Source of the DNA: Elusimicrobiota bacterium | GTDB taxonomy: Bacteria > Elusimicrobiota > UBA8919 | NCBI GenBank assembly: GCA_028718185.1 | Contig: JAQUMH010000002.1 | Coordinates: 4,088-68,087 of the forward strand | Length of the DNA stretch: 64,000 bases | Direction of reading: 5' to 3' | The notes under the pieces: generated by a model | Told to the model about the DNA's origin: nothing | Database searches by the model: none | What the model saw: the letters and a program-made list of their open reading frames with translations, nothing else | Translations under genes and position numbers: made by a program | Shown: piece by piece, positions 1 to 64,000 of the stretch | Layout of the letters: the number at the start of each line of letters is the position of its first letter | How positions within the stretch are numbered: the first letter of the stretch is position 1

Positions 1-998
1 TTTGCTGACGGTTTTATTTCTTCTCCACATCCGCATTTCTTTATTTTAAAATATCCTGCTGAAGCAATCATAGCTGCATTATCTGTACATAAAACTATTT
101 CAGGTATAAATAATTTTATATTCTCTGCCTTGCATTTTTCAACAAAAGTTGAACGTAATTGCGAATTAGAAGAAACGCCTCCGCCTAAAACTATTTTTTT
201 AATATTGTATTTCACAGATGCCATAATTGTTTTTTTTACAAGAACATCAACACACGCCTGCTGAAATGAAGCACAAATATCAAGAATCTGCCGGTTCCGT
301 TTTTTTATGTCAATTTTATTTGCAAAAATATAATTTATAATTGCAGTCTTGAGCCCTGAAAAAGAAAAATCCCAAGAATCATGCATATATGGTCTAGGAA
401 ATTTTATTTTTTCCGGATTTCCCTGTTTTGATAATCTATCTATTATAGGTCCTCCAGGGTAACCCAACTTCATAAATTTTGCAATTTTATCAAAAACTTC
501 ACCCACAGCATCATCACGGGTCCTGCCTAAAATTTCATATTTCCCCATATCTTTAACAAGAATCAAGTCAGTATGCCCTCCGGAAACGACAAGGGCAATG
601 AACGGTGGAACAAGTGCTGATTCCTGCTTTCTATGTCTATCTGTTTTTATGAAACTGGCAAAAATATGCCCTTCAATATGATTTACACCGACAATCGGAA
701 CTTTTAATATATCTGAAACTACCTGCGCAGTTGTTGTACCAATAAGCAGTGAACCAATAAGTCCCGGACCTTTCGTAACACTAACAGCATCAATCTTTTT
801 TATTTTTCTTAAAGCTTCTTCAATTACCACATTTATATTTTCAAGATGCTGCCGTGACGCAAGTTCAGGAACAACTCCACCGTATTTCTTATGAATCTTT
901 ATCTGTGACGATACAACATTTGTCAAAATAAATCTTCCGTCTTTTACAACAGCAGCCGACGTTTCATCACAAGAAGTTTCAATCCCAAGAATATTCAT
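1..998 (-). CDS. tsaD: tRNA N6-adenosine threonylcarbamoyltransferase TsaD (Kae1/Gcp family); C-terminus runs off the window start
   Basis: Minus-strand frame is open from the ATG (reverse complement of cat at 996-998) to position 1. The translation starts MNILGIETSCDETSAAVVKDGR and contains the metal-binding segment VNHIEGHIF plus a Gly-rich ASKH-fold motif. The ORF track omits it because there is no stop inside the window. Confidence 0.8.
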   Translation of the reverse strand, partial: MNILGIETSCDETSAAVVKDGRFILTNVVSSQIKIHKKYGGVVPELASRQHLENINVVIEEALRKIKKIDAVSVTKGPGLIGSLLIGTTTAQVVSDILKVPIVGVNHIEGHIFASFIKTDRHRKQESALVPPFIALVVSGGHTDLILVKDMGKYEILGRTRDDAVGEVFDKIAKFMKLGYPGGPIIDRLSKQGNPEKIKFPRPYMHDSWDFSFSGLKTAIINYIFANKIDIKKRNRQILDICASFQQACVDVLVKKTIMASVKYNIKKIVLGGGVSSNSQLRSTFVEKCKAENIKLFIPEIVLCTDNAAMIASAGYFKIKKCGCGEEIKPSA

Positions 999-1004
999 AA
1001 AGTA

Positions 1005-1075
1005 AAGTTTATAGAGTTTTAGAGTTATAGGGTTTTAGGGTTTTAACTCTATAACCCAATAACCCTATAACCATT
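1005..1075. repeat. tatagagttatagggtttt(t)agag repeat family, copy 1
   Basis: tatagagttttagagttatagggttttagggttttaactctataaccc. A related copy at 9440-9525 reads ttagttatagagttatagggtttttagagtttaaatcctaaaaac. Confidence 0.55.
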
Positions 1076-2147
1076 ATTTAACGGTTCCCTCGTTCTTAAC
1101 ATATTCCGAAACAGTTAAAAAAGAAATACCTGCTTTTTTAAATTCAGGAATAACTTTATAAAGTGCTAACGGAAGATTTTTTGTATGTATGTGTCCTATT
1201 GCTACACATCCGTCATTTTTCTCTACTTTTTTCTTTAGTAAATAAAGTTGTTTTAAAATGTATTCGAGATTGTCCTCGTTATCCAAAAAAACCTCGTTTC
1301 TTCGTGAGATTATATTCATATTAACAGCAACTTTATATGCGACAGATTTATTTGACGTACTTGAATCGACAAAAATAAGATTTTTTTGTTTTATAACGTT
1401 CAAAAATTCTGTAATTTTACTTTTATCTTGTGTAAAAGCACTTCCCATATGATTATTTACGCCTGTTACACCTTCAACATTTTTAAGATTTCTTAATACC
1501 ATATTTTCTATTTCTTTAGCAGACATATTCAGTAAAATTGCTGCCTTGCCGGGATTTACAGTTGGGTATCTTTCGGGTTCCATCGGCTGATGCAAAAAAT
1601 ATTCCTGATTGTTTTTTTTCAACTCGCTAACAAGATAAGCAGAATATCTTTCATAAGGAAGAATACTGTATGTAAGAGGAATATTCAACTTTAAAAAGCT
1701 TTCTAACTCATCTTTTTTATATCCTATATCATCAATTAAAATTGCTGCTTTTAATTTTACAGGTTTAGCCGGCAAAAATAAAATCTTATTTAAAATAATC
1801 CCGTTTTTTAAAATCAAAAGTAAATTATTTTTCCCGTCGAAATCAGTATTTACACCATAATATTCTTCAAGCCCAACTTTCACTTTTACAACTATATCAG
1901 CTATCTTTTTTGTATCAGTTTTTATATCTTTATTAACTTCAATCCACTTTGCGACTTTTGATTCTTTTTCAATACGGAGATTCCGTACTACTTCTTCGTT
2001 AGTTACCCCGGAATCTGTTAATATTTTGTTAATTTTAATGTCAATTTGGTTTGACAATGTAGAAAGATCTTCCGGTCTACTACGGAAATAGAATATAATT
2101 ATAATACATATAATTACAAGAATCAAAAGTCGCCAGAGTTTTTTCAT
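1074..2147 (-). CDS. divergent polysaccharide deacetylase family protein (YibQ-like), N-terminal membrane anchor
   Basis: 357 aa with an N-terminal TM helix. Motifs AILIDDIGY, LPYERYSAY, HQPMEP, NNHMGSAFT and VAIGHIH match the divergent polysaccharide deacetylase fold. Confidence 0.6.
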   Translation of the reverse strand: MKKLWRLLILVIICIIIIFYFRSRPEDLSTLSNQIDIKINKILTDSGVTNEEVVRNLRIEKESKVAKWIEVNKDIKTDTKKIADIVVKVKVGLEEYYGVNTDFDGKNNLLLILKNGIILNKILFLPAKPVKLKAAILIDDIGYKKDELESFLKLNIPLTYSILPYERYSAYLVSELKKNNQEYFLHQPMEPERYPTVNPGKAAILLNMSAKEIENMVLRNLKNVEGVTGVNNHMGSAFTQDKSKITEFLNVIKQKNLIFVDSSTSNKSVAYKVAVNMNIISRRNEVFLDNEDNLEYILKQLYLLKKKVEKNDGCVAIGHIHTKNLPLALYKVIPEFKKAGISFLTVSEYVKNEGTVK

Positions 2148-2150
2148 TCT

Positions 2151-3497
2151 TTATTTACCGATTAGAATATCTCTTACTTGTAAAATCTGTATCCCTCTCT
2201 CAAGAATTTCATCTTTTGCTTTTACATTTTGAACAATTGCAGTTGATGTTACAACATTGTAAGCGTCGGGCTTACCCGCTGCAGGTGAAACAGATTTTTT
2301 ATCTTTATCTTTATCCTTTTCTTTACCTTTATCTTTAGCATTTGCAATTTCATCATCTAATTCCTGTTTCTGAAGTGCAATTTCTGTCTCGCGTGTAACA
2401 TCGATAACTATATCAGGAGTTATTCCACCCGTTTTTTTCACTGGATCTCTATGAATACTTCTCCCGGATGGCGTATAATATTTTTGAGTTGTTAGTCTAA
2501 GCGATGCTCCACCTTCAAGCGGAAGAAGCGATTGGACAGAACCCTTACCGAATGACTGCATTCCTATAATAACTGCTCTCTTGTGATCTTGCATACAACC
2601 GGCAACTATTTCAGCCCCGGATGCAGAACCCTTATTAACTAAAACAACCATAGGAACATTTGCATAAGGAGCAGTTGAATCGCTGCGGTAATCCTGTCTC
2701 GGGAACTTTCTGCCCTGGGTAAAAACAATCAATTTATTTTCACCGACAAATCTTTTACAGATATCGACAGCAGTATTCAGCAACCCGCCCGGGTCATTTC
2801 TCAAATCAAAAACAATTGACTTCATACCTTGCTTCGTTAGCTCAGAAAGCGCAATGTCTAATTCTTCGGTTGTTTTTGCGTTCATTTCAGTAACCCTAAA
2901 ATAACCTATGGTATCAGTAAGCATCTTCGCTCCTACAACCGTTACAACCGGAATATCTTCTCTCGTCAATGTTAAATCAAACGGTTCTTTATCTTTACGA
3001 AATAAAGTTATCGTTACCTTGGTGCCGGGGAGACCCCGCAATTTTTCAACTGCCTTATCTGTTGAAAGATCTTTGGCATCTTCGCCGTTAATTTTTATAA
3101 TTTTATCTTCCGGTAAAATACCCATTCTCCACGCCGGTGTCCCTGGTATAGGTGTAACTACTGTAATCCAACCGTCATTTGATTCGGATATTCTGATTCC
3201 TAAACCCCCAAAATGACCTTCTGTATGAACTTTCATCTCTTTTGCTTCAGTAGGTTCCATGAACTGAGAAAAAGGGTCAAGTGTCCTCATCATTCCGTCA
3301 GCAGCACCGTAAATAAGCTTTTTCATATCCGGCTCATCTACATAACTTTCTCTTACATATACCAGTATCTGTGATAAAATCTTTATCTGGTTATAGACGT
3401 CATCAGAAGCTGCTTTGACCATGTCATACTTTAATAATGATACTCCTATTATTAAAAATAACACCAAAACTAAAAATCCTTTCTTTTTCTTAAACAT
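2151..3497 (-). CDS. ctpA: carboxy-terminal processing peptidase, S41A family (CtpA/Prc-like) with PDZ domain
   Basis: 448 aa with a signal/TM N-terminus. PDZ region (GGLGIRI, ILPEDKIIKING), catalytic-region motifs FDLRNDPGG and VLVNKGSASGAEI, and a C-terminal K/D-rich tail. Confidence 0.85.
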   Translation of the reverse strand: MFKKKKGFLVLVLFLIIGVSLLKYDMVKAASDDVYNQIKILSQILVYVRESYVDEPDMKKLIYGAADGMMRTLDPFSQFMEPTEAKEMKVHTEGHFGGLGIRISESNDGWITVVTPIPGTPAWRMGILPEDKIIKINGEDAKDLSTDKAVEKLRGLPGTKVTITLFRKDKEPFDLTLTREDIPVVTVVGAKMLTDTIGYFRVTEMNAKTTEELDIALSELTKQGMKSIVFDLRNDPGGLLNTAVDICKRFVGENKLIVFTQGRKFPRQDYRSDSTAPYANVPMVVLVNKGSASGAEIVAGCMQDHKRAVIIGMQSFGKGSVQSLLPLEGGASLRLTTQKYYTPSGRSIHRDPVKKTGGITPDIVIDVTRETEIALQKQELDDEIANAKDKGKEKDKDKDKKSVSPAAGKPDAYNVVTSTAIVQNVKAKDEILERGIQILQVRDILIGK

Positions 3498-3588
3498 TTT
3501 ACCTCCTGTAAATTTTTACTTCAAAGCCTGTATGAAACTAATTGTCGGTCGGAGAATTTATGGGCTAATATATTTTAACCCTCATGCT

Positions 3589-3679
3589 GTCATTGCGAGC
3601 CCGCCAACGGTTCAGTGGCGGGCGTGGCAATCTCTATTTAAAAACTACGAGATTGCTTCACCTTCGGTTCGCAATGACA
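3589..3679. mobile_element. MITE-like palindromic element, canonical copy, in the ctpA/envC intergenic spacer
   Basis: gtcattgcgagc + hairpin ccgccaacggttcagtggcggg + gcaatctc, a 14-bp spacer, then gagattgc...ttcggttcgcaatgac. The terminal inverted repeats are perfect (gtcattgcga / tcgcaatgac). The same modules recur at 39700-39850, 60850-60955, 61270-61320, 44005-44230 and 35195-35225. Confidence 0.7.
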
Positions 3680-3751
3680 CCAGTAATAATCTATATTTTA
3701 ACTTCAACAACAACCTCTATTCTTAACCTTTAGTTTTGTGACCGGCTATTT

Positions 3752-5056
3752 TTACTTCAACCAGCTAAGCGGGTCCTGGGGTACACCATCTCGCCTTAAT
3801 TCAAAATATAGCGATGCATCCTGCGTATAAACTGAAATCCCTACGATACCTATGACTTCACCTTTTTGTATTTCCTGTTCTTCTTTAACCATTATTTTAT
3901 CAAGATTACCGTATATGGAATAAAACCCTCCTAAATGGTCAATAATTACCATTTTCCCATATGACTTAAACTCACCGGCAAAAACTACTTTTCCTTTATC
4001 TATTGCAATTATATTCTGACCAAGTATTGATTTTATTCTTATCCCGTTGTTAATTACCCAAGTATCCAGTTCCGGATGTTTTTGTTTGCCAAAAATTGAT
4101 GAAACATTTTTTCTTAAATCAGATGTTTCACCTTCTATAGGCCAGGATATTAAACCTTTCTTTTTCGACATTTTAATCCTGGATAACCGTTCTTCTTCTT
4201 TTTGTTTTTCTGTTTCTTTAGCTTTTTTTTCTAAAAGATCTATTAATTCAGAAAGCATCGTTTCAGAGTCTCTTAAGCTGCCAATTTCCTGTTCATAAAA
4301 AATGCGTTTCTTAACAACAGTTGAAAGAAGCTGTTTTTTATCATTTTTTTGTCTTGAATATGTTTGTTCTGAAATACCTTTCTTTAATTCAAGATTTTTC
4401 AGTTCTTCCATCCCGCTTTCAAGTTTAATTTTAAGTGATTCATATTTGTTTACATTTTTTGCTGTTTGAAGATAAACGAACGATTTTTGTCTTGCTAAAA
4501 GCTGCAAGAATTTATAACGTTTTACCAAATCAGCCGATGAATTCGAAGAAAGCAATATCCTTGCCGAATATTCATCAGTAACCGGTCTTCCTACTCCCTG
4601 GATATATGCAAACCTTATCTCGTTTCTTAGCGTATCTTTCCACTTAATCATTTCTTTCTTTGTTATTTCTAACTTAATTTTTAAACCGTCTATAGATTTT
4701 TGCTGTTGAGCAATCAATATTTTTGTTTTTTGTAATTCAATTTTTGTTGATTCAAGGTTTCTTAGAATATTTTCAAGTTGTGATTCTATTGACGCTTCCT
4801 TTTTTTTTATAATTTTTACATTATCTTCTTTTTTAGAAATTTCTGTTTTAACCCCGGTCAGCTCTTTTTTACTCTTTTTTATTTTCTGTTTATATTCTTT
4901 TATCTGTTTATCATAATTATCAGCATAAGTATAACAAATACAAGAAAAAGCAATTATACTGAAATAAATAATCCCCGCTAAAACCTTCATGAATTGATTT
5001 TCAGTTTGCCGTTTTAAGCCTATTATTTTCTTTTTATTGTTTTTTTGAAAAAACAT
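3752..5056 (-). CDS. envC: EnvC-like murein hydrolase activator: N-terminal coiled coil plus C-terminal M23/LytM peptidase domain
   Basis: 434 aa. An N-terminal TM/signal is followed by about 300 aa of heptad-rich coiled coil and a C-terminal M23 fold (GIRIKS...VVFAGEF.SYGKMVIIDHLGGFYSIYGNL). It overlaps the ftsX stop, which suggests an operon. Confidence 0.75.
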   Translation of the reverse strand: MFFQKNNKKKIIGLKRQTENQFMKVLAGIIYFSIIAFSCICYTYADNYDKQIKEYKQKIKKSKKELTGVKTEISKKEDNVKIIKKKEASIESQLENILRNLESTKIELQKTKILIAQQQKSIDGLKIKLEITKKEMIKWKDTLRNEIRFAYIQGVGRPVTDEYSARILLSSNSSADLVKRYKFLQLLARQKSFVYLQTAKNVNKYESLKIKLESGMEELKNLELKKGISEQTYSRQKNDKKQLLSTVVKKRIFYEQEIGSLRDSETMLSELIDLLEKKAKETEKQKEEERLSRIKMSKKKGLISWPIEGETSDLRKNVSSIFGKQKHPELDTWVINNGIRIKSILGQNIIAIDKGKVVFAGEFKSYGKMVIIDHLGGFYSIYGNLDKIMVKEEQEIQKGEVIGIVGISVYTQDASLYFELRRDGVPQDPLSWLK

Positions 5057-5789
5057 TTTTTGGTATTCTCAATGCTAAGCTTGCAACTATTACAATTATT
5101 AAAATTAATATAATTTCATATCTCGAAAAGAAAACCGGTGCCTTAAAATTTGGAACAAATAAATGTTTATAAATTATATTTAAGATATAAAAACCAATTC
5201 CTCCCCCGACAATTCCGTCATATATTCCGTGAATATATTCTTTTTTATTTGTCGACAAAAATACAGCAACAAATGAAATAATAATAAATAAGCTGAAAAT
5301 AAGATTTCCAAACCTGCTTAAGTTTCTAAATACTTTATTTATCGCTAGCAGATTTTCAGCTTCAACTGAAGTGTAATATATTTCTTCTATACCGTCTATT
5401 AATTTGACTTCTTCTGCTACCCTTTTAATTGTCTCGGGATCTTTTTTCGTTAAATAAATATCGACTGTTGCGGGAAGCGGGTTTTCGTCAAGAATTTTAA
5501 TTTGTTTGGCAAATTCCTGGTTTTTCTTAAACTCTTCAATCGCTTCTGCTTTGGAGGTATATTTTATTTTTTCTATTGTTTCAATATCGCTTATCTTTTT
5601 TAAAAGTTCGTCCTTTTGATTATCATTTTCTACATTATCGCTTATGAATGCAACAATTTCAACCCGTTCTTCAAGTAATGTAAGATAAGAAAACAGATTC
5701 TTTAAAACAAGTGAAAAAAATCCATAAAAAATCAAACTGACTAATATAAAAATAATTCCCAGTAACGATAGTTTTTTAATATATTTCAT
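5034..5789 (-). CDS. ftsX: cell-division permease FtsX-like protein
   Basis: 251 aa with an N-terminal TM helix and a periplasmic domain carrying the FtsX-like segments VEIVAFI and NPLPATVDIYL, followed by C-terminal TM helices. It lies immediately upstream of the EnvC-like gene. No ftsE is adjacent. Confidence 0.6.
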   Translation of the reverse strand: MKYIKKLSLLGIIFILVSLIFYGFFSLVLKNLFSYLTLLEERVEIVAFISDNVENDNQKDELLKKISDIETIEKIKYTSKAEAIEEFKKNQEFAKQIKILDENPLPATVDIYLTKKDPETIKRVAEEVKLIDGIEEIYYTSVEAENLLAINKVFRNLSRFGNLIFSLFIIISFVAVFLSTNKKEYIHGIYDGIVGGGIGFYILNIIYKHLFVPNFKAPVFFSRYEIILILIIVIVASLALRIPKNVFSKKQ

Positions 5790-6874
5790 GATAATTTGTT
5801 CCTTTCAAGCTCTGAAATACACAATTCGGCTGTTTTTTTTGCCTTATTTTTTAAATCTTCCAATATTTCAAACGTTTTATTTATACCATTCTTTTTGCCT
5901 GATATTTCGTTTAGCGTATATTTATAAATATCTCCGGACGTAAACTCATTTATTTTCGCGGAGTTTTCATACCCAATCAGACTAAGGAAATTTGTAATTT
6001 TCGAATATCTTGATATAGGGACAAATGGTATCCCATACTTTGATGCAAGAATTAAACCATGTAAACGCATGCTGACAATTACATCCAGCCGTGAAAACAG
6101 CTTTAATATATCATCAATTTCTTCCCAGATAAAAATTTCTGTCTTTTGAGCAATCTCATTTTGTATCATTCTAAGTATTTTCAAATCTGATGTTTTCTGA
6201 AATGGTATAAAAATAATTTTTGTCCCCGTATTTTCCATGAACAACCTTGAAAGTTCGGAAAATATTTTTATATCCTTTTTCCAATTACCGGTTTTTCTGA
6301 TAATTACACCTATTTGATTATTTTGTATATTATTGTTCTTTTTATACGGCTCTAAATCAAGCCCGAACACCGGATCTGCCGTAATAGTAATTTCTTTCCT
6401 TACCCCGAAAGATTCTAACATTTCTTTATCTTGTCGTGTACGTACTGTAATGCGGTTTACTTTATTAAAACAATTCTTAATAAAATATCTATTGAATAAA
6501 TGCCTGATTTCACCAATACCTACAGCATAAACAAAAACAGTCTTTTTGAAAATAGCTGCAATAAATATTATTAAAAGGTAATACCATAGACTTAAAGAAC
6601 CTGTCGTGTCCTGGAAAAGACCGCCGGCACCCGAAACAAGCATTTTACAATTTTTAATCTCTTTTAATATGGTAAAAAGATTCCATCTGTTAATTGAGCG
6701 CAAATTATATGTTATTGCCGTTTCTTTTGGTGTCGCTGACAATACAGTAATTTTTATCCCAGGCTTGTAAAATCTTAAATCATTTACTATTGCTTTAAGA
6801 ATAAGTTCATCGCCTGTATTTTTGAAACCATAATAACCGGAAATAACTATATCAGACATTTGCTGTTTTACCAA
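5786..6874 (-). CDS. csaB: polysaccharide pyruvyl transferase CsaB-like
   Basis: 362 aa. N-terminal ISGYYGFKNTGDELIL and a central GxGGL segment are typical of the PS_pyruv_trans family. Confidence 0.7.
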   Translation of the reverse strand: MVKQQMSDIVISGYYGFKNTGDELILKAIVNDLRFYKPGIKITVLSATPKETAITYNLRSINRWNLFTILKEIKNCKMLVSGAGGLFQDTTGSLSLWYYLLIIFIAAIFKKTVFVYAVGIGEIRHLFNRYFIKNCFNKVNRITVRTRQDKEMLESFGVRKEITITADPVFGLDLEPYKKNNNIQNNQIGVIIRKTGNWKKDIKIFSELSRLFMENTGTKIIFIPFQKTSDLKILRMIQNEIAQKTEIFIWEEIDDILKLFSRLDVIVSMRLHGLILASKYGIPFVPISRYSKITNFLSLIGYENSAKINEFTSGDIYKYTLNEISGKKNGINKTFEILEDLKNKAKKTAELCISELERNKLS

Positions 6875-8309
6875 GAAAGTATGAATAAATATAAATTAAT
6901 ATTATACCTAAAATTATCCCAAAACATATTCCGTTAAAACTTCTTAAAAGTGAAATATAAAATGGAGTATGAATATGGCAAAATGTATTTATTATTGAAA
7001 TCTGCCCGATTATTCCAATAACAAAAAATGGTTTCCACATATAACTTTTTACATTATACTTAAGATAACTAGCTAACAGCATAAACGGGTGACCGATACA
7101 AAATTCCTTGAGACGAGGTCTGATATAAAATATTTTTTCCAGCAAAGAACGGAAAGTATCTTCCGTAGAAGTAATACTGCCGTAATTTCCGGTTCTCATG
7201 ATATAAAAACCTGCTGCCAAAATCAAAACACCTAAAGAAAACAATTCAATATATAACACAGGTTTTTTTAGAAACCCATTAAAATTATCTTTAAATAACA
7301 TATAACATATAAAAAGCACAGGCATAATTGAAGCTATCTTTACTCCGCTAAATAAATCAACTTCCAGCATAAAATTCTTCATTGATAAAACACCTGCAAT
7401 TATAACTCCGGATAATAAAGAAATTAGTGTTAATATAAGAAAAGCAGCAACTGTCTTTAAAACAGGGGACCTCTTGGTGAATATAAAACTGAGATTTGGC
7501 AATAACAAAAATATAAATACCGGAGATAATAATGCTACAAGCAATGAAATGATTTTTAAAAAAATAGTGTATTTCAAAAGTTTAACGTTTATATCTTTTA
7601 CCGGAGCAGGTCTTTCTATGTTAAATCCGGCTTCTTTCAGGACATTTTTTGATTGACGGATATATTCAATTGCATTCTCCAAATCAGTTTGTGCCAAATC
7701 AACAATAACTATCCTTACATTCCTTTCTAAGACTGCTCTTTTTATTCTTTCAAGATTTTTCTTATAATCCCCTTCCCATCTTGTCTTAAATACCCTGAAT
7801 CCCGTAGATGTATTTTCCAATATTTTTCTAACTTCTTTCTGCTTGGCAAATTCAACAAGCCCGAAAGTATAATCAAAATCTTTTGGAATTTCCCCGTAAA
7901 AATCGTCAGATAAAATAACAGATAATATGCCCGGCGTTTTTACGGGCACTTTAGAAATATCTCCCTGTACAGACAAAACAATATTAAGATTCAGTTTTGA
8001 AGCATTTGAAATTTTTTCCGGCGACGGTCCATAATATTTTTCCTGTGGAAGTTTCTTGTATTTTATCTCGCCGCTTTCCTCATAATATTCTTTTGCTTTT
8101 TCATCTGATATTACGACCGTATTTATTCCGGCATTCTTAAAATCAACTAATTTCTCAACTCCGAAAAAGTTAGCCGCATCATCATATTCAATCGCTAATG
8201 CCACCGAATGGTTGTCTTCGTTATGAATTCTGTTTTTCAACGGTATGATGACCATGCATGAAAGTATAATAACAAAAACAATATAAATAATAACTATTTT
8301 TTTTAACAT
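6852..8309 (-). CDS. DUF5693-like polytopic membrane protein (usual CsaB partner)
   Basis: 485 aa with an N-terminal TM helix, a soluble domain, and about 8 C-terminal TM helices. The call rests on gene-neighbourhood and architecture recall, not on a database search. Confidence 0.4.
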   Translation of the reverse strand: MLKKIVIIYIVFVIILSCMVIIPLKNRIHNEDNHSVALAIEYDDAANFFGVEKLVDFKNAGINTVVISDEKAKEYYEESGEIKYKKLPQEKYYGPSPEKISNASKLNLNIVLSVQGDISKVPVKTPGILSVILSDDFYGEIPKDFDYTFGLVEFAKQKEVRKILENTSTGFRVFKTRWEGDYKKNLERIKRAVLERNVRIVIVDLAQTDLENAIEYIRQSKNVLKEAGFNIERPAPVKDINVKLLKYTIFLKIISLLVALLSPVFIFLLLPNLSFIFTKRSPVLKTVAAFLILTLISLLSGVIIAGVLSMKNFMLEVDLFSGVKIASIMPVLFICYMLFKDNFNGFLKKPVLYIELFSLGVLILAAGFYIMRTGNYGSITSTEDTFRSLLEKIFYIRPRLKEFCIGHPFMLLASYLKYNVKSYMWKPFFVIGIIGQISIINTFCHIHTPFYISLLRSFNGICFGIILGIILIYIYSYFLGKTANV

Positions 8310-8348
8310 TTTTAAATCAAATATTCAGTATTCTTAAAATTAAAACTT

Positions 8349-9410
8349 TTAGTCAAACCTCTTTTTAAGATTATTTCTATCTCTCTCTAAATCGTCCGGG
8401 GTCTTTATCGGAATGAATCTTTTTTCTCTATCAACAACAACATATTTTGTCTTTAGCATTGCAGAAAGGTCACCGGTAAGCCGTTCAAACTGTATAACTT
8501 TTTTATCCCCGACCTTTTTTTCAACATAATAAAAAGGTAATGAAAAGGAGCTTTTTAGTGCACTTGCTTTAAAAACATAAGTTGCTGTGTTGAAAACAGA
8601 AATTGAATCCTGGTTAAAATCCGGAGGGAACTTGAACTGCTCTACAATTTCCACATGCCCGTCAACAACTGCCGGAGCACCGCCTTTATCTCCGGGATAT
8701 TTTACGGCAAGTTCAGCGGTCATTTCCGATTTTCCTTCTATGTGGTACCCCAAAATCTGCTCGTCTATTGTGGCTCCAAGATTATCTACATTAGAATACC
8801 ATAAATGTTCGCCGCCATTCTTAATAAAATCATTCAGAAAACCGCTTTTTTGAAACGCGTAAATAAAATCGCCGTGTCCCGGACCGTAATAACTGTCTTT
8901 TTCCGGCAAAAAATAACTCCCGTCAATATTCAATCGTTTTGCAATAAACTGACTAAAACACTTTATATTATTTTCAAGCCCGAAATAGCCGTTTTCTTTA
9001 AGATATTTAAGTGTCGAATTCTCTGTTGCAAAGCTATTCATTATGTAAATCGGAATTGAAACATTATATTTTAAGTTAACTTTTTTTATTTGTTCAAGTT
9101 TTATCTGTAAAAAACTCTTTTTATCATAAACTTCAACAATCCCTTTGACAACCCCGCCAAATCTTGTCGCCATCCCGCCGTTAACAACCACAATACCTAA
9201 TTTTTTACTCTTTATTGCAGCAGCCCCAACCTCAGCCAATGTTTGTTTTGTATCCAAATCTTTCTCTGAATTAAAAAATTTTGTTTCATCAGGCGATTCC
9301 ACCTTTCCCTTGATAATGTTATTTTTATCGGAAAATTCACCCGACAGAAACTTTTTTCTTAAATCCTCAAACAACTTTTCATCATAATTATATTTTTTCA
9401 AAATATCCAT
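8349..9410 (-). CDS. UDPGP-family sugar-1-phosphate nucleotidylyltransferase (UTP--glucose-1-phosphate uridylyltransferase-like)
   Basis: 353 aa. KLGIVVVNGGMATRFGG resembles the UDPGP signature LNGGLGTSMG. The protein is shorter than canonical UGP/UAP enzymes. Confidence 0.45.
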   Translation of the reverse strand: MDILKKYNYDEKLFEDLRKKFLSGEFSDKNNIIKGKVESPDETKFFNSEKDLDTKQTLAEVGAAAIKSKKLGIVVVNGGMATRFGGVVKGIVEVYDKKSFLQIKLEQIKKVNLKYNVSIPIYIMNSFATENSTLKYLKENGYFGLENNIKCFSQFIAKRLNIDGSYFLPEKDSYYGPGHGDFIYAFQKSGFLNDFIKNGGEHLWYSNVDNLGATIDEQILGYHIEGKSEMTAELAVKYPGDKGGAPAVVDGHVEIVEQFKFPPDFNQDSISVFNTATYVFKASALKSSFSLPFYYVEKKVGDKKVIQFERLTGDLSAMLKTKYVVVDREKRFIPIKTPDDLERDRNNLKKRFD

Positions 9411-9439
9411 ATATATTTTTTTTATTCTAAAACAAAAAG

Positions 9440-9525
9440 GAAAATTGTTTTAGTTATAGAGTTATAGGGTTTTTAGAGTTTAAATCCTAAAAACACTTTC
9501 TATAACCTTGCTTAACGAAATCCTT
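9440..9525. repeat. tatagagttatagggttttt agag repeat family, copy 2
   Basis: Shares a core of more than 20 nt with 1005-1075. Both copies are intergenic. Confidence 0.55.
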
Positions 9526-9536
9526 CTGACAACAGT

Positions 9537-18293: not shown

Positions 18294-19264
18294 AGTTTCA
18301 ACGCTTTTTTAATTTCTAAAATTGTTTGTGATGCAGCATTTTTTGCTTTAAGATTTCCATCTTTAAGTATTTGATTAATTAAATTAATATCTTTTCTAAT
18401 CTCTTTTTGTTTTTTATGAATTGGTTCTAATGATTTTATTATCTCAGTTGCAAGTGACTGTTTGCACTTAACGCATCCGATTTTTCCATTTTTGCACATT
18501 TCCTCAATTTCTTTAAGGTTTTTAGAATAAATTTCACAAAGTGCAAAAATTGGGCATATATCAGGATGTCCTTTATCGGTCGGGTGAATTCTTGCGGGGT
18601 CTGTTATATAGGTCATGACTTTTTTTGAGATTGTATCAGGAGTATCTGAAATATAAATACAATTATTCAGTGATTTTGACATCTTTCTACCGTCATTACC
18701 TGGTATTCTTGGTGTCTTGGTGAGAATCGCCTGCGGTTCAACCAATATATTTCCATAGAGTAAATTAAATTTTCTTGCGATTTCCCTTGTTAATTCCAGA
18801 TGAGGTAGTTGGTCTTCACCTACGGGAACTTTATCGGCTTTGTAAATTAAAATATCAGCCGCTTGAAGCACCGGATATCCCAAAAAACCATATGTACAAA
18901 GATCCCGAGTTTTTATTTCCTTGAGTTGTTCTTTATAGGTTGGACATCGTTCTAGCCATGGAAGCGGAGTAATCATTGATAGAATCAAATGTAATTCTGC
19001 GTGTTCTTGAATTTGGGATTGAACAAAAAACGTTGATTTTGACGGGTCAAGTCCGACAGCTAACCAGTCAACTACCATATCAACTGAATATTGTTTTATT
19101 TTATCTGTGTTTTCATATTCAGTTGTCAAAGCATGCCAGTCGGCAACAAAATAAAAACAATCATAATTTTTCTGAAGCTCAACCCAATTTGAAAGCGCAC
19201 CATGCAAATGACCAAGATGCAGTCTCCCAGAAGGTCTCATCCCCGACAATACTCTCTGTTTCAT
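18278..19264 (-). CDS. trpS: tryptophan--tRNA ligase
   Basis: 328 aa. HIGH-class motif GRLHLGHLHG and KMSKS present. The size is typical of bacterial TrpRS. Confidence 0.9.
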   Translation of the reverse strand: MKQRVLSGMRPSGRLHLGHLHGALSNWVELQKNYDCFYFVADWHALTTEYENTDKIKQYSVDMVVDWLAVGLDPSKSTFFVQSQIQEHAELHLILSMITPLPWLERCPTYKEQLKEIKTRDLCTYGFLGYPVLQAADILIYKADKVPVGEDQLPHLELTREIARKFNLLYGNILVEPQAILTKTPRIPGNDGRKMSKSLNNCIYISDTPDTISKKVMTYITDPARIHPTDKGHPDICPIFALCEIYSKNLKEIEEMCKNGKIGCVKCKQSLATEIIKSLEPIHKKQKEIRKDINLINQILKDGNLKAKNAASQTILEIKKALKLWNME

Positions 19265-19520
19265 ATATAATCCAGTCTGTTACAAGTTAGGCAAAGCTTC
19301 GCTTTGCAGCTACAAACCAATTGATATTGTAGCCGCAGAGCGTTAGCTCTGCTAAATCATTGAAATCCTTATACTCGAGTTAACGCCGACCAAGGTCGGC
19401 AACTACATCATCATTGTAGTGGCAGAGCTTGCTCTGCCTGCATCTTTAATATTCTTACAAATATTTTAAATTTTGTCCCGCTCCAGTTCCGCGCCTGCCT
19501 GCCTGCCGGCAGGTTCCTTA
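19265..19520. repeat. cluster of at least five distinct REP-like hairpin modules in the trpS / M50-protease spacer
   Basis: gcaaagcttcgctttgc (19291-19307); attgtagccgcagagcgttagctctgc (19326-19352); gccgaccaaggtcggcaactaca (19385-19407); cattgtagtggcagagcttgctctgcc (19411-19438); cctgcctgcctgccggcagg (19494-19513). Several modules recur elsewhere in the window. Confidence 0.7.
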
Positions 19521-20165
19521 TCAGACACCCGTAAAAAGAAGCCCTTGCAAAACTGATACTATTGACCACAAAAAATTAAGAAAACCAAACGAAAGTAAAA
19601 TAAATATTATAATAATTCCATATCTTTCAAGTTGGTTATATTTATAAGCAATATGTGAAGGTAAAAACGCCGAAAGTATTCTTGAACCGTCTAATGGCGG
19701 TATCGGAATAAGATTGAAAACAGCGAGCACTAAATTTATCTGAACATTAATGTATAAAAGTTTTATAATTAAATTATTAACCGATGAATAGGGGTCAGCA
19801 CCTGTAATCTTGAAAAGCCAGATAATCAAAGCGGATAATATTGCCATTGCAAAATTTGAGCCCGGACCCGCAAGTCCGACTTTCGCCATATCTTTTACCG
19901 GATTATTAAGACGGTAATAATCTATCGGAACCGGTTTAGCCCATCCGATTAAAATTGGCGCATGAATAAGAATCAATAGCAACGGAAGTATTATTGTTCC
20001 CATCATATCAATGTGCGGGATAGGATTAAGAGTAAGACGCCCTTGCATTTTTGCAGTATCATCACCGTTTAAGTATGCAACCCAGCCATGACAACACTCA
20101 TGAACAACAACCGCAAAAAACAAAAGCGGTATAGCAAGAATTAAATCAACATTAGAAATATTCAT
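19521..20165 (-). CDS. M50-family membrane metalloprotease (site-2 protease-like, small form)
   Basis: 214 aa polytopic protein. HExxH in a TM helix (VVVHECCHGWVAY) and the downstream NLIPIPPLDGS motif. Confidence 0.75.
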   Translation of the reverse strand: MNISNVDLILAIPLLFFAVVVHECCHGWVAYLNGDDTAKMQGRLTLNPIPHIDMMGTIILPLLLILIHAPILIGWAKPVPIDYYRLNNPVKDMAKVGLAGPGSNFAMAILSALIIWLFKITGADPYSSVNNLIIKLLYINVQINLVLAVFNLIPIPPLDGSRILSAFLPSHIAYKYNQLERYGIIIIFILLSFGFLNFLWSIVSVLQGLLFTGV

Positions 20166-20202
20166 ATTTTTATATTATATTCATCTGTTAGAAAATGTCA
20201 AT

Positions 20203-20258
20203 AAAAAAATCCTCAATGTAGCAGTCGCATTACTATGCGACTTTAGTGAGGATTTCTT
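20203..20258 (-). terminator. rho-independent terminator of the giant surface-protein gene
   Basis: On the minus strand, a nested perfect hairpin (aatcctca...agtcgcat-tact-atgcgact...tgaggatt) is followed by a TTTTTTT run, about 140 bp after the stop at 20398. Confidence 0.6.
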
Positions 20259-20397
20259 ATTAATATCACAGTTCTAATATTTTATGCTAAACGAAACCTT
20301 GCGGATTTAGTGTATGCTTTCATTTTACCACTTAAGTTAACCAAGCTAACTCCTCTAAGACCCTAAGACTTTATAATTCTGGACTTCGAACACCTTT

Positions 20398-23300
20398 TCA
20401 TTTTATCAGTCCTACCTTCCCGGTCTTCTTCCTGCCTGTAGCGTCTCTTATCTGATAAATATATACTCCTCTGGCTACTTTGTCTCCATCGTCATTCTTG
20501 CCATCCCACTCAAGCCAGCCAAGATTACCAAAGTCTGCCTCTTTGAGTTCCCTTGCCAATTCACCGGATACAGTGTATATCTTCATTTCACTGTTTATAG
20601 GCAGGTTTATTACCTTTAACTTACCACCTACCGCCATGTTAGGTTTATATGGGTTAGGATATACTTTCACATTACTCAGGTCTGTCGCAAGATAACTGCC
20701 CAATATACGATATGTTGTGAATCGTTTCACATTCGCTGTTATTGTCTTGTTTAGCTTGTCTACTATATGTACTCCAGGCACCAATTCCCACTCCCTACCG
20801 TTCCATGAATATATCCTTAATCCTTCTTCCTTTAATTCACCTATATCCACTAACGTGTATGGGATTGTTATGCTTATCGGCTTTGTAAATATATCTTCTT
20901 CCAATACCGATGTCTTATTTGTAAATGACAATCTTCCAAAATCATAACTTATGGGTTTCACGGTATCTACATATCTCGCTGCGTTTCTTACTACCGCCGG
21001 CGTCTTTGTCTTTATCACTGCCAAATTCCTGGTTTCTGTCAATACGTTTTCGCTCACTATTATCTTTAGTTTGTTTACTCCTTTTATCATTCCGCCATTG
21101 TTTCCTATTGGTTTTGCAAGATACATATCGTTGATATTTGTCAGGGTAGGCAACATGCTGTCTCCGGTAACTGATACTGTCTCTATTTCACTATTGAATG
21201 GTATTGATATCTCCCTTTCTCCTGTATCTTCTTTTGTCAGTATTGCGTCTGCAACGTTCAATATACCGGTTTTTGAGTTCTTTGTTGATAGTGTTAGTGT
21301 CCCGCTGTAATCCGTTGTGGGGTTATTGTCATTTGTATTGTATACTTGTGCTTTGAATTTCAAGCTTGATACTGTTATAGCTGGGTCTAATGACGCTGTA
21401 TCTAATGTCGGTCCGTCTTCGTAGTAATATGACTTTAAGGTGTTACTGTACTTTATAATAGGTTTTGGTGGTGTAGCGAGTCCTGTTACTGTCTCAAGAC
21501 GAACATCATCTATGTAATATGTATCGCCTGCAGTCGCATATGGCGTAAACCAGAACCGGAAACGTCCATCGGTTACCGGAGCTGTAAAGCCTGTGGTGAT
21601 AAATTCGGTAGTAAATGTCTGCCAGCTTGTGCCAAGGTTCGCTGTGTAATTCAAACCGTAGTCTGTGTATGGGGTCCCATGCTTTAACAAGTGTACTGTT
21701 ACGGCATGTCTGGTTGGCGAATAGGCTGTAAATATCAATCTATATCTGGTATTAGGGTTAAGGCAAATTCCTGTCTGGTATAATTGGATGTTACCATTGG
21801 CAGCGGTTATTGTACATTTGGCGGATTTGGCTCCTTCAAAACCTGGTGTTGTGCTAATAAATGTGCCTCCGCCACCTGCATAATATGCCCAGGAATCTGT
21901 ACCTGATTCAAAGCCGGCATTTATAACATGATTTGTGCCGGAAGAAGTGCTTAGTGTGCTGAACGTATAATTTTCGCTTGTTGCTATATTGCCGGAACCA
22001 TCTTTACTTGTTACATGGTAATAATATGTAGTACCTAACGTTAAGCCGGTTATGTTAACGCTATGGCTTGTTACTTTTGTTGTATCTGATGTCGTTGAAA
22101 TACCATATAGTGTTGTTGTACTGTACTCTACCTGTGAATCGCTTGGTTCATTGGTGAGCCAATTTATTACTGCGGAATTCCAGGTTATATTGCTGGATGT
22201 AACGCTCGTTATTATGGGCGGGGTTGTATCAGGTGGGACTGTTTCAAGGTGTATATCGTCTACGTAATACACATCACCTGCTGCTGCATATGGGGCATAC
22301 CACAACATTAAACGGGCATCAGTAACAACAGACGAAAATCCGGTTGTTACAAATTCGGTGGAATATGTCTGCCAGCTTGTGGTCAGGTTCGCCAAATAAT
22401 TATCCAAACCATAATTGGTATATGGGGTGCCGTGTTTGAACACGCGCACTGTCATATCATGTCCTGTATTGGAATAGGCTGTAAATGTTAATTTATATCT
22501 GGTATTCGGATTAAGGCAAATTCCTGTCTGGTATAACTGGATGTTACCGGTGGATTTGGTTATTGTACATCTGGCGGACTTGCTACCTTCAAAACCGGGT
22601 GATGTGGTAACAAACGAGCCTGCTTCTTCGGTATAAAAAGCCCAGGATGTTGTGCCTGATTCAAAACTATGATTACTTATGAAATTTATGTCGCTTGTAA
22701 ACGTATTGTCTTCGCTTGTTGAAAAATTACCTGATTCATCTCTGCTGCTTACCCTGTAATGATATACTGTACCAGGCATTAATCCTGTTATATTAGCACT
22801 GTGATTTGTTAACTTAACTGTACTTAACACTGTTGAGTTTCCATATGATGTTGTTAGTCCGTACTCCACCTGCGAATCGCTTGGTTCATTGGTTATCCAA
22901 TTTACTAATGCGGAATTCCAGGTTATATCGCAGGATGTAACGCTCACTATTATTGGCGGGGTTGTATCAGGTGGAACTGTCTCAAGATGTACATCGTCTA
23001 CGTAATACACATCTCCTGCTACTGCATATGGCGCATACCAGAACATTAAACGGGCATCAGTAACTACAGACGAAAATCCGGTTGTTACAAATTCGGTGGA
23101 AAATGTTTGCCAGGTTGTGGTCAGGTTCGCCAAATAATTACTTAATCCGTAGTTGGTATATGGGGTGCCGTGCTTGAACACGTGCAATGTCATATCACGG
23201 CCTGTATTGGAATATGCTGTAAATGTTAATCTATATCTGGTATTCGGATTAAGAACGATATCTTTTTGGTATAACTGGAGGTTACCGGTGGATTTGATTA

Positions 23301-26300
23301 TTGTACATCTGGCAGACTTGCTACCATCAAAACCAGGTGATGTGGTAACAAACGAGCCTGCTTCTTCCGTATAAAATGTCCAGGATGATGTGCCTAATTC
23401 AAAACTATGATTACTTATGAAATTTATGTCGCTTGTAAACGAATTATCTTCACTTGTTGCAAGATTACCTGCTGTATCTTTACTCTTTACCCTATAATGA
23501 TATACCGTACCTGATGTTAATCCGGTTATATTAACGCTATGATTTGTTACCTTAACTGTATCTAACACTGATGAGTTACCATATGATGTCGTTAGTCCGT
23601 ACTCCACCTGTGAATCACTTGGTTCATTGGTTAACCAATTTATTACTGCGGAATTCCAAGTTATATCGCTGGATGCAACATTCGTCATTATCGGCGGGGT
23701 TGTATCACTCATCACTTCAAACTCTGTTGTTGCAGATGAAGCATTACCTGCTAAATCAATAATATTTACTTTGCAAGTGTATGTACCGGAAGAAACATTT
23801 TGCCCAATTGTATTTTTGCCATCCCACTCACAACTATAATTTCCAGCAGGTACAGCCAAATTACTTATAAGGGCTCTTGTTAGTACATCATTATTGTAAA
23901 TTTCAACATTTATTACCGATTCTTTAGATAGAACAAATGAAATTTCTGATTTAATCCTTGCACCATCTGGTGATATTACTGCAGCAGATACCGATAAATT
24001 AGTTATCTGTGGTAAAGTGGTATCTCTTGTTATTGATGTTATTTTTGATTTAGGGCTATCAAACGGAATATTATTAAACCACCTCGTCGTTTTTGCAAAT
24101 ATTGGATTTGCTCCTTCTGAAAGCGAAATTTCTGCTGAAAATCTGCCATTACTATCTGCTTTTACTGTCTTCAAACTAGCACCGTCATTATATACTGTTA
24201 CATCTGCAACAGCTTCTACTACGCCTGTAATTGTTATATATTGCTGGTTTGTTATTGTTGATATATTTGCGTCAAATTCAGGTATTGGCACTTGTGGGAT
24301 TATTAAATACTGCGAAAATCCTACTACTTCACAACTTACTTCAAAAATATCGTTCTTCCCTGATGCATCTTTTTTCCACCCTAAACTTGTTAGTGTTGTT
24401 GGTTTTACTTTGCCATTACTGTCGACATGATATGCAGTGAGTTTTCCTATATCTACATTTGTAACTTCTTCAGGTAAAAATCGCACTGTTAAAACAGCAG
24501 GAGCAACTAATTTACCATTTCCATCTTTATTAAATTGTATATCTTTTGGTTCCATATCAAATAACGCACCAAGAGGCAGAGGCATACCTGTATCAACAAT
24601 AATATCTGTATCTGACAATTTTACTGGTGTTATGCTTACAGTGGTTGGTTGTAATAATGAATCAGTGTAAAATTCTAAATATGCTTTGTTCCATGGTGCT
24701 GATACATATTTATGTTCGCCAGGAAATACTTGTTTACCAACATATACTGTTTGCTCTATTTCTTTTACACCATTACCGGCAAATACATATAACTTTATTT
24801 TGTACTCTCCATTAAGTCCTGATACATCCCAAAATGATAGTGTATTATTTGAAACAGGTTGAGTGGATATTACCGGTATGGTTTTCAATATTGTATCGCC
24901 TGTCTTTTGATAGAACATTGAATATCCCTTAAAATCACTCCCAAACGCACTACCTTTTATCTCAACAAATCTTTTTGGTGCCGCTTCATCTGTTGATATT
25001 TTTACGGTAAAGTCGTCATTAATATCATTACTATCTGTGTTTGATGCTTTGGTAAGTTTCTTATCCACTACCAAATCATTACACATAGTGCCGTCTGGAT
25101 ATTGCAATTTTATGTCCCATTGTTTTTGAGTATCATAATTATCTGCATCAATCCACACATAAGGATTGTCTATAGTAGTTCCATTTTGTTTCCAAAAAGT
25201 ATATTTGTTTTTAATTTCATCGGGGTTATTCATATTTACCAAAGGATATGCTGCAGAAATCGTTATTGGTCTATATCGGTCAGCAACTGTTGGTTCAAAA
25301 GGTCCTTCTATTACAAAATCTGCTTGAAGATTATTACCACTATTATTAAATTCATTATTTTTACTAATGATCTTATGTTCTGGCAATCCTTGGTCATCTG
25401 TTGTCATATCCCATGATTCTTTCTCGTTGGTTGTCGCTTTTAATTCTAAAAGACCTCTTTCTTCTACTATTGTTTTAAGGACTTTAGGATTTGTTTGAGT
25501 CACAAATGTATAAGGAGATGATGACGGAATATAGTCATACGGTATTCTTATTTCTTCAATTGAATTGTAAGTATCGTGCCCATTATAACAAGTATTATTT
25601 ACAGTTACTGAAGGTTCGTAATTTGCATTTATTTTTACTTCACGTAAAACAGGAGTTTTACTTCCATCATTTGTAGATAAAGTTGCTTTCCATCTGATGT
25701 ATTTTCTTGGTGTTGAGTAAATTGGCTGACCAGGGGTTGCTGTTCTTTCAGATTCCCAACTATATCCATCATCACTCGTTTGAGTCGTATAAGTGATATT
25801 CGTTCCTGAAGGTTTGTATTCAGATACCTCAAAATTTCTCCAAGACGATGGTGCTGTTTTACAATCGTGTGCTTGAGAAATAAGTGTTCCAACTAAACCA
25901 AAATTCTGAGTGACATTGTATATTACTGGAGTTGTTTGTAAATCACGAGTAGCAAAATCTGCCCTCCATTTAAAATACCGTTTCTGACCAAGTGATGGCA
26001 CTACTCCATTTTCCACTATTGGGGCGGCTTCCCAGTTAATATTTTCTCCAGAACTATTGTAGCTTGCAATCCTATATGTTATGTGAGCCCCTCCTAAATA
26101 ACCTACATTATTTTCATCACTCGTTTGAAATAAGTTCCAAATTGGTGAATAAGAATATGTATCATGTTCTTGTGAAATAAACACACCTGTATTTTCATAT
26201 CGTTTTTGGTATCCCTCTATACTATTAAGAAATAAATATGCACCATGATTTGAATTGTGGGGCTGCACAAGGATCTTAAAATATGGTGCATAAAATGGTG

Positions 26301-29300
26301 TGGGAACTTCTTCATCAAATGAAATATTTATACTAGAACCATGAGAAACTACCTGACTCCAATACTTGTAAGTTGTCCATGGGCCATTTGAACTATTGCC
26401 GTATTGCAAGTAGATATTAGCACCACAATTATTTCCATCTTTATGCCATACAGCAACACTTCCTACTACCCGTAATCTATAAAATTTATAATGCCATGGA
26501 TATATAGGTGGTACACCTTGAGGAGGTCCTGAACGACCACAAACAAACGCCCAAGTGTTTCCATACCCAGCCCATGCAGGCCAGACAAGAGTACTATCAT
26601 TTCTATCATTTGCATTTGTCCAAGATGAACTAGGAGCAAGCGGATAATTACCCGAAATATCATCGTATTGTTCATGTATTGCATCCACAACATATTGACT
26701 AAACTGAACTTTATTATCAGCAATTATAAGAGTAGGTGTTTTTTGCCCATTATAAAAAGTAGAAATATCATCATATTTTTTGGTACATATCTTAACATTA
26801 CCCGACTCTGAATTTAGGTCAATATTACTTATGCCTCCTTGTCCAAAATCTTGTTGTGATGTTTGTATCCACGACTGTGCAGCATGTGTTTGCACAGTAG
26901 CAGAAAATGATTGCGGTGAATAATATTCCCCCTTTTTTACAGTTGCGGACCAGTTGAAATTAGAAGACCCTTGATTAACTGAATATGGTGCTGGTGAAGT
27001 AATTTCTGCTAACCCACTTCCTGGTCCTCCAATAACTGCAATTGAAACTGACGCGGAACCTTTTGTCTGGTCATCTACTGCAATAACATCTATCTTGCAA
27101 GTATATAACCCTTCTACAATACTACTCCAGACTGTTGTATACTCTGTCAACCCAGATGTAAATTCATTATCAACCATCTTTACAAGATTACCTACTGTAT
27201 CATAAATAGTAATATATACTGTAGCTGCTTTTGTCAGTTCATATGTAATTTGGACTGGTTCATTTAACAAGACATCTGATTTGTCTGATTCAAATTTTGT
27301 AATCTTTAGTGGTTCTGTTATGGTTACATTTACATTTACACTAACAGATTTCTTATCCATCCCGAGACCGTCTATATCTACTGCTGTTAATTGTATCCTG
27401 TAAATCCCATTTTGCACATACTGTTTTCTAAAATCCTTACCATCCCACTGTATTGTTTCACCAGCAGTTTTATTAAAATATTCTGAATGTAAAATTACCG
27501 GACCAAATGTGTTGACATCAACCATCTTAAAAATATCCAGTACCACATTTGACTTTTTGCCGGTATTCTGCATTAAAGTATATGAGATATTCAATTTATC
27601 ATTTATTGTGGTTATATTAAACACCTGGTCAGAAATAGGTGCTGTGATATTAAGTATCGGCTTGTCAGTTTCTGGAATTGTATTGTCCACTTTTACCGAT
27701 ACTGTTATTGCACTGTAGTTTGATGGCATAGCACTATCCTGTGCAACCAATAAAATTGTATAGGTACCATTTGGTAAAGATGATACATCCCAATACGCTA
27801 ATGTTGAATTTAGTATTGCTCTGTATGATGCATTAGAATTTGGATAATTTACATCATTTGGACTTTGATTTGACACAGGTACTGGTATCGATTTCCATAC
27901 ATTCATATCTGGACTTATGTAATTGTCTGGTGTCGCATTACTATAAGTAGCATACCATACTTTGTAACACAAAAAGTCAATATTATCATTTACTACTGGA
28001 TCTATTGCTATACCAACTATTTCTACTTGATTACCAACTATGCCATTAAATACTGGTGACACTATTTGGGCAGGTATCTGATTTTTTATTACATTTACCG
28101 TCTCTTCTGCTTTATTTCCTACTTCATCTGTTGTCTTTATTTTTATAACATAACTTCCATCACTTGCAAAACTGTTATCTTGTTTCTTTCCATCCCATGT
28201 ATAGGAATATAACACATCTTTTTGTTTTACCTCGGATATTGGACTTCGGACTATCTGTCCTAATATATCTTCAACAGCTACCTCTACTGTTGCATTATCA
28301 CTTATCTTATAATATGCTGTTACAGTATCATTTTTAAGTTCTGGATTAAATATTTGTATATTTGTGTAAAGTGTGGTTACAAATGACGGTGTTCTATCTA
28401 TCTTAAATGTTTGCAATATTGGAATCGTATTGCCTATATTTCCAGATTCATCTGTTGCTTTTAATCCTAATGTATACTCTCCATCAGACGCAGTATTCCC
28501 CAACGCATCTGTCCCATCCCAAGCATATAGAAGATTTTGTGTTATATTCGGTGTAACTACAAAATCTGTTACTTTTGTAAACAATCTTGTTCCTGATGTA
28601 AAAGTAAAACTCACCTTTGCTGATGGTGAAAATCTATCAAATATATCAAATGATATATCTACACTTTTATCATTTTTAGTAAAAATATTATGGGAATAAG
28701 CACCAGGATTTATATATATACTGCCATTTGATACCTGTGGTGGTGTTATGTCTACAATTATATCGCCTTCATATACCTTTAAGTTCTCTGCCTCATCAAC
28801 TGCTGTTATTTTACATTTGTAAATCCCTTCTGCTACTACTACCCCATTGGTATTTTTACCATCCCATATATCTAAATTTGCCCCTATATTCTTTGAAATA
28901 CTATCAATAAGTGTTCTTACTAAATTATTCTGTAAGTCATATATTTTTATTGTTGTTTTAATCACTGTTGAGAAATTATCCGATAAAGTATAATCTATCG
29001 TTGTTGCCTCTTTTATTCCATCACCATTAGGTGAGAATGCAAGACAGGAATAACTCGTTATATCTGGTGGAGTTATATCGTATCTCAACGTAACTGTTGC
29101 ATTTTTAGTGTAGTCAGTATTTCCAGCATTATCTTTAAGCCAGATATATAATATATTATTCCCTTCAACAACAGAGAAATTGGAAGTAAATGTTTGAGTA
29201 TTAGGAATATAATTTGCAGGTTCCGTATTTAACTTATAATATGCTCCTGCTATTCCTGATAAATCAGAAGGAGTTGACCATGATATGGTAAATTGTGTCT

Positions 29301-32300
29301 GGTTTGTCCAACCGGATGGTGAAACAGATAAAGATTGTGGTTTATCTGGCGGGGTCGTATCTACTATTATTCCATCACTGCTAACCGGGGTCTCGGAACC
29401 AGCTCCATTTTTCGCTTTCACTGTAAAATAATAAATACCGTCATCTAAAGGTGAATCAAATGTCCTAGTTATATTACTAAGTGTTCCTGTTGATGTTAAA
29501 GCGATAATATTATACCATCCAGTATTCGGATATTGTGATGTTCCTATTGCATATTGATATTCCACAATTCCAGAGATATCCTCGGTAAAACTCCAATTAC
29601 AAGAAAGTTGTGTGTTATTGTTTGTATATAACCCATCATTAATTGATACACACATTGGCGAAGTTGTATCAATCATTACACTGCCTCCTGTTAGCCATGC
29701 ACTCCATCTACCTGCCCCATTTTGAGCACGAACTTTTGCAAAATATGATTGACCATGAATAAGACCATCTACAGTATAATTTGTTTGACTATTTGGAACA
29801 TCTGCTTGTGCTATTAGGCTATCTGTGATGCTATTATAAATTGCAATATTAAAATTAGATATACCACTTTCCATATCGGTAGCAAAATCGCCTTCCCATG
29901 TAAATGTTACTGTTGTAGAAGAGGAATAGGCACCTCCTGCAAATCTTGGTGCCTTTGCAGGACCACTAGGCATTTCTGGGTCTGTTGTATCAAGATAAAT
30001 TTCATCCTTTATTTCTACTATAGAAATATTTCCTGCTTTATCTTTATATCTCGCCCATACCGTTTTATTACCTGCTCCTGCTGTCAACCACCAAGGAGAA
30101 TAAATATGTGTATACTCAATCCAATCTCCAATAAAAATTATTCCATCATAAGAAAACTGCATCCAACCAACTTCACTATTATCTGAAACTGTGGAATACA
30201 AACTAACTTGCTGACTACCTGTAAAATTTTCTAACGGTGCAAATGTATCTCTAATAAGTAAACTTCCAATCGGTGGGGTAACATCAATCATAAACTCTTT
30301 ACCAATAGTTGGTGTAACATTTGTAGCAATATTCTCTCCAATATCTTTTCCACTTATGGTAACGGAAACCATTCCTTCAACACCAGGACCAGAAACAATA
30401 TTTACTTCACCTTTATACACATTCCCTGATACAAGTATGGTTGCTACTTCTGTTTTATCATTCACAGTACCAGGAGCATCTATACTGAATGTTGGGTTGG
30501 CAGATAATTGTTCACTTGCAGTTATTTTTAGATAAATTGTTTGTGCTTTAGTTATTGGCTTTCCTGTATAAGTTGCTAATGGTTGTGTAAGATTTGAATC
30601 TGCAAAATATTCTACTGTGAAATTTGGTGGTATCATTGCTATTAAAGAGTAATCTAAATTATTAGCAAAAGCGTCTGTATTGCTTGGTATAACAATAACT
30701 TTGGAACAAGTTGTATCAAAATTGGAAATGGATACGGTATTACCAGTTTTATTTAAATCATTTTGTTCTTCTATAGTGCCATCCATTTTAACTTTCAACA
30801 CTTTGCCACCCCATAATGGTGTAACTACTGATGAATCAAAATTAAGGAGAAGCGTTTGTGGAGTTGGTTTATCAGGTGCTGGACGAAATTCAAAATAGTG
30901 ACTTGCAAGATGCATAACAGTATTAACTCCTGATGGGTATTGGTATTTAGCAGAAGTATCTAAAACTGTTATCTTCGGATAAGAATTACCTTCAATATAA
31001 TATTTAGAAGCATCATAATTCCAAACAGTAAATGTCTTAAATTCATTAGATAAACTTGTTCCATGACCTGATATTAATTCGCTATCAATTGCCGACAAAG
31101 AATCGGTAGTTTTACATATATCCCAAATCTGGCGAATTATATCTTTCTCATTAAATCTCTCGGAAAAATATTTTGCAAAAATACAGGAACCGTATTCATT
31201 CCAATCATTTATATAATCCAATGATTGAGTAGAATTTGCAAACCAAGATGGCTTTCCAGCAAATCCTTTAAGATATTGTAAATAGTCATTTACATTAGGA
31301 TAAATTTCATCTTCCATCCAGACAGATGTAGCTTCATTCCACCAATAATTATCATCTCTTGGATTATAACTACATTTAACAGCATGAAAAAACTCATGGG
31401 CGGAGGTAATCTGCATAGCATCTGTACCATGTGTATAAAATTTATCACCAATATAATCATTGTCTACCTGAATTATAGAACCTAAAATTGGATGTTTATA
31501 TGCAGTGCTTCCATATGCGCCATTTCCTAAATTTAAAATATAAACAGGTAATTTATTTTCAATTACAAAATATTCTGATGGTGGAGATTCATAACCATAT
31601 GAACCAGGTTTCACTATTTGGTTCCAACTATATTCAAAATACTGTCCAAAATTATATACATAATCGGGAATACCATTGTGTGATTGCCAACCTGCTGAAT
31701 TGACCTGATTAACATCAGGATTTGAAATTGTATATGCTCTAAAATGAAACTTAAAATTAGTGGTTTTATAAACGCCGTAAGTGTAATATACATCTTTTAT
31801 ATTGCTAACATTACCAGCAACATCCCACACTTGTATCATTATATGATTTATTCCTTGGCGAAGATTAATATTATCAAACGATTTAGTATCATTTGTGCCA
31901 TTTACGTATTGTTCTTTTGCTGGTCCTATTTCTGGTATTACCACTATTTTTTCCAATTGAATCGTATCTGACACAGTAACATTTATTGTTATTGTTTCAT
32001 TTTCTCCTTGATTTTGGTCAGGAGGATTAAATGAGACCACGGTAGGTTTAGTTTCATCAAGTATAATGGAAGTGGAAACAAAGGATGATATATTACCTGC
32101 ATAATCTTTAACTCTAAAATATATTGTTTTTGCACCTTCGCCAGTAGAATTAATATAATAAGATTTTGATATAGAATAATCTTCCCAAGTTGATGGCCAA
32201 TTATTAGAATCCTCAGTAAATTGCATTTTCGCCACACCGGAAGTTGCATCACTTGCTAATAACGCTAATGTAATAATTCTATTATTAGTAAATCCCGTAC

Positions 32301-32976
32301 CAGGAGAAGTAATTAAAACAGATAATCCACTCGGAACTGTTTTGTCTATCTTTACAGTTTGTGAATGAGTGGCTTCGCCATTACCAGTATTATCATATGA
32401 CCAATAGTAAACCGTATGCTCTCCATTAGCCCCAATTGCGAATGGCGTAGTGTAAGTTTGAGCAGACAAGTCACCATCAACCAGGTAAAGCGTTTTATTA
32501 ACTCCAGATGTTACATCATAAGCATTTAACGTTACCGTAACATCCGATTTATACCAACCATTTTCGCCGAATGTCCCTGATAAATTACAAGTTGTTGATG
32601 GCGAATATGTATCAAGGGTTATGCTATCATTTGTACTTCCTATATCAGTTGGGGAATAAGTAGTTACAAACACTTTCATATATACCGTTTTATTGCCATC
32701 TCCACTGCCTCCACCGTAAGCAGTCAAGTCCCAGCTGTATTTTATAGAACTTATTCCTTCCCAAGGGGACCATGACGAATTGTTGTTACTGAATATCATC
32801 CATTGAGCATCGGACGGTATATTACCGATGGTTAGCGTTGTGTATTTATAATTTGTATAATCAGCACCCGAGTTGATGTTCAAAGTTAAACCTATTACTC
32901 TTTGAGCGAAAGAAAATAAAAATACAAAACCTATAAAACATCTTAGTAAATAATAAAATTTAAATTTTTTATACAT
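20398..32976 (-). CDS. giant (4192 aa) secreted multidomain cell-surface protein with a T9SS-type C-terminal sorting domain; putative adhesin/S-layer-like protein with an embedded zincin motif
   Basis: N-terminal signal peptide (MYKKFKFYYLLRCFIGFVFLFSFAQRV). HEFFH...NEAT...E zincin-like motif near aa 525 (nt about 31384-31398). Many Ig-like, FlgD-Ig-like and fibronectin-III domains. Three near-identical about 245-aa repeats of FN3 plus a CBM4/9-like domain (nt about 21300-23720). C-terminal about 85 aa (VYPNPYKPN...GVYIYQIRDATGRKKTGKVGLIK) matches the Por_Secre_tail (TIGR04183) pattern. Confidence 0.7.
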   Translation of the reverse strand: MYKKFKFYYLLRCFIGFVFLFSFAQRVIGLTLNINSGADYTNYKYTTLTIGNIPSDAQWMIFSNNNSSWSPWEGISSIKYSWDLTAYGGGSGDGNKTVYMKVFVTTYSPTDIGSTNDSITLDTYSPSTTCNLSGTFGENGWYKSDVTVTLNAYDVTSGVNKTLYLVDGDLSAQTYTTPFAIGANGEHTVYYWSYDNTGNGEATHSQTVKIDKTVPSGLSVLITSPGTGFTNNRIITLALLASDATSGVAKMQFTEDSNNWPSTWEDYSISKSYYINSTGEGAKTIYFRVKDYAGNISSFVSTSIILDETKPTVVSFNPPDQNQGENETITINVTVSDTIQLEKIVVIPEIGPAKEQYVNGTNDTKSFDNINLRQGINHIMIQVWDVAGNVSNIKDVYYTYGVYKTTNFKFHFRAYTISNPDVNQVNSAGWQSHNGIPDYVYNFGQYFEYSWNQIVKPGSYGYESPPSEYFVIENKLPVYILNLGNGAYGSTAYKHPILGSIIQVDNDYIGDKFYTHGTDAMQITSAHEFFHAVKCSYNPRDDNYWWNEATSVWMEDEIYPNVNDYLQYLKGFAGKPSWFANSTQSLDYINDWNEYGSCIFAKYFSERFNEKDIIRQIWDICKTTDSLSAIDSELISGHGTSLSNEFKTFTVWNYDASKYYIEGNSYPKITVLDTSAKYQYPSGVNTVMHLASHYFEFRPAPDKPTPQTLLLNFDSSVVTPLWGGKVLKVKMDGTIEEQNDLNKTGNTVSISNFDTTCSKVIVIPSNTDAFANNLDYSLIAMIPPNFTVEYFADSNLTQPLATYTGKPITKAQTIYLKITASEQLSANPTFSIDAPGTVNDKTEVATILVSGNVYKGEVNIVSGPGVEGMVSVTISGKDIGENIATNVTPTIGKEFMIDVTPPIGSLLIRDTFAPLENFTGSQQVSLYSTVSDNSEVGWMQFSYDGIIFIGDWIEYTHIYSPWWLTAGAGNKTVWARYKDKAGNISIVEIKDEIYLDTTDPEMPSGPAKAPRFAGGAYSSSTTVTFTWEGDFATDMESGISNFNIAIYNSITDSLIAQADVPNSQTNYTVDGLIHGQSYFAKVRAQNGAGRWSAWLTGGSVMIDTTSPMCVSINDGLYTNNNTQLSCNWSFTEDISGIVEYQYAIGTSQYPNTGWYNIIALTSTGTLSNITRTFDSPLDDGIYYFTVKAKNGAGSETPVSSDGIIVDTTPPDKPQSLSVSPSGWTNQTQFTISWSTPSDLSGIAGAYYKLNTEPANYIPNTQTFTSNFSVVEGNNILYIWLKDNAGNTDYTKNATVTLRYDITPPDITSYSCLAFSPNGDGIKEATTIDYTLSDNFSTVIKTTIKIYDLQNNLVRTLIDSISKNIGANLDIWDGKNTNGVVVAEGIYKCKITAVDEAENLKVYEGDIIVDITPPQVSNGSIYINPGAYSHNIFTKNDKSVDISFDIFDRFSPSAKVSFTFTSGTRLFTKVTDFVVTPNITQNLLYAWDGTDALGNTASDGEYTLGLKATDESGNIGNTIPILQTFKIDRTPSFVTTLYTNIQIFNPELKNDTVTAYYKISDNATVEVAVEDILGQIVRSPISEVKQKDVLYSYTWDGKKQDNSFASDGSYVIKIKTTDEVGNKAEETVNVIKNQIPAQIVSPVFNGIVGNQVEIVGIAIDPVVNDNIDFLCYKVWYATYSNATPDNYISPDMNVWKSIPVPVSNQSPNDVNYPNSNASYRAILNSTLAYWDVSSLPNGTYTILLVAQDSAMPSNYSAITVSVKVDNTIPETDKPILNITAPISDQVFNITTINDKLNISYTLMQNTGKKSNVVLDIFKMVDVNTFGPVILHSEYFNKTAGETIQWDGKDFRKQYVQNGIYRIQLTAVDIDGLGMDKKSVSVNVNVTITEPLKITKFESDKSDVLLNEPVQITYELTKAATVYITIYDTVGNLVKMVDNEFTSGLTEYTTVWSSIVEGLYTCKIDVIAVDDQTKGSASVSIAVIGGPGSGLAEITSPAPYSVNQGSSNFNWSATVKKGEYYSPQSFSATVQTHAAQSWIQTSQQDFGQGGISNIDLNSESGNVKICTKKYDDISTFYNGQKTPTLIIADNKVQFSQYVVDAIHEQYDDISGNYPLAPSSSWTNANDRNDSTLVWPAWAGYGNTWAFVCGRSGPPQGVPPIYPWHYKFYRLRVVGSVAVWHKDGNNCGANIYLQYGNSSNGPWTTYKYWSQVVSHGSSINISFDEEVPTPFYAPYFKILVQPHNSNHGAYLFLNSIEGYQKRYENTGVFISQEHDTYSYSPIWNLFQTSDENNVGYLGGAHITYRIASYNSSGENINWEAAPIVENGVVPSLGQKRYFKWRADFATRDLQTTPVIYNVTQNFGLVGTLISQAHDCKTAPSSWRNFEVSEYKPSGTNITYTTQTSDDGYSWESERTATPGQPIYSTPRKYIRWKATLSTNDGSKTPVLREVKINANYEPSVTVNNTCYNGHDTYNSIEEIRIPYDYIPSSSPYTFVTQTNPKVLKTIVEERGLLELKATTNEKESWDMTTDDQGLPEHKIISKNNEFNNSGNNLQADFVIEGPFEPTVADRYRPITISAAYPLVNMNNPDEIKNKYTFWKQNGTTIDNPYVWIDADNYDTQKQWDIKLQYPDGTMCNDLVVDKKLTKASNTDSNDINDDFTVKISTDEAAPKRFVEIKGSAFGSDFKGYSMFYQKTGDTILKTIPVISTQPVSNNTLSFWDVSGLNGEYKIKLYVFAGNGVKEIEQTVYVGKQVFPGEHKYVSAPWNKAYLEFYTDSLLQPTTVSITPVKLSDTDIIVDTGMPLPLGALFDMEPKDIQFNKDGNGKLVAPAVLTVRFLPEEVTNVDIGKLTAYHVDSNGKVKPTTLTSLGWKKDASGKNDIFEVSCEVVGFSQYLIIPQVPIPEFDANISTITNQQYITITGVVEAVADVTVYNDGASLKTVKADSNGRFSAEISLSEGANPIFAKTTRWFNNIPFDSPKSKITSITRDTTLPQITNLSVSAAVISPDGARIKSEISFVLSKESVINVEIYNNDVLTRALISNLAVPAGNYSCEWDGKNTIGQNVSSGTYTCKVNIIDLAGNASSATTEFEVMSDTTPPIMTNVASSDITWNSAVINWLTNEPSDSQVEYGLTTSYGNSSVLDTVKVTNHSVNITGLTSGTVYHYRVKSKDTAGNLATSEDNSFTSDINFISNHSFELGTSSWTFYTEEAGSFVTTSPGFDGSKSARCTIIKSTGNLQLYQKDIVLNPNTRYRLTFTAYSNTGRDMTLHVFKHGTPYTNYGLSNYLANLTTTWQTFSTEFVTTGFSSVVTDARLMFWYAPYAVAGDVYYVDDVHLETVPPDTTPPIIVSVTSCDITWNSALVNWITNEPSDSQVEYGLTTSYGNSTVLSTVKLTNHSANITGLMPGTVYHYRVSSRDESGNFSTSEDNTFTSDINFISNHSFESGTTSWAFYTEEAGSFVTTSPGFEGSKSARCTITKSTGNIQLYQTGICLNPNTRYKLTFTAYSNTGHDMTVRVFKHGTPYTNYGLDNYLANLTTSWQTYSTEFVTTGFSSVVTDARLMLWYAPYAAAGDVYYVDDIHLETVPPDTTPPIITSVTSSNITWNSAVINWLTNEPSDSQVEYSTTTLYGISTTSDTTKVTSHSVNITGLTLGTTYYYHVTSKDGSGNIATSENYTFSTLSTSSGTNHVINAGFESGTDSWAYYAGGGGTFISTTPGFEGAKSAKCTITAANGNIQLYQTGICLNPNTRYRLIFTAYSPTRHAVTVHLLKHGTPYTDYGLNYTANLGTSWQTFTTEFITTGFTAPVTDGRFRFWFTPYATAGDTYYIDDVRLETVTGLATPPKPIIKYSNTLKSYYYEDGPTLDTASLDPAITVSSLKFKAQVYNTNDNNPTTDYSGTLTLSTKNSKTGILNVADAILTKEDTGEREISIPFNSEIETVSVTGDSMLPTLTNINDMYLAKPIGNNGGMIKGVNKLKIIVSENVLTETRNLAVIKTKTPAVVRNAARYVDTVKPISYDFGRLSFTNKTSVLEEDIFTKPISITIPYTLVDIGELKEEGLRIYSWNGREWELVPGVHIVDKLNKTITANVKRFTTYRILGSYLATDLSNVKVYPNPYKPNMAVGGKLKVINLPINSEMKIYTVSGELARELKEADFGNLGWLEWDGKNDDGDKVARGVYIYQIRDATGRKKTGKVGLIK
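21300..23720 (-). repeat. intragenic triple tandem DNA repeat (about 740-bp unit) encoding FN3+CBM-like modules of the giant protein
   Basis: Near-identical segments recur with about 740-bp period, e.g. gtctcaag(a/g)tg(t/a)acatcgtctacgtaatacacatc.cctgct.ctgcatatgg at about 21490, 22245 and 22980. Confidence 0.7.
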
Positions 32977-32981
32977 AAAAA

Positions 32982-34172
32982 CTATTGTTTTTTCTTAATT
33001 AAAATAATATTTATTTCCTTTGTGCTGGTATTCCCATAACAATCAGTGGCAACTACTTTAACTTTATTTACTCCTTCTTTTTGAAGATATGGTTTAATAT
33101 CATCCAAAGAATATACTTTTTTTCTGAAGCTAGTAGTAAAATTATATGGGGACCCAAAACTTATACGTTTGTTATTAGAATATGTGCATAATAATGTTGG
33201 ACTACTATCTCCATATATAAACTTTATTGAACCATATATCTTGCCTTTCACATATTCTTCATATGGTATCTCATCAAACTTTTGCCCATCTTCTACACCT
33301 TCTATCTCTATTGTGGGTGGGGTAATGTCTGTTTTGGCTTTCGGTGGATAAACAATCCAAACACTATCAAAATCCTCTTGCATCGCAAACTTACTTCCTT
33401 CATTCTCTGCACCAATACTAACATTCCAGATTCCTGTTGATGGTAATACCCCCGTCTCACTGAAATTATATATATTTTGTCCAGGAGGACCATATAATTC
33501 TACAAGTCCAGGTTTATCTTTAAACTGTTCTTTAAATTCAAGATAATATTTTCTACCTCGTTCTTTTCCATACATCTTCTCTTGATATATTTCTTCCGGT
33601 AATATATGTTCCACTTTAGATAATTTTATCTTTTGTTTTTCTGTTATACTTACATCTCCAATTTTTATCCAAGCATTTGTTACATTATAAACCTCTGGCG
33701 TTTCTATTGTGCCTTTTATTACTATATTAGACGAATCTACCACTTCACTATCTTTTGGTTCAATTATCTTAACAATAGAACTTTGCTCGCTATAAAAATT
33801 TAATCTATTTTTCCATGTTATTATTTTTATTTTCTTCTTGTTCACCTCACTTAACTTATTCCATATATTTTCTAATTCTCGTTGAATATCTAATGTAGAA
33901 TTCTTTTTCTGATACAATCGCATATTAGGCTTCTTATATTTTTGAGGTAAAGAATCAGGATCATTTATGCAGTAGAACTTATACATAAATGCCGTCTCTT
34001 CATCTATAATTCCTGCATGCCGATCATCTTCCACCAAATTCCACGACCTTTTTTCACCAGGGTTAGAAACCGCTTCCCTGGCAAACATTATGCCGATTCC
34101 TCCAATCAAATCAACAAATAAACAAATTAACACCCACTTGTTAAACAATTTTCTTATCAACATTTTTTTCAC
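32982..34172 (-). CDS. hypothetical membrane-anchored protein, co-operonic with the giant protein
   Basis: 396 aa. N-terminal signal-anchor helix (WVLICLFVDLIGGIGIMF). The stop lies 6 nt from the giant-gene start. The C-terminus resembles a small Ig-like beta domain. No recognisable catalytic motif. Confidence 0.4.
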   Translation of the reverse strand: MKKMLIRKLFNKWVLICLFVDLIGGIGIMFAREAVSNPGEKRSWNLVEDDRHAGIIDEETAFMYKFYCINDPDSLPQKYKKPNMRLYQKKNSTLDIQRELENIWNKLSEVNKKKIKIITWKNRLNFYSEQSSIVKIIEPKDSEVVDSSNIVIKGTIETPEVYNVTNAWIKIGDVSITEKQKIKLSKVEHILPEEIYQEKMYGKERGRKYYLEFKEQFKDKPGLVELYGPPGQNIYNFSETGVLPSTGIWNVSIGAENEGSKFAMQEDFDSVWIVYPPKAKTDITPPTIEIEGVEDGQKFDEIPYEEYVKGKIYGSIKFIYGDSSPTLLCTYSNNKRISFGSPYNFTTSFRKKVYSLDDIKPYLQKEGVNKVKVVATDCYGNTSTKEINIILIKKKQ

Positions 34173-34260
34173 CTCTATTTTATCTAAAATATTATTTTAT
34201 TTTTCCTAAATCTGTTTTAGTTTTATCACCAAGTTTTACTGGTTTTGTCTCTTCAAATAA

Positions 34261-35262
34261 TCACTCGCTTCCAAAACTATAACCAATTGATACTCTTTGG
34301 TTTGGGTTAAGTGTTTCAACCAAACCAATCCCATAATCAACTTTTAATCCTTTCATTTGGAAACCTGCGCCAAGAGTAACCTTATCAATATCATATCCTA
34401 CTTTATAGCCAAATCGCAGAAATACTGTTTCTTTGAAACTATACTCAATACCAATGTTTTCCCTTATATTACTTTCATTTGGTTTAACTGTGTCAATGGC
34501 AATCAAAAAACTGTGATTTTGTAATACCGTTTTATTATATGCTATTCCTAACCTTATGTTCATAGGAAGTGCGTCTCCCTGTTCAATGTACTTCAGTTTT
34601 GTCCCTACATTTTGAACAGCAAGTCCTGTTGAAAGTCCATCAACGGTTGTATAATATAAAATACCAAAATCCACTGCATATGCAGTCCCTGAATATGTTT
34701 CTACAAGTTTGGATGAAAGATACTTTGCAGTTAACCCTAATGAAAAATTATTGAAAATTTCTTTGCCATAACCTATTGTTCCAACTATATCCTGCTGTGC
34801 TTTAACATTCCTTGAAGTACCATCAAGATTATTCCATTCAAAATTACCACCATCATAATAAAGAAAACTTGCTCCAAAACTGCCTATTCCATTTGATGGC
34901 GTTCCTACCCATCCAACTAAACCGTAATTTTCATCTACTCTGCCTTTTAAATACATACTCGCTATTTCATTACCTTCTATATTTACCAAACCTGCCGGGT
35001 TATAATAAAGTGCATTTGTGTCATCACATACAGCAACAAACGCTTCACCCATACCTACAGTTCTGGCACTTACTGTCTGATTTAAAATCCTTGCACCGGA
35101 GGTACCAGAACCAGCATAAAGACAGGAAGTAGGGAGTAGGAAGTAGGAAGTGGTAAAGGCAATAAATAAAACCAGAGATTGCCACGAGCCAATTGACATC
35201 GGCTCTCGCAATGACTTCCTTTCTAAAATTTCTCTAAACATAACACACATCCTAAACATCAA
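34261..35262 (-). CDS. outer-membrane beta-barrel protein, PorP/SprF-like (type IX secretion cargo-attachment family); true start probably internal
   Basis: 333 aa. Signal peptide, then LYYNPAGLV (NPAxaG-type motif near the N-terminus), alternating amphipathic beta-strand pattern, aromatic C-terminus. The size fits PorP/SprF. It lies between two CTD-bearing cargo genes. The 5' end overlaps a MITE fragment and ggaagtagg direct repeats, so MSIGSW... may be the true start. Confidence 0.45.
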   Translation of the reverse strand: MMFRMCVMFREILERKSLREPMSIGSWQSLVLFIAFTTSYFLLPTSCLYAGSGTSGARILNQTVSARTVGMGEAFVAVCDDTNALYYNPAGLVNIEGNEIASMYLKGRVDENYGLVGWVGTPSNGIGSFGASFLYYDGGNFEWNNLDGTSRNVKAQQDIVGTIGYGKEIFNNFSLGLTAKYLSSKLVETYSGTAYAVDFGILYYTTVDGLSTGLAVQNVGTKLKYIEQGDALPMNIRLGIAYNKTVLQNHSFLIAIDTVKPNESNIRENIGIEYSFKETVFLRFGYKVGYDIDKVTLGAGFQMKGLKVDYGIGLVETLNPNQRVSIGYSFGSE

Positions 35263-35285
35263 CGTTTATCAATTTTGCTTGGCAC

Positions 35286-38200
35286 TCATTTCACAACGCA
35301 AATCTTTTTTGTTTGTTTGAATCCTGGTCCTTCTATATGAATATAATAAATTCCTGAAGCAACTACTTCTTCTTCACTATTTTTACCATACCAATTTTCT
35401 GAATATGTTCCCGCAACCACATCCTTATCAACAAGTGTTTTTATAAATACACCGTCTATCGTGTATAGTTTTATTGTTATATGTCCTGCCTGTGGTACAC
35501 TGTAATAAACTTTACAAATATCACCTTTTATTGGATTAATCACATTATTTACAGGCAATATATGGTCTTGTTCAAGTTTTGCCTGATGCGAAGAATACAG
35601 ATTAACCAAATAAATATCACCACCATAATTACAAACCACTTTTGTACCGTCGAGTGAAAATCTTGAGTTATCATACCCAAAAACATAAGATGCAGGAGTA
35701 AGTTGCTGCCTTTCAGAACCATCAGGATTGGAAATAACAATTTTACGATTCAATAAGGATTCATCAACATATGTAATTTTTGAACCATACCAGTCAATAC
35801 CCCATTTAGTGAGTTGATAAACCATACCAGTTACTGTATCAATTACTCTATCATAATTAACAACTTTTGTAGCATCGGGAGACCATCCGATATCCCATAT
35901 GAACCATATATTACCATCTTTTGTGATTTGTGTGTTTGTTCCATTCTCGTATATCCACAAATCACCATTATAATAATAGGCAACTTTAGAACCAGAAGGT
36001 GAGTAAATCGGATAAGACCCAATCGCAATTTTTTGTTTACTTGTACCATCACTGTTTATAATGTATGTTCCTGAAACACCGCTTATTGTCCCAAAGAAAA
36101 CAACTTTTGTTCCATCTGATGAGAATGACGGTACACTATAGGAAACAAAATCAGGAAAAGAAACAAGTTTGATAAGCGAAGAAAAGTTACTAATAACAAG
36201 TTCAGTTCCTAAAATGAATGTAATTTTTTTATTATCCTGTGACCATCCGATATAATATGTTGGACTGGCGCTATCAACAGAATAAACCGAATTCCCATAA
36301 ATATCTTTCACTTTTACATAATATCTACCATTATAAAGATAAGAATACGCAACTTTAGTGCCATCGGGCGATAATACTTCAGATAAAAACGATGTTGTGC
36401 TAGTTTCAATCAGTGTCTCATTTTTCCCATTCACATCAATAGACTTTAATTCTTCTCTGTCTTCATAATTAGCATTATAAATAATTTTTTGTCCAGCATC
36501 AACCAAATTAAAGTAATAAGATAAGGTATTATTTGTAAGATTTTTCTTATTAGTAGCATCTGTTTTTATCGTATATATATTTTGTTGACTGCCACAACCT
36601 ATACGATCGTTGGTAGGTGAGAATGCAAAAAAGTCATAATCTTCAACAATTTTTATATTTCCGGTTCCATCACTGTTTATGATATAACATGAATTGGAAT
36701 CAGCGTAATAATTATAACCGAGATAGCAAACCTTTGAACCATCAGGTGACCATTTAAATTTATAGTAGTAGTATCCAGCGGTTGTTGTTAACTGTATATT
36801 TCCGGTTCCATCAGGATTAATTGTGTAAAGGTAATCACTTGGAGAGGAACCATAACAGTAAACAATTTTATTAGTAGCTGACCAATCAGGGAAACTTCCA
36901 TCACATAAATAATTTGGCGCACCACCTGTTGACGTTATAATATTTATATCACCTGAAAAATAATATACAATTTTATTACTATCAGGTGCCCATGAATAAC
37001 CCGCCCAACACTCTGCAAGATACATATACCCTGTTCCATTAATATTTATTACTGAAAGCCTATTACTATCTTTAATAAATGCTATTTTTGTGCCATCAGG
37101 TGATACTTTAATATCTTCCATTGTTGATGTAGATGTATATATTACAGTTTTTCCTGAACCGTCATTATTCATAGTACATATAGAATAATTTAAAACGGTA
37201 TCATTTGCTCTGACATATATAATTTTGCTCTGCCCGAAAATAAACTTTGCACCCAACTCAACATATTCATCATTCGTAATTTGTTTTTTATTAGAACCAT
37301 CTGCCGACATAATGTAAAGGTCAACACCATTTTCATTATTCAGTGAATAGACAATTCCTGCTGATGACCAGTCAAAAGCAGTATATTCGGCACGGCTTCC
37401 GGTTAATCTTGTTGTCCAACCTGCAGTTCCTTTTGCTGTGCTTTCAATCGCAATCCCTGTAAAATTCTGGTCTGTTTGATTCGCTGAAAGATTAGAATAA
37501 CTTTTACTTTCCGGTGAGAATGTATAATTTGTCTTTGTCGGTGTAACAGTAAAATTCCCTCCTTCAGAAATACCTGTGAATTTATAATATCCTGTTGCTG
37601 TTGTAGTCGAAAATCTTAAATCTGCACCAGTTAAACACACCAGAACACCATTGATTGCTGTCCCTGAATTATCTTTAACATAACCCGCTATTGCAAAAAG
37701 TTGAGGGGTAGAAACATCGGGTGCATCAATAGAATATGTGGCTCCAATTGCTAATGTATTCCATTTATCATATGCTTGAAAATAATATATATAATCAGTT
37801 CCGGAGGATAAATTTGTAGAATATGTAAAGAGTTTGCCATCAGAATATGAGGTATCGTTGACATCAACTTCGTTCATTATATAGGTTTTTGTTCCTTGCC
37901 AACTCGCACCTAATGCTGTGGATATTACAACTCTTGGATAATATGATTCTGGAGCATCATCATCGGCATCTGTATATTTTACTCTACATGTGAATATTGT
38001 TGAAGGACTGCCTGTTTCAGGATTTAAGCCATCAGAAGTATAATTTGTCTCACCTGTCCACGAAAGCACAGGTGCTGTATTGGTAGAACGATAATTAAGA
38101 TACCCTGACCAACTATTATAAGAAAATTTAAGTTTCAGGTAATATATCTGTGATGATGTTGCATTATAATTAAATGGATCACCAGATGAACTACTTGCTA

Positions 38201-38510
38201 CTTGATTTGTTCCTGCAGAATCGCTGTAGAGGTAAGCATTGCAATTATTGGAATAATTGGTAAAAGAAAAATAATATATTGTGCCTGCTGTCATTGATAT
38301 CTTAAACCAATCTGTTGTATCTGTTGCAGATAAATCGTGTGGTCCATCTGATTGGGTAGTTGCGGTAGGTGTTATAACTGTTCCATTTACTGCATTATCA
38401 TCTGTCGGATCCCATGCATCTGCATAAAGATAGGTAAAGAATATAAATTGAACTAAAAAAAGAAATAAAATGTATTTTATGCAACAGGGAAACTTTAATC
38501 TAATCTTCAT
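35286..38510 (-). CDS. secreted multi-PD40 (TolB-like WD40-like beta-propeller repeat) protein with CarboxypepD_reg-like domain and T9SS-type C-terminal sorting domain
   Basis: 1074 aa with a signal peptide. Repeated SPDG(T/S)K(V/I)(A/C)(F/Y) PD40 signatures (at least 8). IAGYVKDNSGTAINGVLV... matches the CarboxypepD_reg fold. The C-terminal 80 aa (KVYYSVPQAGHITIKLYTIDG...SGIYYIHIEGPGFKQTKKICVVK) match the Por_Secre_tail pattern. Confidence 0.7.
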   Translation of the reverse strand: MKIRLKFPCCIKYILFLFLVQFIFFTYLYADAWDPTDDNAVNGTVITPTATTQSDGPHDLSATDTTDWFKISMTAGTIYYFSFTNYSNNCNAYLYSDSAGTNQVASSSSGDPFNYNATSSQIYYLKLKFSYNSWSGYLNYRSTNTAPVLSWTGETNYTSDGLNPETGSPSTIFTCRVKYTDADDDAPESYYPRVVISTALGASWQGTKTYIMNEVDVNDTSYSDGKLFTYSTNLSSGTDYIYYFQAYDKWNTLAIGATYSIDAPDVSTPQLFAIAGYVKDNSGTAINGVLVCLTGADLRFSTTTATGYYKFTGISEGGNFTVTPTKTNYTFSPESKSYSNLSANQTDQNFTGIAIESTAKGTAGWTTRLTGSRAEYTAFDWSSAGIVYSLNNENGVDLYIMSADGSNKKQITNDEYVELGAKFIFGQSKIIYVRANDTVLNYSICTMNNDGSGKTVIYTSTSTMEDIKVSPDGTKIAFIKDSNRLSVININGTGYMYLAECWAGYSWAPDSNKIVYYFSGDINIITSTGGAPNYLCDGSFPDWSATNKIVYCYGSSPSDYLYTINPDGTGNIQLTTTAGYYYYKFKWSPDGSKVCYLGYNYYADSNSCYIINSDGTGNIKIVEDYDFFAFSPTNDRIGCGSQQNIYTIKTDATNKKNLTNNTLSYYFNLVDAGQKIIYNANYEDREELKSIDVNGKNETLIETSTTSFLSEVLSPDGTKVAYSYLYNGRYYVKVKDIYGNSVYSVDSASPTYYIGWSQDNKKITFILGTELVISNFSSLIKLVSFPDFVSYSVPSFSSDGTKVVFFGTISGVSGTYIINSDGTSKQKIAIGSYPIYSPSGSKVAYYYNGDLWIYENGTNTQITKDGNIWFIWDIGWSPDATKVVNYDRVIDTVTGMVYQLTKWGIDWYGSKITYVDESLLNRKIVISNPDGSERQQLTPASYVFGYDNSRFSLDGTKVVCNYGGDIYLVNLYSSHQAKLEQDHILPVNNVINPIKGDICKVYYSVPQAGHITIKLYTIDGVFIKTLVDKDVVAGTYSENWYGKNSEEEVVASGIYYIHIEGPGFKQTKKICVVK

Positions 38511-38746
38511 ATTCTTTACATCCAGTTTAATAATATCTGTTTTAAAATAATTATAAATATTTTAAGAACTTTGTCAAGTATTTTCCTTATTTAGCAAATT
38601 TTTATGTGCAATTATTAACACTATTTGCCAACTACTAGTTGATTATATTATTTTATGGTTACATTCTTAAATAATTTGTCAAGAGGTTATTTGTATATAT
38701 TGTTGTGCAATTATCGATATAATTAATTAATAAATATTTATTTATT

Positions 38747-38868
38747 ATCCCGATTTTTATTTATAGAATTTGTTATCGGGATTGTGTTCTCGGTCGTTTC
38801 AGCAGAGCCGACCTCCGAGCACTAACCCGATTTTTATTTATGGAATTTGTTATCGGAATTGTGTTTCC
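38747..38868. promoter_or_regulatory. two 41-bp direct repeats, each followed by a GC-rich hairpin, in the 730-bp AT-rich leader of the surface-protein operon
   Basis: DR1 (38747-38788) cccgatttttatttatagaatttgttatcgggattgtgtt; DR2 (38824-38865) cccgatttttatttatggaatttgttatcggaattgtgtt. Each is followed by a GC-rich palindrome (ctcggtcg...cgacctccgag; ccgagcatagactcgg). Upstream, tttgtcaag and tgcaattat motifs each recur. Confidence 0.5.
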
Positions 38869-39244
38869 CCTGATACTACGGGATCATGTTCTCATCCGGG
38901 GCAGCAGCTCCGGATTCCGAGCATAGACTCGGTCGATGCAATTGCTCCGGACCATGTGTGTTAATTTTACTAAACTGCAATTATTCTGTCAATGACCTAA
39001 TGCCACTTTTTTATGACTTTTTTCCACTATATGAAATTAATCGGTTCTGCATATTCAAATCCATTATAAAATAAAACAAACAATCATCCTCAACTATTAA
39101 CATACTTAATTAGACGAACAACTTGCAAAAACTCTGCACAATATATTTTCTCTCGACAAGTCTCGGAATTATTTTTTAGCTTTCAGAAAAGGGGACAGAA
39201 AAAGAGGCCACTTATTTAGAAGAAATACTACTTTTTAAGGATTT

Positions 39245-40285
39245 CTATTGTTTGTATTTTTTAGGTAGGCAGAACTTTTCTATAAAAGTGATTTTTTGTT
39301 CTTTTGTGAAATATTTTAGGAGTTTTTTTAAGCGTTTTTCAACAGGTTCTTGTTTTGGAGAGATTGCTGAGATATTCAAACTATTATCAATGATTTTCAA
39401 AATACCCCGCTTTTTAAATTCTTCCAGGATTTTTTTGGCTTTTTGTTCTTCCAGTGCTTTTACAAATTCATCCCTTATACGCGGTGCTGAAACCAGTGTT
39501 AGCAAGTTTCTCTTTATTGCAGATATCATCCATTTTTCTGTATTTTTTTCAAGCTTAAAACCAAAACGATGAGCATACCTTATTGCCCTTAGAATTCTGG
39601 TTGGGTCATCTATAAAACTGTTACTATGAAGCACACGAATTTGTTTTTTTTTAATGTCTTCTAAACCACCGTGTAAATCAATAATGTTATTAATTGCCAA
39701 GTTAGATTGCTTCGTCGCTCTGCTCCTCGCAATGACTACACTCTTTTTGTCATCGCGAACCGAAGGTAAAACAATCTCATAAACTTTGAAATTCCTAAAC
39801 ATCAAGTTAGATTCCCACTTTAGTGGGAATGATGAATCTTGGGAAAGCGGAAAGGCGAGGGCGTTGATTGTGAAATCACGGCGGAATAAATCGCTTTTCA
39901 AATTAGACGGGAAAACAATCGGCATTGAAGCGGGGGTTGGGTATTTTTCTGTTCTTGCTGTTGCAATGTCAATTACAAAACCATTTTTTAGCTTAAGGGA
40001 TGCTGTTAAGAATTTTTTATATATGTTAAGTTTTCCGCCGAGTTTTCCATGAATAACTTTTGCAACAGCTAATCCATCACCTTCTACCACCAAATCCAAA
40101 TCAATACTTTTTAGACCTAATACTTTATCACGAACATATCCGCCAACAATATAAATTTTACAATTAAATTGTTTTTCTGTTTTTCTTATAATTTCTACAT
40201 AATTATTGATTTTATTAAACCCCATATAAAACTCAGTCCTACTACAAGAATGGCAGAACCAATTATTGAACCTATTGTCAAACAT
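39245..40285 (-). CDS. cca: tRNA nucleotidyltransferase / poly(A) polymerase family (CCA-adding enzyme head domain) carrying an in-frame repeat-element insertion
   Basis: GGYVRDKVLG and RRDFTINALA motifs are present. About 50 extra residues sit between NALA and IIDLHGGLED. The likely true start is MGFNK (about 40225). The 5' end overlaps the downstream-oriented gene 40195-40659. Confidence 0.7.
   Translation of the reverse strand: MFDNRFNNWFCHSCSRTEFYMGFNKINNYVEIIRKTEKQFNCKIYIVGGYVRDKVLGLKSIDLDLVVEGDGLAVAKVIHGKLGGKLNIYKKFLTASLKLKNGFVIDIATARTEKYPTPASMPIVFPSNLKSDLFRRDFTINALAFPLSQDSSFPLKWESNLMFRNFKVYEIVLPSVRDDKKSVVIARSRATKQSNLAINNIIDLHGGLEDIKKKQIRVLHSNSFIDDPTRILRAIRYAHRFGFKLEKNTEKWMISAIKRNLLTLVSAPRIRDEFVKALEEQKAKKILEEFKKRGILKIIDNSLNISAISPKQEPVEKRLKKLLKYFTKEQKITFIEKFCLPKKYKQ
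39695..39855. mobile_element. MITE copy inserted in-frame inside the cca coding sequence
   Basis: The insert carries the modules catcaagttagattcccactttagtgggaatga (cf. 44054-44088), gagattgttttaccttcggttcgcgatgac and gtcattgcgaggagcagagcgacgaagcaatct (cf. 3589-3679, 60920-60953). It is translated as FPLSQDSSFPLKWESNLMFRNFKVYEIVLPSVRDDKKSVVIARSRATKQSNLA without a stop. Confidence 0.65.
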
Positions 40286-40659
40286 ATATATGATTTTTTC
40301 CTATTAAGATGCATCAAGTGGCTGACTAAGACTGCCGAATACATACCGCCGAAATATACAGGAAGTGCAGCTAAAATTGTTATTCCCAAATAACCTAATC
40401 CCCTAACCCTCTTTACCATTCCGGTTTTTTCCACATTCTCCTGCGACGGGAATCTTTTTGATATTAAGATACCTAATTTTTTATTTACACCGGCACCTTC
40501 TAATATATAAAAATATATGAACATCTGGATTATATCACCTGCTATCGCAATGAAAAATGCACCCCACCAGCCAAATCCTGTAACAATACTTATAGGTATA
40601 ACTATAAACCTGTTAAATAAATAATGCAAAAGATTTAATATAAATGCTATTTCAATCAT
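40195..40659 (-). CDS. small multi-drug export-like membrane protein (Sm_multidrug_ex/DUF family)
   Basis: 154 aa with 4 predicted TM helices. The conserved segment GDIIQMFIYFYILEG. The annotation is by pattern recall and is moderate only. Confidence 0.45.
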   Translation of the reverse strand: MIEIAFILNLLHYLFNRFIVIPISIVTGFGWWGAFFIAIAGDIIQMFIYFYILEGAGVNKKLGILISKRFPSQENVEKTGMVKRVRGLGYLGITILAALPVYFGGMYSAVLVSHLMHLNRKKSYICLTIGSIIGSAILVVGLSFIWGLIKSIIM

Positions 40660-40662
40660 AAA

Positions 40663-41589
40663 TTAAAAACTCTGTCGGCTGCGCATTTCACTTAATCGCT
40701 GTCTTGCTTCTTCTTCAGAAATAAAAGATATGTTTCTTATTGATACGGAAACCAGTGATGCAACTGAAGATAAAAGTATTAAATCGTTCCTTGTAAATGC
40801 TTTTTCATTGTTACTAGCAAATAATATAAAACCGAGAAATTTATCTTCAAAATAAAAAGCTGATGATATAAATGCTTTGCCATTTATGAAATCACTTTTC
40901 TGTTCAAAACTTTTATCATCGTTGATAATTATCTCTTTTTCTGATGCAATGCTATTCACAAAAGATTCTGTTCTTGGAATCGTTTCAACGGGTACTTTTA
41001 AATTAACTGATGAATGAACATCTAATTCATCCGTAAATTCATTATAAACCGATATTAATCCGCTATCTGCTTTTTTAAAGAGTTTAGCAACATTTGAAAA
41101 AACATCTGCTGTCATCTGTTTTAAGTTCTTTGAACTGGCAATGATTTTTCCTGTATCATAAAGCAGCGTGAGATGACTGTTTGTTGCTGAAAGCCGGCTT
41201 AATGTTGTCGACATAATTGCTGATAAAAGTTTCATTCCGGTATTCAGGTCGCTGGAAATAAGTTCTACAAATTTATTCTTTTTTATTTCAAGCAAGGTAA
41301 CATCATCTATTGCCCGGACCGATGCAATTCTTGGTTTATCTTCAAAAAGCGACATTTCACCGAAATAATCACCGGTAGATAAAATGGCAAGAGTTTTTGT
41401 TGAACCTTCCGAAAGATGCTTAAAAACTTCAACTTTTCCTTCCGCTATCAGACAAAAAACATCCGCCGAAGATGATTCCTCAAAAATAACAGTATCTTTT
41501 TTTATCTTTCTTTCTTCCAGTATCTTTGATATATGTTTTAGGACACTATCCGACAACCCATTGAAAATTTCAACCGATTTAAGGTTCAT
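40663..41589 (-). CDS. cyclic-nucleotide-binding domain plus GAF-like domain regulatory protein
   Basis: 308 aa. The N-terminal cNMP-binding fold (FNGLSD...VIFEE...GDYFGEMSLF) is followed by a C-terminal alpha/beta region with GAF-like topology. No DNA-binding HTH is evident. Confidence 0.6.
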   Translation of the reverse strand: MNLKSVEIFNGLSDSVLKHISKILEERKIKKDTVIFEESSSADVFCLIAEGKVEVFKHLSEGSTKTLAILSTGDYFGEMSLFEDKPRIASVRAIDDVTLLEIKKNKFVELISSDLNTGMKLLSAIMSTTLSRLSATNSHLTLLYDTGKIIASSKNLKQMTADVFSNVAKLFKKADSGLISVYNEFTDELDVHSSVNLKVPVETIPRTESFVNSIASEKEIIINDDKSFEQKSDFINGKAFISSAFYFEDKFLGFILFASNNEKAFTRNDLILLSSVASLVSVSIRNISFISEEEARQRLSEMRSRQSF

Positions 41590-42680
41590 TTCGTTCCCCC
41601 TGTCTTTTTTGCAAAATCTACCGATTGTATCTGTATTTTCAAATCTGACGGATTATTGCTTGTAGCAAGCGCTTCCTCCATAGTAATAACATCATTCTTA
41701 TAAAGTGATAGAAGTGACTGGTTAAATGATTGCGTTTTGTAAAAAGAAGAACTATCTTCTATCGCTTTTGAAATTTGTCCTGTTTTGCTTTCTGCAATTA
41801 ATGATTTTATAAAAGGTGTATTTATCATTATTTCCATAGCAACAACCATACCTTTTTCATCTTTTCTTTTAATAAGACGCTGTGCAACAACTGCGATTAG
41901 AAACAGTGAAACTTGAAATCTAACTTGTGATTGCTGTTCTACAGGAAATGAATCAATTATTCTATCAATTGTCTGTTTTGTGTCATTCGTATGCAATGTT
42001 GATATAACAAGATGTCCTGTTTCAGCAGCGGTAATAGCGGTTGAAATTGTTTCAGGGTCACGCATTTCGCCGACAAGAATAACATCCGGGTCCTGTCTTA
42101 ATGCTGATTTTAACGCTGTTCCAAATGTTTGAGTGTCCATACCAATTTCTCTTTGGTTTATTATTGATTTTTTATCTGTGTGAACAAACTCAATCGGGTC
42201 TTCAATTGTAATAACATTTTTTTTGGATGTTTCATTAATTTCATTTATTATTGCCGCTTGAGTTGTTGATTTCCCGCTACCAGTGGGACCTGTTACAAGA
42301 ACCAGTCCTTGTTTAGTCATAGCTATATCTTTCAATACAGAAGGTATGTTTAAACTATCAATAGAGGGAATTATCATGGGTATCATTCTAAATACAACCC
42401 CATAATTCCCCTTTTGTATAAAAAGAGCTCCCCTGAATCTTGCTATTCCAGACAGTTCACAAGCAAAATCATATTCTTTGTTTTCTTGCATTTTCTTTTC
42501 TTCATCAATCCCTATATATTTTGAAATTAACTCTTTTATCTTTGCAGACGTAAGTTTCTCACCGTCTACAAGCGGCTCAATATCACCGTGAATACGAACC
42601 ATTGGAGGTAAACCGGCTTTTAAATGTAAATCGGTTCCTTTCTTTTCAATAACCAATTTTAAGAGTTCTTCAATATTCAT
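41586..42680 (-). CDS. pilU: PilT-family type IV pilus retraction ATPase paralog (PilU-like)
   Basis: 364 aa. Walker A GPTGSGKST, Asp box, Walker B DPDVILVGEMRD and His box TLHTND are present. The N-terminus diverges from the upstream pilT. Confidence 0.7.
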   Translation of the reverse strand: MNIEELLKLVIEKKGTDLHLKAGLPPMVRIHGDIEPLVDGEKLTSAKIKELISKYIGIDEEKKMQENKEYDFACELSGIARFRGALFIQKGNYGVVFRMIPMIIPSIDSLNIPSVLKDIAMTKQGLVLVTGPTGSGKSTTQAAIINEINETSKKNVITIEDPIEFVHTDKKSIINQREIGMDTQTFGTALKSALRQDPDVILVGEMRDPETISTAITAAETGHLVISTLHTNDTKQTIDRIIDSFPVEQQSQVRFQVSLFLIAVVAQRLIKRKDEKGMVVAMEIMINTPFIKSLIAESKTGQISKAIEDSSSFYKTQSFNQSLLSLYKNDVITMEEALATSNNPSDLKIQIQSVDFAKKTGGTK

Positions 42681-42787
42681 TTTAATATACGCGAAACTGA
42701 CCTGCCTACCGGCAGGTAGGCGCTAAATGTTTTACGCCTGTTTTGCGCTCCTCTTTACCTCTTTGTTATCCACTAAGCTCCTAATCG

Positions 42788-42910
42788 AAGAGCGAAGAAG
42801 TTGTTGAGCAGAACTTCACGGAGTTCCGCTTAAAACATTCAGCGGAACGAGTGAGAGTGCCCCGACGTAACGTCGGGGACAACGGTTCTGTGAGACAAGC
42901 TCCCGAACGG
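42788..42910. repeat. about 130-bp conserved structured element, copy 2, upstream of the pilT paralog
   Basis: See copy 1. The variable hairpin ccccgacgtaacgtcgggg sits at 42860-42878. Confidence 0.6.
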
Positions 42911-43975
42911 CTATCTGCCGGAAATTGCTGCTTTTACCATCTCCGGATTATGCGCTTTCGCTAAAGCATCTTCCATTTTTATCAATCCATCCCTAACAAG
43001 ACCACCAAGAACTTTATCGAGAGATATCATTCCTGCTTTTGCCCCTACTTCTATTGTCTGATATAACTGGTGCGTTTTACCTTCTCTTATAAGATTTGAA
43101 ATTGCAGGGGTAGCTATCATAATCTCTCTTGCTGCAATTCTCGAGTTACCATCAACAGTTTGAATAAGCGTTTGAGATATAACCGCTTGAAGTGAAGTGG
43201 AAAGCTGCATTCTTACCTGTTGCTGCTGGTGCGGCGGAAAAACATCAATGATTCTATCAACTGTTGAAGGAGCATCGGTTGTGTGAAGTGTAGCGAAAAC
43301 AAGGTGCCCGGTTTCGGCAATTGTTATTGCTGCTCCGATTGTTTCAAGATCTCTCATTTCACCTACAAGTACTATATCGGGATCTTCTCTAAGAGCATGT
43401 TTTAATGCCGCACCGAAAGAAAGTGTATGTTGCCCGACTTCTCTTTGAGTAACAACACAACCTTTTGATTCATAAACAAACTCAATAGGATCCTCAACAG
43501 TAAGAATATGGTCCTTCCTGGTTGTATTTACAAGATCCATCAAACAAGCGAGCGTCGTTGACTTACCGCTGCCAGTAGGTCCTGTTACAAGTACAAGTCC
43601 TCTTGCCAAACCTGCAAGTTTTGTAATTGCTTCCGGTAAACGTAATTGTTCAGGTGACGGTATTTTAGAAGAAATTACACGGAGTACAGCACCAATGCCA
43701 TTTCTGTGCATTAAAACATTTACCCTGAATCTTGAAACATTAGGTAAATTAAAAGAACAATCTAATTCAAGGTCTTCTTCAAATTTCTTCTTTTGTTCAT
43801 CATACAACATTGAATAGATTAACCGCTTTGCTTCATCAGGATTTATTATATCGGCAAATCCTTCAATAGTCTTCATTTCACCGACATGGCGGCACATAGG
43901 TGGTTTGCCTACAACGATATGTATATCCGAAGCCCCCTTTTTTACTGCTGTAGTCAAAATGTCAAAAATTTCCAT
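42911..43975 (-). CDS. pilT: twitching motility ATPase PilT
   Basis: 354 aa. The N-terminus MEIFDILTTAVKKGASDIHIVVGKPPM, Walker A GPTGSGKST, Walker B DPDIVLVGEMRDLETI, His box TLHTTDA and the AIRNLIREGK region are present. Confidence 0.85.
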   Translation of the reverse strand: MEIFDILTTAVKKGASDIHIVVGKPPMCRHVGEMKTIEGFADIINPDEAKRLIYSMLYDEQKKKFEEDLELDCSFNLPNVSRFRVNVLMHRNGIGAVLRVISSKIPSPEQLRLPEAITKLAGLARGLVLVTGPTGSGKSTTLACLMDLVNTTRKDHILTVEDPIEFVYESKGCVVTQREVGQHTLSFGAALKHALREDPDIVLVGEMRDLETIGAAITIAETGHLVFATLHTTDAPSTVDRIIDVFPPHQQQQVRMQLSTSLQAVISQTLIQTVDGNSRIAAREIMIATPAISNLIREGKTHQLYQTIEVGAKAGMISLDKVLGGLVRDGLIKMEDALAKAHNPEMVKAAISGR

Positions 43976-44004
43976 TTATCCTCCTGTATTTTATCTATAT
44001 GAAC

Positions 44005-44230
44005 AAATTAGGCACGCCAAGGGCGTGCTACTACAAACATTGATATTCTTATTCATCAAGATAGATTCCCACTTTCGTGGGAATGACACGCCATGATAGA
44101 TTGTCATTCCCGAGTGTCTCAATCGGGAATCCACAACATCGAAATTCTTATGCATCAAGTTATGCCCGCCACTGAACCGTTGGCGGGCAACGACAAAAAC
44201 ATTGTAGTGGCAGAGCTTTGCAACTATATT
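44005..44230. repeat. mosaic of at least five palindromic repeat modules in the pilT / DUF2851 spacer
   Basis: ggcacgccaagggcgtgctactaca (44010-44034); catcaagatagattcccactttcgtgggaatgaca (44054-44088); tgtcattcccgagtgtctcaatcgggaat (44102-44130); gcccgccactgaaccgttggcgggc (44163-44187, reverse complement of the hairpin in the 3589-3679 MITE); cattgtagtggcagagctttgc (44200-44221). Confidence 0.7.
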
Positions 44231-45766
44231 TTACTGCGGCAATAGTTCGCTCATCGACATATTAAAGATTGACTGAAAACTGCAATTAGTACATATTCCT
44301 TTCTTTATGTCGCAAAAATCTTTAAATATTTGTAAAAGTCCCTGTTGAAAACGCTCGCCCCGTCCCGTAATATCTCCAAAACCTATTTTCCACGAAGTAA
44401 GCCGTGCCGTCCGGTTAGTTGCTATTATAGGTTGTTTTAACCACCACTGATAAATAATTTTACCATCTTTTAATGTCTGAATTTTTGCAATCGCCAAAGG
44501 TAAAAATACATTTATAAGTATCAGCAGATTTCTTTCTTCTCCGATTAAAGCAACAGGTTTTAAAAACTTTTTTGAATTAAATGTAGTTCTGAAAAACCAA
44601 AAATTAAAAGAATCGGCAGTATCTATTTTAATCTCTTTTAAGAACTCCTTTAACTTCAAGTTACCCGAGATAATCTTATCGTAAAAATCCTGGAATATTT
44701 TATCAAAACCATTATTGATATGTTTAGAAATAACCAGACTCGCAGCAGCTAAACGACGATATGGAAAATTATATGGTCTTATTCCCCTGAATTTCCAGGA
44801 CTCTTTTTTAATTATTTCACCCGGTAAAATCTGCTGTCTCAGGACCTTCCATATTTTCTTTATCTTTAATACATATTTTTCAGCTTCATCATCAAGCTTT
44901 TCCATCTTGTCTATTTCCGGAATAAGACCGCATACTCCATAAAACAGTGCCTGAATTCTAATTGGTTTTTCTTCAAACTTTTCTAATTTAATTACTTTTT
45001 CTATCCGCTCAAGCGGTAATATCTCAGCCAACTTCCTGAAATTTTCCCTGTTCTGACCGTAACCAAGCCCGCCAATAATACCTTTGTAAACTATTTGATT
45101 TATTGATTCGCTTGACATTCTTCTTTTAAGCTCTTCACTTTTAAGTTTTATCCTTTCATCCCCGGCAATGCCAATTATATGTTCCAATAATGAATATTTT
45201 CTAAAAGAGAATGCAGCACATTTGCCGGCACGAACTTTGCTTGAATAAGGATAATTTTCAACATCAAAATCGCTATTTATGATTTCCAAATCATCATTTA
45301 CATAATCAATCAATTCAAGAGAGGGAACTGCGCCTTTATTTTGAGTAAGTGTCTTTGATAATTTACTGCTTTGCCATAAAAAGACATGCAGGATAACATT
45401 ATTAAAATTCTTATTTTTATAATGATTATGCTTTTTCCAGTATAAGGAATAAATATCAACCTCAATGTCACCTGTTATCTCCTGACCATCGATATTTATT
45501 TTAGCGTTCTTAAAATCAGGTCCCTCATCAAAATTCCACTCGCCCGGCGAGACTATAACAATATTTTTGCCGGCGATTGTTTTCAAACCTCTTCTTTCAA
45601 TCTTTTGGTCAAACCATATCATTTTTACAAGTTTTTCAGTAACCGGTTGTTTGTCCTTATTATATAATTTTTCAGGTTCACGAATAGACAAGGATTCGTA
45701 TAATTTCTTATATTTATTTGAGAAATCCTGAGGATTATGATATTTTACTTCATCAATATACTTCAT
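44231..45766 (-). CDS. DUF2851-like hypothetical protein
   Basis: 511 aa, soluble. The N-terminal segment EKLVKMIWFDQKI resembles the DUF2851 N-terminal motif. No catalytic motif was recognised. Confidence 0.3.
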   Translation of the reverse strand: MKYIDEVKYHNPQDFSNKYKKLYESLSIREPEKLYNKDKQPVTEKLVKMIWFDQKIERRGLKTIAGKNIVIVSPGEWNFDEGPDFKNAKINIDGQEITGDIEVDIYSLYWKKHNHYKNKNFNNVILHVFLWQSSKLSKTLTQNKGAVPSLELIDYVNDDLEIINSDFDVENYPYSSKVRAGKCAAFSFRKYSLLEHIIGIAGDERIKLKSEELKRRMSSESINQIVYKGIIGGLGYGQNRENFRKLAEILPLERIEKVIKLEKFEEKPIRIQALFYGVCGLIPEIDKMEKLDDEAEKYVLKIKKIWKVLRQQILPGEIIKKESWKFRGIRPYNFPYRRLAAASLVISKHINNGFDKIFQDFYDKIISGNLKLKEFLKEIKIDTADSFNFWFFRTTFNSKKFLKPVALIGEERNLLILINVFLPLAIAKIQTLKDGKIIYQWWLKQPIIATNRTARLTSWKIGFGDITGRGERFQQGLLQIFKDFCDIKKGICTNCSFQSIFNMSMSELLPQ

Positions 45767-45769
45767 ATA

Positions 45770-45865
45770 AACGCTGATTGCCGCTGATGATTAACCGAAC
45801 GCTGATGACCGCTGATTCCGGTAACGCTGATTAACACTGATTCTGATTAAACAAACGCTGATTAA
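45770..45865. promoter_or_regulatory. irregular array of about 8 direct CGCTGAT heptamers abutting the start codon of the DUF2851 gene
   Basis: cgctgat occurs at 45772, 45782, 45799, 45810, 45825 and 45856, with degenerate copies at 45835 and 45843. The array starts 5 nt upstream of the ATG (reverse complement at 45764-45766). Confidence 0.5.
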
Positions 45866-46020
45866 TGCAGATAAAACAACCCGATTCTTAAGTTTACCTT
45901 CCCTATATTGAGCGAGGAAGAAATTTCTGAAGAGCCTGAATTTGCGACCTATACCCAACAGGAGCAAATGTTAGAGCGACCTCAAGGGAGCGTCTCGAAG
46001 AAATTTGCTTCCGAGCGAAT

Positions 46021-46617
46021 CTATTTTTTTACTTTAGGCTTTGGTTTCTCAGCTGGTTTATCATTTGGCTTGTCATTTGGTTTTTCAACATAAACCTTTC
46101 TCATTATATCACCGATTTGTATTTTATGAACAACATCAAGTCCTTCTATAACCTGCCCAAAAACAGTATATTGACCATCTAAAAACGACTGTGGACCAAG
46201 ACAGATATAGAATTGACATCCGGCAGAATCAGGAGATTGCGCTCTTGCCATCGCTACAGTTCCGTCAAGATGTTTCCTTTTGTTAAACTCTGCTTTTATC
46301 TTATAACCCGGGTCACCGGTACCATCACCTTTTGGACACCCGCCCTGAATTACAAATCCCGGAACAACCCTGTGGAATTTTAAACCATCGTAAAACTTTG
46401 CATTAGCAAGCTTTTTAAAGTTTGCAACAGTGTTTGGTGCATCTTGTTCGTAAAATTCAAATTTTATTACCCCTTTATCCGTTTTAATTACAGCAATTTC
46501 TTTCATCTGCTTTTTCTCCTTTCCACAAAGATTATTAAAAACCAAACCTGTAAAACTAAAAATCATCAAACCTATTTTAAACTTTTTCCACATTCCATTC
46601 TTCACTATCTGATTCAT
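46021..46617 (-). CDS. secreted cyclophilin-type peptidyl-prolyl cis-trans isomerase with a Lys/Pro-rich C-terminal tail
   Basis: 198 aa with a signal peptide. Cyclophilin motifs [15 protein letters not shown] and [10 protein letters not shown]-terminal tail [20 protein letters not shown]. Confidence 0.85.
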
Positions 46618-47093
46618 AATTCCTCCTCATTTTTAATAAACTCGACCAATTCATCAAGCCCAAAAAATACTTCAATTTTATAATCCGCTAAAAACATATT
46701 GTCTGATTTCTGTTTAACTGTCTCGTAATCGATTTTTGCTTTTTCTCTTAATTCGTCGCGATTGTCTTTACAGTCGTGATTATACACATAAAACAAATAT
46801 CGTTTTTTTTCATCATGATACAATAGAAATCTTTCCCAGTAGAAAAGTAACCCACAATATGGACAAACGACTACATTCAGCAACCCGTTTAACATCATCT
46901 CTTTTAAATCGGGGTCAGTAGTAACGTTTATGGAATCCCATAAATCCCATTCGAATTCCTTTCCACAGGAACATTCAACATTTTGCTTATTGCTGTATGA
47001 CATATATGCGGAATTATATAAAAAAAATATTAAAAAGTAAAATAATAAAGTTCCCCGCAGCAAACTGCGGGGTATCAAATTGCCACCCCGCAC
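46614..47093 (-). CDS. CpXC domain protein
   Basis: 159 aa. CSCGKEF...VVVCPYCG gives two CxxC pairs with the CpXC spacing. Confidence 0.55.
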
Positions 47094-47191
47094 AGTTTTG
47101 TCGTAGACAAAACTAGACGTGGGGGTTCTCCTTTCCTTATCCCCGTCAAGTGAAACTTGACGGGGTATTTGCTGAAGGAGAATAAAAAAAT

Positions 47192-50100
47192 TTATTCTAT
47201 AAGCCGTTTAAAATAATCTTTTATTATTGTTTCATATTTTTGCGGATATTTTTGTCTGAGTGATTCAATTATTGATTCCCTGAATTCTTTTGGCGGCTTA
47301 TATTCGTCGATTGAAGGTATTTTTACGAAACCTTCCCTGAACCCCGTATAACCGCCTTCTTTATTACCTCTATTCCCGCGTGTTCTAAATTTACCACCCA
47401 TCCCCATTGAACCTTTGCCCCCCATACTACTCGCCTGTCCCATTTGACTTAAAGCGCCTTCTAACCCCTCTTTACCACTTAACAAATCATTGAGCGCTTT
47501 TTTTTCAAAATCAACTGCTGACGGGTCATTGGCGTTTGAAAGTTCATCACTAGCCGAACCCATCGCTTCCTGGGACGATAAAATCTTTTTGGCAGCATCT
47601 GACGGTATGGAAAGCGTCTTGCTTAATATTCCAAGGACTTTTTTGTGCAGTAATTGTGCCTGTTTTTGATTTAATTTTTGTGTTTTTGACAGTTGATTAT
47701 GCTTTTCTAAATCGTTTTCTGTAAAAATACTTGTTTTTGGCGGTGCAAATTTCTTCAATTCATTAAGAATCTCCTGTTCAATAGTTTTGCTTGATAAAAC
47801 ATATTCAGCAGATTTTTTAATATTTACATTTTTGGATATATTTTCAAGTTCCGCTATTATTGTTATTAATAATTCATTTGACTTTTCAATTTTTTCATCG
47901 GTAAATTCCTTTAAAACAATTCCCATCTGGGTTTCAGGCTGGACATAAAGATTAAAAACAGACGGATGTGTTGTTGTGCTTTTTTCAATAATTGTTTTTG
48001 AATCGTTGAGTCTGGACATTGCCAATTTCTGTTTTTCTACAAGTTTTTTAAGCAATTCTTTTTGCAATGACAATATCTTCTTTGCCCGTTGCATGTCCAA
48101 TTCCTGAGTACTATTCAAAATCTTCCGCTGTTCTTCTACTATCTTGTCCAGGTCATTAAGCGATTCTTCTGTTTCCTTTTGAAGTTTCTGCTGTGCACTG
48201 CTTGTTGTTGAATTTGAAGAATTTTCCATTGTATTAAGGATATCGGATATTTGCTTGCTGAGTTTTTCAGCAAGCTCTATCGCTTTATCAATATTACCGG
48301 ATTGAAGAGACCACTTCATTTCATCTGCTGCCGATCTCATTTCAGTAAGATCTATTTTTTTCACATTCTCATCGTTTGCAAAATCTTCCGGTAATTTTTG
48401 CGGCATTTCTGAAACTTTTTTTGATAATTCTTCCATCAGCTTGGAAAGTTTTTCATTTGCTTCCTGAAGTTTTTTCATCTTTTCCGGATCTGAAAAATTT
48501 TTCATATCTTTAAGATTTTGTTCTATATCTGACGAAGTATCCGCCATATCTCTTACAGTGGAAAGCATATCTTCCATTTTTTGTTTTTTAGCAATATCTT
48601 CTGAAAATACACCCAGTCTTTTAAGTTCTTCTATTATTTCATCCTGTACCCGTTCCGCATTATCATATTGTTTATTAGAAAGCGAATCCTCAGCTTCGTT
48701 CATTTTCTGTTCCCCGATTGTCTTTGCCGCTTCAAGTAAATTTTTATACTCTGAATATGCATTATAATCAGTTAACGGATCGTTTGCCATTTTTTCCACT
48801 GTCTTACTGAATTCATCTGTTGCTTTATTCATTAACTCCTGTGCATTTTTCTGCATATTAGCAGCATTTTCAATATCACGTTTAGCAAGTGATGTTCTGC
48901 TCTGAAGCTGTCTGGATAATATTTCCTGCAATTTCCTATTGAAATCAGATATTTCATCTTCTATAATTTTGTGTTCCATTTCATATGACATAACCTCAAT
49001 ACTATATGTTTTTGAATTTCCGGTTAAATGAGCAGGATAAATATTATTATCTGCAACTTCAAGACGATATTGGATTACATCGCCCGGTTTCAACCCCAAA
49101 TCAGCTACTGATATTTCATAATCATCTAATATTTTCTGTGTAGGTTTTATAAATGATTTTATTTTCACCTGTTTTTTAAGCGTTAAATAGTCTATATTGA
49201 TTTCTGATATCCCGAAATCATCTTCTGCGGAATAGATAATTTTTAATTTTTCATTTTCCGAAACTATAATATCGCAGGCAGGAGCAACTATTTCAATAAC
49301 AGGCGGACTGTTTTTAGTTACGCTAACCTTGTACTTCACGGGTTGCCTGTAGATATCCCCGTCAATAGAAACTGCTTCTATCCAGTATTCAGTTTGATTT
49401 TGTATTACAAATTGGGAAGTAATTAGATTTTTAGAAATATCCATTTTATTTTTTTCATTCATATCGGTTATCAAAAATGCTTCTTTGGCTTTTTTATTTG
49501 TCTGTGCAGTGATTTTAACCGTAGTACCTACCGGCGCTTCTATATCGCTTTCTTCAACAATTTTGTCCGGTAATCCTATGTATGAAGGATATATATATTC
49601 AAGTTTTATATCAGCGATTGTAAACGGCGAAGTTATTTTCACATCATACTTATGTGATTTATTGTCCAATACTACGACATAATATTCTGTATTATCTGTT
49701 ATTTTTTCAATAGCCTCCGCATATTCGCCTTTACCTGTTTTTTTCATTTTCTTTTTATGCCATTCACTGTTAGCTTCTCTAAAATAAAGATATGGCGTTG
49801 ATTTGTCAGGTTTAACAACTGCACGAATATTCACATCACTACCAAGATTAACTGAAATATCTCCTGGCAAAACTGCAATTTCCATCGCCGAAAGAAAAGG
49901 TATTAAATATCTTTTTAATTGAAGTGAATTGAAAAATAAAGCAAAATTCACCAGGAAAATTAAAAATACAATGATAATATTTTTCAATGGTTTGAAATCT
50001 GTGAATTTTTTTAATAAATCCTTAGAAATTTTTGATGATGTGATTCTTACGAATTCTTCGGCAAATAACGATGATGTTTCGGAATATTTATTATTTTTAA

Positions 50101-50413
50101 GTTGAATTGCATTTATCAAGTCATCTTTCAATGTGCTGTTTTTTTTCTGAATCAAAATCGCTATATCTTCATTTGCTGTTTTTAAATAAATTATTTTTAG
50201 TATTATCTTCATAATAAATACTATTGAAAACACAATCATTACCAGCCATAGAGAGACTCTTAATGCATATGACGATAAATTAAAAATATCGGCAAAATAA
50301 TTTATAAACACAATAAAAAACAAGAATATGAAGATTTTTGTAATATTTTCAACAATATACAAAAACATTATCCTCTTCTTTGTCTTTGATATTAAATTAT
50401 TTATATTATCCAT
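47192..50413 (-). CDS. large membrane-anchored coiled-coil protein (DUF4175-like), probable member of a Bat-like operon
   Basis: 1073 aa. About 4 N-terminal TM helices, a beta-rich region, then more than 600 aa of predicted coiled coil rich in E/K/Q/L, and a C-terminal conserved block (YKPPKEFRESIIESLRQKYPQKYETIIKDYFKRL). Confidence 0.4.
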   Translation of the reverse strand: MDNINNLISKTKKRIMFLYIVENITKIFIFLFFIVFINYFADIFNLSSYALRVSLWLVMIVFSIVFIMKIILKIIYLKTANEDIAILIQKKNSTLKDDLINAIQLKNNKYSETSSLFAEEFVRITSSKISKDLLKKFTDFKPLKNIIIVFLIFLVNFALFFNSLQLKRYLIPFLSAMEIAVLPGDISVNLGSDVNIRAVVKPDKSTPYLYFREANSEWHKKKMKKTGKGEYAEAIEKITDNTEYYVVVLDNKSHKYDVKITSPFTIADIKLEYIYPSYIGLPDKIVEESDIEAPVGTTVKITAQTNKKAKEAFLITDMNEKNKMDISKNLITSQFVIQNQTEYWIEAVSIDGDIYRQPVKYKVSVTKNSPPVIEIVAPACDIIVSENEKLKIIYSAEDDFGISEINIDYLTLKKQVKIKSFIKPTQKILDDYEISVADLGLKPGDVIQYRLEVADNNIYPAHLTGNSKTYSIEVMSYEMEHKIIEDEISDFNRKLQEILSRQLQSRTSLAKRDIENAANMQKNAQELMNKATDEFSKTVEKMANDPLTDYNAYSEYKNLLEAAKTIGEQKMNEAEDSLSNKQYDNAERVQDEIIEELKRLGVFSEDIAKKQKMEDMLSTVRDMADTSSDIEQNLKDMKNFSDPEKMKKLQEANEKLSKLMEELSKKVSEMPQKLPEDFANDENVKKIDLTEMRSAADEMKWSLQSGNIDKAIELAEKLSKQISDILNTMENSSNSTTSSAQQKLQKETEESLNDLDKIVEEQRKILNSTQELDMQRAKKILSLQKELLKKLVEKQKLAMSRLNDSKTIIEKSTTTHPSVFNLYVQPETQMGIVLKEFTDEKIEKSNELLITIIAELENISKNVNIKKSAEYVLSSKTIEQEILNELKKFAPPKTSIFTENDLEKHNQLSKTQKLNQKQAQLLHKKVLGILSKTLSIPSDAAKKILSSQEAMGSASDELSNANDPSAVDFEKKALNDLLSGKEGLEGALSQMGQASSMGGKGSMGMGGKFRTRGNRGNKEGGYTGFREGFVKIPSIDEYKPPKEFRESIIESLRQKYPQKYETIIKDYFKRLIE

Positions 50414-50447
50414 AATTATTAAATATTATGTGGCTATTGAAAAATTT

Positions 50448-52292
50448 CTATTTTATTAATTTCCCCTTTGCTATTTCAAGATACTTTTTTGCTTCACTGT
50501 TATTTGGATTATTTTTAATTACAGTTTGTAATTCAACAATAACTTTCTTCCAATCGCTTTTTTGCCAATATAAAATTGCGAGCTCATAATGTACATCTGT
50601 ATAATTTGGATTTAAACGTAAAGCCTCTTTGAATTCTTTTATTGCAGCATCAGTGTTGTTAACGCGGGGGAACATTCTGCCTAGATTAAAATGAATATCA
50701 GCATTATTTGTCATATCATAAACAAATATAGAATACCCTATTTTATCTACAGGTTCGTATTTTTTTAACCAATCGAAAGCATGAATATCACCTAAATATA
50801 AACCTTGCAGATAAGTGGCACTTACAGCTAAAAGATTCTGTCCCTTTTTATTTACATAATCAACTTCCGGAGAACAGACAGGCGTTAGTATATGCTGTCC
50901 CTTTAGTCCATAGTACATTGAGTCACCTTGTCCAAAATAACACTCTACTAAATTTGCCGGTTTTACTTTATCAATATATTTTTTAAGACCCTTTAAATCC
51001 TGCCCCCAGTCAAGATTTGATTCTACAACATATTTCCACCCGTTCTTTGGTCCGCCGATAAACTCATTAAAATATGCCAGATGATGAGGGAATATACGTA
51101 CAGCCGAATAAAGATACCACAGACAAAGAAATAACACTGCCATTTTTTTTACTATCTTGCTATTTGCATTAACTGCGTTAAAAACATTAACCACACTTCC
51201 TGCCAATACAAAAAGGAACGGGTAAACAGGCAGTATATATCTTAATCCTAATTGTGTTTGACTTTTAGATGCACTAACAAAAAATATAAATGCCGGAAGA
51301 AAAACAAATATTTCATCATTATTCCACAAGCATTTCATATGCTTGTGGCTTATTTTTATCAAACTCCAAAACAACAATATTATAAATGGAACCGGCGTTT
51401 TTATTAAAAATGCTATTATAAAATAATACCACCAACCGCCTGACGAATAGCTTCCCATTAGAAAATTAGGATTTCCTGCTTCTTTTGTTTTAACAATTAT
51501 AGATGAAAAAACGATACTTATTCCTTTAAAATATGAACCTATACCTGTCACCCTGTAGGATAATAAAATAACACAACATGCAATAATAACAGAACTTATC
51601 AATCTCCACCATTTTTTGTTTAATTTATTATATTCAAAACCTGCTAAAAGCATAAATACAGGAACAAGCACTATACTCGAGACTTTTGATACCTGAGCCA
51701 AACCAAAACAAAACCCTACTAATAAAGCATTTAACCAAGTTTGTTTTTTAGAAAATTTCCAGAAAAAATATACACTTAAAAATATAAAAACCGTTACCCC
51801 AAAATCCGTTGTTGCAATTCCAGAATGCGATATAATGTCAGCTGAGAAAGAATAAAGAAATAATGTCAATAACCCCGCCTTCACCCCATATAACCGGCTT
51901 GAAAATTTGAAAACAAAAAAACCCAGCAAAAGAGCCAGAATAAATATCGGTATTCTGCCAAGAAAAAGTATTTTATCAGCACTTGTTGTATTTTCATATA
52001 GGAACTTTTTTCCGTAAGCAAATAGTTCTCCGGCATTGTCTTTTAAATTTTCCGGAGGAAGAGGCGGAAGTTTTAATTTAAGCGGTAATAGAAAACTTGC
52101 AGATAACATTCTCAAAAAAGGCGGATTATTCGGTGCAAAACTAAAATCCCCTGTTTTTAAATTATAATACCCTACAGCTAAATAATGCGGTTCGTCATAA
52201 ACCGGGCATTTCGTCCATGGACCAAATGCAACCTGGAGTCCAAAAACAATAAAAAGAAACATAATAATCAGCAATTCAATCTTTCTATTCAT
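50448..52292 (-). CDS. GT-C fold membrane glycosyltransferase (PMT_2 / ArnT-like, GT83/GT39-type) fused to C-terminal TPR repeats
   Basis: 614 aa. DEPHY motif in the first periplasmic loop, followed by a PPF.. segment. About 11 TM helices. The C-terminal about 110 aa form TPRs (NLGRMF...AILYWQKSDWKKVIVELQTVIKNNPNN) homologous to the TPR tails of the three downstream DUF2723 genes. Confidence 0.55.
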   Translation of the reverse strand: MNRKIELLIIMFLFIVFGLQVAFGPWTKCPVYDEPHYLAVGYYNLKTGDFSFAPNNPPFLRMLSASFLLPLKLKLPPLPPENLKDNAGELFAYGKKFLYENTTSADKILFLGRIPIFILALLLGFFVFKFSSRLYGVKAGLLTLFLYSFSADIISHSGIATTDFGVTVFIFLSVYFFWKFSKKQTWLNALLVGFCFGLAQVSKVSSIVLVPVFMLLAGFEYNKLNKKWWRLISSVIIACCVILLSYRVTGIGSYFKGISIVFSSIIVKTKEAGNPNFLMGSYSSGGWWYYFIIAFLIKTPVPFIILLFWSLIKISHKHMKCLWNNDEIFVFLPAFIFFVSASKSQTQLGLRYILPVYPFLFVLAGSVVNVFNAVNANSKIVKKMAVLFLCLWYLYSAVRIFPHHLAYFNEFIGGPKNGWKYVVESNLDWGQDLKGLKKYIDKVKPANLVECYFGQGDSMYYGLKGQHILTPVCSPEVDYVNKKGQNLLAVSATYLQGLYLGDIHAFDWLKKYEPVDKIGYSIFVYDMTNNADIHFNLGRMFPRVNNTDAAIKEFKEALRLNPNYTDVHYELAILYWQKSDWKKVIVELQTVIKNNPNNSEAKKYLEIAKGKLIK

Positions 52293-52300
52293 ATATTAAG

Positions 52301-52396
52301 AAACACGAATTATCACGAATGTTATGACACATCACGAATTTATCACGAATATTCGTATCCTATTCGTGATTTTTTGGTTATTCGTGTTCATTCGTG
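52301..52396. promoter_or_regulatory. palindromic array of heptamers (4 x CACGAAT then 4 x ATTCGTG) abutting the start codon of the PMT_2-like gene
   Basis: cacgaat occurs at 52304, 52314, 52332 and 52344; attcgt(a/g) at 52351, 52362, 52379 and 52389. The symmetry centre is acgaatattcgt (52345-52356). The array begins 9 nt upstream of the ATG (reverse complement at 52290-52292). Confidence 0.5.
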
Positions 52397-54568
52397 TATT
52401 TGAGCGTTTTTCCTTGCCATGTAAAGATATTTCTGGGCATCGATATTGTTTGGATTGATTTTTAGAGTTTTTTCAAGTTCTTCAATAACTTTATCCCATT
52501 TATTAAGACGCCAATATGCCACTGCCATATTATAGTGTGCATCCATATAATCGGATTTAATTTTGACTGCTTCGTTATATTCGGAAATAGCTTCATTAGT
52601 TTTGTTTTGTTTTTCATAAATAGTCCCAAGATTATTATAAACAATTGCCCAATCGTAAAGAATTGAATCAACCACTTCCGGAAAAGACTTATATTCAATT
52701 GCATCATTGTACATTTTTGTATAATATTTTATTGATTCCTTATAGTAATACTCGGTTTTTTCTAAATCATTTTTTTGATAATAAAGCCAGCCGAGATTAT
52801 AATATATAGAAGGATAATCTTCTTTTATTGATATTGCTTCATTAAATTTTATTATTGCATCTTTTTCTTTATCTTCCCTCATAAAGAAAAGACCTGCTTT
52901 GAACAAAGAATCGGCATATTGTGAGATAATTTTCTGTGTAAAAAAATCCGGATATGCAGATGCATTGAGAACGCTTCTCTTTATGTAAAATTCCACAAAA
53001 TTAACCGGCTTATCAAATACTGTTTTTATATCTTTTACCTGAAAAACCAGCCCATAAGGATAAACATAATATTTCTGACCAAGCATTTCGTAATCTTCAA
53101 CATCACTTGTAAAACAGACATTCCTGTTTTTATTGAATATATAAAACTGGGAAAATGTATCCGGATTATTTAATGAAAAAACATCCGTATTTTTATATTT
53201 TTTTAACGTTTCCTGATACCATTTACTTCCCGAAAGTCCTTTTGCTATAACTGTAATATCATTACGTTTATTTTCCACATACTGTAAATACCATTCTGAA
53301 AAAACCTGAATATCTTCTCTTGATATAATTATTGAATTGGCCGGAAGAGACCTGAAAACGTTCCTTGCAAAATCGTATGCAGTAAAATTATTACGCATAT
53401 TTTGTTTACCTATATTTAATGTAAATAACCATATTGGAATTATTAAAAAAATAATAGAAACCGTTTTTAACTTTCGGGACACAAAATATATCCCGAAACC
53501 AAACCACAAAGCAAGCATTAAATCAGAAATTAAATAGTGCGGTTCCACAATTGCAAGTGCATACGGGTTAGGCGGCATTTTAGCAATTGTAATGAAAAAA
53601 GGTCCTGTGATAATGTAAATCATTAATGTTGATATCAAAAAATCCTTTTTTGCTTTATACAAATATAAAAATCCAAAAAATACTATCGGAATACCAATAA
53701 TGGTAAATAGATTAAAAGTTCTTTCTAAATAGACCTTCATTCCCGAGTAAAAAACATCACTGATTTTATATCTTGTGGAGATTAAATCCAATGTTTTCCC
53801 GTGCGTTTTACGGGTAATTGTATCCATTACTGTCTGTATATTATCGGGTTTATTCCAATTTAGATATGGCTGAGTTTTTGACCTTGCAGGCAAAAATGCA
53901 AATATAGAAAAACCAAGAAAAAACAGAATTACATAAGTAATTATATTTTTAATTGAAAAAAGGTTTTGTATTTTACTCTTTACAACCCAATATAAAATCC
54001 CGGGAACAATTAAAATTATCTCAATACGGTTGCCTGTCGCTAGCCCTAACAGGAAAGAAACGAGTAACAAGTAACGAGTAGTGAGTAATAAATAAATTAT
54101 CAATACAATAAAAAAGATGTTTAGAGTATACATTTCCGCGACTACTGAAACAGACCATAAGGTCTTGGAAAAAGCAAAAATAAGAACAGGTAAGCAGGCG
54201 GATAATAAGAAAGCGGGATTGTGCGATTGTGGGATTGTGGAATAGAGAGAGTGCGGGATTGCGGGATTGTGGGATTGCGGGATAGAAAAAGAACAGGTCA
54301 ACTGCTTTATAATCAAATATATGATACTACAAGTTAAAGCGCCAAAAACAGCACTCATGCAGTTTACACGATAGGCTATATTTCCGAATGGAATTAAAAT
54401 TGTAAAGATTTTTCCAAGAACCACATATAACGGATACCCGGGCGGGTGAGCTATTCCATACTTGTAACAAACAGATACCATCTCTCCTGCATCACGATAG
54501 ATTGCAACCGACGGGAACAATGTATAAACAAACACCCAAAATGTTAATAAAAACAAGAAATAAATCAT
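52388..54568 (-). CDS. DUF2723 (TMEM260-like GT-C fold putative protein O-glycosyl/mannosyl-transferase) fused to C-terminal TPR repeats; paralog 1
   Basis: 726 aa. N-terminal YRDAGEMVSVCYKYGIAHPPGYPLY, a DUF2723 hallmark shared with paralogs 2 and 3. At least 10 TM helices. An in-frame IPQSHNPA-type repeat encoded by 9-bp gggattgtg/gcgggattg repeats (54211-54285). C-terminal TPRs. Confidence 0.55.
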   Translation of the reverse strand: MIYFLFLLTFWVFVYTLFPSVAIYRDAGEMVSVCYKYGIAHPPGYPLYVVLGKIFTILIPFGNIAYRVNCMSAVFGALTCSIIYLIIKQLTCSFSIPQSHNPAIPHSLYSTIPQSHNPAFLLSACLPVLIFAFSKTLWSVSVVAEMYTLNIFFIVLIIYLLLTTRYLLLVSFLLGLATGNRIEIILIVPGILYWVVKSKIQNLFSIKNIITYVILFFLGFSIFAFLPARSKTQPYLNWNKPDNIQTVMDTITRKTHGKTLDLISTRYKISDVFYSGMKVYLERTFNLFTIIGIPIVFFGFLYLYKAKKDFLISTLMIYIITGPFFITIAKMPPNPYALAIVEPHYLISDLMLALWFGFGIYFVSRKLKTVSIIFLIIPIWLFTLNIGKQNMRNNFTAYDFARNVFRSLPANSIIISREDIQVFSEWYLQYVENKRNDITVIAKGLSGSKWYQETLKKYKNTDVFSLNNPDTFSQFYIFNKNRNVCFTSDVEDYEMLGQKYYVYPYGLVFQVKDIKTVFDKPVNFVEFYIKRSVLNASAYPDFFTQKIISQYADSLFKAGLFFMREDKEKDAIIKFNEAISIKEDYPSIYYNLGWLYYQKNDLEKTEYYYKESIKYYTKMYNDAIEYKSFPEVVDSILYDWAIVYNNLGTIYEKQNKTNEAISEYNEAVKIKSDYMDAHYNMAVAYWRLNKWDKVIEELEKTLKINPNNIDAQKYLYMARKNAQIHE

Positions 54569-56529
54569 AATCTTTTTTTAGCTATTTCCAGATAATTTTT
54601 CACATCAGCTCTTTCCGGATTTATCTGTAAAACTTTTTCAAATTCTTCCACCACACCCTGCCAGTTTTTCATATCCCAGTATAAAGCTGCTAAACTATAA
54701 TGTGCATCTTCATAATTTGGGAATATTTCAATGGCATTTTTAAACATTAATATCGCCGTATTTTTTTGATTAGTTTCAATATAATACTTTGATAATGTAA
54801 GATAATAAAAATAAGCTAAAATAGCATCACGAAACCTCGAATACTTTCCTCTTAATGCATAAATATAAGAAAAATCATGTTGAGGCATTTCCTTGTTAAG
54901 TGAATATAAAAGCCCTGCATTATAAAATTTCATATCACTGAAATAATCAGGATTTTCAGCTAAATAATAAGTGCTTTTCCCGCTATCTAAAATCATTTTT
55001 CTTTCAATCGGCAACCTAACCATCCGCCTTTCACTACCCTTAATCCAATAATACCTATCACCATATATGTTGGGAAAAACACTTGCATTACAGTCAAAAA
55101 CATCTACTGTCGGCCTTCTTTTTTCAACTATTTTCTGATATGCAAGAATAAATACAGATTCATCTGCTTTATCCAGAAAAAGCAATGAGTTATTTGAAAC
55201 AGTTTTCAAAATATTTTTGCCGAGGTCAAACGGGAAGAAATTGTATCTTAAATTGTTTCTTTGAAAGTTTGCCGAAAACTGGAAAACCAAAAATCCTGTT
55301 ATAAAAATATAAGCCACGAACGTGCAAACCGCTTTATGGTAAACCCAGGTTGTTTTATCGACTATATACTTTACCCCCATACCAATCCATATTGCGAATA
55401 TTATTACTGAAGGTATGTGAAAGGGTTCGAGCAGGTCTCTCGTAGAATCATCTACAGGTTTATTAGCCAAAAACATAAAAATTGGTCCAGAAAAAAAGAA
55501 GATTAAAAATAGAAACCAAAAATATTTCTTTTCTTTTTTATAATTATAAATAAAACCGGTAATTCCTAAAATAGATCCAAAGACAGTAAATGAATCTACG
55601 ATATTTTTAATATATTCCCAAAGCTGCTGCATCAGCAGAGGCAGGGGTCTAAATAAATATCCCCCTTTCTCTTCAATATGCATTACACCGCCGTATCCTA
55701 TCCTGAAAACTACTCTTAAAAAATTTATAAACTTACCGGGATTGTCCCAATTGGCTATCGGATTTTGGCGGGAACGAATAAACAAATATAAATATAGTGA
55801 AAAACCAAGTAAAAAAAATAGCGTCCAATGTCCGATGTCCCTGCCCCGTGGCAAGGCGGGCGATGTCCAATGTCTTAAAGGTTTATTTTGAACTGAGTTT
55901 GCTCCGCTCAAAACAGGATACTTAGGACTTTGGAGTATTAAATATAACATACCGGGAAATAAAAGTACTAGTGTATGGTGGTTACAAAGCCCTAAACCGA
56001 ATAAGAAAGAAATGAGTAACGAGTAACGATTAACGAGTAATAAATAAATAATCAATATGACAAAAAACGCGTTTAATGTGTATATCCCGCCTTTTGTCTG
56101 GACACATTGAGACCAAAATATATTAGAAAAAGCTAAGAAAAAGGCGGATAAGAAAGCGGGAAAGCGGGAAAGTGGGAAAGCGGGATTGTGCGATTGAGAG
56201 ATAGCGGAATCGTGGGATTGTGCGATTGTGGGATTGTGGGATAGAGGGTCAGCGGACGAGCTGGTAAGATGCTTCATTAACAAATACATTATACCGCAGG
56301 TTAATGCTCCGAAAAAGACGCTCATGCAATTTACACGATATGCTATGTTTCCATAAGGGATTAAAATTGTAAATATCTTCCCAAGCAACACATACAACGG
56401 ATATCCCGGCGGGTGACTAATACCCAAAACGTACGAAGAAGTTATAAGTTCGCCACTATCGCCTGTACATACAGTAGGTGAAGAAGTGAATAGTAATATT
56501 CCTAAGTTTATCAAAAATACTATTATCAT
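54565..56529 (-). CDS. DUF2723 + TPR membrane glycosyltransferase-like protein; paralog 2
   Basis: 654 aa. CTGDSGELITSSYVLGISHPPGYPLYVLLGKIF. VNTR region 56155-56250 (gcgggaaag/gggattgtg units encoding SHNPTIAQSHDSAISQSHNPAF). C-terminal TPRs. Confidence 0.55.
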   Translation of the reverse strand: MIIVFLINLGILLFTSSPTVCTGDSGELITSSYVLGISHPPGYPLYVLLGKIFTILIPYGNIAYRVNCMSVFFGALTCGIMYLLMKHLTSSSADPLSHNPTIAQSHDSAISQSHNPAFPLSRFPAFLSAFFLAFSNIFWSQCVQTKGGIYTLNAFFVILIIYLLLVNRYSLLISFLFGLGLCNHHTLVLLFPGMLYLILQSPKYPVLSGANSVQNKPLRHWTSPALPRGRDIGHWTLFFLLGFSLYLYLFIRSRQNPIANWDNPGKFINFLRVVFRIGYGGVMHIEEKGGYLFRPLPLLMQQLWEYIKNIVDSFTVFGSILGITGFIYNYKKEKKYFWFLFLIFFFSGPIFMFLANKPVDDSTRDLLEPFHIPSVIIFAIWIGMGVKYIVDKTTWVYHKAVCTFVAYIFITGFLVFQFSANFQRNNLRYNFFPFDLGKNILKTVSNNSLLFLDKADESVFILAYQKIVEKRRPTVDVFDCNASVFPNIYGDRYYWIKGSERRMVRLPIERKMILDSGKSTYYLAENPDYFSDMKFYNAGLLYSLNKEMPQHDFSYIYALRGKYSRFRDAILAYFYYLTLSKYYIETNQKNTAILMFKNAIEIFPNYEDAHYSLAALYWDMKNWQGVVEEFEKVLQINPERADVKNYLEIAKKRL

Positions 56530-64000: not shown

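What the first reader, a model, noticed from the sequence alone, without database searches (positions are those of the whole stretch)
3589..3679. Canonical 91-bp MITE with perfect terminal inverted repeats and an internal GC hairpin
This is the simplest copy of a modular palindromic family that recurs at least five times in 64 kb: 3589-3679, 35195-35225, 39695-39855, 44102-44190 and 60850-61330. The TIRs are gtcattgcga / tcgcaatgac, the inner inverted pair is gcaatctc / gagattgc, and the hairpin is ccgccaacggttcagtggcggg. That density is high for a chromosome and implies recent activity. The internal hairpin is itself exchanged between copies: its reverse complement appears at 44163-44187.
Basis: seen in the sequence. 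Interest (0 to 1): 0.55.

Follow-up and report, generated by a model that had tools for sequence, protein, structure and literature searches.

The report
Hairpin repeat pair of Ssn nuclease
The 91-bp "MITE" is a back-to-back pair of short hairpin repeats from a family already described (CGTC-tagged REPs, also called Ssn-related motifs, like Neisseria dRS3/NTS), and the gene for its partner single-strand DNA nuclease lies in the same window, so this is a new example of a known system.

Summary
The sequence features are real and far beyond chance. The repeating unit is not the 91-bp block. It is a 26-49 nt hairpin: an unpaired (T/C)GTC tag, a stem that starts with AT, a variable core, then AT and C(TC). 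The window holds 12 such units. They occur singly, as pairs in both relative orientations, and as a three-unit cluster.

The 3589-3678 element is a tags-outward pair of two different units. One GIY-YIG gene (60949-61236, minus strand, 95 aa) lies between two units in the same arrangement. Its product is 40% identical, without gaps, to the Neisseria SsnA orthologue, and the three catalytic residues align.

The family therefore matches the CGTC-tagged REPs of Di Nocera et al. 2013. It also matches the Ssn-related motifs with Ssn single-strand DNA nuclease of Chenal et al. 2025.

Independent tests here:
- 48 of 74 metagenomic homologues carry units on both sides.
- A covariance model built only from foreign copies recovers 8 window units.
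- There is no target-site duplication and no transposase.

The classical MITE reading is rejected. A gene-less derivative of the repeat-ssn-repeat module remains possible.

Three units lie in frame inside a CCA-type nucleotidyltransferase gene, adding 44 residues.

Verdict: a new member of a known kind, of modest interest.

The parts
3589..3634 (+). Repeat unit (ATTGCGA type), left arm of the 91-bp element. It reads GTC-ATTGC-GAG-[CCCGCC..GGCGGG hairpin core]-CGTG-GCAAT-CTC.
   Evidence: Covariance model R1 scores 38.3 bits, E = 9e-7. DNA fold is -13.6 kcal/mol, z = -3.4.
3635..3648 (.). 14-nt spacer (tatttaaaaactac) between the two arms. This is the position occupied by the ssn gene in the gene-carrying module.
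   Evidence: Compared with 60917-61313 and with L036, L039, L082 and L099.
3649..3678 (-). Repeat unit (ATTGCGA type), right arm. Its core ACCGAAGGT differs from the left arm, so the pair is a heterodimer.
   Evidence: R1 scores 39.2 bits, E = 6e-7. It is 81% alike over 43 nt with the unit at 39748-39790.
35175..35215 (-). Single repeat unit, 71 nt downstream of the stop codon of ORF 35286-38510.
   Evidence: R1 E = 1.6e-5. Fold z = -3.1.
39703..39736 (-). Repeat unit inside the coding sequence of the CCA-type nucleotidyltransferase. It encodes part of VVIARSRATKQSNL.
   Evidence: R1 scores 39.4 bits, E = 5e-7.
39749..39778 (+). Repeat unit inside the same coding sequence, partly decayed (GTCATCGCGA..ACAATCTC).
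   Evidence: R1 E = 6e-4. It has no stable fold.
39808..39833 (-). Repeat unit of the ATTCCC type inside the same coding sequence. Its tag has decayed to ATC. It fits the dRS3 pattern ATTCCC-N8-GGGAAT.
   Evidence: 23 of 28 positions match the Neisseria NTS consensus. Fold z = -4.7.
39707..39838 (-). 132-nt (44-codon) in-frame insertion made of the three units above plus their spacers. It lies in ORF 39245-40225, between the RRDFTINALA motif and the IIDxxGG motif.
   Evidence: Alignment with 8 closest homologues of 277-281 aa, none of which has the insertion. Pfam domains PolyA_pol and PolyA_pol_RNAbd lie on either side.
44062..44087 (-). Repeat unit of the ATTCCC (NTS-like) type, TGTCATTCCCACGAAAGTGGGAATCTA. 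The 26-mer is identical to a copy beside ssnA in Neisseria gonorrhoeae.
   Evidence: 24 of 28 positions match the NTS consensus; exact 26-mer in L202 at 1056-1081. Fold z = -4.8.
44102..44132 (+). Repeat unit of the ATTCCC type. It forms a tags-inward pair with the unit at 44062-44087.
   Evidence: Fold z = -4.8. R1 scores 11.4 bits.
44151..44192 (-). Degenerate unit (GTCGTTG-CCCGCC..GGCGGG-CATAAC). It carries the same 25-nt core as the unit at 3589-3634, in the same orientation relative to the tag.
   Evidence: (repeat I13).
60858..60906 (-). Repeat unit with a long core and a variant tag-side stem (GTCATTGTGA). It lies outside the ssn module.
   Evidence: R1 E = 1.5e-3.
60917..60950 (+). Repeat unit flanking the 3' end of the ssn gene. 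The TGA stop codon of ssn overlaps the GAGATTGC end of the unit.
   Evidence: R1 E = 2.6e-5. In many metagenomic loci the downstream unit also starts directly after the ssn stop codon.
60949..61236 (-). ssn homologue: a single-domain GIY-YIG nuclease of 95 aa with Y8, Y19 and E66.
   Evidence: Pfam PF01541, E = 3e-16. It is 40% identical over 90 aa with no gaps, E = 2e-28, to the 94-aa N. gonorrhoeae orthologue of SsnA. It is the only copy in the window.
61239..61246 (-). Orphan half-site (GCAATCTC on the minus strand) directly upstream of the ssn start codon.
   Evidence: No partner tag was found, so it is treated as a remnant (inference).
61286..61313 (-). Repeat unit flanking the 5' side of ssn. 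Together with 60917-60950 it bounds a 397-bp repeat-ssn-repeat module with the tags pointing outward.
   Evidence: R1 scores 38 bits, E = 1e-6. Module sizes in 41 metagenomic loci range from 342 to 644 bp.

Best explanation
The 3589-3678 element is a tags-outward pair of two different hairpin repeat units. The units belong to the family described as CGTC/TGTC-tagged REPs, also called Ssn-related motifs (SRM); Neisseria dRS3/NTS is the founding case.

Each unit has an unpaired (T/C)GTC tag, a stem that begins with AT, a freely variable upper stem-loop (the core), the closing AT, and then C(TC).

The partner protein is the small single-domain GIY-YIG nuclease Ssn. It is encoded once in the window (60949-61236) and sits between two such units in the same outward arrangement.

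How it most likely works, with shown and inferred steps kept apart:
- Shown for four other species in PMC11893778, inferred here: when the DNA is single-stranded, as in replication, repair or DNA uptake, a unit folds into its hairpin. Ssn binds it in one orientation only and cuts a few nucleotides 5' of the GTC tag.
- Shown here: in the outward pair each strand carries one forward unit, so the two predicted cut sites lie just outside the two ends of the pair.
- Not shown anywhere: how units and pairs multiply. The 91-bp pair has the same architecture as the repeat-ssn-repeat module with the gene replaced by 14 nt. It is therefore best read as a gene-less relative of that module (REPIN-like), not as a DDE-type MITE.
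For: (1) Unit anatomy. Eight window units fit GTC-AT-xyz...z'y'x'-AT-C exactly. That compares with 2.1 +/- 1.4, maximum 6, in 200 shuffles.

(2) Independent model. Covariance model R1 was built only from 70 units of other organisms. It finds 8 window units at E = 5e-7 to 1.5e-3 and the three ATTCCC-type units at 11-14 bits. Neisseria NTS copies score the same 11-15 bits.

(3) Upper stem. It covaries across those 70 units: covariation score 0.233, against 0.076 in shuffles (0 of 500 reach it) and 0.02-0.10 when the 3' partners are slid.

(4) Determinants mapped in Neisseria. The three bases before the palindrome matter for cleavage and the C just after it matters for binding (PMC11893778). Both are present in the window units as GTC and C. 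The ATTCCC-type units match the NTS consensus at 24 of 28 and 23 of 28 positions, with a compensatory G-C to A-T change. One 26-mer is identical to a copy beside N. gonorrhoeae ssnA.

(5) The protein. It is 95 aa and consists of a GIY-YIG domain only. It is 40% identical without gaps to the 94-aa Neisseria orthologue (E = 2e-28). Y8, Y19 and E66 align with the Y6, Y17 and E64 mutated in the paper.

(6) Gene-repeat association.
- All 4 GIY-YIG genes found among the 120 pattern-selected genome loci sit directly between outward units.
- Of 74 evaluable metagenomic homologues, 48 have units on both sides, 19 on one side and 7 on neither.
- Unit density is 6.6 per kb within 200 nt of the gene, against 0.32 per kb farther away.

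(7) Variable core. The paper shows that loop identity is dispensable and that extensions at the loop are tolerated. This explains the 'modular' cores.
Against: - The published degenerate SRM search string gives 0 matches in the window. The ATTGCGA-type unit has a 5-bp basal stem plus an internal loop, not the continuous 8-9 bp stem of NTS/CGTC REPs.
- Several ATTGCGA-type units fold no better than shuffles as isolated single-stranded DNA, with z near 0.
- No biochemistry exists for this protein or for this unit type.
- The ssn gene here is flanked by ATTGCGA-type units only. Which nuclease, if any, serves the three ATTCCC-type units is unknown.
- The CDD assignment that defines the family in the paper (cd10448) could not be run.
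Confidence: 0.85

Rival explanations
1. It is a classical MITE: a deletion derivative of a DDE-transposase insertion sequence, moved by cut-and-paste through its terminal inverted repeats.
For: There is an 11-bp perfect terminal inverted repeat, the element is small, several related copies exist, and most lie between genes.
Against: - No target-site duplication exists at 3588/3679. Across 41 gene-carrying modules the median longest shared flank word is 7 nt, against 6 in the control.
- No transposase is present among the window genes.
- The two arms differ internally, and no second copy of the whole 91-bp block exists.
- Units also stand alone and in the inverse pair orientation.
Confidence: 0.04
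2. The units act mainly at the RNA level, as 3'-UTR hairpins that terminate transcription or stabilise upstream mRNAs. This role has been proposed for REPs.
For: The intergenic copies lie 39-73 nt downstream of the stop codon of the upstream co-directional gene. PMC3733652 reports the same placement for CGTC REPs. The hairpins are stable.
Against: - No terminator-like site was found at 3300-4000 and there is no T run after the stems.
- Units occur on both strands and inside a coding sequence.
- Rfam gives no meaningful match.
- Neisseria SsnA does not bind the RNA form.

This role is not exclusive of the main explanation and could be a secondary effect.
Confidence: 0.08
3. It is a REP/REPIN of the GTAG class, mobilised by a RAYT (an IS200/IS605-type Y1 transposase).
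For: It shares the inverted pair of hairpin units with a short spacer, and a gene flanked by inverted units. Both are typical of REPIN-RAYT systems (abstracts listed).
Against: The tag is GTC, not GTAG. The flanked gene is a GIY-YIG nuclease, not a Y1 HUH transposase. No Y1 transposase is present in the window.
Confidence: 0.01

Closest known systems
Ssn-related motifs (SRM; Neisseria NTS/dRS3) with the Ssn single-strand DNA nuclease family (Chenal et al., Nat Commun 2025, PMC11893778)
   Same: - The unit has an oriented hairpin repeat with a (C/T)GTC tag, an AT-start palindrome and a C after the palindrome.
- The partner is a GIY-YIG-only protein of about 94 aa, 40% identical to the Neisseria orthologue, with aligned catalytic residues.
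- The gene sits between two repeats.
- The loop or core is variable.
- Two window units match NTS at 23-24 of 28 positions and fit the dRS3 pattern exactly.
   Different: - The dominant unit type here (GTCATTGCGAG...GCAATCTC) has a 5-bp basal stem, an internal loop and a variable upper hairpin.
- That unit type is not found by the published SRM search string.
- The host is an uncultured Elusimicrobia genome.
- Its biological role is unknown. In Neisseria the system limits transformation by repeat-bearing DNA.
CGTC-tagged REP super-family (Di Nocera et al., BMC Genomics 2013, PMC3733652), which includes Neisseria dRS3 and Rickettsia RPE-4/RPE-6
   Same: - The terminal tag is CGTC or TGTC.
- Stems start with complementary A and T.
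- Pairs are mostly of unlike units.
- Copies are placed after the 3' ends of co-directional genes.
- Copies and clusters occasionally lie in frame inside genes.
   Different: - That paper describes 8-9 bp stems, 4-5 nt loops and a CCA tail. Only the ATTCCC-type units here fit the stem and loop sizes, and the tail here is CTC or CTA.
- The paper found no dedicated enzyme. The GIY-YIG partner is evident here.
REPIN-RAYT systems (Bertels and Rainey 2011; Nunvar et al. 2010)
   Same: The system shares inverted pairs of hairpin units with a spacer, a single-copy gene flanked by the same units, no target duplication, and action on single-stranded DNA hairpins.
   Different: - The enzyme has a different fold (GIY-YIG against HUH Y1).
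- The tag differs (GTC against GTAG).
- The two arms are usually unlike each other, so the pair does not form one long perfect hairpin.
Rickettsia palindromic elements (RPE) inserted in frame in protein genes (Ogata et al. 2000; cited from my own knowledge and through PMC3733652)
   Same: Palindromic repeat units are inserted in frame in a housekeeping gene and add a peptide segment (44 aa here) while the reading frame stays open.
   Different: The host phylum differs. Here a cluster of three units of two types forms the insert, and expression and function of the decorated protein are untested.
Bacterial MITEs such as the Correia element
   Same: The element is small, has terminal inverted repeats, is present in multiple copies and lies between genes.
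   Different: It has no target-site duplication and no DDE transposase relative. The repeating unit is a single hairpin rather than the whole element.

Membership tests
Ssn-related motif (SRM / NTS) repeats | An unpaired (C/T)GTC lies directly 5' of the palindrome. These bases govern cleavage in Neisseria. | tested here: met
   Eleven of the 12 units carry GTC, preceded by T or A, and one decayed intragenic unit has ATC. The role of these bases is taken from PMC11893778.
Ssn-related motif (SRM / NTS) repeats | A C lies immediately 3' of the palindrome. This base is critical for binding in Neisseria. | tested here: met
   All canonical units end ...AAT-C(TC/TA).
Ssn-related motif (SRM / NTS) repeats | The unit is a 20-50 nt inverted repeat that can form a hairpin. 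| tested here: met
   Units are 26-49 nt. The basal stem ATTGC/GCAAT or ATTCCC/GGGAAT is present. Upper-stem covariation is 0.233, against 0.076 in shuffles. Six units fold with z from -2.5 to -4.8, but six fold no better than shuffles.
Ssn-related motif (SRM / NTS) repeats | The unit matches the published degenerate search string HGTCWY-N(0-2)-YYVSBRH-N(0-5)-WNVSBRG-N(0-2)-RNCYNB. | tested here: not met
   The window has 0 matches, against 0.06 in shuffles. The string was hand-built from 29 genomes of 4 phyla and is a search aid rather than a definition. The ATTGCGA type fails at the YY positions. The ATTCCC type fails at one S position, because of a compensated G-C to A-T change.
Ssn-related motif (SRM / NTS) repeats | The repeats flank an ssn gene on both sides. 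| tested here: met
   In the window, units at 60917-60950 and 61286-61313 surround ssn. Among metagenomic homologues, 48 of 74 have units on both sides. The paper reports 42% on both sides with its own motif.
Ssn-related motif (SRM / NTS) repeats | The unit is bound and cut by its cognate Ssn as single-stranded DNA, in one orientation only. | not testable with these tools
   This needs purified protein and oligonucleotide assays.
[quoted passage not shown] | The protein is a single-domain GIY-YIG protein of about 94 aa with no DNA-binding extension. | tested here: met
   It is 95 aa, and PF01541 covers residues 5-77 with no other domain.
[quoted passage not shown] | The sequence is homologous to characterised SsnA, including the catalytic Tyr, Tyr and Glu. 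| tested here: met
   It is 40% identical over 90 aa with no gaps, E = 2e-28, to the 94-aa N. gonorrhoeae orthologue, which lies among NTS copies. Y8/Y19/E66 align with Y6/Y17/E64. By contrast the UPF0213 structure 1zg2 matches only at E = 0.003.
[quoted passage not shown] | The best CDD hit is cd10448. | not testable with these tools
   No CDD library is available here.
CGTC-tagged REP super-family (Di Nocera 2013) | The unit has a CGTC/TGTC tag, a stem of 8-9 bp starting with A-T and T-A pairs, a loop of 4-5 nt and a 3-nt tail. | tested here: inconclusive
   The tag and the AT start are met by all units. Of the three ATTCCC-type units, two have 8-bp stems with 4-nt loops, and 44102-44132 has an 8-bp stem with a longer core. 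The ATTGCGA-type units have a 5-bp basal stem, an internal loop and a variable upper stem. The tail is CTC or CTA, not CCA (one search gives the definition).
MITE (non-autonomous DDE-type transposon) | Target-site duplication flanks the element. | tested here: not met
   The flanks are catgct|...|accagt at 3588/3679. No recurrent flank duplication was seen at 41 modules.
MITE (non-autonomous DDE-type transposon) | Several near-identical copies of the whole element exist, together with an autonomous relative that encodes a transposase with the same ends. | tested here: not met
   No second copy of the 91-bp block exists in the window. The only gene with the same ends encodes a GIY-YIG nuclease that has not been shown to transpose.
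REPIN / RAYT | The unit carries a GTAG tag and is associated with a Y1 (HUH) transposase gene. | tested here: not met
   The tag is GTC. No Y1 transposase is present among the annotated window genes.

The most novel reading that the evidence does not exclude
The repeat-ssn-repeat module is an active, horizontally spreading mobile element that uses a GIY-YIG single-strand nuclease in place of a transposase. Gene-less outward pairs such as 3589-3678 are its non-autonomous derivatives, a GIY-YIG counterpart of the REPIN-RAYT relation.

- Ssn homologues from Patescibacteria, Ignavibacteria, Deltaproteobacteria, Brocadia and Firmicutes are 68-72% identical to the Elusimicrobia protein.
- A housekeeping enzyme from the same window is only 52-62% identical within Elusimicrobia and 35-45% identical outside the phylum.
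- The same 18 end bases recur across phyla.
- Modules are compact, at 342-644 bp.
- Units have entered a coding sequence in frame.
- One module (L039) is flanked by a 94-bp direct duplication.

Chenal et al. raise the insertion-sequence analogy only as a hypothesis.
Probability: 0.3. Interest if true: 0.65.

Novelty: new member of a known kind. Interest (0 to 1): 0.3.

Why it matters
The finding adds no new kind of element, but it does three useful things.

- It places an uncultured Elusimicrobia genome among the repeat-rich carriers of the Ssn system. The window has 12 units in 64 kb.
- It shows that the commonest unit type in environmental genomes (GTCATTGCGAG...GCAATCTC) escapes the published SRM search string. 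Censuses based on that string will therefore under-count.
- It gives a clean case of three units inserted in frame into a tRNA nucleotidyltransferase-type gene.

If Ssn modules prove to be mobile, pairs like this one would be their miniature derivatives. New Ssn and repeat pairs are also candidate reagents for site-specific cutting of single-stranded DNA.

Tried and rejected
- Literature search by raw sequence words returned only primer noise.
- Searches pairing GIY-YIG with palindromic, repetitive, REPIN or RAYT terms returned fungal mitochondrial or RAYT papers with no link. COG2827, UPF0213 and YhbQ also led nowhere. The link came from dRS3/CGTC combined with GIY-YIG.
- Rfam gave nothing at gathering thresholds for the whole window. 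At E <= 1 around the element it gave only a chance-level NsiR4 match of 16 bits, against a threshold of 40.
- The UPF0213/YhbQ family was considered for the protein and rejected. Its only solved relative, 1zg2, matches at E = 0.003, and NCBIfam gave no family above its cut-off.
- The exact 95-aa protein is not on record. The 100-aa version is found only on a 1.1-kb Logan contig, which is uninformative.
- The published SRM string gave 0 hits.
- The search for target-site duplications was negative.
- The terminator scan was negative.
- The paper's supplementary tables are not held, so the Neisseria reference protein was recovered instead from a N. gonorrhoeae chromosome mislabelled as a plasmid in PLSDB.
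- For the genome-wide pattern scan, my own estimate is about 540 chance single matches in 596 Gb. Single hits are therefore not evidence, and only multi-unit loci and the covariance-model results were used.
Full report
**1. What is in the sequence**

- The terminal inverted repeat is 11 bp (3588-3598 and 3669-3679).
- The inner pair lies at 3627-3634 and 3649-3656.
- The GC hairpin lies at 3601-3622, with an exact reverse-complement copy at 44165-44186. The identity extends to 25 nt.

All three motifs are far more frequent than in dinucleotide-preserving shuffles. The 99-nt region folds as single-stranded DNA at -27.6 kcal/mol, z = -6.2.

**2. The real repeating unit**

Reading all the claimed copies side by side shows that the recurring object is not the 91-bp block. 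It is a unit of 26-49 nt. Written from its tagged end, the unit is:
- (T/C)GTC;
- AT plus three or more stem bases;
- a variable core;
- the complementary stem bases plus AT;
- C(TC).

Two stem types occur in the window. The ATTGC...GCAAT type has nine units, one of them degenerate. The ATTCCC...GGGAAT type has three units.

Units stand in several arrangements:
- alone (35175-35215);
- as a tags-outward pair (3589-3678, and around a gene at 60917-61313);
- as tags-inward pairs (39703/39749, 44062/44102, 60858/60917);
- as a three-unit cluster (39703-39833).

The two arms of the 3589-3678 pair have unrelated cores. The pair is therefore two independent hairpins rather than one long palindrome.

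The 'exchanged' GC hairpin sits in the variable core slot. It has the same orientation relative to the tag in both copies, and the second copy simply lies on the other strand.

Some spacers are themselves repeated: 39781-39832 and 44035-44086 are 87% alike. This gives a mosaic like the Neisseria intergenic mosaic elements.

**3.

The region 60949-61236 on the minus strand encodes a 95-aa protein that is a GIY-YIG domain and nothing else (Pfam E = 3e-16).
- It lies between units 60917-60950 and 61286-61313, whose tags point outward.
- Its TGA stop codon overlaps the end of the downstream unit.
- This is the architecture of 3589-3678, with the 14-nt spacer replaced by a gene.
- It is the only such gene in the window.
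- None of the other roughly 40 genes annotated is a transposase.

**4. Copies elsewhere**

The hits come from Chloroflexota, Planctomycetota, Desulfobacterota, Proteobacteria, Nitrospirota, Bacillota, Bacteroidota, Patescibacteria, Cyanobacteria, Omnitrophota and others.

By my own estimate, roughly 540 single matches could arise by chance in 596 Gb, so single hits prove nothing. However:
- 75 of the 120 loci carry two or more strict units.
- Adjacent pairs are 49 tags-outward, 12 tags-inward and 14 direct.
- 46 of the 49 outward pairs have unlike arms.

The 3589-3678 form is the typical pair.

**5. Gene-repeat association, tested both ways**

Among the 120 pattern-selected loci, four hold a homologue of the GIY-YIG protein. 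In all four the gene lies directly between outward units. L099 uses the stem variants TCT/AGA and CCT/AGG, which shows compensated stem changes.

The reverse test used 80 metagenomic loci chosen only by protein similarity. Results:
- 74 loci had enough flank to judge.
- 48 had strict units on both sides, 19 on one side and 7 on neither.
- Unit density was 6.6 per kb within 200 nt of the gene and 0.32 per kb farther away.

Module length from tag to tag is 342-644 bp. The flanks show no recurrent direct duplication.

**6. Structure**

In an alignment of 70 units from other organisms, the three inner basal-stem pairs are complementary by construction of my search. The upper stem was not imposed. 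It shows many double changes, with a covariation score of 0.233. Shuffles give 0.076 (0 of 500 reach the observed value), and slid partners give 0.02-0.10.

Many cores are GCGAAGC-like. From my own knowledge, this is a very stable DNA mini-hairpin motif.

Covariance model R1, built from these foreign units alone, finds 8 window units at E = 5e-7 to 1.5e-3. It scores the three ATTCCC-type units at 11-14 bits.

**7. Identification**

A literature search led first to Di Nocera et al. 2013 (PMC3733652). They defined a CGTC-tagged REP super-family with these properties:
- the tag may also be TGTC;
- stems start with complementary A and T;
- units mostly occur in pairs, often of unlike units;
- copies lie after the 3' ends of co-directional genes and are sometimes intragenic;
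- the super-family includes Neisseria dRS3 and Rickettsia RPE-4 and RPE-6;
- it has 'no dedicated transposase'.

The search then led to Chenal et al. 2025 (PMC11893778). Their findings:
- Such repeats (NTS in Neisseria, SRM in general) flank the gene for a 94-aa single-domain GIY-YIG protein, SsnA.
- SsnA binds the hairpin only as single-stranded DNA, in one orientation.
- It cuts a few nucleotides upstream.
- The three bases before the palindrome govern cutting, and the C after the palindrome governs binding.
- Loop identity is dispensable.
- In N. meningitidis the system lowers transformation by NTS-bearing DNA.

**8. Membership tests**

Protein. A tblastn search of PLSDB found a N. gonorrhoeae chromosome filed as a plasmid.
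- The matched ORF is 94 aa with Y6, Y17 and E64, as in the paper, and it lies among NTS copies.
- The window protein aligns to it at 40% identity over 90 residues without gaps, E = 2e-28. Y8, Y19 and E66 align with the catalytic residues.

Repeats.
- The GTC tag, the AT start and the C after the palindrome are all present.
- The ATTCCC-type units match the NTS consensus at 24 of 28 and 23 of 28 positions, and they fit the dRS3 pattern exactly.
- The 26-mer at 44062-44087 is identical to a copy next to gonococcal ssnA.
- R1 scores the Neisseria copies like the window's ATTCCC units.

One test failed. The published degenerate SRM string finds nothing in the window. The ATTGCGA type has a 5-bp basal stem, an internal loop and a variable upper hairpin, which that string does not allow. 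I treat the string as a search aid, not as a defining feature, and I record the failure.

**9. Mechanism**

Shown here:
- the anatomy of the units;
- the association between the units and the ssn gene;
- the homology of the protein to the Neisseria SsnA orthologue;
- the absence of a target-site duplication.

Taken from the paper and inferred for this organism: the protein recognises the hairpin in single-stranded DNA and cuts 5' of the tag.

It follows that in an outward pair the two predicted cuts fall just outside the pair, one on each strand.

How units multiply is unknown. The authors themselves offer only the insertion-sequence analogy as a hypothesis.

A role as an RNA 3'-end hairpin remains possible as a side effect. 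It is not supported by a terminator scan.

**10. The intragenic cluster**

The window comes from an Elusimicrobia MAG (names).

ORF 39245-40225 encodes a 326-aa CCA-type nucleotidyltransferase.
- Its eight closest homologues are 277-281 aa and 57-62% identical by BLASTP.
- They all lack a 44-residue segment, DSSFPLKW...SRATKQ.
- That segment is encoded by 39707-39838, which consists of the three units and their spacers.
- It lies in frame, without a stop codon, between the RRDFTINALA and IIDxxGG motifs.

The units there are partly decayed. This parallels the Rickettsia palindromic elements and the intragenic CGTC clusters of 43-82 aa reported in PMC3733652.

**11. Verdict**

It is wrong about the class, because this is not a DDE-type MITE, and it gives no evidence of a recent burst.

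The system is already described. This is a new member in a new host, with a unit type that the published search string misses. Interest is modest.

The most novel reading still open is that repeat-ssn-repeat modules are mobile and spread horizontally. Cross-phylum protein identity of 68-72% supports this reading, since a housekeeping enzyme from the same window is only 52-62% identical within the phylum. I put that reading at about 0.3.

Noticed in passing
window 54213-54283, 56152-56246, 58432-58462: Tandem 8-nt repeats (GGGATTGT, 4 to about 9 copies) lie inside the coding sequence of three adjacent paralogous TMEM260-like/TPR glycosyltransferase genes. They encode segments such as PTIPQSHNPT. 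Because the period is not a multiple of 3, slippage would shift the reading frame, so these are possible phase-variation sites.
   Followed up: partly
window 12797-12878 and 42780-42861 (minus strand): An 82-nt repeat, 95% identical between its two copies, lies upstream of a GlgE-like gene (10833-12737) and a PilT/T2SSE-type ATPase gene (41586-42680). Similarity extends further upstream (cgggagcttgt...). Rfam has no match even at E <= 1, so it may be a shared leader or regulatory RNA.
   Followed up: partly
window 1006-1072, 35124-35151, 56014-56040, 62029-62059, 62100-62133: Short tandem arrays of 7-8 nt units (AGTTTTAG, AGGAAGT, GAGTAAC, GTCCGAA, GACATTG) lie in or near intergenic regions close to gene starts. 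Similar arrays flank the ssn module in locus L099.
   Followed up: no
window 20398-32976: A giant ORF of 4192 aa on the minus strand has internal tandem repeats of about 738-753 nt (21488-23737, 72-78% alike).
   Followed up: no
window 44062-44087 and L202 1056-1081: A 26-nt repeat unit (TAGATTCCCACTTTCGTGGGAATGAC) is identical between this Elusimicrobia window and a copy next to ssnA in Neisseria gonorrhoeae.
   Followed up: partly
window 39781-39807, 44035-44061, 44134-44160: The spacer next to three units is itself a repeated module (AAACWTTGAWATTCYTA..CATCAAG). This gives a mosaic organisation reminiscent of the Neisseria intergenic mosaic elements.
   Followed up: partly
L039 4900-4993 and 5461-5553: A 94-bp direct duplication of flanking DNA brackets a repeat-ssn-repeat module in a Planctomycetota MAG. 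It could be a clue to how the module inserts, or an assembly artefact. It was not seen at 41 other modules.
   Followed up: partly
L082 about 2700-2865: In this locus the ssn homologue is split by a palindromic insert of about 165 bp with its own terminal inverted repeats (gttacaaaactattt...). This is a different small element inserted inside ssn.
   Followed up: no
PLSDB records NZ_CP119140.1 and NZ_CP119142.1: These 2.17-Mb Neisseria gonorrhoeae 'plasmid' records are evidently chromosomes and carry almost no annotation. That made them useful here, but they are mislabelled.
   Followed up: no

Follow-up and report, generated by a model that had tools for sequence, protein, structure and literature searches.

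A putative type IX secretion-like operon of cargo and carrier genes in an Elusimicrobiota bacterium

Which system could bring the two large secreted proteins encoded in a single operon of an Elusimicrobiota bacterium to the cell surface, and what is the task of the outer-membrane barrel encoded between them? The operon matters because the literature confines type IX secretion (T9SS) to the Bacteroidota and their relatives: the system is regarded as specific to Bacteroidota or to the FCB group (PMC5445135, PMC7463736, PMC10202324, PMC12398890). A literature search retrieved no paper tying T9SS to Elusimicrobiota. The window, i.e. the whole 64-kb stretch of DNA that was analysed, originates from a MAG of the Elusimicrobiota, which lie outside the FCB group; an earlier note on this DNA had correctly placed its source outside Bacteroidota. 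The note had interpreted the operon as a system of the SprB/SprF type. The analyses described here point to another family of carriers and to another type of sorting domain.

Organization of the operon and its products

Four open reading frames of 1074, 333, 396 and 4192 aa are located on the minus strand, with coordinates matching those of the earlier note (Table 1). The intervals between them measure 23, 88 and 5 nt; the short spacing was thus recognized correctly, and the figures given for it (6–89 nt) were off by one. The proposal of one operon was borne out, and no convincing minus-strand terminator was found between the four genes. The long leader preceding the genes is also present. It showed no Rfam family at the gathering threshold, and Rfam and tRNA scans of the whole window were empty. 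The promoter-like pattern TTGACA-16-TATAAT lies at the end of the leader and precedes the first ATG by approximately 40 nt. The next perfect match to this pattern (20201–20174) is located just past the stop codon of the 4192-aa gene. Two genes for PilT-like ATPases were detected upstream in the window.

Table 1. Location of the operon, its leader and selected domains in the window
Feature	Position	Strand	Remarks
Leader/intergenic region	38511-39244	-	734 nt, upstream of operon
Two direct repeats in leader	38746-38788, 38823-38865	-	43 nt each, hairpin-forming
Promoter-like site TTGACA-16-TATAAT	38550-38577	-	12/12 matches; pattern match only
Gene 1	35286-38510	-	1074-aa secreted protein; MDD5687132.1, PHE88_04785
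CTD of gene 1 (aa 977-1074)	35289-35582	-	subtype 'NxxNPxKG...WxGxN...ASGIY...KKIxVVK'
Gene 2	34261-35262	-	333-aa ORF from TTG; MDD5687131.1; PorV/PorQ-family outer-membrane beta-barrel
Gene 3	32982-34172	-	396-aa protein; N-terminal hydrophobic helix, helical bundle, two Ig-like domains
Gene 4	20398-32976	-	secreted protein of 4192 aa with many domains; MDD5687129.1
MXAN_6640-type HExxH metalloprotease domain of gene 4 (aa 431-698)	30883-31686	-	NF045524
Three tandem modules of gene 4 (aa 3090-3832)	21481-23709	-	~246 aa each; fn3-like (Pur_ac_phosph_N) + CBM_4_9 in each
CTD of gene 4 (aa 4097-4192)	20401-20688	-	subtype 'VYPNPYKP...WDGKN...RGVYIY...KTGKVGLIK'

The first gene encodes a protein in which PD40/TolB-like beta-propeller repeats are combined with a signal peptide, a CarboxypepD_reg domain and a C-terminal sorting domain (CTD); its N-terminal domain is common to many secreted proteins. 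The repeats were found with Pfam and NCBIfam models and confirm the PD40 propeller that had been noticed before. The same MAG encodes a second pair of a propeller-CTD protein and a PorV-like protein, as well as a protein named 'T9SS type A sorting domain-containing' by PGAP.

In the giant protein, residues 431–698 matched NF045524 with 180.9 bits (cutoff 140). The HEFFH sequence (aa 527–531, nt 31384–31398), previously described as a putative zincin motif, falls within this metalloprotease domain. Likewise, the triplicated CBM-like modules were recovered as three matches to CBM_4_9, and the copies of the module of about 246 aa share 66–83% identical residues. TRF reported no tandem repeat in this gene, because the period of 738 nt exceeds the limit of the program. 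The Ig/FN3/FlgD-like domains also reappeared in the Pfam and NCBIfam scans, as fn3, OmpL47-type and several internal FlgD_ig domains, and a sequence comparison with the PDB yielded nothing beyond a weak CBM match. By family, the giant belongs to the HExxH metalloproteases of the MXAN_6640 type and bears three CBM4_9 modules in addition; protease and glycan-binding activity are predicted. With the MXAN_6640 family it shares the HExxH domain, whose score exceeds the cutoff of the family; it differs in that this domain is embedded in 4192 aa together with a T9SS-like CTD and with domains of the OmpL47, FlgD-Ig, fn3 and CBM4_9 types. SprB repeats were not listed for the giant by the Pfam and NCBIfam scans. 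The assignment as an SprB-type adhesin had to be abandoned in favour of a predicted metalloprotease with CBM4_9 modules and a type-A-like tail.

The 396-aa protein matched no Pfam or NCBIfam family and lacks a CTD. Its family is rare: among 1.84 billion representatives, the homologues make up about 9 clusters. The fold of the AF2 model (pLDDT 75) resembled nothing more specific than generic Ig/fn3 domains. The same four families occur together in a distant contig from a metagenome (L045), and in a further locus (L042) a 396-like gene is again found directly upstream of a giant-like gene, as it is in L045. Because of these two occurrences, the four-gene set is regarded as more than a chance arrangement.

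The barrel and the C-terminal domains

The 333-aa protein is a member of the PorV/PorQ family. It matched NF033709 with 176.4 bits (cutoff 90) over residues 54–330, covering the full model, in agreement with the name given to the product by PGAP; the score against PF19572 was 37 bits. The scores for PorV proper (NF033710, 84 bits) and PorQ proper (NF033711, 90.3 bits) are below the respective equivalog cutoffs of 250 and 220. A profile of the barrel matched PorV in the PDB (6H3I_F, E = 2.8e-27), and the AF2 model (pLDDT 90.2) is a FadL-type barrel of 14 strands. The best fold matches of this model in the PDB are the PorV chains 8GL6_F and 6H3I_F (TM 0.72–0.73), followed by TodX and FadL (TM about 0.55). 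NCBI places the start of the gene at 35241, which results in 326 aa, and the signal peptide probably starts at the M at 35199.

A T9SS-family outer-membrane barrel is therefore indeed encoded between both large proteins, as the earlier note had stated, but it is not of the PorP/SprF family: no match to TIGR03519 or PF11751 was obtained at E ≤ 0.01 with Pfam or NCBIfam. The YYNPAG sequence that had been taken as a signature of PorP/SprF is present, with N-P-A-G invariant across 33 homologues, and represents the conserved N-terminal NPA-type motif of the FadL/PorV-like family. Homologues of the barrel also match the UPF0164 and FadL models of Pfam. Many of them bear periplasmic LysM, OmpA or SH3 extensions, which are typical of tethering proteins.

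Both large proteins terminate in homologous domains. They are related to T9SS CTDs, as the earlier note had proposed, and their length is about 95 aa instead of about 80 aa. Against TIGR04183 (cutoff 23), the CTD of the 1074-aa protein reached 15.9 bits in the context of the full-length protein and 23.0 bits alone; the respective values for the giant were 17.3 and 27.0 bits. The former matched FlgD_ig with 24 bits (cutoff 27) and a local CTD profile with E = 5e-31; the latter matched PF18962 with 18.1 bits (cutoff 27), and additionally the models of PorZ (55.9 bits) and PorU (38.2 bits), in both cases within their CTD part.

All of 29 aligned CTDs matched TIGR04183 at E ≤ 0.01 and, in its CTD segment, also the PorZ model; 25 of them matched the PorU CTD. 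Among the partner proteins of relatives, eight of ten passed the TIGR04183 cutoff. The best solved match of a profile of the 29 CTDs was the CTD of PorZ (5M11_A, residues 669–758, E = 2.9e-9); cargo CTDs bound to the translocon (8GLK_D, 8GLJ_D) and the PorU CTD were matched as well. SprB bears a type B tail, and neither CTD of the window matched the type B model (TIGR04131) at E ≤ 0.01. Judged by these profile comparisons, both domains are type-A-like, FlgD-Ig-related T9SS tails, whose closest solved relative is the CTD of PorZ.

PorZ of Porphyromonas gingivalis also combines beta-propellers with a CTD (PMC5445135). In contrast to PorZ, the propellers encoded in the window are of the PD40/TolB type, and the PorZ model matched in the CTD only. 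As the passengers of the related proteins vary in addition, the 1074-aa protein was rejected as a PorZ orthologue.

Carriers, cargo and SprA-like proteins in related loci

Related loci were collected by a search with an alignment of 12 sequences. Elusimicrobiota, FCPU426 and related loci contributed 34 PorV-like genes. A CTD gene adjoins 31 of them on the same strand, and in 26 cases it is located directly upstream, as in the window. CTD genes account for 32 of the 301 genes in these loci. Because of this frequent adjacency, cargo and carrier are considered a conserved pair. The passengers of the partner CTDs comprise an M6 protease, a multihaem cytochrome, a subtilase and a propeller. Distances between PorV-like proteins correlated with those between their partner CTDs (r = 0.55; Mantel 0/2000), and in 28 of 33 cases the partner of the nearest PorV-like neighbour bore a CTD of the same subtype. 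The CTD of the giant belongs to the 'YPNP' subtype, which in relatives is paired with another clade of PorV-like proteins; the barrel of this operon may therefore serve the 1074-aa protein alone. Fusions of PorV-like and FlgD_ig domains (P0089, P0091, L005, L026) were considered as a 'Rosetta stone' for CTD binding and rejected, as these extensions are periplasmic FlgD-Ig domains with OmpA, LysM, SH3 or TPR tethers.

Beside carriers and cargo, Elusimicrobiota possess a homologue of SprA/Sov, which matched TIGR04189 in 25 of 25 cases; the profile of these proteins found SprA in the PDB with E = 1e-29. SprA and PorV homologues, which together form the translocon of Flavobacterium johnsoniae (PDB 6H3I, 8GL6), are thus both present in the phylum. 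In two loci (L002 and L018), matches to the SprA/Sov model lie 2–3 kb from PorV-like/CTD pairs, and SprA homologue, PorV homologue and CTD occur within 9 kb of each other. F. johnsoniae SprA comprises 2,403 aa, whereas the elusimicrobial proteins have about 1,700–1,850 aa (about 1,750) and are approximately 25% shorter. The TIGR04189 scores shown for three of them were 126.6, 161.8 and 210 bits (cutoff 200), of which only the last, from L018, passes. Furthermore, the gene is conserved beside lptF/lptG and always divergent from them. Due to the low scores, the reduced length and this neighbourhood, the function of the SprA-like protein could differ from that of SprA.

Genes for an SprA-like protein, the PorK/L/M/N motor ring or the PorU sortase were not found in the 64-kb window; PorKLMN or PorU were also not seen in the few related loci scanned. 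None of the 120 SprA-like matches listed was assigned to this MAG, and presumably this genome carries an SprA-like gene as its relatives do. The earlier note had proposed to judge its reading by the core genes and by the scores of the tails. The outcome is mixed: the CTDs of the window reach about the same scores with FlgD_ig as with Por_Secre_tail, and an SprA/Sov homologue is present in relatives.

A possible route to the cell surface and its alternatives

These observations make it probable, in our view, that the operon is a type IX secretion-like module of cargo and carrier in Elusimicrobiota. The 1074-aa propeller protein and the 4192-aa metalloprotease would be exported to the periplasm by Sec, and their CTDs, beta-sandwich sorting domains related to type A and nearest to those that PorZ and PorU keep uncleaved, would be bound by the 14-strand barrel encoded between them. 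By analogy to PorV at SprA/Sov and to the pairs PorQ-PorZ and PorV-PorU, the barrel may collect the cargo at an SprA-like outer-membrane translocon and then retain it on the surface via the CTD. The 396-aa protein would be an accessory that serves the giant protease specifically; an escort function, periplasmic or with a membrane anchor, is no more than a guess.

In known systems, type A CTDs use the PorV shuttle, whereas genes of type B cargo are linked to those of the cognate carriers (PMC12618676). The CTD is retained in PorU and PorZ, for which PorV and PorQ serve as anchors (PMC5445135, PMC12365241). The proposed module resembles these P. gingivalis pairs in that a PorV/PorQ-family barrel is combined with a surface protein bearing a type-A-like CTD as the presumed point of contact, and its CTD family is closest to that of PorZ. 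It differs in that the two genes of an elusimicrobial pair are neighbours, that a genome contains several such pairs and that their passengers vary; moreover, the barrel is below the equivalog cutoffs of PorQ and PorV, and the organism belongs to the Elusimicrobiota. With the type B cargo of F. johnsoniae and its PorP/SprF-like carriers (SprB/SprF), the operon shares the linkage of cargo genes to genes of dedicated outer-membrane carriers (PMC12618676). The carrier of the window is of the PorV/PorQ family and the tail is type-A-like, so both partners belong to other families and the comparison is one of logic, not of homology. Components of gliding motility were not seen.

Unlikely, but the strongest of the alternatives, is an anchoring independent of T9SS, in which a FadL-superfamily barrel merely tethers FlgD-Ig-type proteins, the outer membrane is crossed via type II secretion or vesicles, and the SprA-like protein has a task related to the envelope or to LPS. 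PorKLMN and PorU missing from the window and the inspected loci, the subequivalog scores of the barrel, the UPF0164 and FadL matches and tethering extensions of its homologues, the constant divergence of the SprA-like gene from lptFG and the PilT-like ATPase genes would all suit such a mechanism. It is opposed by the co-occurrence of SprA homologue, PorV homologue and CTD in the phylum, down to the close spacing in L002 and L018, by the CTD profile, which matches CTDs solved within the SprA-PorV translocon, and by the predicted barrel fold, which is nearer to PorV than to FadL.

An ordinary operon of surface proteins, with the CTDs as structural FlgD-Ig domains devoid of a sorting role and the barrel as an unrelated porin or transporter, appears improbable. 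The FlgD_ig matches are as strong as those to Por_Secre_tail, and the giant has FlgD_ig domains in its interior too; however, the CTD always occupies the extreme C-terminus, ends in a conserved hydrophobic-hydrophobic-K/R tail, is joined to unrelated passenger domains and adjoins nearly all PorV-like genes although CTD genes are a minority in these loci. Finally, a system of the SprB/SprF type, in which a giant adhesin of the gliding type would bear a type B CTD and be attached via a PorP/SprF protein, is hardly conceivable and is refuted at the level of family membership (Pfam/NCBIfam, CTD models, fold). Its gene logic is similar, with a giant surface protein encoded beside an outer-membrane protein as in the pairs of type B cargo and PorP/SprF (PMC12618676, PMC9143113), and the type B model weakly matched 6 of the 29 related CTDs. 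However, no PorP/SprF or SprB model matched at E ≤ 0.01, the barrel is PorV/PorQ by sequence and fold, the type B model fits the CTDs far less well than do those of type A, PorZ and PorU, and the giant is a metalloprotease with CBM modules.

The cargo-and-carrier reading can be extended, as a tentative suggestion, to the phylum as a whole. Elusimicrobiota might possess a streamlined type IX-like system, consisting of a shorter SprA-like translocon beside lptFG and numerous PorV-like carriers, whose genes each adjoin that of the one cargo they are dedicated to, with the CTD kept bound as a surface anchor in the manner of PorZ-PorQ and perhaps without PorKLMN or PorU. If this were true, the triad of SprA, PorV and CTD would be the ancestral core of T9SS, and the known range of the system would be widened.

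Three outer-membrane hallmarks of type IX secretion, an SprA homologue, a PorV homologue and CTD cargo, co-occur in Elusimicrobiota, where PorV-like carriers are present in multiple copies, each firmly coupled to a single cargo gene. If the module is confirmed, it would provide a simpler system in which to ask which parts of T9SS are essential, and the rule of one carrier per cargo, known for type B tails, would extend to type-A-like tails. It would also supply a practical rule by which to predict what proteins an uncultured phylum displays on its surface, among them proteases, multihaem cytochromes and glycan binders.

The proposed operon and its PorV-like barrel

Four minus-strand ORFs, encoding proteins of 1074, 333, 396 and 4192 amino acids in order of transcription, were found at exactly the coordinates claimed in the earlier note, with intergenic gaps of 23, 88 and 5 nt. 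A perfect promoter-like match to TTGACA-16-TATAAT is located at the end of the 734-nt intergenic region upstream; the sole other perfect match in the region lies just past the stop of the gene for the giant 4192-aa protein, before the next gene. Since, in addition, no convincing minus-strand terminator was detected between the four genes and all four products possess hydrophobic, signal-peptide-like N-termini, it is reasonable, on pattern matches and spacing, to regard them as one operon, as previously proposed.

The leader contains two 43-nt direct repeats (93% identical, 77 nt apart), each with a CCCGAT...ATCGGG hairpin, which adjoin a GC-richer stretch; no Rfam family matched these repeats. 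The start codon of the 333-aa barrel is uncertain (TTG, 333 aa; M at 35241 in the NCBI version, 326 aa; or M at 35199, 312 aa, which fits the signal peptide), and so is that of the 396-aa ORF (GTG; 393 aa from M4 in the database version). The barrel is 100% identical to MDD5687131.1, which is encoded on a MAG contig of 301 kb and named "PorV/PorQ family protein [Elusimicrobia bacterium]"; MDD5687129.1 corresponds to the giant protein and MDD5687132.1 (PHE88_04785) to the 1074-aa protein.

The 333-aa protein had been taken for a PorP/SprF-like protein, but the PorP/SprF models gave no match in Pfam and NCBIfam scans. It scored 176.4 bits against the PorV/PorQ family model NF033709 (cutoff 90), 84 bits against the PorV equivalog model (cutoff 250) and 90 bits against that of PorQ (cutoff 220). 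Furthermore, a profile of 12 barrel homologues matched F. johnsoniae PorV (6H3I_F, E=2.8e-27), and the AlphaFold model (pLDDT 90) was most similar to PorV chains from translocon complexes (TM 0.72-0.73), with TodX and FadL trailing at about 0.55. By sequence and fold it belongs to the PorV/PorQ family, and the YYNPAG motif, formerly read as PorP/SprF-type, represents the invariant N-P-A-G of this family. The PorV-like barrels of relatives often carry C-terminal extensions resembling LysM, OmpA-like, SH3-like or TPR domains, which suggest peptidoglycan tethering; the window's barrel has no such extension.

Features of the window and of related loci (L numbers; window positions where no locus is given)
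Feature	Locus	Position	Strand	Remark
1074-aa ORF		35286-38510	minus
333-aa ORF (barrel)		34261-35262	minus
396-aa ORF		32982-34172	minus
4192-aa ORF (giant)		20398-32976	minus
Promoter-like match upstream of the operon		38577-38550
Second promoter-like match		20201-20174
Leader repeats		38746-38788, 38823-38865
GC-richer stretch		about 38870-38960
PilT-like T2SSE ATPase genes		41586-42680, 42911-43975
cNMP-binding/GAF protein gene		40663-41589
TMEM260-like/PMT_2 genes (four)		50448-58787
PorV-like with extension	L005	2146-4110
PorV-like with extension	L012	1064-2734
PorV-like with extension	L013	474-1715
PorV-like with extension	L020	4189-5436
PorV-like with extension	L023	4483-5850
PorV-like with extension	L026	1883-3976
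Multihaem cytochrome	L011	8529-9962		Elusimicrobia UBA5214
SprA-like	L002	13568-18745		Elusimicrobia UBA5214, 1725 aa, 126.6 bits to TIGR04189 (cutoff 200)
SprA-like	L018	5751-10799		1682 aa, 210 bits to TIGR04189 (cutoff 200)
SprA-like	L038	10001-15397
SprA-like	L039	10001-15274

Proposed cargo and accessory proteins, and neighbouring genes

The domains previously proposed for the two large proteins were largely recovered. The putative zincin motif of the giant protein (HEFFH, aa 527-531) lies inside an MXAN_6640-type HExxH metalloprotease domain (180.9 bits, cutoff 140), accompanied by OmpL47-type domains, several FlgD_ig and fn3 domains, and the expected triplicated modules, each of roughly 246 aa (fn3-like plus CBM_4_9; mutually 66-83% identical). 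The 1074-aa protein combines a CarboxypepD_reg domain with the anticipated PD40/TolB-like propeller repeats.

For the 396-aa protein, neither Pfam nor NCBIfam yielded a family match. Its predicted model consists of an N-terminal helix, a helical bundle and two Ig-like domains, with generic fold matches only, and the family is rare, forming about nine clusters in a set of 1.84 billion representatives. This family tracks the giant gene: in locus L042 the gene 4 nt downstream of the 396-like gene encodes a protein 61% identical to the giant's N-terminus, and in L045 a 396-like protein is encoded together with members of the other three families (a PorV-like barrel, a CTD-bearing PD40 protein and a protease of the MXAN_6640 type). 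A 492-aa homologue is encoded in L043/L044 (GCA_002841695.1, PHAN01000011.1), a region that also holds two more PorV-like genes, both with the gene of a CTD protein in front of them (1811 aa; 184 aa), and interspersed AAA_14/DUF4143 and toxin-antitoxin genes.

No T9SS core genes were found among the operon's neighbours within the 64-kb window. These neighbours have housekeeping roles (M50 protease, TrpRS, ScpA/B, EF-G, CCA/poly(A) polymerase, PilT-like ATPases, glycosyltransferases, a Bat-like operon). A cNMP-binding/GAF protein gene and two genes for PilT-like T2SSE ATPases are situated shortly upstream of the operon's surroundings; no link of these genes to the operon was found. Four consecutive genes for TMEM260-like/PMT_2 membrane proteins of the protein O-mannosyltransferase type, with C-terminal TPR repeats, adjoin the Bat-like cluster (DUF4175, VWA, DUF58, DUF4159).

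C-terminal tails and their pairing with PorV-like barrels

With TIGR04183 (cutoff 23), the tails of the giant and the 1074-aa protein reached 17.3 and 15.9 bits within the full-length sequences, and 27.0 and 23.0 bits when scanned alone; FlgD_ig scores were comparable. In an alignment of 29 homologous tails, all matched TIGR04183 as well as the CTD portion of the PorZ model; the CTD of PorU, FlgD_ig and PF18962 were matched by 25, 26 and 24. The best solved structure for the profile was the PorZ CTD (5M11_A residues 669-758, E=2.9e-9), followed by FlgD, 8GLK_D (the CTD of a cargo protein in a structure of the SprA-PorV complex) and the PorU CTD; 8GLJ_D, a second translocon-bound cargo CTD, ranked lower. 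The tails are always located at the extreme C-terminus and end in hydrophobic-hydrophobic-K/R. On the basis of these model and structure matches, their position and the conserved ending, the tails are assigned to the T9SS CTD superfamily, in an FlgD-Ig-like branch nearest PorZ and PorU. The earlier assignment as T9SS-type domains holds at superfamily level, with scores in context below the cutoff and comparable to those of FlgD_ig. PorZ and PorU, anchored at the cell surface through PorQ and PorV, are the two T9SS proteins with uncleaved CTDs (PMC5445135, PMC12365241).

A scan of the genome collection with the PorV-like profile yielded 36 loci, mostly from Elusimicrobia and candidate division FCPU426, in which PorV-like genes and genes ending in a CTD were marked by local HMMER. 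Outside three FCB loci, a same-strand CTD gene directly adjoins 31 of 34 PorV-like genes, against a background of 32 CTD genes among the 301 genes of these loci; in 26 cases it lies directly upstream, like the window's 1074-aa gene. The passenger parts are mutually unrelated, ranging from an M6 metalloprotease and a subtilase to a multihaem cytochrome, a TolB-like propeller and unknown domains, and most partner tails score above the TIGR04183 cutoff. PorV-like and partner-CTD distances are correlated (r=0.55, reached by 0/2000 permutations), the CTD subtype is identical in the nearest PorV-like relative in 28 of 33 cases, and orthologues from different genomes resemble each other more closely than paralogues of a single genome do. 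These relationships show that the pair is inherited as a unit; they are compatible with cognate carrier-CTD specificity but are no proof of binding. The multihaem c-type cytochrome of L011, with decahaem-like CXXCH repeats and the same T9SS-like CTD, is encoded directly upstream of a PorV-like gene and may be surface-displayed.

The window's MAG contains a second pair on a 970-kb contig, in which P0247 shares 59% identity with the 1074-aa protein and P0002 shares 82% with the barrel; therefore, the propeller-CTD and PorV-like pair was duplicated within the lineage. The MAG also encodes a protein named "T9SS type A sorting domain-containing" by PGAP.

SprA-like proteins and the proposed surface display

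Large proteins encoded near PorV-like genes in L002 and L018 matched the SprA/Sov model TIGR04189. Homologues of about 1,700-1,850 aa, labelled hypothetical or carbohydrate-binding in the databases, occur throughout Elusimicrobia and Endomicrobia, and 25/25 match TIGR04189. Their profile matched SprA (6H3I_A) in three stretches (E=1e-29; single sequence E=1.9e-17). In L002, L018, L038 and L039 the gene is always divergent from lptF/lptG, with a comF-like gene downstream. A putative SprA homologue is known from relatives of the window's MAG and appears phylum-wide in Elusimicrobiota; among the matches listed, none came from contigs of the window's MAG.

Taken together, the four genes are best read as a T9SS-like operon that combines cargo and carrier. 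The cargo would be exported to the periplasm via Sec, its CTD recognised by the PorV-like barrel, and the outer membrane crossed at a SprA-like translocon, whose gene is known from relatives; by analogy to PorZ-PorQ, the CTD would then hold the cargo on the surface. The giant protein would act as a surface metalloprotease with glycan-binding modules and the 396-aa protein as its dedicated accessory. In relatives, the "YPNP" CTD subtype found on the giant protein goes with a different PorV-like clade, so the barrel may serve the 1074-aa protein only. The main rival is surface anchoring without a T9SS, for which the motor and sortase missing from the window's genes, the sub-cutoff scores and the position of the SprA-like gene next to lptFG speak. 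The SprB/SprF label of the earlier note failed, with no PorP/SprF match and a giant protein that is a metalloprotease with CBM modules; it is left as an analogy to type B cargo and cognate carriers (PMC12618676).

The individual parts of the proposed cargo-plus-carrier system are not new, since the barrel, like some of the tails in this MAG, already carries a PGAP name. The papers searched, which call the T9SS Bacteroidota- or FCB-group-specific, contained no link to Elusimicrobiota. Apparently new are the SprA homologue across the phylum, the multiplied PorV-like carriers and a near-obligate link of every carrier gene to a cargo gene.

Follow-up and report, generated by a model that had tools for sequence, protein, structure and literature searches.

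In the 64-kb stretch of Elusimicrobiota DNA analysed here (the window), the non-coding gap in front of a surface-protein operon carries a GC-rich structured island (positions 38746-38960) that comprises two tandem modules and a degenerate third hairpin. The repeats and hairpins of this island are non-random, and the feature is real. We tentatively favour the explanation that it belongs to a lineage-specific structured leader or small RNA, which would be transcribed from a predicted promoter, P1, into the operon, with a second promoter, P2, serving as a bypass. Transcription from P1, the choice of functional strand and any effect on regulation are inferred from the sequence. The island belongs to no described family and, as a kind, is an ordinary orphan structured element in a control region.

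Genomic setting of the gap

All 36 open reading frames (ORFs) of at least 150 aa in the window lie on the minus strand. On this strand, the gap (38511-39244, 734 bp) extends from the stop codon (39245) of an upstream gene of the CCA-adding/poly(A)-polymerase family (39245-40285; hereafter the CCA gene) to the ATG (38510) of a gene encoding a 1074-aa protein. The original prediction, which was made from the letters of the DNA, described the gap as the longest non-coding stretch in the window and as preceding a surface-protein operon, and both descriptions stand, the orientation being that of the minus strand. The runner-up gap (60809-61353) has an ORF of ~95 aa that is putatively GIY-YIG-like.

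The 1074-aa protein, an exact match to NCBI locus tag PHE88_04785, is a secreted, propeller-type protein with the Pfam domains CarboxypepD_reg, PD40 and FlgD_ig. Its only full-length homologue is a paralog from the same MAG (operon PHE88_02420), to which it is 59% identical. It is followed by the genes for a PorV-like 333-aa protein, a 396-aa protein and a 4192-aa protein, together forming an operon of about 18 kb, and the gap is thus supported as the upstream control region of this operon.

When 13 related Elusimicrobia loci around the CCA gene were compared, the gap proved to form the left end of a ~19-kb block (20166-39244), which 12 related loci lack. The closest relatives of the CCA gene are found in other Elusimicrobiota MAGs, at 52-62% identity, and the gene order in the related loci is PilT, PilT-like, cNMP/GAF, a 154-aa gene and CCA. 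In L001, L003, L017, L018 and L150, an M50 peptidase gene directly follows the CCA gene, within 31-88 nt; in L151, an M50-type TTGACA box is located at the CCA stop codon and the contig ends before the gene. Several related loci even have the CCA stop codon within the -35 box of the M50 promoter. In the window, the M50 protein is 87% identical to that of L017, and the promoter of its gene (20201-20174, minus strand, 12/12 by the score introduced below) is conserved in relatives. Since M50 directly follows CCA in these five loci, the block 20166-39244 is either a ~19-kb insertion or a lineage-specific retention. The site itself is variable, as it holds differing material in the relatives: L015, L016 and L002 have a promoter and a 16-nt tandem repeat unrelated to the island, and L004 and L013 have other sequences. 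An apparent likeness of the island to L002, beside a run of Ns, dissolved on the ungapped homologues L015 and L016.

Two tandem modules with compensatory stems

Each module of the island contains one copy of a direct repeat, which the repeat finder placed at 38746-38788 (copy 1) and 38823-38865 (copy 2). The two 43-nt copies, 40/43 identical and 77 nt apart from start to start, correspond to the pair that had been reported as 39/41 identical with coordinates one base off. Not one of 100 shuffles of the window contained two matches to the 40-nt repeat core. In copy 1, the 8-bp inverted repeat ATCCCGAT-N19-ATCGGGAT encloses an AT-rich loop; it is weakened in copy 2 by two of the three substitutions there. 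The GC-rich hairpins are themselves spanned by another repeat pair (38777-38821 and 38879-38923), with 71% identity. Module 2 additionally has a 20-nt insert (38866-38885, TCCCCTGATACTACGGGATC; repeat finder and alignment by eye) which, along with the next ATGTT, resembles the ATCGGAATTGTGTT segment duplicated in part a second time. When the 64 kb were searched exactly, with mismatches allowed and with a covariance model, only the two tandem copies of the module came up and no dispersed ones, and the ends of the island carry neither terminal inverted repeats nor a target-site duplication.

The contrast to surroundings of roughly 20% GC, which had also been pointed out, is borne out by a GC content of 40-53% across 38750-38960 versus 17-24% in the flanks. 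The island's minimum free energy is -72.2 kcal/mol on the plus strand and -64.8 kcal/mol on the minus strand, each with a z-score of about -3.5 relative to shuffled controls. Fold prediction and in-register alignment define two hairpins, given here in plus-strand orientation: H1 (38784-38822), with a 6-bp outer stem, an internal loop, a 9-position inner stem containing one T/C mismatch and an AGCA loop, and H2 (38886-38924), which has the same architecture. The claim that a GC-rich palindrome follows each repeat is therefore right as to the existence of the hairpins and inexact as to their placement, because H1 shares five bases with the end of copy 1 and H2 follows copy 2 only past the 20-nt insert.

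H1 and H2 were compared by in-register alignment; automatic MAFFT/RNAalifold runs on the whole modules misaligned the hairpins because of this insert. Both hairpins share one 15-bp structure, in which 96.7% of the cells are paired. Between them, 6 of the 15 pairs are changed on both sides with pairing kept (five from Watson-Crick to Watson-Crick, one from U·G to G·U), and one single-sided change repairs a mismatch. When the partners were slid by 1-3 columns as a control, pairing was 33-50%. Identity between the modules amounts to 17/30 for stem positions, 9/12 for unpaired hairpin positions and 40/43 for the 43-mer. As the stems drift while their pairing is kept, and loops, flanks and 43-mer stay near-identical, the stems appear to be held by structure and the rest by sequence. 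The comparison points to structural selection on the H1 and H2 stems and to sequence selection elsewhere in the modules. Compensatory change between palindromic copies can also arise by DNA template switching in quasi-palindromes, without any selection on RNA.

Two further structures are predicted in the island. Downstream of H2 in plus-strand coordinates, a weak third hairpin, H3 (38928-38950, CTCGGTCG...CCGGACC), is not significant (z -0.6 and -1.4) and looks like a degenerate partial module. On the plus strand, an extended hairpin (38774-38842) encloses H1 by pairing ATCGGG (38774-79) with CCCGAT (38826-31); it has a folding energy of -26.3 kcal/mol (z -4.4) and is directly followed by TTTTTATTTAT. 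This hairpin (38774-38831) was not called by the simple terminator scan, probably because it exceeds the loop limit.

Intergenic hairpins elsewhere in the window

Hairpins are not confined to the island. Compared with the related locus L017, several spacers of the window are greatly expanded (255, 230, 734 and 256 nt, the 734-nt one in addition to the 19-kb block, versus 15, 3, 33 and 14 nt), and GC-rich hairpins, several of them recurrent, fill the window's expanded spacers. Family A is present at 12797-12917 and 42780-42906, which are 92-95% identical apart from one hairpin that is swapped for a different stem, i.e. the flanks are conserved and the stem is replaced, just as for H1 and H2. 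Family B is found at 3599-3623 and 44164-44188, and both CCTGCC..GGCAGG hairpins and GTCATTGCGAGC...GAAGCAATC palindromes recur in the window. Each of these other families has 2-4 copies in the 64 kb. Beyond H1 and H2, the covariance model next picks out the hairpins of Family A, weakly (E 0.27) and on the opposite strand. With spacers so full of GC-rich hairpins, a hairpin island alone is not special in this genome, and a generic repeat origin, taken together with the Family A pattern, becomes a serious rival to an RNA function.

Predicted promoters and short words

Promoters were predicted by scanning the whole window for matches to the sigma-70 consensus, scored out of 12. Only three minus-strand matches in the 64 kb score at least 11/12; all are intergenic and two of them lie in this gap. 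P1 (38964-38992, minus strand; TTGACA-17-TAAAAT, 11/12) is located directly upstream of the island and ends 4 nt from its GC-rich edge; its putative start site is near 38957. P2 (38550-38577, minus strand; TTGACA-16-TATAAT, 12/12) leaves 39 nt from its -10 box to the ATG (38510). Further upstream on the same strand, P2' (38642-38684; TTAAGA-17-TATAAT, 10/12) is a degenerate duplicate of P2 that carries CTTGACAAA at 38684, the P2 and P2' stretches forming a degenerate duplication of about 100 nt.

Two short words that had been noted as duplicated in the gap proved to be so and can be assigned to promoter parts or promoter-related positions. The word TTTGTCAAG occurs twice in the whole window, both times in this gap, and is the reverse complement of the -35 box CTTGACAAA in P2 and P2'. 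For TGCAATTAT, 3 of the 7 occurrences in the window fall within these 734 nt, where about 0.03 would be expected. On the minus strand, ATAATTGCA words are located at 38607-38615, ~30 nt upstream of the P2 -35 box, at 38706-38714, ~22 nt upstream of the TTGACA box of P2', and at 38976-38984, inside the P1 spacer.

The simple terminator scan predicted no minus-strand terminator between P1 and the ATG. By eye, no sigma-54 promoter, IHF site, attC site or group II intron domain V fits the gap. An invertible promoter was rejected, as the flanking inverted repeats are short, AT-rich and at chance level and no recombinase is present among the scanned ORFs.

Conservation and database searches

Neither blastn nor the hairpin model detected the island in the 13 related loci, and the operon is likewise absent from them. 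The original prediction had held that repeats which are unique and not conserved in relatives would speak against it. Unique and non-conserved is what they are, yet this is a weak test because the closest relatives available share only ~60% CCA protein identity and lack the whole operon.

Rfam 15 at gathering thresholds gave 0 matches in the whole window; at permissive settings (E 10), a CRISPR-DR66 fragment (16.7 bits) and SAM-II (15.7 bits) appeared, both far below threshold and in AT-rich sequence. A pattern scan of JGI metagenomes returned 7 chance matches in unrelated high-GC or coding contexts, scans of IMG/VR returned chance matches only, and blastn against phages and plasmids found no match. 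No tRNA or tmRNA remnant and no att site is present in the window. In a phmmer search, the island's 64-aa plus-strand ORF had low-complexity matches only. Among the 36 ORFs of at least 150 aa, Pfam scans covered 29 (all but the 4192-aa gene and six others) and revealed no transposase, Y1-family protein or RAYT-like protein. With respect to possible small-RNA targets, duplex energies against the 36 translation-initiation regions in the window were no better than those of shuffles. A ToxI-like array of a type III toxin-antitoxin system was rejected as well, given that the downstream gene encodes the secreted 1074-aa propeller/FlgD_ig protein rather than a ToxN/AbiEii-type endoribonuclease.

A possible leader or small RNA and its rivals

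As a leader or small RNA, the island would constitute a tandemly duplicated structured-RNA module on the minus strand, transcribed from P1 with a start near 38957. Each module would then consist of a GC-rich hairpin, whose paired stem is free to change, and a near-unchanged 43-nt A/U-rich segment. Given that no intrinsic terminator is found past the island on this strand, a P1 transcript would most likely run through P2 into the operon, and this read-through would provide the operon with a structured 5' leader of ~450 nt. Alternatively, the P1 product could be a processed small RNA of about 210 nt. The leader could affect mRNA stability or elongation, or it could bind a protein via its invariant A-rich segments, while P2 would give rise to a short-leader transcript that bypasses the island.

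The arrangement expected of a leader is present, since P1 (38992-38964), the island and the ATG at 38510 follow one another in this order on the minus strand. The gene strand has no expression platform, there being no terminator, 235 nt between island and start codon, and P2 in between. A small RNA would require a promoter of its own, and the predicted P1 abuts the island; a discrete 3' end, by contrast, was not found on the minus strand, where the hairpins run into A-rich rather than U-rich sequence. The earlier suggestion of a small RNA is supported in that the compensatory change in the hairpins fits a structured or small RNA. Distinctly unlikely, when taken with all its parts, is a more elaborate scheme in which a new, lineage-restricted regulatory RNA with its own promoter, made of two modules that each combine a variable-stem hairpin with an invariant A-rich stem-loop, gates a recently acquired operon for the 4192-aa surface protein, the ATAATTGCA sites set a switch between the P1 and P2 leaders, and the A-rich stem-loops act as protein-binding or sponge sites.

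Several other readings of the island have to be weighed against a leader or small RNA. It could be a generic intergenic hairpin repeat (REP, BOX or MITE-like), or the outcome of local slippage or duplication, with no operon-specific regulatory role, a possibility that we take seriously without thinking it likely. The spacers expanded relative to L017 and filled with GC-rich hairpins, the hairpin families recurring in the 64 kb, the H1/H2-like pattern of Family A and the weak covariance-model matches to this family all fit such an origin, as does the absence of the module from all relatives examined; moreover, P2 and P2' are also a local duplication, so the region evidently grows by tandem duplication. 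However, the module has no dispersed copy in the window where other families have 2-4, and no terminal inverted repeats, target-site duplications, transposase or RAYT-like gene were found. In addition, a generic repeat would leave the exact abutment on a near-consensus promoter unexplained, and the fact that the 43-nt AT-rich segment is far better kept than the stems suggests constraint at the level of sequence. A different objection to the leader or small-RNA reading comes from the strand, on which the evidence conflicts in that promoters favour the minus strand and hairpin features the plus strand. If the plus strand were the functional one, the extended H1 hairpin with its T-run could terminate a short divergent or antisense RNA from the AT-rich stretch 38620-38710, or act as a one-way insulator that shields P1 and the CCA gene. 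Each hairpin has two non-Watson-Crick pairs, all four of which are G·U if read from the plus strand and would be C·A mismatches if read from the minus strand; one is conserved between H1 and H2, and the other is switched from U·G to G·U. The plus strand also gives H2 an additional 5 kcal/mol of stability (-21.1 vs -15.9 kcal/mol), and the covariance model, which was built from the plus strand, reaches 59 bits there as opposed to 13.6 in reverse. Furthermore, the T-run TTTTTATTTAT after the extended hairpin exists on the plus strand only, this two-tier hairpin with T-run resembles the minus-strand terminator after the 4192-aa gene (~20205-20260), and ATCGGG (38774) can pair with CCCGAT at either 38749 or 38826 in an attenuator-like choice. 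We nevertheless consider a plus-strand function rather unlikely: the best promoters on this strand in 38500-38745, at 9/12, are at chance level for such AT-rich sequence (5.7 +/- 2.9 per 951 nt), the -10 candidates in the repeat are TAGAAT and TGGAAT, the latter without the essential A2, and no -35 box accompanies them. The window has no plus-strand ORF of at least 150 aa to be regulated or terminated, and module 2 lacks a T-run after H2. No more than three or four independent positions make up the wobble evidence, and one pair in the AT-loop hairpin of copy 2 points the other way, being U·G on the minus strand.

The conserved segments might also act as DNA rather than as RNA. Two operator or architectural sites 77 bp apart, with ATCCCGAT-N19-ATCGGGAT half-sites, could control P1 and/or P2, the ATAATTGCA words being further sites; the 43-nt segment is kept at 40/43 while the adjoining stems drift, and the ATAATTGCA words are locally enriched (3 in 734 nt vs 7 in 64 kb), one lying in the P1 spacer and others 22-30 nt upstream of the P2 and P2' -35 boxes. 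The original prediction, too, had proposed a candidate operator, for which we found no positive evidence: the inverted repeat, perfect in copy 1, is degraded in copy 2, the repeats are located 90-210 nt past P1 and some 170-290 nt ahead of the P2 -35 box, and the compensatory hairpins would be left unexplained. A 19-nt spacer between 8-bp half-sites is, moreover, unusual for operators. Nor is there a DNA-binding regulator nearby. The cNMP/GAF protein, which had been put forward as such, contains no DNA-binding or helix-turn-helix (HTH) domain according to Pfam, and it is conserved in relatives that have neither island nor operon and thus predates the insertion. Altogether, operator sites appear very unlikely. 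An extremely improbable reading, finally, has P1 drive a leaderless mRNA for a 23-aa peptide (38955..38884, minus strand), with the hairpins representing coding region and 3' UTR. The putative leaderless ORF of 23 codons (MVRSNCIDRVYARNPELLPRMRT, 38884-38955) starts with an ATG exactly 8 nt past the P1 -10 box, and the M50 gene is comparable, both here and in relatives, in having TATAAT, 7-8 nt and ATG. Still, the peptide has no recognisable features, an open frame of 23 codons in GC-rich sequence is likely by chance, and H1 as well as both 43-nt repeats fall outside it.

Relation to known systems

Tandemly duplicated small-RNA genes are known, e.g. PrrF1/PrrF2 of Pseudomonas and the Qrr paralogs. 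Like these, the island is intergenic, adjoins a sigma-70-type promoter and consists of two adjacent short modules with near-identical single-stranded or seed segments and compensatory divergence of the stems. Unlike these, it has one promoter, P1, for both modules and no Rho-independent terminator on that strand, no target complementarity was found in the window and no conservation elsewhere. Structured leaders include the stabilising hairpins of the ompA 5' UTR as well as EAR and other processive-antitermination leaders of long exopolysaccharide operons. The island shares with them a hairpin-rich RNA between a promoter and an operon of ~18 kb, here for surface proteins, with no terminator in between; it differs in that it has no sequence or Rfam match, no NusG paralog was found nearby and P2 would bypass the structure.

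With REP/BIME and BOX elements, the island has in common that its short GC-rich imperfect palindromes are intergenic, modular, in tandem and lineage-specific, and that other such families are abundant in the window, whereas it is set apart by the absence of dispersed copies in 64 kb, the lack of an identified transposase and the conserved AT-rich 43-mer. As to intrinsic terminators, the stable two-tier hairpin on the plus strand followed by TTTTTATTTAT is similar, yet it is on the gene-free strand and the T-run is found in module 1 only.

The evidence comes from a single genome and should be seen as a lead, not a discovery. Should the island function as a leader or as a small RNA, it would rank among the first regulatory RNAs to be proposed for Elusimicrobiota and would be associated with a newly inserted operon encoding a giant secreted protein, and it would illustrate how tandem duplication can build control regions. 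If it is instead a generic hairpin repeat, it would be a marker of an unusual expansion of intergenic repeats in this lineage.

A 9-mer shared with DUF2723 paralogs

The original prediction further raised the idea that GGGATTGTG might be a regulatory word in common with repeat tracts of DUF2723 proteins, which we attribute to coincidence. The 9-mer occurs once in the gap, in repeat copy 1 only, with copy 2 reading GGAATTGTG. The link was rejected because the word is not kept between the copies and because many chance 9-mers are expected between 734 nt and 64 kb. The other 9 matches to GGGATTGTG are (GGGATTGT)n tracts in three DUF2723/TMEM260-like paralogs, where they have an 8-nt period and encode IPQSHNP-like loops.

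The surface-protein block and its flanking genes

The entire surface-protein operon and its upstream region form a block of ~19 kb (20166-39244) that is missing from the related Elusimicrobia loci examined, in which the M50 peptidase gene directly follows the CCA/poly(A)-polymerase-family (CCA) gene. The ends of the block carry no integrase, no att-like repeats and no tRNA.

The protein encoded by the CCA gene at 39245-40285 is just 52-62% identical to its nearest homologues, as compared to 87% identity between the neighbouring M50 protein and that of L017, one of the loci around the CCA gene from related Elusimicrobia (cited here in their own coordinates). It is also longer (326-346 aa vs ~280 aa). 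Together, low identity and greater length suggest a fast-evolving or remodelled gene copy adjoining the insertion point.

At the other end of the block, the M50 gene is preceded by a promoter of the form TTGACA-16-TATAAT (12/12; 20165-20201). Because only 8 nt separate the -10 box from the ATG, the gene looks leaderless. In several relatives, the -35 box of this promoter contains the TGA stop codon of the CCA gene (promoter regions at L017 4830-4900, L150 1340-1450 and L151 2820-2892).

A duplicated structured element and expanded spacers

A structured element of ~125 nt is present in two copies on the minus strand (12797-12917 and 42780-42906), which share 92-95% identity and differ by the exchange of one internal hairpin for a different stem (GTCCAGC/GCTGGCAC vs TGTCCCCGACG/CGTCGGGGCA). 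The genes lying 60-100 nt downstream of the copies are unrelated, one being GlgE-like and the other PilT-like. In relatives, no more than 3-87 nt separate the two PilT genes, which marks the element as an insertion; a search of Rfam with it returned no match.

Five intergenic spacers (3498-3751, 19265-19520, 42681-42910, 43976-44230 and 60809-61353) are larger than in relatives and full of repeated GC-rich hairpins. Recurring hairpins include CCCGCCA..TGGCGGG (3599 and 44164) and CCTGCC..GGCAGG (14015, 19498 and 42700), as well as GTCATTGCGAGC..GAAGCAATC palindromes at ~3660, ~60870 and ~61300, which sit either side of an ORF of ~95 aa (~60950-61240) read as putative GIY-YIG-like.

Short-period tandem repeats

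Tandem repeats with a period of 8 or 16 nt occur between genes both in the genome under study (1006-1072 and 9452-9480) and in relatives (L015 4985-5055; L004 1060-1120 and 1570-1650). L015 and L016, for example, each carry a TTGACT-17-TATAAT promoter downstream of their CCA gene, with (GATGCAGARCGMCAGY) x4.5 immediately 3′ of it. An assembly gap at the (GATGCAGARCGMCAGY) repeat accounts for the N-run of L002.

Tracts with an 8-nt period are also found within three tandem DUF2723/TMEM260-like glycosyltransferase paralogs, where (GGGATTGT)n (54213-54283, 56152-56246 and 58432-58462) codes for IPQSHNP-type loops. As adding or removing a single 8-nt unit would cause a frameshift, these tracts could mediate phase variation by slipped-strand mispairing.

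Follow-up and report, generated by a model that had tools for sequence, protein, structure and literature searches.

How can repeat DNA of an otherwise intergenic family come to lie in frame inside the coding sequence of a tRNA-processing type of enzyme, and what becomes of that enzyme? The question is raised by a gene for a class-II nucleotidyltransferase in a 64-kb stretch of DNA from an uncultured Elusimicrobiota bacterium (64,000 nucleotides, hereafter the window). The presence within this gene of a repeat that is otherwise intergenic had been proposed in a first-pass annotation and is borne out here by ortholog alignment, frame analysis and a survey of repeat copies. In our reading, which we hold to be probable, two small mobile units inserted in the motif B-C loop of the enzyme, the larger of the two being a miniature IS91-family element, and the enzyme most likely still works.

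The Host Gene

The open reading frame spans positions 39245-40285 of the minus strand, and its likeliest start is at 40225 (MGFNK). The resulting gene (39245..40225, minus strand) encodes 326 amino acids, insert included, and its product is 100% identical to the NCBI MAG protein PHE88_04790. Pfam, PDB, synteny and Foldseek evidence identify it as a short, "cca-like" form of class-II tRNA nucleotidyltransferase. The protein matches Pfam PolyA_pol (7e-24) and PolyA_pol_RNAbd (3e-9), and its best solved relatives are the CCA-adding enzyme of T. maritima (3H37; 1.6e-53) and the A-adding enzyme of Aquifex. In the ortholog alignment, motifs A (GGxVRD...DxD), B (RRDFTxNA), C (xxDxxGGxxD), D (DDPxR) and E (RAxRF) are all present and invariant. 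The protein has the head domain of the class-II nucleotidyltransferases, the superfamily that comprises CCA-adding enzymes, A-adding enzymes and poly(A) polymerases. The body and tail of 3H37 (~150 aa) are absent, which leaves a short form of ~281 aa when the insert is discounted. The best NCBIfam equivalog matches are far under their cut-offs (165 bits vs. 1440; 102 vs. 439). The gene overlaps the upstream Sm_multidrug_ex gene; the same overlap is found in orthologs and synteny is conserved. tRNA scans of the window and of three related loci detected no tRNA gene by which an encoded CCA end could be judged. The terms "CCA-adding" and "essential" used in the first-pass annotation are therefore better taken as putative.

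An In-Frame Insert of 44 Codons

The insert is located between motif B (RRDFTINA) and motif C (IIDxxGG). An alignment of 22 sequences of syntenic Elusimicrobiota orthologs shows a block of 44-45 residues, SFPLKWESNLMFRNFKVYEIVLPSVRDDKKSVVIARSRATKQSN, in the source protein alone, the 44-residue indel being missing from the 21 others. Most of the 22 sequences are 277-285 aa long, five reach 290-313 aa, and one, N-terminally incomplete, has 246 aa. The spacer between motifs B and C, measured with a regular expression in 79 homologues, has 13 residues in 50 sequences and 15 in another 13, but 59 in the source protein. By this measure, about 15 residues are normal for the clade and the insert amounts to 44 residues, or 132 nt (approximately 39701..39832, minus strand), a placement to which ortholog alignment, spacer lengths, frame analysis and pLDDT contribute; its boundaries are ambiguous by ~3-11 nt, due to the internal repeat AATCTAACTTG. 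Alignments with 3H37 and with the Aquifex A-adding enzyme carry residues 129->181 of the protein onto chain residues 142->148. The extra block announced by the first-pass annotation is thus real, and the indel that an ortholog alignment was expected to reveal is there with 132 nt instead of ~150 bp; the size of the block had been overestimated ("about 50 extra residues") and the normal spacer underestimated ("5-8 residues").

The insert is open in only one of the six frames, which is the frame used; the other five contain stops, so that the earlier remark on a stop-free insert holds for that one frame. None of the columns that are invariant among the 22 orthologs is altered in the insert-bearing protein. 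In the AF2 model (mean pLDDT 85), the insert (residues 132-176 of the protein) falls below 50 and the flanks exceed 90, and the model superposes on CCA- and A-adding enzymes (Foldseek TM 0.69 to 3H38). The 44 extra residues are predicted to form a disordered loop outside the fold, a surface loop having been anticipated in the first-pass annotation, with the predicted enzyme fold undisturbed. Moreover, independent hairpin- or repeat-encoded insertions occur at the same motif B-C loop in five of the 22 orthologs.

One may ask whether the insertion inactivated the enzyme, leaving a young pseudogene whose work is done by a second nucleotidyltransferase. The family is indeed an atypical short form, and among the three copies of the ori-end 21-mer in the window (described below), the one carried by the gene has diverged least, which suggests a recent event. 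However, the frame remains intact by way of the only open frame, no conserved residue has been lost, four other orthologs have independently received insertions in the same loop, and the fold is predicted to be unaffected. This makes a pseudogene unlikely, and we favor a working enzyme with an added loop. The same picture would be expected of a mildly deleterious insertion that happened very recently. The insertion is known from a single MAG contig, its closest ortholog being ~70% identical, and it affects the one gene of the window that is clearly hit by a repeat insertion. Since repeats are a classic cause of misassembly, reads from a repeat could in principle have been misjoined within the gene. 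Such an artefact is highly improbable: gene and reading frame are the same on either side of the insert, whose length is divisible by three, the contig spans 301 kb, and comparable in-frame repeat insertions are found in independently assembled orthologs.

Two Units Within the Insert

The insert is made of two parts, a 26-nt hairpin (hairpin A) and then a 105-nt unit with the organization of a miniature IS91-family element. Hairpin A, TCATTCCCACTAAAGTGGGAATCTAA (39807..39832, minus strand), is dRS3/NTS-like (Ssn-related-motif-like), fits the pattern ATTCCC-N8-GGGAAT and resembles a solo "ter-like" end. The hairpin survey of the window yielded a sister copy at 44064-44087: ATTCCCACTTTAGTGGGAAT recurs at 44065-44084 with one mismatch (0.05 expected), and the sister hairpin, GTCATTCCCACGAAAGTGGGAATCT, fits the NTS consensus except for one compensated stem change.

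The tetranucleotide 5'-CTTG (39803..39806, minus strand), a target signature of the IS91 family, abuts the ori-like end of the second unit. On the coding strand, this 105-nt unit (39698-39802) begins directly after CTTG with ATGTTTAGGAATTTCAAAGTT, continues with two GTCATT...AATC hairpins in inverted orientation to each other and stops with TAACTTG. Its terminal 21-mer (39782..39802, minus strand) is oriIS-like, as judged from copy counts and from its likeness to IS801. The first of the two hairpins is reversed, reading GTCATCGCGAACCGAAGGTAAAACAATCTC on the plus strand (39749..39778), and is translated as EIVLPSVRDD; it is 81% complementary to the intergenic segment 3637-3679, which GAGATTG...TTCGGTTCGCGATGAC matches at 81% over 43 nt. 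The second, forward hairpin, GTCATTGCGAGGAGCAGAGCGACGAAGCAATC, is followed by TAACTTG (39698..39736, minus strand) and forms a ter-like end analogous to the ter end of IS801. All three modules for which intergenic relatives had initially been reported are found elsewhere in the window.

Units with the same end architecture exist outside the gene. An intergenic tandem pair of sister mini-elements, 99 nt (44057-44155) and 53 nt (44004-44056) long, occupies 44004..44155 on the minus strand, and further sisters with the same ends are present at loci L080, L024 and L021. The label "MITE" originally given to the insert applies in that such elements are small (53-105 nt), multi-copy (three in the window) and have an end in common with autonomous insertion sequences. 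However, the ends of the unit in the gene, ATGTTTAGGAATTTC... and ...GCAATCTAACTTG, are not complementary, so that terminal inverted repeats are absent; moreover, in the sister copies and at L080 the flank and the element end have only CTTG in common, so that there is no target duplication, and the label is better dropped. The flanking repeat CTAACTTG corresponds to the target tetranucleotide at one junction and to the terminus of the element itself at the other, as in elements of the IS91 family; the 11-nt repeat in the cca-like gene is likewise made up of the target and this terminus.

The same repeat could be viewed differently, namely as an 11-nt microhomology, AATCTAACTTG, through which 105 nt of a repeat array located between genes were copied without transposition, the process being template switching or gene conversion. 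The direct repeat does bracket the 105-nt unit, and similar arrays are available at 44004-44190. Nevertheless, the window holds no identical donor (the closest relatives are 81-87% identical), the same ends occur in unrelated contigs where only CTTG is common to the flank (e.g., L080), and an insertion of the IS91 family accounts for the repeat with no extra assumptions. Copying without transposition is accordingly improbable.

Ends of the IS91/IS801 Type

Members of the IS91 family make no target duplication, have a CTTG/GTTC target beside oriIS and a subterminal palindrome at terIS, and are capable of one-ended transposition (PMC13181058). The elements described here share this arrangement. 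The oriIS-like end is directly abutted by 5'-CTTG or 5'-GTTC, and a subterminal palindrome with a target-like tetranucleotide, in the absence of duplication, is seen in the cca-like gene, at 44057-44155 and at L080. The 25-mer of the ori end has three copies in the window, against 0 expected, and occurs with unrelated flanks in 77 metagenome contigs, relaxed copies starting with CTTG, GTTC or ATTC; together with its target, the end can be written generally as (C/G)TT(G/C) followed by ATGNWTAGGAATTTC. Elements of this type are widespread in groundwater and sediment metagenomes. When gene neighbourhoods around it were clustered, the IS91-type transposase was the only recurrent recognisable family. 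In four of the five metagenome loci having a Y2_Tnp + Zn_Tnp_IS91 gene, the 25-mer follows the tnpA stop at a distance of 147-314 nt and always has the same orientation.

The comparison with IS801 points in the same direction. The 21-mer is identical to the IS801 end ATGCATAGGAATTTCAAAATG at 17/21 bases. A scan of 50 kb of the plasmid NC_007274.1 (Pseudomonas 1448A) retrieved four IS801-type copies with the same arrangement, in which (C/G)TT(G/C) followed by ATGCATAGGAATTTCAA lies 161-162 nt past tnpA. Two of the four end exactly 1512 nt later with a GC hairpin and CCTGTTC, the ter end of IS801 being GCAGCCGCAGGCTGC + CCTGTTC. Both families of ends thus consist, at the ter side, of a hairpin (GC in IS801), a few bases and (C/G)TT(G/C). 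Furthermore, mini-derivatives of IS801 with 229, 360 and 679 nt, attributed to one-ended transposition, have been described in Pseudomonas syringae pv. phaseolicola (PMC3189936); like them, the elements studied here contain no transposase. Those of Elusimicrobiota differ from IS801 in being much shorter (105 nt in the cca-like gene, 99 and 53 nt for its sisters), in having an interior of host-type GTCATT..AATC hairpins instead of IS801 sequence, in their tandem arrays and in being translated within a gene.

A search by tblastn found no IS91-type transposase in the window (the contig has at least 301 kb) or in ~50 kb from four relatives (L001-L004). Among other matches to the ori end, one on an E. 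coli plasmid has no adjacent IS91 gene, and two in P. syringae adjoin effector genes and lack a transposase within 2.5 kb. Just 8% of the metagenome contexts of the 21-mer also contain GTCATT..AATC hairpins, vs. 1.7% of controls; therefore, the interior of the element is not conserved. Support for a preferred hairpin immediately upstream of the CTTG target is weak (p = 0.075), and DNA identity inside and outside the metagenome IS copies is uninformative at their degree of divergence. The 25-mer was also considered as a sigma-70 promoter (TTGAAA-N16-TAGATT), which was rejected as its -10-like part varies among the metagenome copies. As a text string, it gave no match in a literature search.

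Hairpin Repeats in the Window

The pattern GTCATTSC-N6-36-GSAATC has eight copies in the window, against 0.03 expected, and the copy in the cca-like gene is the only genic one. Most hairpin copies have a GC...GC stem core (GTCATTGCGA..GCAATC). An intergenic inverted doublet of GTCATTGCGA..GCAATC hairpins (3589..3678) provides the closest relatives of the two hairpins within the genic element. Rfam searches of the window and of eight loci assigned no RNA family to the 25-mer or to any other repeat.

The window also contains a single-domain GIY-YIG gene of 100 aa (60949..61251, minus strand; Pfam GIY-YIG 3.4e-16), with GTCATT..AATC hairpins at both sides (60859-60948 and 61240-61313). Its product has only weak, generic GIY-YIG matches in NCBIfam and PDB, and its layout is Ssn/NTS-like: Ssn genes, which encode GIY-YIG ssDNA nucleases such as SsnA of Neisseria, likewise ~100-aa single-domain proteins, are typically bordered by such hairpins (PMC11893778). 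This suggests another origin for the insert, as part of a REP/BIME-like cluster of Ssn-related hairpins spread by the neighbouring nuclease or by a REP-type process, the 21-mer then being a linker or a protein-binding site. The eight hairpins of the window, their position around the GIY-YIG gene, the fit of hairpin A to the dRS3 pattern and the closeness of its sister copy to the NTS consensus all agree with this proposal. On the other hand, Ssn proteins are known as ssDNA nucleases only, with no insertion activity described (PMC11893778), and bona fide IS801 copies terminate in the 21-mer with CTTG/GTTC, which is mostly found without such hairpins. In addition, the published SRM pattern, HGTCWYN(0-2)YYVSBRHN(0-5)WNVSBRGN(0-2)RNCYNB, has 0 exact matches in the window and, with 1-2 substitutions allowed, does no better there than in shuffled sequence; for these reasons it cannot be used to assign the hairpins. 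Spread of the whole insert as a hairpin cluster therefore has little probability in our view, and transposition of an IS91-type unit remains our preferred explanation.

A Possible History of the Insert

According to this explanation, two small mobile units would have landed in the DNA for the tip of a beta-hairpin between motif B and motif C. The smaller, a dRS3/NTS-like hairpin followed by CTAACTTG, may have furnished a ter-like end with the CTTG target, or may be what is left of such an end. The larger would then have inserted as a miniature derivative, devoid of transposase, of a rolling-circle insertion sequence of the IS91 family (IS801-like), with its ori-end 21-mer directly 3' of 5'-CTTG and with a terminus, hairpin + TAACTTG, that mirrors the ter end of IS801. 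Such elements leave no target duplication and could be mobilised in trans by an IS91-type Y2 transposase. Both units would have survived because their lengths, of ~27 nt and 105 nt, together with the only frame that is open, leave the protein intact, the 44 added residues being presumably translated as a disordered surface loop. The enzyme most likely still works with this loop.

Comparison With Known Systems

An in-frame insert of this kind is a rare but already known route by which selfish DNA reshapes proteins. To our knowledge, the best-documented cases of selfish repeats that survive in frame within core genes are those of Rickettsia, for which no mobilising machinery is known. The Rickettsia palindromic elements are an apt parallel, as had been suggested for this insert at the outset: in both cases, a palindromic selfish repeat of ~100-150 nt sits in frame in a housekeeping gene, with one frame open and a predicted compatibility with the fold (PMC10969869). 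The likeness is functional only, and phylum and ends differ, the latter being of IS91 type here. In Rickettsia conorii, 44 integrations into unrelated metabolic genes were reported (Ogata et al., 2000, as summarised in the review PMC10969869).

The other parallel initially drawn, with the Correia elements of Neisseria, is less fitting. Correia elements are characterised by terminal inverted repeats of 26 bp and by a duplicated TA. Both are missing from the element in the cca-like gene, which resembles them in size (~100-150 nt) and in their occasional location in or near genes. The right counterpart in Neisseria is dRS3/NTS, that is, the Ssn-related hairpins, since hairpin A fits ATTCCC-N8-GGGAAT, the definition of dRS3 (PMC11893778). 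Even so, the published degenerate SRM pattern is unmatched here, where stem cores are mostly GC...GC. In N. meningitidis, NTS are within genes in just 2% of cases, and in-frame or intragenic use is not mentioned in that work (PMC11893778). The short GC-rich hairpins, their alternating orientation, their doublets and their mostly intergenic location also recall REP, BIME and REPIN sequences. However, no Y1 (RAYT) gene was seen, hairpin heads are GTCATT, not GTAG or CGTC, and the genic unit has IS91-type ends.

A Candidate Class of Mini-Elements

The data raise the possibility of an undescribed, widespread class of ultra-short (~50-105 nt) IS91-type rolling-circle mini-elements in uncultured environmental bacteria, a proposal that we make tentatively and hold to be somewhat less than evenly balanced. 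Their only defining features would be a 21-nt ori end at CTTG/GTTC and, as the other terminus, a hairpin + (TAA)CTTG. They would gather host hairpin repeats (Ssn-related or REP-like), stack in tandem intergenic arrays beside each other's ends and persist, by virtue of one open frame, as disordered loops within essential genes such as those for the tRNA nucleotidyltransferase and an ECF sigma factor, in a linker of the latter. The ECF sigma factor in question (L082) translates the same 25-mer in the same frame; it is a partial parallel, its closest homologue being 11 aa shorter and the stretch unalignable, with no clean indel. If real, this class would correspond, in free-living bacteria, to the Rickettsia palindromic elements, but with a mechanism of transposition that can be identified.

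The IS91/IS801-type ends recognised on the inserted unit make it possible to test how such protein insertions arise, using a defined transposase and a substrate of 105 nt. The finding ties together three subjects that are as a rule considered apart, namely rolling-circle insertion sequences, hairpin repeats of the Ssn/NTS type and the way protein loops evolve, and it designates the motif B-C loop of class-II nucleotidyltransferases as a permissive site useful for enzyme engineering. It also calls for caution in annotation, as "hypothetical" stretches such as VIARSxATKQS or LMxRNFKV in MAG proteins are translated repeats.

Repeat DNA within a nucleotidyltransferase gene

The ORF at 39245-40285 (minus strand; 326 aa if the start is MGFNK at 40225) encodes a class-II nucleotidyltransferase, with Pfam matches to PolyA_pol (7e-24) and PolyA_pol_RNAbd and no NCBIfam equivalog at cut-off. 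Among solved structures, the CCA-adding enzyme of Thermotoga maritima (3H37, E = 1.6e-53) and the A-adding enzyme of Aquifex are the nearest; in both alignments, query residues 129 to 181 stand opposite chain residues 142 to 148. An identical protein is found at NCBI on a 301-kb contig of an Elusimicrobia MAG. The gene order cNMP-binding/GAF, Sm_multidrug_ex, nucleotidyltransferase, with overlapping genes, is common to 21 orthologs from Elusimicrobiota MAGs and metagenomes, most of which are 277-285 aa long. In the ortholog alignment, the window protein keeps every invariant or near-invariant column, and the segment SFPLKWESNLMFRNFKVYEIVLPSVRDDKKSVVIARSRATKQSN, between RRDFTINALAFPLSQDS and LAINNIIDLHGG, occurs in it alone. 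A single regular expression applied to 79 homologues gives a motif B-motif C spacer of 13 in 50 and of 15 in 13 of them, versus 59 in the window protein. The insert therefore measures 44 codons (132 nt, ~39701-39832). Its only open frame is the one in use, each of the other five containing 1-5 stops. Thus, repeat DNA does lie in frame within this gene, as the first-pass annotation proposed, and the indel that it predicted is present, but is shorter than the ~150 bp (about 50 residues) announced.

An AlphaFold2 model built from the ortholog alignment (mean pLDDT 85, pTM 0.82) shows the insert in place of a beta-hairpin turn, between strand 124-126 and strand ~181-182. Predicted residues 132-176 have pLDDT <50, and both flanks exceed 90. 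The model superposes on 3H38, 4WBY, 5HC9 and 4WC2 at a TM of ~0.65-0.69 when the score is normalised by the whole query, disordered loop included. This agrees with the earlier idea of a tolerated loop. At the RNA level, the coding strand of the insert region folds at -45.5 kcal/mol (z = -2.1), more stably than shuffles.

In this clade the nucleotidyltransferase (39245-40225; P0002-P0022, P0045 and others) is short, at ~281 aa: the body and tail present in the 441-aa T. maritima enzyme are missing. In Omnitrophota, homologues of 221 aa exist. These short proteins may be minimal class-II enzymes, of interest for biochemistry.

Anatomy of the insert

The three repeat modules described in the first-pass annotation are real. 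ATTCCCACTTTAGTGGGAAT has a second copy at 44065-44084. The pattern GTCATTSC-N6-36-GSAATC occurs eight times in the window (3589, 3651, 35177, 39705, 44064, 44103, 60917 and 61288) versus 0.03 expected, the copy at 39705-39736 being the sole intragenic one. A degenerate reversed hairpin copy, GTCATCGCGAA..CAATCTC, lies at 39749-39778. Between hairpin A, a 26-nt hairpin, and the GTCATT-type hairpins sits a 25-mer (coding strand, CTTGATGTTTAGGAATTTCAAAGTT) with two further window copies (44036-44060 and 44135-44159; 0 expected).

On the coding strand, ...GAT TCA is followed by hairpin A (TCATTCCCACTAAAGTGGGAATCTAA, 39832-39807), CTTG (39806-39803) and, abutting it, an ori-like 21-mer end (ATGTTTAGGAATTTCAAAGTT, 39802-39782). 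Then come TAT, the reversed hairpin GAGATTGTTTTACCTTCGGTTCGCGATGAC, AAAAAGAGTGTA GTCATTGCGAGGAGCAGAGCGACGAAGCAATC and a ter-like end, TAACTTG (to 39698), after which the gene resumes with GCA ATT... From ATG through the second CTTG there are 105 nt, and the rest of the insert has 27 nt; both lengths are divisible by three. Judging from this geometry, hairpin A would have entered first and the 105-nt unit second.

An ori-like end of probable IS91 type

Scanning a metagenome collection with CTTGATGNNTARGAATNTCNANGTT gave hits in 77 contigs sampled at many sites, which represent 63 distinct contexts. The 25-mer is nearly invariant among them, even at unspecified positions, with unrelated flanks; conservation reaches only ~3 nt further (TAA|CTTG), and relaxed copies start with CTTG, GTTC or ATTC. 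In 53 of the 63 contexts the motif does not fall inside an ORF of 100 aa or more. Among neighbouring genes, only those for an IS91-type transposase (Pfam Y2_Tnp 3.7e-43, Zn_Tnp_IS91 1.8e-20) form a family that is both recurrent and recognisable. At four of five loci with this gene, the motif follows the stop codon of the transposase gene, tnpA, at a distance of 147-314 nt and in a single orientation (tnpA -> ...AAC..CAT|CAAG). A BLAST of the consensus against plasmids matched 86 Pseudomonas records, with 25/25 exact in P. syringae. The large plasmid of P. savastanoi pv. phaseolicola 1448A carries four IS801-type copies with (C/G)TT(G/C)|ATGCATAGGAATTTCAA..., 161-162 nt beyond tnpA-homologous segments; two of these stop exactly 1512 nt on, the published IS801 length, at GCAGCCGCAGGCTGC-CCTGTTC|. 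The 21-mer of the nucleotidyltransferase gene is identical to the IS801 end at 17 of 21 bases.

IS91-family elements make no target duplication; a 5'-CTTG/GTTC target adjoins oriIS, terIS has a subterminal palindrome, and transposition can be one-ended (PMC13181058). Active miniature IS801 derivatives preserve the right end and break off at a tetranucleotide resembling the target (PMC3189936). The ends of the 105-nt unit recur in two intergenic tandem sister elements, 44057-44155 (99 nt) and 44004-44056 (53 nt), and in metagenome copies such as L080, L024/L045 and L021. L080 terminates in GAATCTAACTTG, and CTTG is all that it has in common with its left flank. Together with the sister elements, this argues against target duplication, which was considered for the insert and rejected, and for IS91-type insertion. 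Locus L037 contains a full element whose ter side (…GCCGAAGGCTTAG-CTTG) runs straight into the ori end of another, and GCCGAAGGCCTAA-CTTG is common to many metagenome contexts; this accounts for the tandem arrays. No IS91-type gene was found within the window or four related loci. Only 8% of the 21-mer contexts (1.7% of controls) also contain GTCATT..AATC hairpins, so that the interior of these elements is variable. Hairpins directly upstream of the target are weakly enriched (22% versus 10% at MFE <= -10, p = 0.075).

In two P. syringae-group plasmid loci (L087 2501-2525 and L088 2501-2525), IS801-type ori ends lie 4-6 nt past the stop codons of genes for type III effector-like peptidases (families C48 and C58), and transposase genes are absent up to 2.5 kb away. 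Such solo ends by virulence genes are as the literature notes for IS801 fragments.

Likeness of the hairpins to Ssn-associated repeats

Hairpin A fits exactly the definition of dRS3, ATTCCC-N8-GGGAAT, and its sister copy GTCATTCCCACGAAAGTGGGAATCT departs from NTS, defined as CGTCATTCCCGCGMAVGCGGGAATCYRG, by essentially one compensated stem pair (PMC11893778). Moreover, GTCATT..AATC hairpins stand on both sides of a single-domain GIY-YIG ORF (60949-61251, 100 aa, Pfam 3.4e-16; whole unit 60859-61313), an arrangement that matches the published NTS-ssnA-NTS layout of Ssn-family nucleases, which cut ssDNA site-specifically (PMC11893778). The degenerate SRM pattern of that study has no match anywhere in the window and loses specificity when relaxed; the hairpins are therefore named Ssn-related-like, not members. 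In N. meningitidis, only 2% of NTS are intragenic (PMC11893778), and a term search of that text found no mention of Elusimicrobiota or of in-frame or intragenic use. In two metagenome loci from an unrelated environment, L020 and L074, the sequence directly 3' of the 25-mer (GTCATTCCCGCGAAAGCGGGAATCC) matches the Neisseria NTS consensus almost perfectly, an adjacency that hints at a broader tie between Ssn-related hairpins and IS91-type mini-elements.

On these sequence features, a dRS3/NTS-like hairpin joined to a miniature IS91-family rolling-circle element describes the insert better than the label of MITE first given to it, or than that of a Correia-like element. In-frame palindromic insertions, such as the Rickettsia palindromic elements (PMC10969869), and IS801 mini-derivatives were already known separately. 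The present case stands apart from them in that it combines the two, is very small, has a 21-mer that is widespread in the environment and involves one enzyme loop that is used repeatedly.

Other insertions and repeats

The loop is a permissive site, four other orthologs having independent insertions in it: P0005 (+25 aa; two CCGCCA..TGGCGG hairpins and GTCCCTC octamers), P0006 (L001 ~3400-3480, +13-14 aa; a ATCCCCCC..GGGGGGAT hairpin between the copies of a perfect 12-nt direct repeat, AAATTACAAATT), P0016 (+13 aa; a CCCCCGATTAAAATCGGGGG hairpin) and P0008 (+4 aa). The direct repeat of P0006 looks like a target duplication or slippage footprint left by a different repeat family. P0013, P0016 and P0018 have insertions at other sites of the protein. 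Outside this lineage, an ECF sigma factor (L082, gene 380-1054) also has the 25-mer, in its sigma2-sigma4 linker (742-766), where the same frame is translated, giving NLMSRNFKV. The closest homologue, annotated Kiritimatiellia, is 11 aa shorter in this stretch and unalignable there, which makes the parallel only partial.

A GC-island scan of the window (34% GC) revealed more repeats translated within ORFs. Three tandem paralogous TMEM260-like + TPR membrane-protein genes (52388-54568, 54565-56529 and 56526-58787, all minus) contain (GGGATTGY)n 8-nt arrays (54196-54293, 56147-56260 and 58415-58480), translated as IPQSHNP-type stretches whose length differs per paralog. The middle paralog alone has a GC hairpin between GGACATYG octamers (55816-55881, translated RHWTSPALPRGRDIGHWT), where it is ~20 aa longer than its neighbours: a candidate second in-frame repeat insertion. 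In the GlgE-like ORF (10833-12737, minus), Pfam GLGE_C stops at residue 543 and the ORF continues for ~90 aa, across a GTAG-type hairpin (GTAGTAGCGCGCCCTTGGCGCGCC, 11070-11121) similar to the one in the 53-nt mini-element (44004-44056). The extra stretch may stem from a gene fusion or from a C-terminal extension mediated by the repeat.

Two further repeats have no Rfam match. One, of 82 nt, has two copies that are 95% identical (12797-12924 and 42780-42931) and continue into GC-rich hairpin tails. Each copy sits immediately upstream of a minus-strand gene, one GlgE-like and the other PilT-like, the two genes being unrelated; the repeat could be a further mobile one or a leader RNA. The other occupies 38746-38953, in the gap of 730 nt that follows the nucleotidyltransferase gene: a 43-nt sequence (TATCCCGATTTTTATTTATAGAATTTGTTATCGGGATTGTGTT) is present twice in direct orientation, and a strong GC hairpin comes after each copy.

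Follow-up and report, generated by a model that had tools for sequence, protein, structure and literature searches.

The heptamer array that precedes the DUF2851 gene of an Elusimicrobiota MAG (34% G+C) is best regarded as a variant of the known, functionally unexplained heptamer repeat arrays of bacteria, and not as a dedicated regulatory array. On balance, it appears to be a local case of a class of repeats in which short words, mostly of 7 nt, recur in phase with a period of approximately 10 nt, and not a device specific to DUF2851. By the same slight preference, this class is taken to fill intergenic spacers and tolerant protein loops throughout this Elusimicrobiota clade.

The array comprises nine words within 45772-45872 of the window, the whole stretch of 64,000 nucleotides that was analysed (Table 1). 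A pattern search of the window located six exact copies of CGCTGAT on the plus strand (45772, 45782, 45800, 45810, 45825 and 45856), accompanied by one copy with a single mismatch (CACTGAT at 45835) and two copies with two mismatches (TTCTGAT at 45841 and TGCAGAT at 45866). The genes are encoded by the minus strand, so in their sense the word is ATCAGCG. Approximately 0.0025 copies are expected in 95 nt of one strand, and the probability of six or more is approximately 4e-19. Both strands of the window contain nine copies in all, compared with 3.43 expected from dinucleotide shuffles, and none of 100 shuffles gave nine or more. The array is identical in the independent Logan assembly of run SRR22315506, which indicates that it is not an assembly artefact of one record. 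The original prediction of six exact copies, the nearest of which ends 5 nt from a start codon, at a frequency far above the expectation for the base composition, is thus confirmed; its count of two degenerate copies is corrected to three. Further CGCTGAT clusters, for which it had suggested a search, are absent from the 64-kb window, where only three isolated copies lie outside the array.

The words are regularly arranged. The start-to-start spacings are 10, 18, 10, 15, 10, 6, 15 and 10 nt, a range (6-18 nt) close to the predicted 8-17 bp; the irregularity that was predicted with it did not hold. Four word pairs are each exactly 10 nt apart (45772/82, 45800/10, 45825/35 and 45856/66), and the repeat finder resolved a higher-order unit of approximately 28 nt in four copies (spacing 28, 25 and 31 nt; identity 66-79%), each of which holds one pair as a "di-heptamer" module. 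No perfect head-to-tail run of heptamer units was found in the array by TRF, which reported period 10 with 2.1 copies and period 15 with 2.8 copies (71-90% match); these low copy numbers are due to the 3-11-nt spacers between the words. Conservation is much higher in the words than in the linkers, and the proximal word is exact in all four modules. The spacer within the pair is gtc in module B, which is then followed by ttcGGTT (45791-45816), and gca or tta in the other modules. The ttcGGTTAA after module B is similar to the TYC spacer and the GTT terminus that canonical modules show elsewhere.

Table 1. Positions of the array, its modules and degenerate words, the neighbouring features and the inverted-pair arrays. 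Positions are those of the window unless a related locus is named; modules and words are given in gene sense.
Feature	Position	Strand	Remarks
Repeat array	45772..45872	minus	nine ATCAGCG-type words, six exact
Di-heptamer module A, ATCAGCGgcaATCAGCG	45772..45788	minus	followed by TTTAT, then ATG
Di-heptamer module B, ATCAGCGgtcATCAGCG	45800..45816	minus	followed by ttcGGTTAA (45791-45799)
Di-heptamer module C, ATCAGTGttaATCAGCG	45825..45841	minus	
Di-heptamer module D, ATCTGCAttaATCAGCG	45856..45872	minus	
ATCAGTG word	45835-45841	minus	
ATCAGAA word	45841-45847	minus	2 mismatches; TTCTGAT on plus strand
ATCTGCA word	45866-45872	minus	
DUF2851 gene	44231-45766	minus	511 aa; Pfam E 1.3e-60; ATG at 45764-45766
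Cyclophilin-type peptidyl-prolyl isomerase gene	46021-46617	minus	upstream of DUF2851; stop codon 46021-46023
Non-repetitive 5´ half of spacer	45873..46020	minus	39-47% G+C versus 34% in genome
Inverted-pair array CACGAAT/ATTCGTG	52296-52400		long periodic hairpin
Inverted-pair array	62020-62140		long periodic hairpin
Inverted-pair array, L002	7458-7540		long periodic hairpin
Inverted-pair array, L010	9936-10042		long periodic hairpin

The array fills the 3´ 100 nt of the 254-nt spacer between the cyclophilin gene and DUF2851. Its position directly upstream of the DUF2851 ATG is secured by the N-terminus of the protein, MKYIDDVKFHNP, which is conserved in orthologues as MKYID(D/E)VK(F/Y)HNP. 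The two genes belong to a row on the same strand that runs from CpXC through cyclophilin and DUF2851 to two pilT-like (PilT) genes, a cNMP-binding protein and onward; all 38 non-nested ORFs of at least 120 aa in the window are on the minus strand, and the GC skew is negative throughout the 64 kb with a monotonic cumulative curve. No GGAG-type Shine-Dalgarno motif was found upstream of the DUF2851 ATG, and approximately two thirds of the starts in the window also lack one. Neither a sigma-70-like promoter upstream of the ATG nor a terminator-like site was found on the gene strand of the spacer; the promoters of this phylum are uncharacterised. An Rfam scan of 44000-48000 returned only chance-level matches in the array (archaeal C/D-box models, E > 1). 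Folding of the gene strand gave z-scores of -0.2 for the spacer and -1.1 for the array, with -0.2 to -1.1 as the range over the spacer and its halves, and an RNA structure in the spacer was rejected on these values. For the 5´ half of the spacer, the related loci offer no homologue. On its gene strand, CGCTC occurs four times within 108 nt (45910, 45974, 45988 and 46013), compared with approximately 0.04 expected.

Comparison of orthologous junctions shows that the array is missing from some of them and is built from other words in others. Relatives retain the order CpXC, cyclophilin, DUF2851 and PilT, and their DUF2851 proteins are 49-70% identical; in a search for strain-level relatives, a scan of metagenome contigs with a single protein gave no match, and a profile scan added only one close locus (L133). 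Thirteen cyclophilin-DUF2851 junctions were compared, counted as 12 orthologous junctions and that of the window. The array is missing from 4 of the 13. Three of these have no spacer at all, with the cyclophilin gene and DUF2851 overlapping or abutting (L008, L012 and L133), and the fourth has a spacer that lacks repeats (L462). The absence of the array where the genes overlap or abut indicates that the spacer and the array are dispensable for DUF2851. The remaining junctions carry related but different words. In L005, an ATCTGCG module, ATCTGCGtaATCTGCG, occurs in two copies that end 9 nt before the ATG, and in L007 this module also occurs twice, with a 78-nt hairpin insertion between the copies. 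An ATCACCG module, ATCACCGTAATC, is present twice in L461, with an inverted ATTACAGTGAT pair upstream. Three-fold CACAGAG/CTCTGTG arms are found in L002, L003, L004 and L010, and in L002-L004 a PDDEXK_3 gene is inserted between direct copies of the right arm (35-nt copies in L002). Single repeat remnants are left in L009 and L460. In all array-bearing orthologues, the last word lies 5-17 nt from the ATG. Between genomes the word differs by one or two bases, within a genome all of its copies agree, and the distal word of module D in the window, ATCTGCA, retains the T of the ATCTGCG word of L005 and L007. Together, these features form the pattern expected of concerted evolution by duplication and recombination, and not that of a conserved operator. 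In relatives, ATCAGCG was found clustered at just one other place, 9 nt before an unrelated gene, scpB, in L007, where four copies of ATCAGCG are preceded by four copies of CGCAGAT that pair imperfectly with them. Comparative support for a site of a dedicated regulator of DUF2851, one of the readings that had been proposed for the array, is therefore lacking: the array is absent from 4 of 13 junctions, which bears out one half of the refutation that had been set for it (absence from orthologous promoters with unchanged expression), and other words take its place elsewhere.

Similar arrays are abundant in the clade. In 179 kb (the window and the related loci), TRF detected 36, 14, 7 and 5 arrays of period 7, 8, 9 and 10, respectively, compared with 1.5, 1.1, 0.7 and 0.3 expected from block shuffles. 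Nearly every site has a unit of its own. The intergenic 10% of bases contain 15 of 46 arrays, and the arrays occur in both orientations relative to genes. Within genes, in-frame arrays occupy the same loop in different genomes with differing units; the gene for the CCA-adding enzyme contains one, and in the window three TMEM260-like glycosyltransferase paralogues arranged in tandem have IPQSHNPA-type loops encoded by GGGATTGT arrays. The excess at period 7, the site-specific units and the in-frame arrays show that this lineage produces short-unit arrays wherever they are tolerated. Phased heptamer arrays are tolerated and regenerated at fixed positions, both in intergenic DNA and in protein loops. 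Inverted pairs are frequent among the arrays and fold into long, periodic hairpins (Table 1); a further two-armed element lies at 5529-5633 of L471. The gene order shared by L002 and L003 is interrupted at an ATTCGTG array. Sense and antisense folding of 18 array pairs revealed no consistent strand asymmetry, and folding therefore cannot separate an RNA function from a DNA function. A comparison of G-U with A-C mismatches was given up, because the palindromes usable for it numbered only 22.

Words of the form ATNNGYG also recur beyond the clade. The window word ATCAGCG fits this form at the 10-nt period, but as doublets and not triplets, and the window array includes ATCAGCGgtcATCAGCGttcGGTTAA, which is similar to the end of the canonical ATNNGYG module. 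A loose scan for three copies of ATCAGCG with gaps of 1-10 nt returned plentiful matches in a genome collection (one genome per species) and in viral contigs; a permuted control was also plentiful in the viral contigs, so mere presence in many phyla is uninformative. When three copies with a fixed gap of 3 nt were sought in viral contigs, ATCAGCG itself (5 loci) was not commoner than the permuted controls ACTGACG (5 loci) and AGCATCG (4 loci). The related clade words ATCTGCG, CTCTGTG and ATTCGTG were found at 25, 16 and 42 loci, respectively, and arrays of ATCTGCG and ATTCGTG are 5-10 times commoner than those of the controls. Eight of the nine control matches are pure 10-mer repeats with uniform spacers. 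The spacers differ (typically TYC) in 30 of 43 ATCTGCG modules and 41 of 58 ATTCGTG modules, and a GTT comes after the third word in 24 of 43 and 22 of 58, respectively. The word excess, the variable spacers and the GTT end suggest a constraint on the words themselves, and not slippage alone.

Many of the modules in viral contigs are palindromes of the type AAC(CGCAGATgRa)3, a loop of 16-45 nt and (ATCTGCGtYc)3GTT, with arms of approximately 30 bp; the permuted control words build no such palindromes. Several near-identical palindromes are present per phage contig, and in a Mu-like phage contig they are located between structural genes, 16-25 nt past the stop codons. Among ATCAGCG modules with 3-nt gaps in the genome collection, the spacers differ in 14 of 17 cases and GTT or GTC comes next in 9 of 17. 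CGCTGAT partners are often present upstream of these modules, and the hosts are Planctomycetota, Verrucomicrobiota, Acidobacteriota, Omnitrophota, Chloroflexota and Patescibacteria. Restricted ATNNGYG words with a conserved phasing and end recur in distant phyla and phages. Searches for a known counterpart returned only a tRNA from Rfam (gathering threshold, 20 loci with ATCAGCG arrays), no match of two canonical palindromes to isolated phages by BLAST and no paper containing the decamer strings in the full-text literature. A possible, though doubtful, reading is that ATNNGYG words in 10-nt phase with free spacers and a terminal GTT constitute an undescribed and widespread element class. Mostly uncultured phyla (Elusimicrobiota, Planctomycetota, Verrucomicrobiota, Acidobacteriota, Omnitrophota and Patescibacteria) and phages would share this class, either as the recognition array of an unknown, conserved factor that binds or processes nucleic acid or as a new REP-like mobile palindrome. 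The window array, as an expanded copy, might still recruit that factor in front of DUF2851, an extension as doubtful as the class itself. The phased module with its GTT terminus may merit more attention than the window array.

The following course of events would account for the array as a member of the clade's repeat class. The array may descend from the start-codon-proximal arm of a two-armed palindrome of phased heptamers, a form that would still be visible at the scpB site of L007 and in L002, L010 and L461. The array would have been made, and kept homogeneous by concerted evolution, through segmental duplication, slipped-strand mispairing or unequal recombination. The other arm would have decayed in the 5´ half of the spacer, where the four CGCTC may be what is left of it; no CGCTGAT array is present on the gene strand nearby as an inverted partner, and the fold of the spacer gives this pairing no support. 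The array is probably transcribed within a polycistronic mRNA as an unstructured leader of approximately 100 nt without a Shine-Dalgarno motif, and it would at most uncouple DUF2851 translation from the upstream cistron. Canonical two-armed elements would fold into hairpins of approximately 30 bp, which are plausible targets of RNA processing or stability factors or terminator-like elements; the unpaired window array could not form such a hairpin. We infer no gene-specific role for the array in DUF2851 expression, and its consequence for the gene is probably small, as relatives without the spacer presumably express it. Two observations run counter to this account: conservation of the words above the linkers is unexpected under simple neutral decay of a tandem duplication, and the 10-nt pairing suits a head-to-tail dimeric DNA-binding protein. 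Together with the privileged word set, they keep a binding-site reading alive. As judged from sequence, the phasing and the contrast between words and spacers hint at a generic nucleic-acid-binding factor that would recognise ATNNGYG words.

Response-regulator operators have direct half-sites phased by 10-11 bp and overlap or abut a promoter. If the array were such a DNA operator, a regulator that dimerises head to tail, such as one of the OmpR/PhoB winged-helix type, would occupy its four phased di-heptamers, and this putative regulator would control transcription of DUF2851 and the downstream pilT genes. The pairs exactly 10 nt (approximately one helical turn) apart, the conserved words with variable linkers, the two di-heptamer modules that L005 and L007 keep in the equivalent position and the ATCAGCG triplets with 10-nt phase and variable spacers in many phyla are consistent with this arrangement. 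However, the gene strand of the spacer has no sigma-70-like promoter, the three close orthologues with overlapping or abutting genes do not need the operator, and the word changes between genomes (ATCTGCG, ATCACCG and CTCTGTG) but is uniform within each. ATCAGCG also precedes scpB in L007, the dozens of other array words in the same genomes would need dozens of regulators, and some of the clade arrays are inside coding regions. We consider both the operator and the control that it would exert unlikely. To the same degree unlikely is a role in the mRNA, where a multivalent RNA-binding protein (S1, Csp-like or other) would attach to the AAUCAGCG words of the leader. Such words might alternatively tune initiation without a Shine-Dalgarno motif or be an RNase target, proposals that we regard with equal scepticism. 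An array that ends 5 nt from the ATG occupies the place of the ribosome-binding site where no Shine-Dalgarno motif exists, the leader is predicted to be unstructured, the last word is close to the ATG (5-17 nt) in all array-bearing orthologues, and precedents are available in the TAACTGA hypothesis (PMC4679880) and the 5´-UTR hairpin of Haemophilus influenzae hmw (PMC12721329). These points are offset by the window starts that lack a Shine-Dalgarno motif anyway (approximately two thirds), by spacer-less orthologues that presumably express DUF2851, by the orientation of the class arrays both with and against genes, and by the lack of a hairpin at the window array and of a second cluster of its word in the window.

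A mobile origin, in which the array would be a rearranged remnant of a small palindromic element (REP- or MITE-like) or would mark an insertion or recombination hot spot, is less likely again. It would explain the near-identical palindromes within single phage contigs, the Mu-like phage copies between structural genes, the PDDEXK_3 gene of L002 between 35-nt direct copies of an array arm, the 78-nt hairpin of L007 between direct module copies and the break of synteny between L002 and L003 at the ATTCGTG array. Yet no target-site duplication is evident and no transposase is associated with the element, and with a different word at nearly every Elusimicrobiota site, generation in place fits better than spread from a master copy. 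A general link between PDDEXK_3 and the arrays was tried and rejected, since tblastn places the gene only in L002-L004 and L032. The palindromes of the clade resemble REP/BIME elements in that they are intergenic, are located between co-directional genes and occur in several copies per genome. REP/BIME palindromes can affect mRNA stability. Unlike the ATNNGYG palindromes, REPs are not built from three phased word copies, and no RAYT-type transposase was found near the arrays. A contingency locus, in which hypermutable repeats would switch or tune DUF2851 by changes in copy number (phase variation), is very improbable: heptamers upstream of genes act in this manner in H. influenzae hmw, and the class is clearly unstable over evolutionary time, but the array has no perfect head-to-tail run (2.1 and 2.8 copies by TRF) and is identical in both assemblies compared. 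The original prediction also likened the array to iterons, repeats of approximately 17-22 bp that lie where the strand skew switches, next to an AT-rich unwinding element and the gene of an initiator. Direct repeats in non-coding DNA give the array a superficial likeness to the iterons of a replication origin; its 7-nt units, the lack of an initiator gene (rep or dnaA) nearby, the uniformly negative GC skew with its monotonic cumulative curve, the single gene orientation over 64 kb and a position inside a conserved operon make this reading almost untenable. CRISPR arrays have repeats of 24-48 nt with unique spacers of similar length. Words of 7 nt with spacers of 3-11 nt exclude a CRISPR array, in agreement with the earlier judgement.

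Among described repeats, the closest parallels are heptamer arrays. Long simple sequence repeats are runs of a 5-11-nt unit, head to tail, that exceed the length expected by chance. In prokaryotes, heptanucleotides are the predominant unit of such repeats (Mrazek et al., 2007, summarised in PMC4679880). Heptamer SSRs and the STRR of heterocystous cyanobacteria share with the clade arrays over-representation in some genomes, period 7 as the commonest period, a mostly non-coding location, variability between relatives and an unexplained function. In contrast to these repeats, the window heptamers are not head-to-tail, being separated by 3-11-nt spacers and organised in modules of approximately 28 nt, many of the clade arrays are inverted pairs, and the phylum Elusimicrobiota and the words are new. 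The TAACTGA repeats of marine Beggiatoaceae, cyanobacteria and Bacteroidetes abut start codons, and a role for an RNA-binding protein has been proposed for them (MacGregor, 2015, PMC4679880). As in the window, these are direct heptamers a few nucleotides upstream of a start, in the place of the ribosome-binding site and without a Shine-Dalgarno motif; as in the clade, the downstream genes have no functional theme. A single TAACTGA word is found at 169 sites in one genome (PMC4679880), whereas each clade site has its own word and the window has only one ATCAGCG cluster, and the clade arrays occur in both orientations.

A function of heptamer repeats has been shown in few cases and, of the repeats compared here, only for H. 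influenzae hmw. The (ATCTTTC)n repeat of hmw is located in the 5´-UTR and forms one arm of a long hairpin that is cut by RNase III (PMC12721329). Both this transcribed repeat and the window array consist of heptamers between upstream sequence and a start codon, and the hmw hairpin is the working model for the two-armed arrays of the clade. The hmw repeat consists of 11 or more perfect tandem units, and phase variation has been proven for it; the window array is interrupted and unpaired, and the two assemblies show no variation. In Xanthomonas and Nostoc, the intergenic GGGAATC/GGGGATT arrays are flanked by the same genes in related genomes, while their length and sequence change (Rehm et al., 2015, PMC4692102). 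As with the clade arrays, the site is kept between related genomes and some arrays are inverted pairs. The Xanthomonas and Nostoc arrays are G-rich and quadruplex-capable, whereas ATCAGCG cannot form quadruplexes. The GGGATTGT arrays of the window could form quadruplexes but sit inside genes, unlike the Xanthomonas and Nostoc arrays.

Several near-identical palindromes of the form AAC(CGCAGATgRa)3, loop, (ATCTGCGtYc)3GTT were observed in uncultured phage contigs, one of which is Mu-like, with portal and protease I genes. The palindromes sit directly 3' of structural-gene stop codons and are without match in Rfam, isolated phages or the literature. Palindromes of identical architecture are built from CACGAAT/ATTCGTG words. 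In the viral contigs, ATTCGTG is also the word most often seen in (word N3)x3 modules (three copies of a 7-nt word at fixed 3-nt gaps), at 42 loci. A complete two-armed phased-heptamer element of this word is located in the window at 52296-52400, where CACGAAT x4 is followed by ATTCGTG x4. Two genes on the same strand flank this element, which takes up the spacer separating them and stops 12 nt short of the ATG of the downstream gene; its predicted folding energy is -32 kcal/mol.

Arrays of other short units occur elsewhere in the window, and REP-like hairpins occupy intergenic spacers. Related genomes (L003, L007, L010 and L012) also have the GTCCGAA and GGAAGT words, at other sites, and a hairpin in L002 (18609-18660) resembles those of the window. 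The match of the GTCATTCCCACGAAAGTGGGAATC hairpin to Rfam FtrB is sub-threshold (25.9 bits, E 0.36).

Short-unit arrays and palindromes in the window, its relatives (L002 to L012) and uncultured phage contigs (L471 to L519).
Feature	Location	Context
AAC(CGCAGATgRa)3/(ATCTGCGtYc)3GTT palindromes	L471 823-899, 5529-5633, 7139-7244; also L472, L476, L480, L519	phage contigs
Inverted AGTTTTAG/TAACCCTA array, 7-8 nt units	window 1006-1072	7 nt from tsaD ATG
Related AGTTATAG array, 7-8 nt units	window 9452-9530	
AGGAAGT array	window 35124-35151	
GTCCGAA then GACATTG arrays	window 62029-62133	
REP-like hairpin, GTCATTCCCACGAAAGTGGGAATC	window 44035-44107	intergenic
REP-like hairpin, gccacgagcc...ggctctcgcaatgac	window 35170-35215	intergenic
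GGGATTGT octamer arrays	window 54213-54283, 56152-56242, 58432-58462	three tandem paralogous TMEM260/DUF2723-like glycosyltransferase genes
Heptamer arrays	L002 13889-13912; L005 10131-10163; L007 15664-15692; L008 15333-15357	nucleotidyltransferase loop
GGGGGATAA nonamer array, 5.3 copies	L007 10445-10494	within DUF2851 orthologue

Certain arrays are read within proteins. The GGGATTGT arrays translate in frame into IPQSHNPA-type loops between transmembrane helices, and the equivalent glycosyltransferase loops of L007 hold different arrays. Because adding or removing a single unit would cause a frameshift, these three genes could be phase-variable surface-glycosylation genes. In the conserved nucleotidyltransferase (CCA-adding/PolyA_pol), the loop after INALAxP contains a different heptamer array in each of four relatives, encoding about 9 variable residues. 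A 44-aa in-frame insertion replaces this array in the window gene (about 39600-39760, minus strand), and the inserted residues (SSFPLKWESNLM...VVIARSRATKQSNL) resemble a translation of REP-like palindromes. The GGGGGATAA array contributes a GDKGDKGDK-like insertion to its protein.

The L002 and L003 contigs encode an identical DUF2851 protein, and their synteny ends exactly at an ATTCGTG array (L002 13005-13077 versus L003 6589-6633), downstream of which different genes occupy about 6 kb of L003. This exact coincidence suggests that the arrays may be recombination or insertion breakpoints. Long direct array copies also flank insertions within arrays: two 35-nt CTCTGTG-arm copies bracket a 121-aa PDDEXK_3 gene (L002 7462-7945), and two ATCTGCGTAATYKGCG modules bracket a 78-nt hairpin (L007 9920-10035).

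Elsewhere in the window, a single minus-strand ORF of 4192 aa spans 20398-32976.
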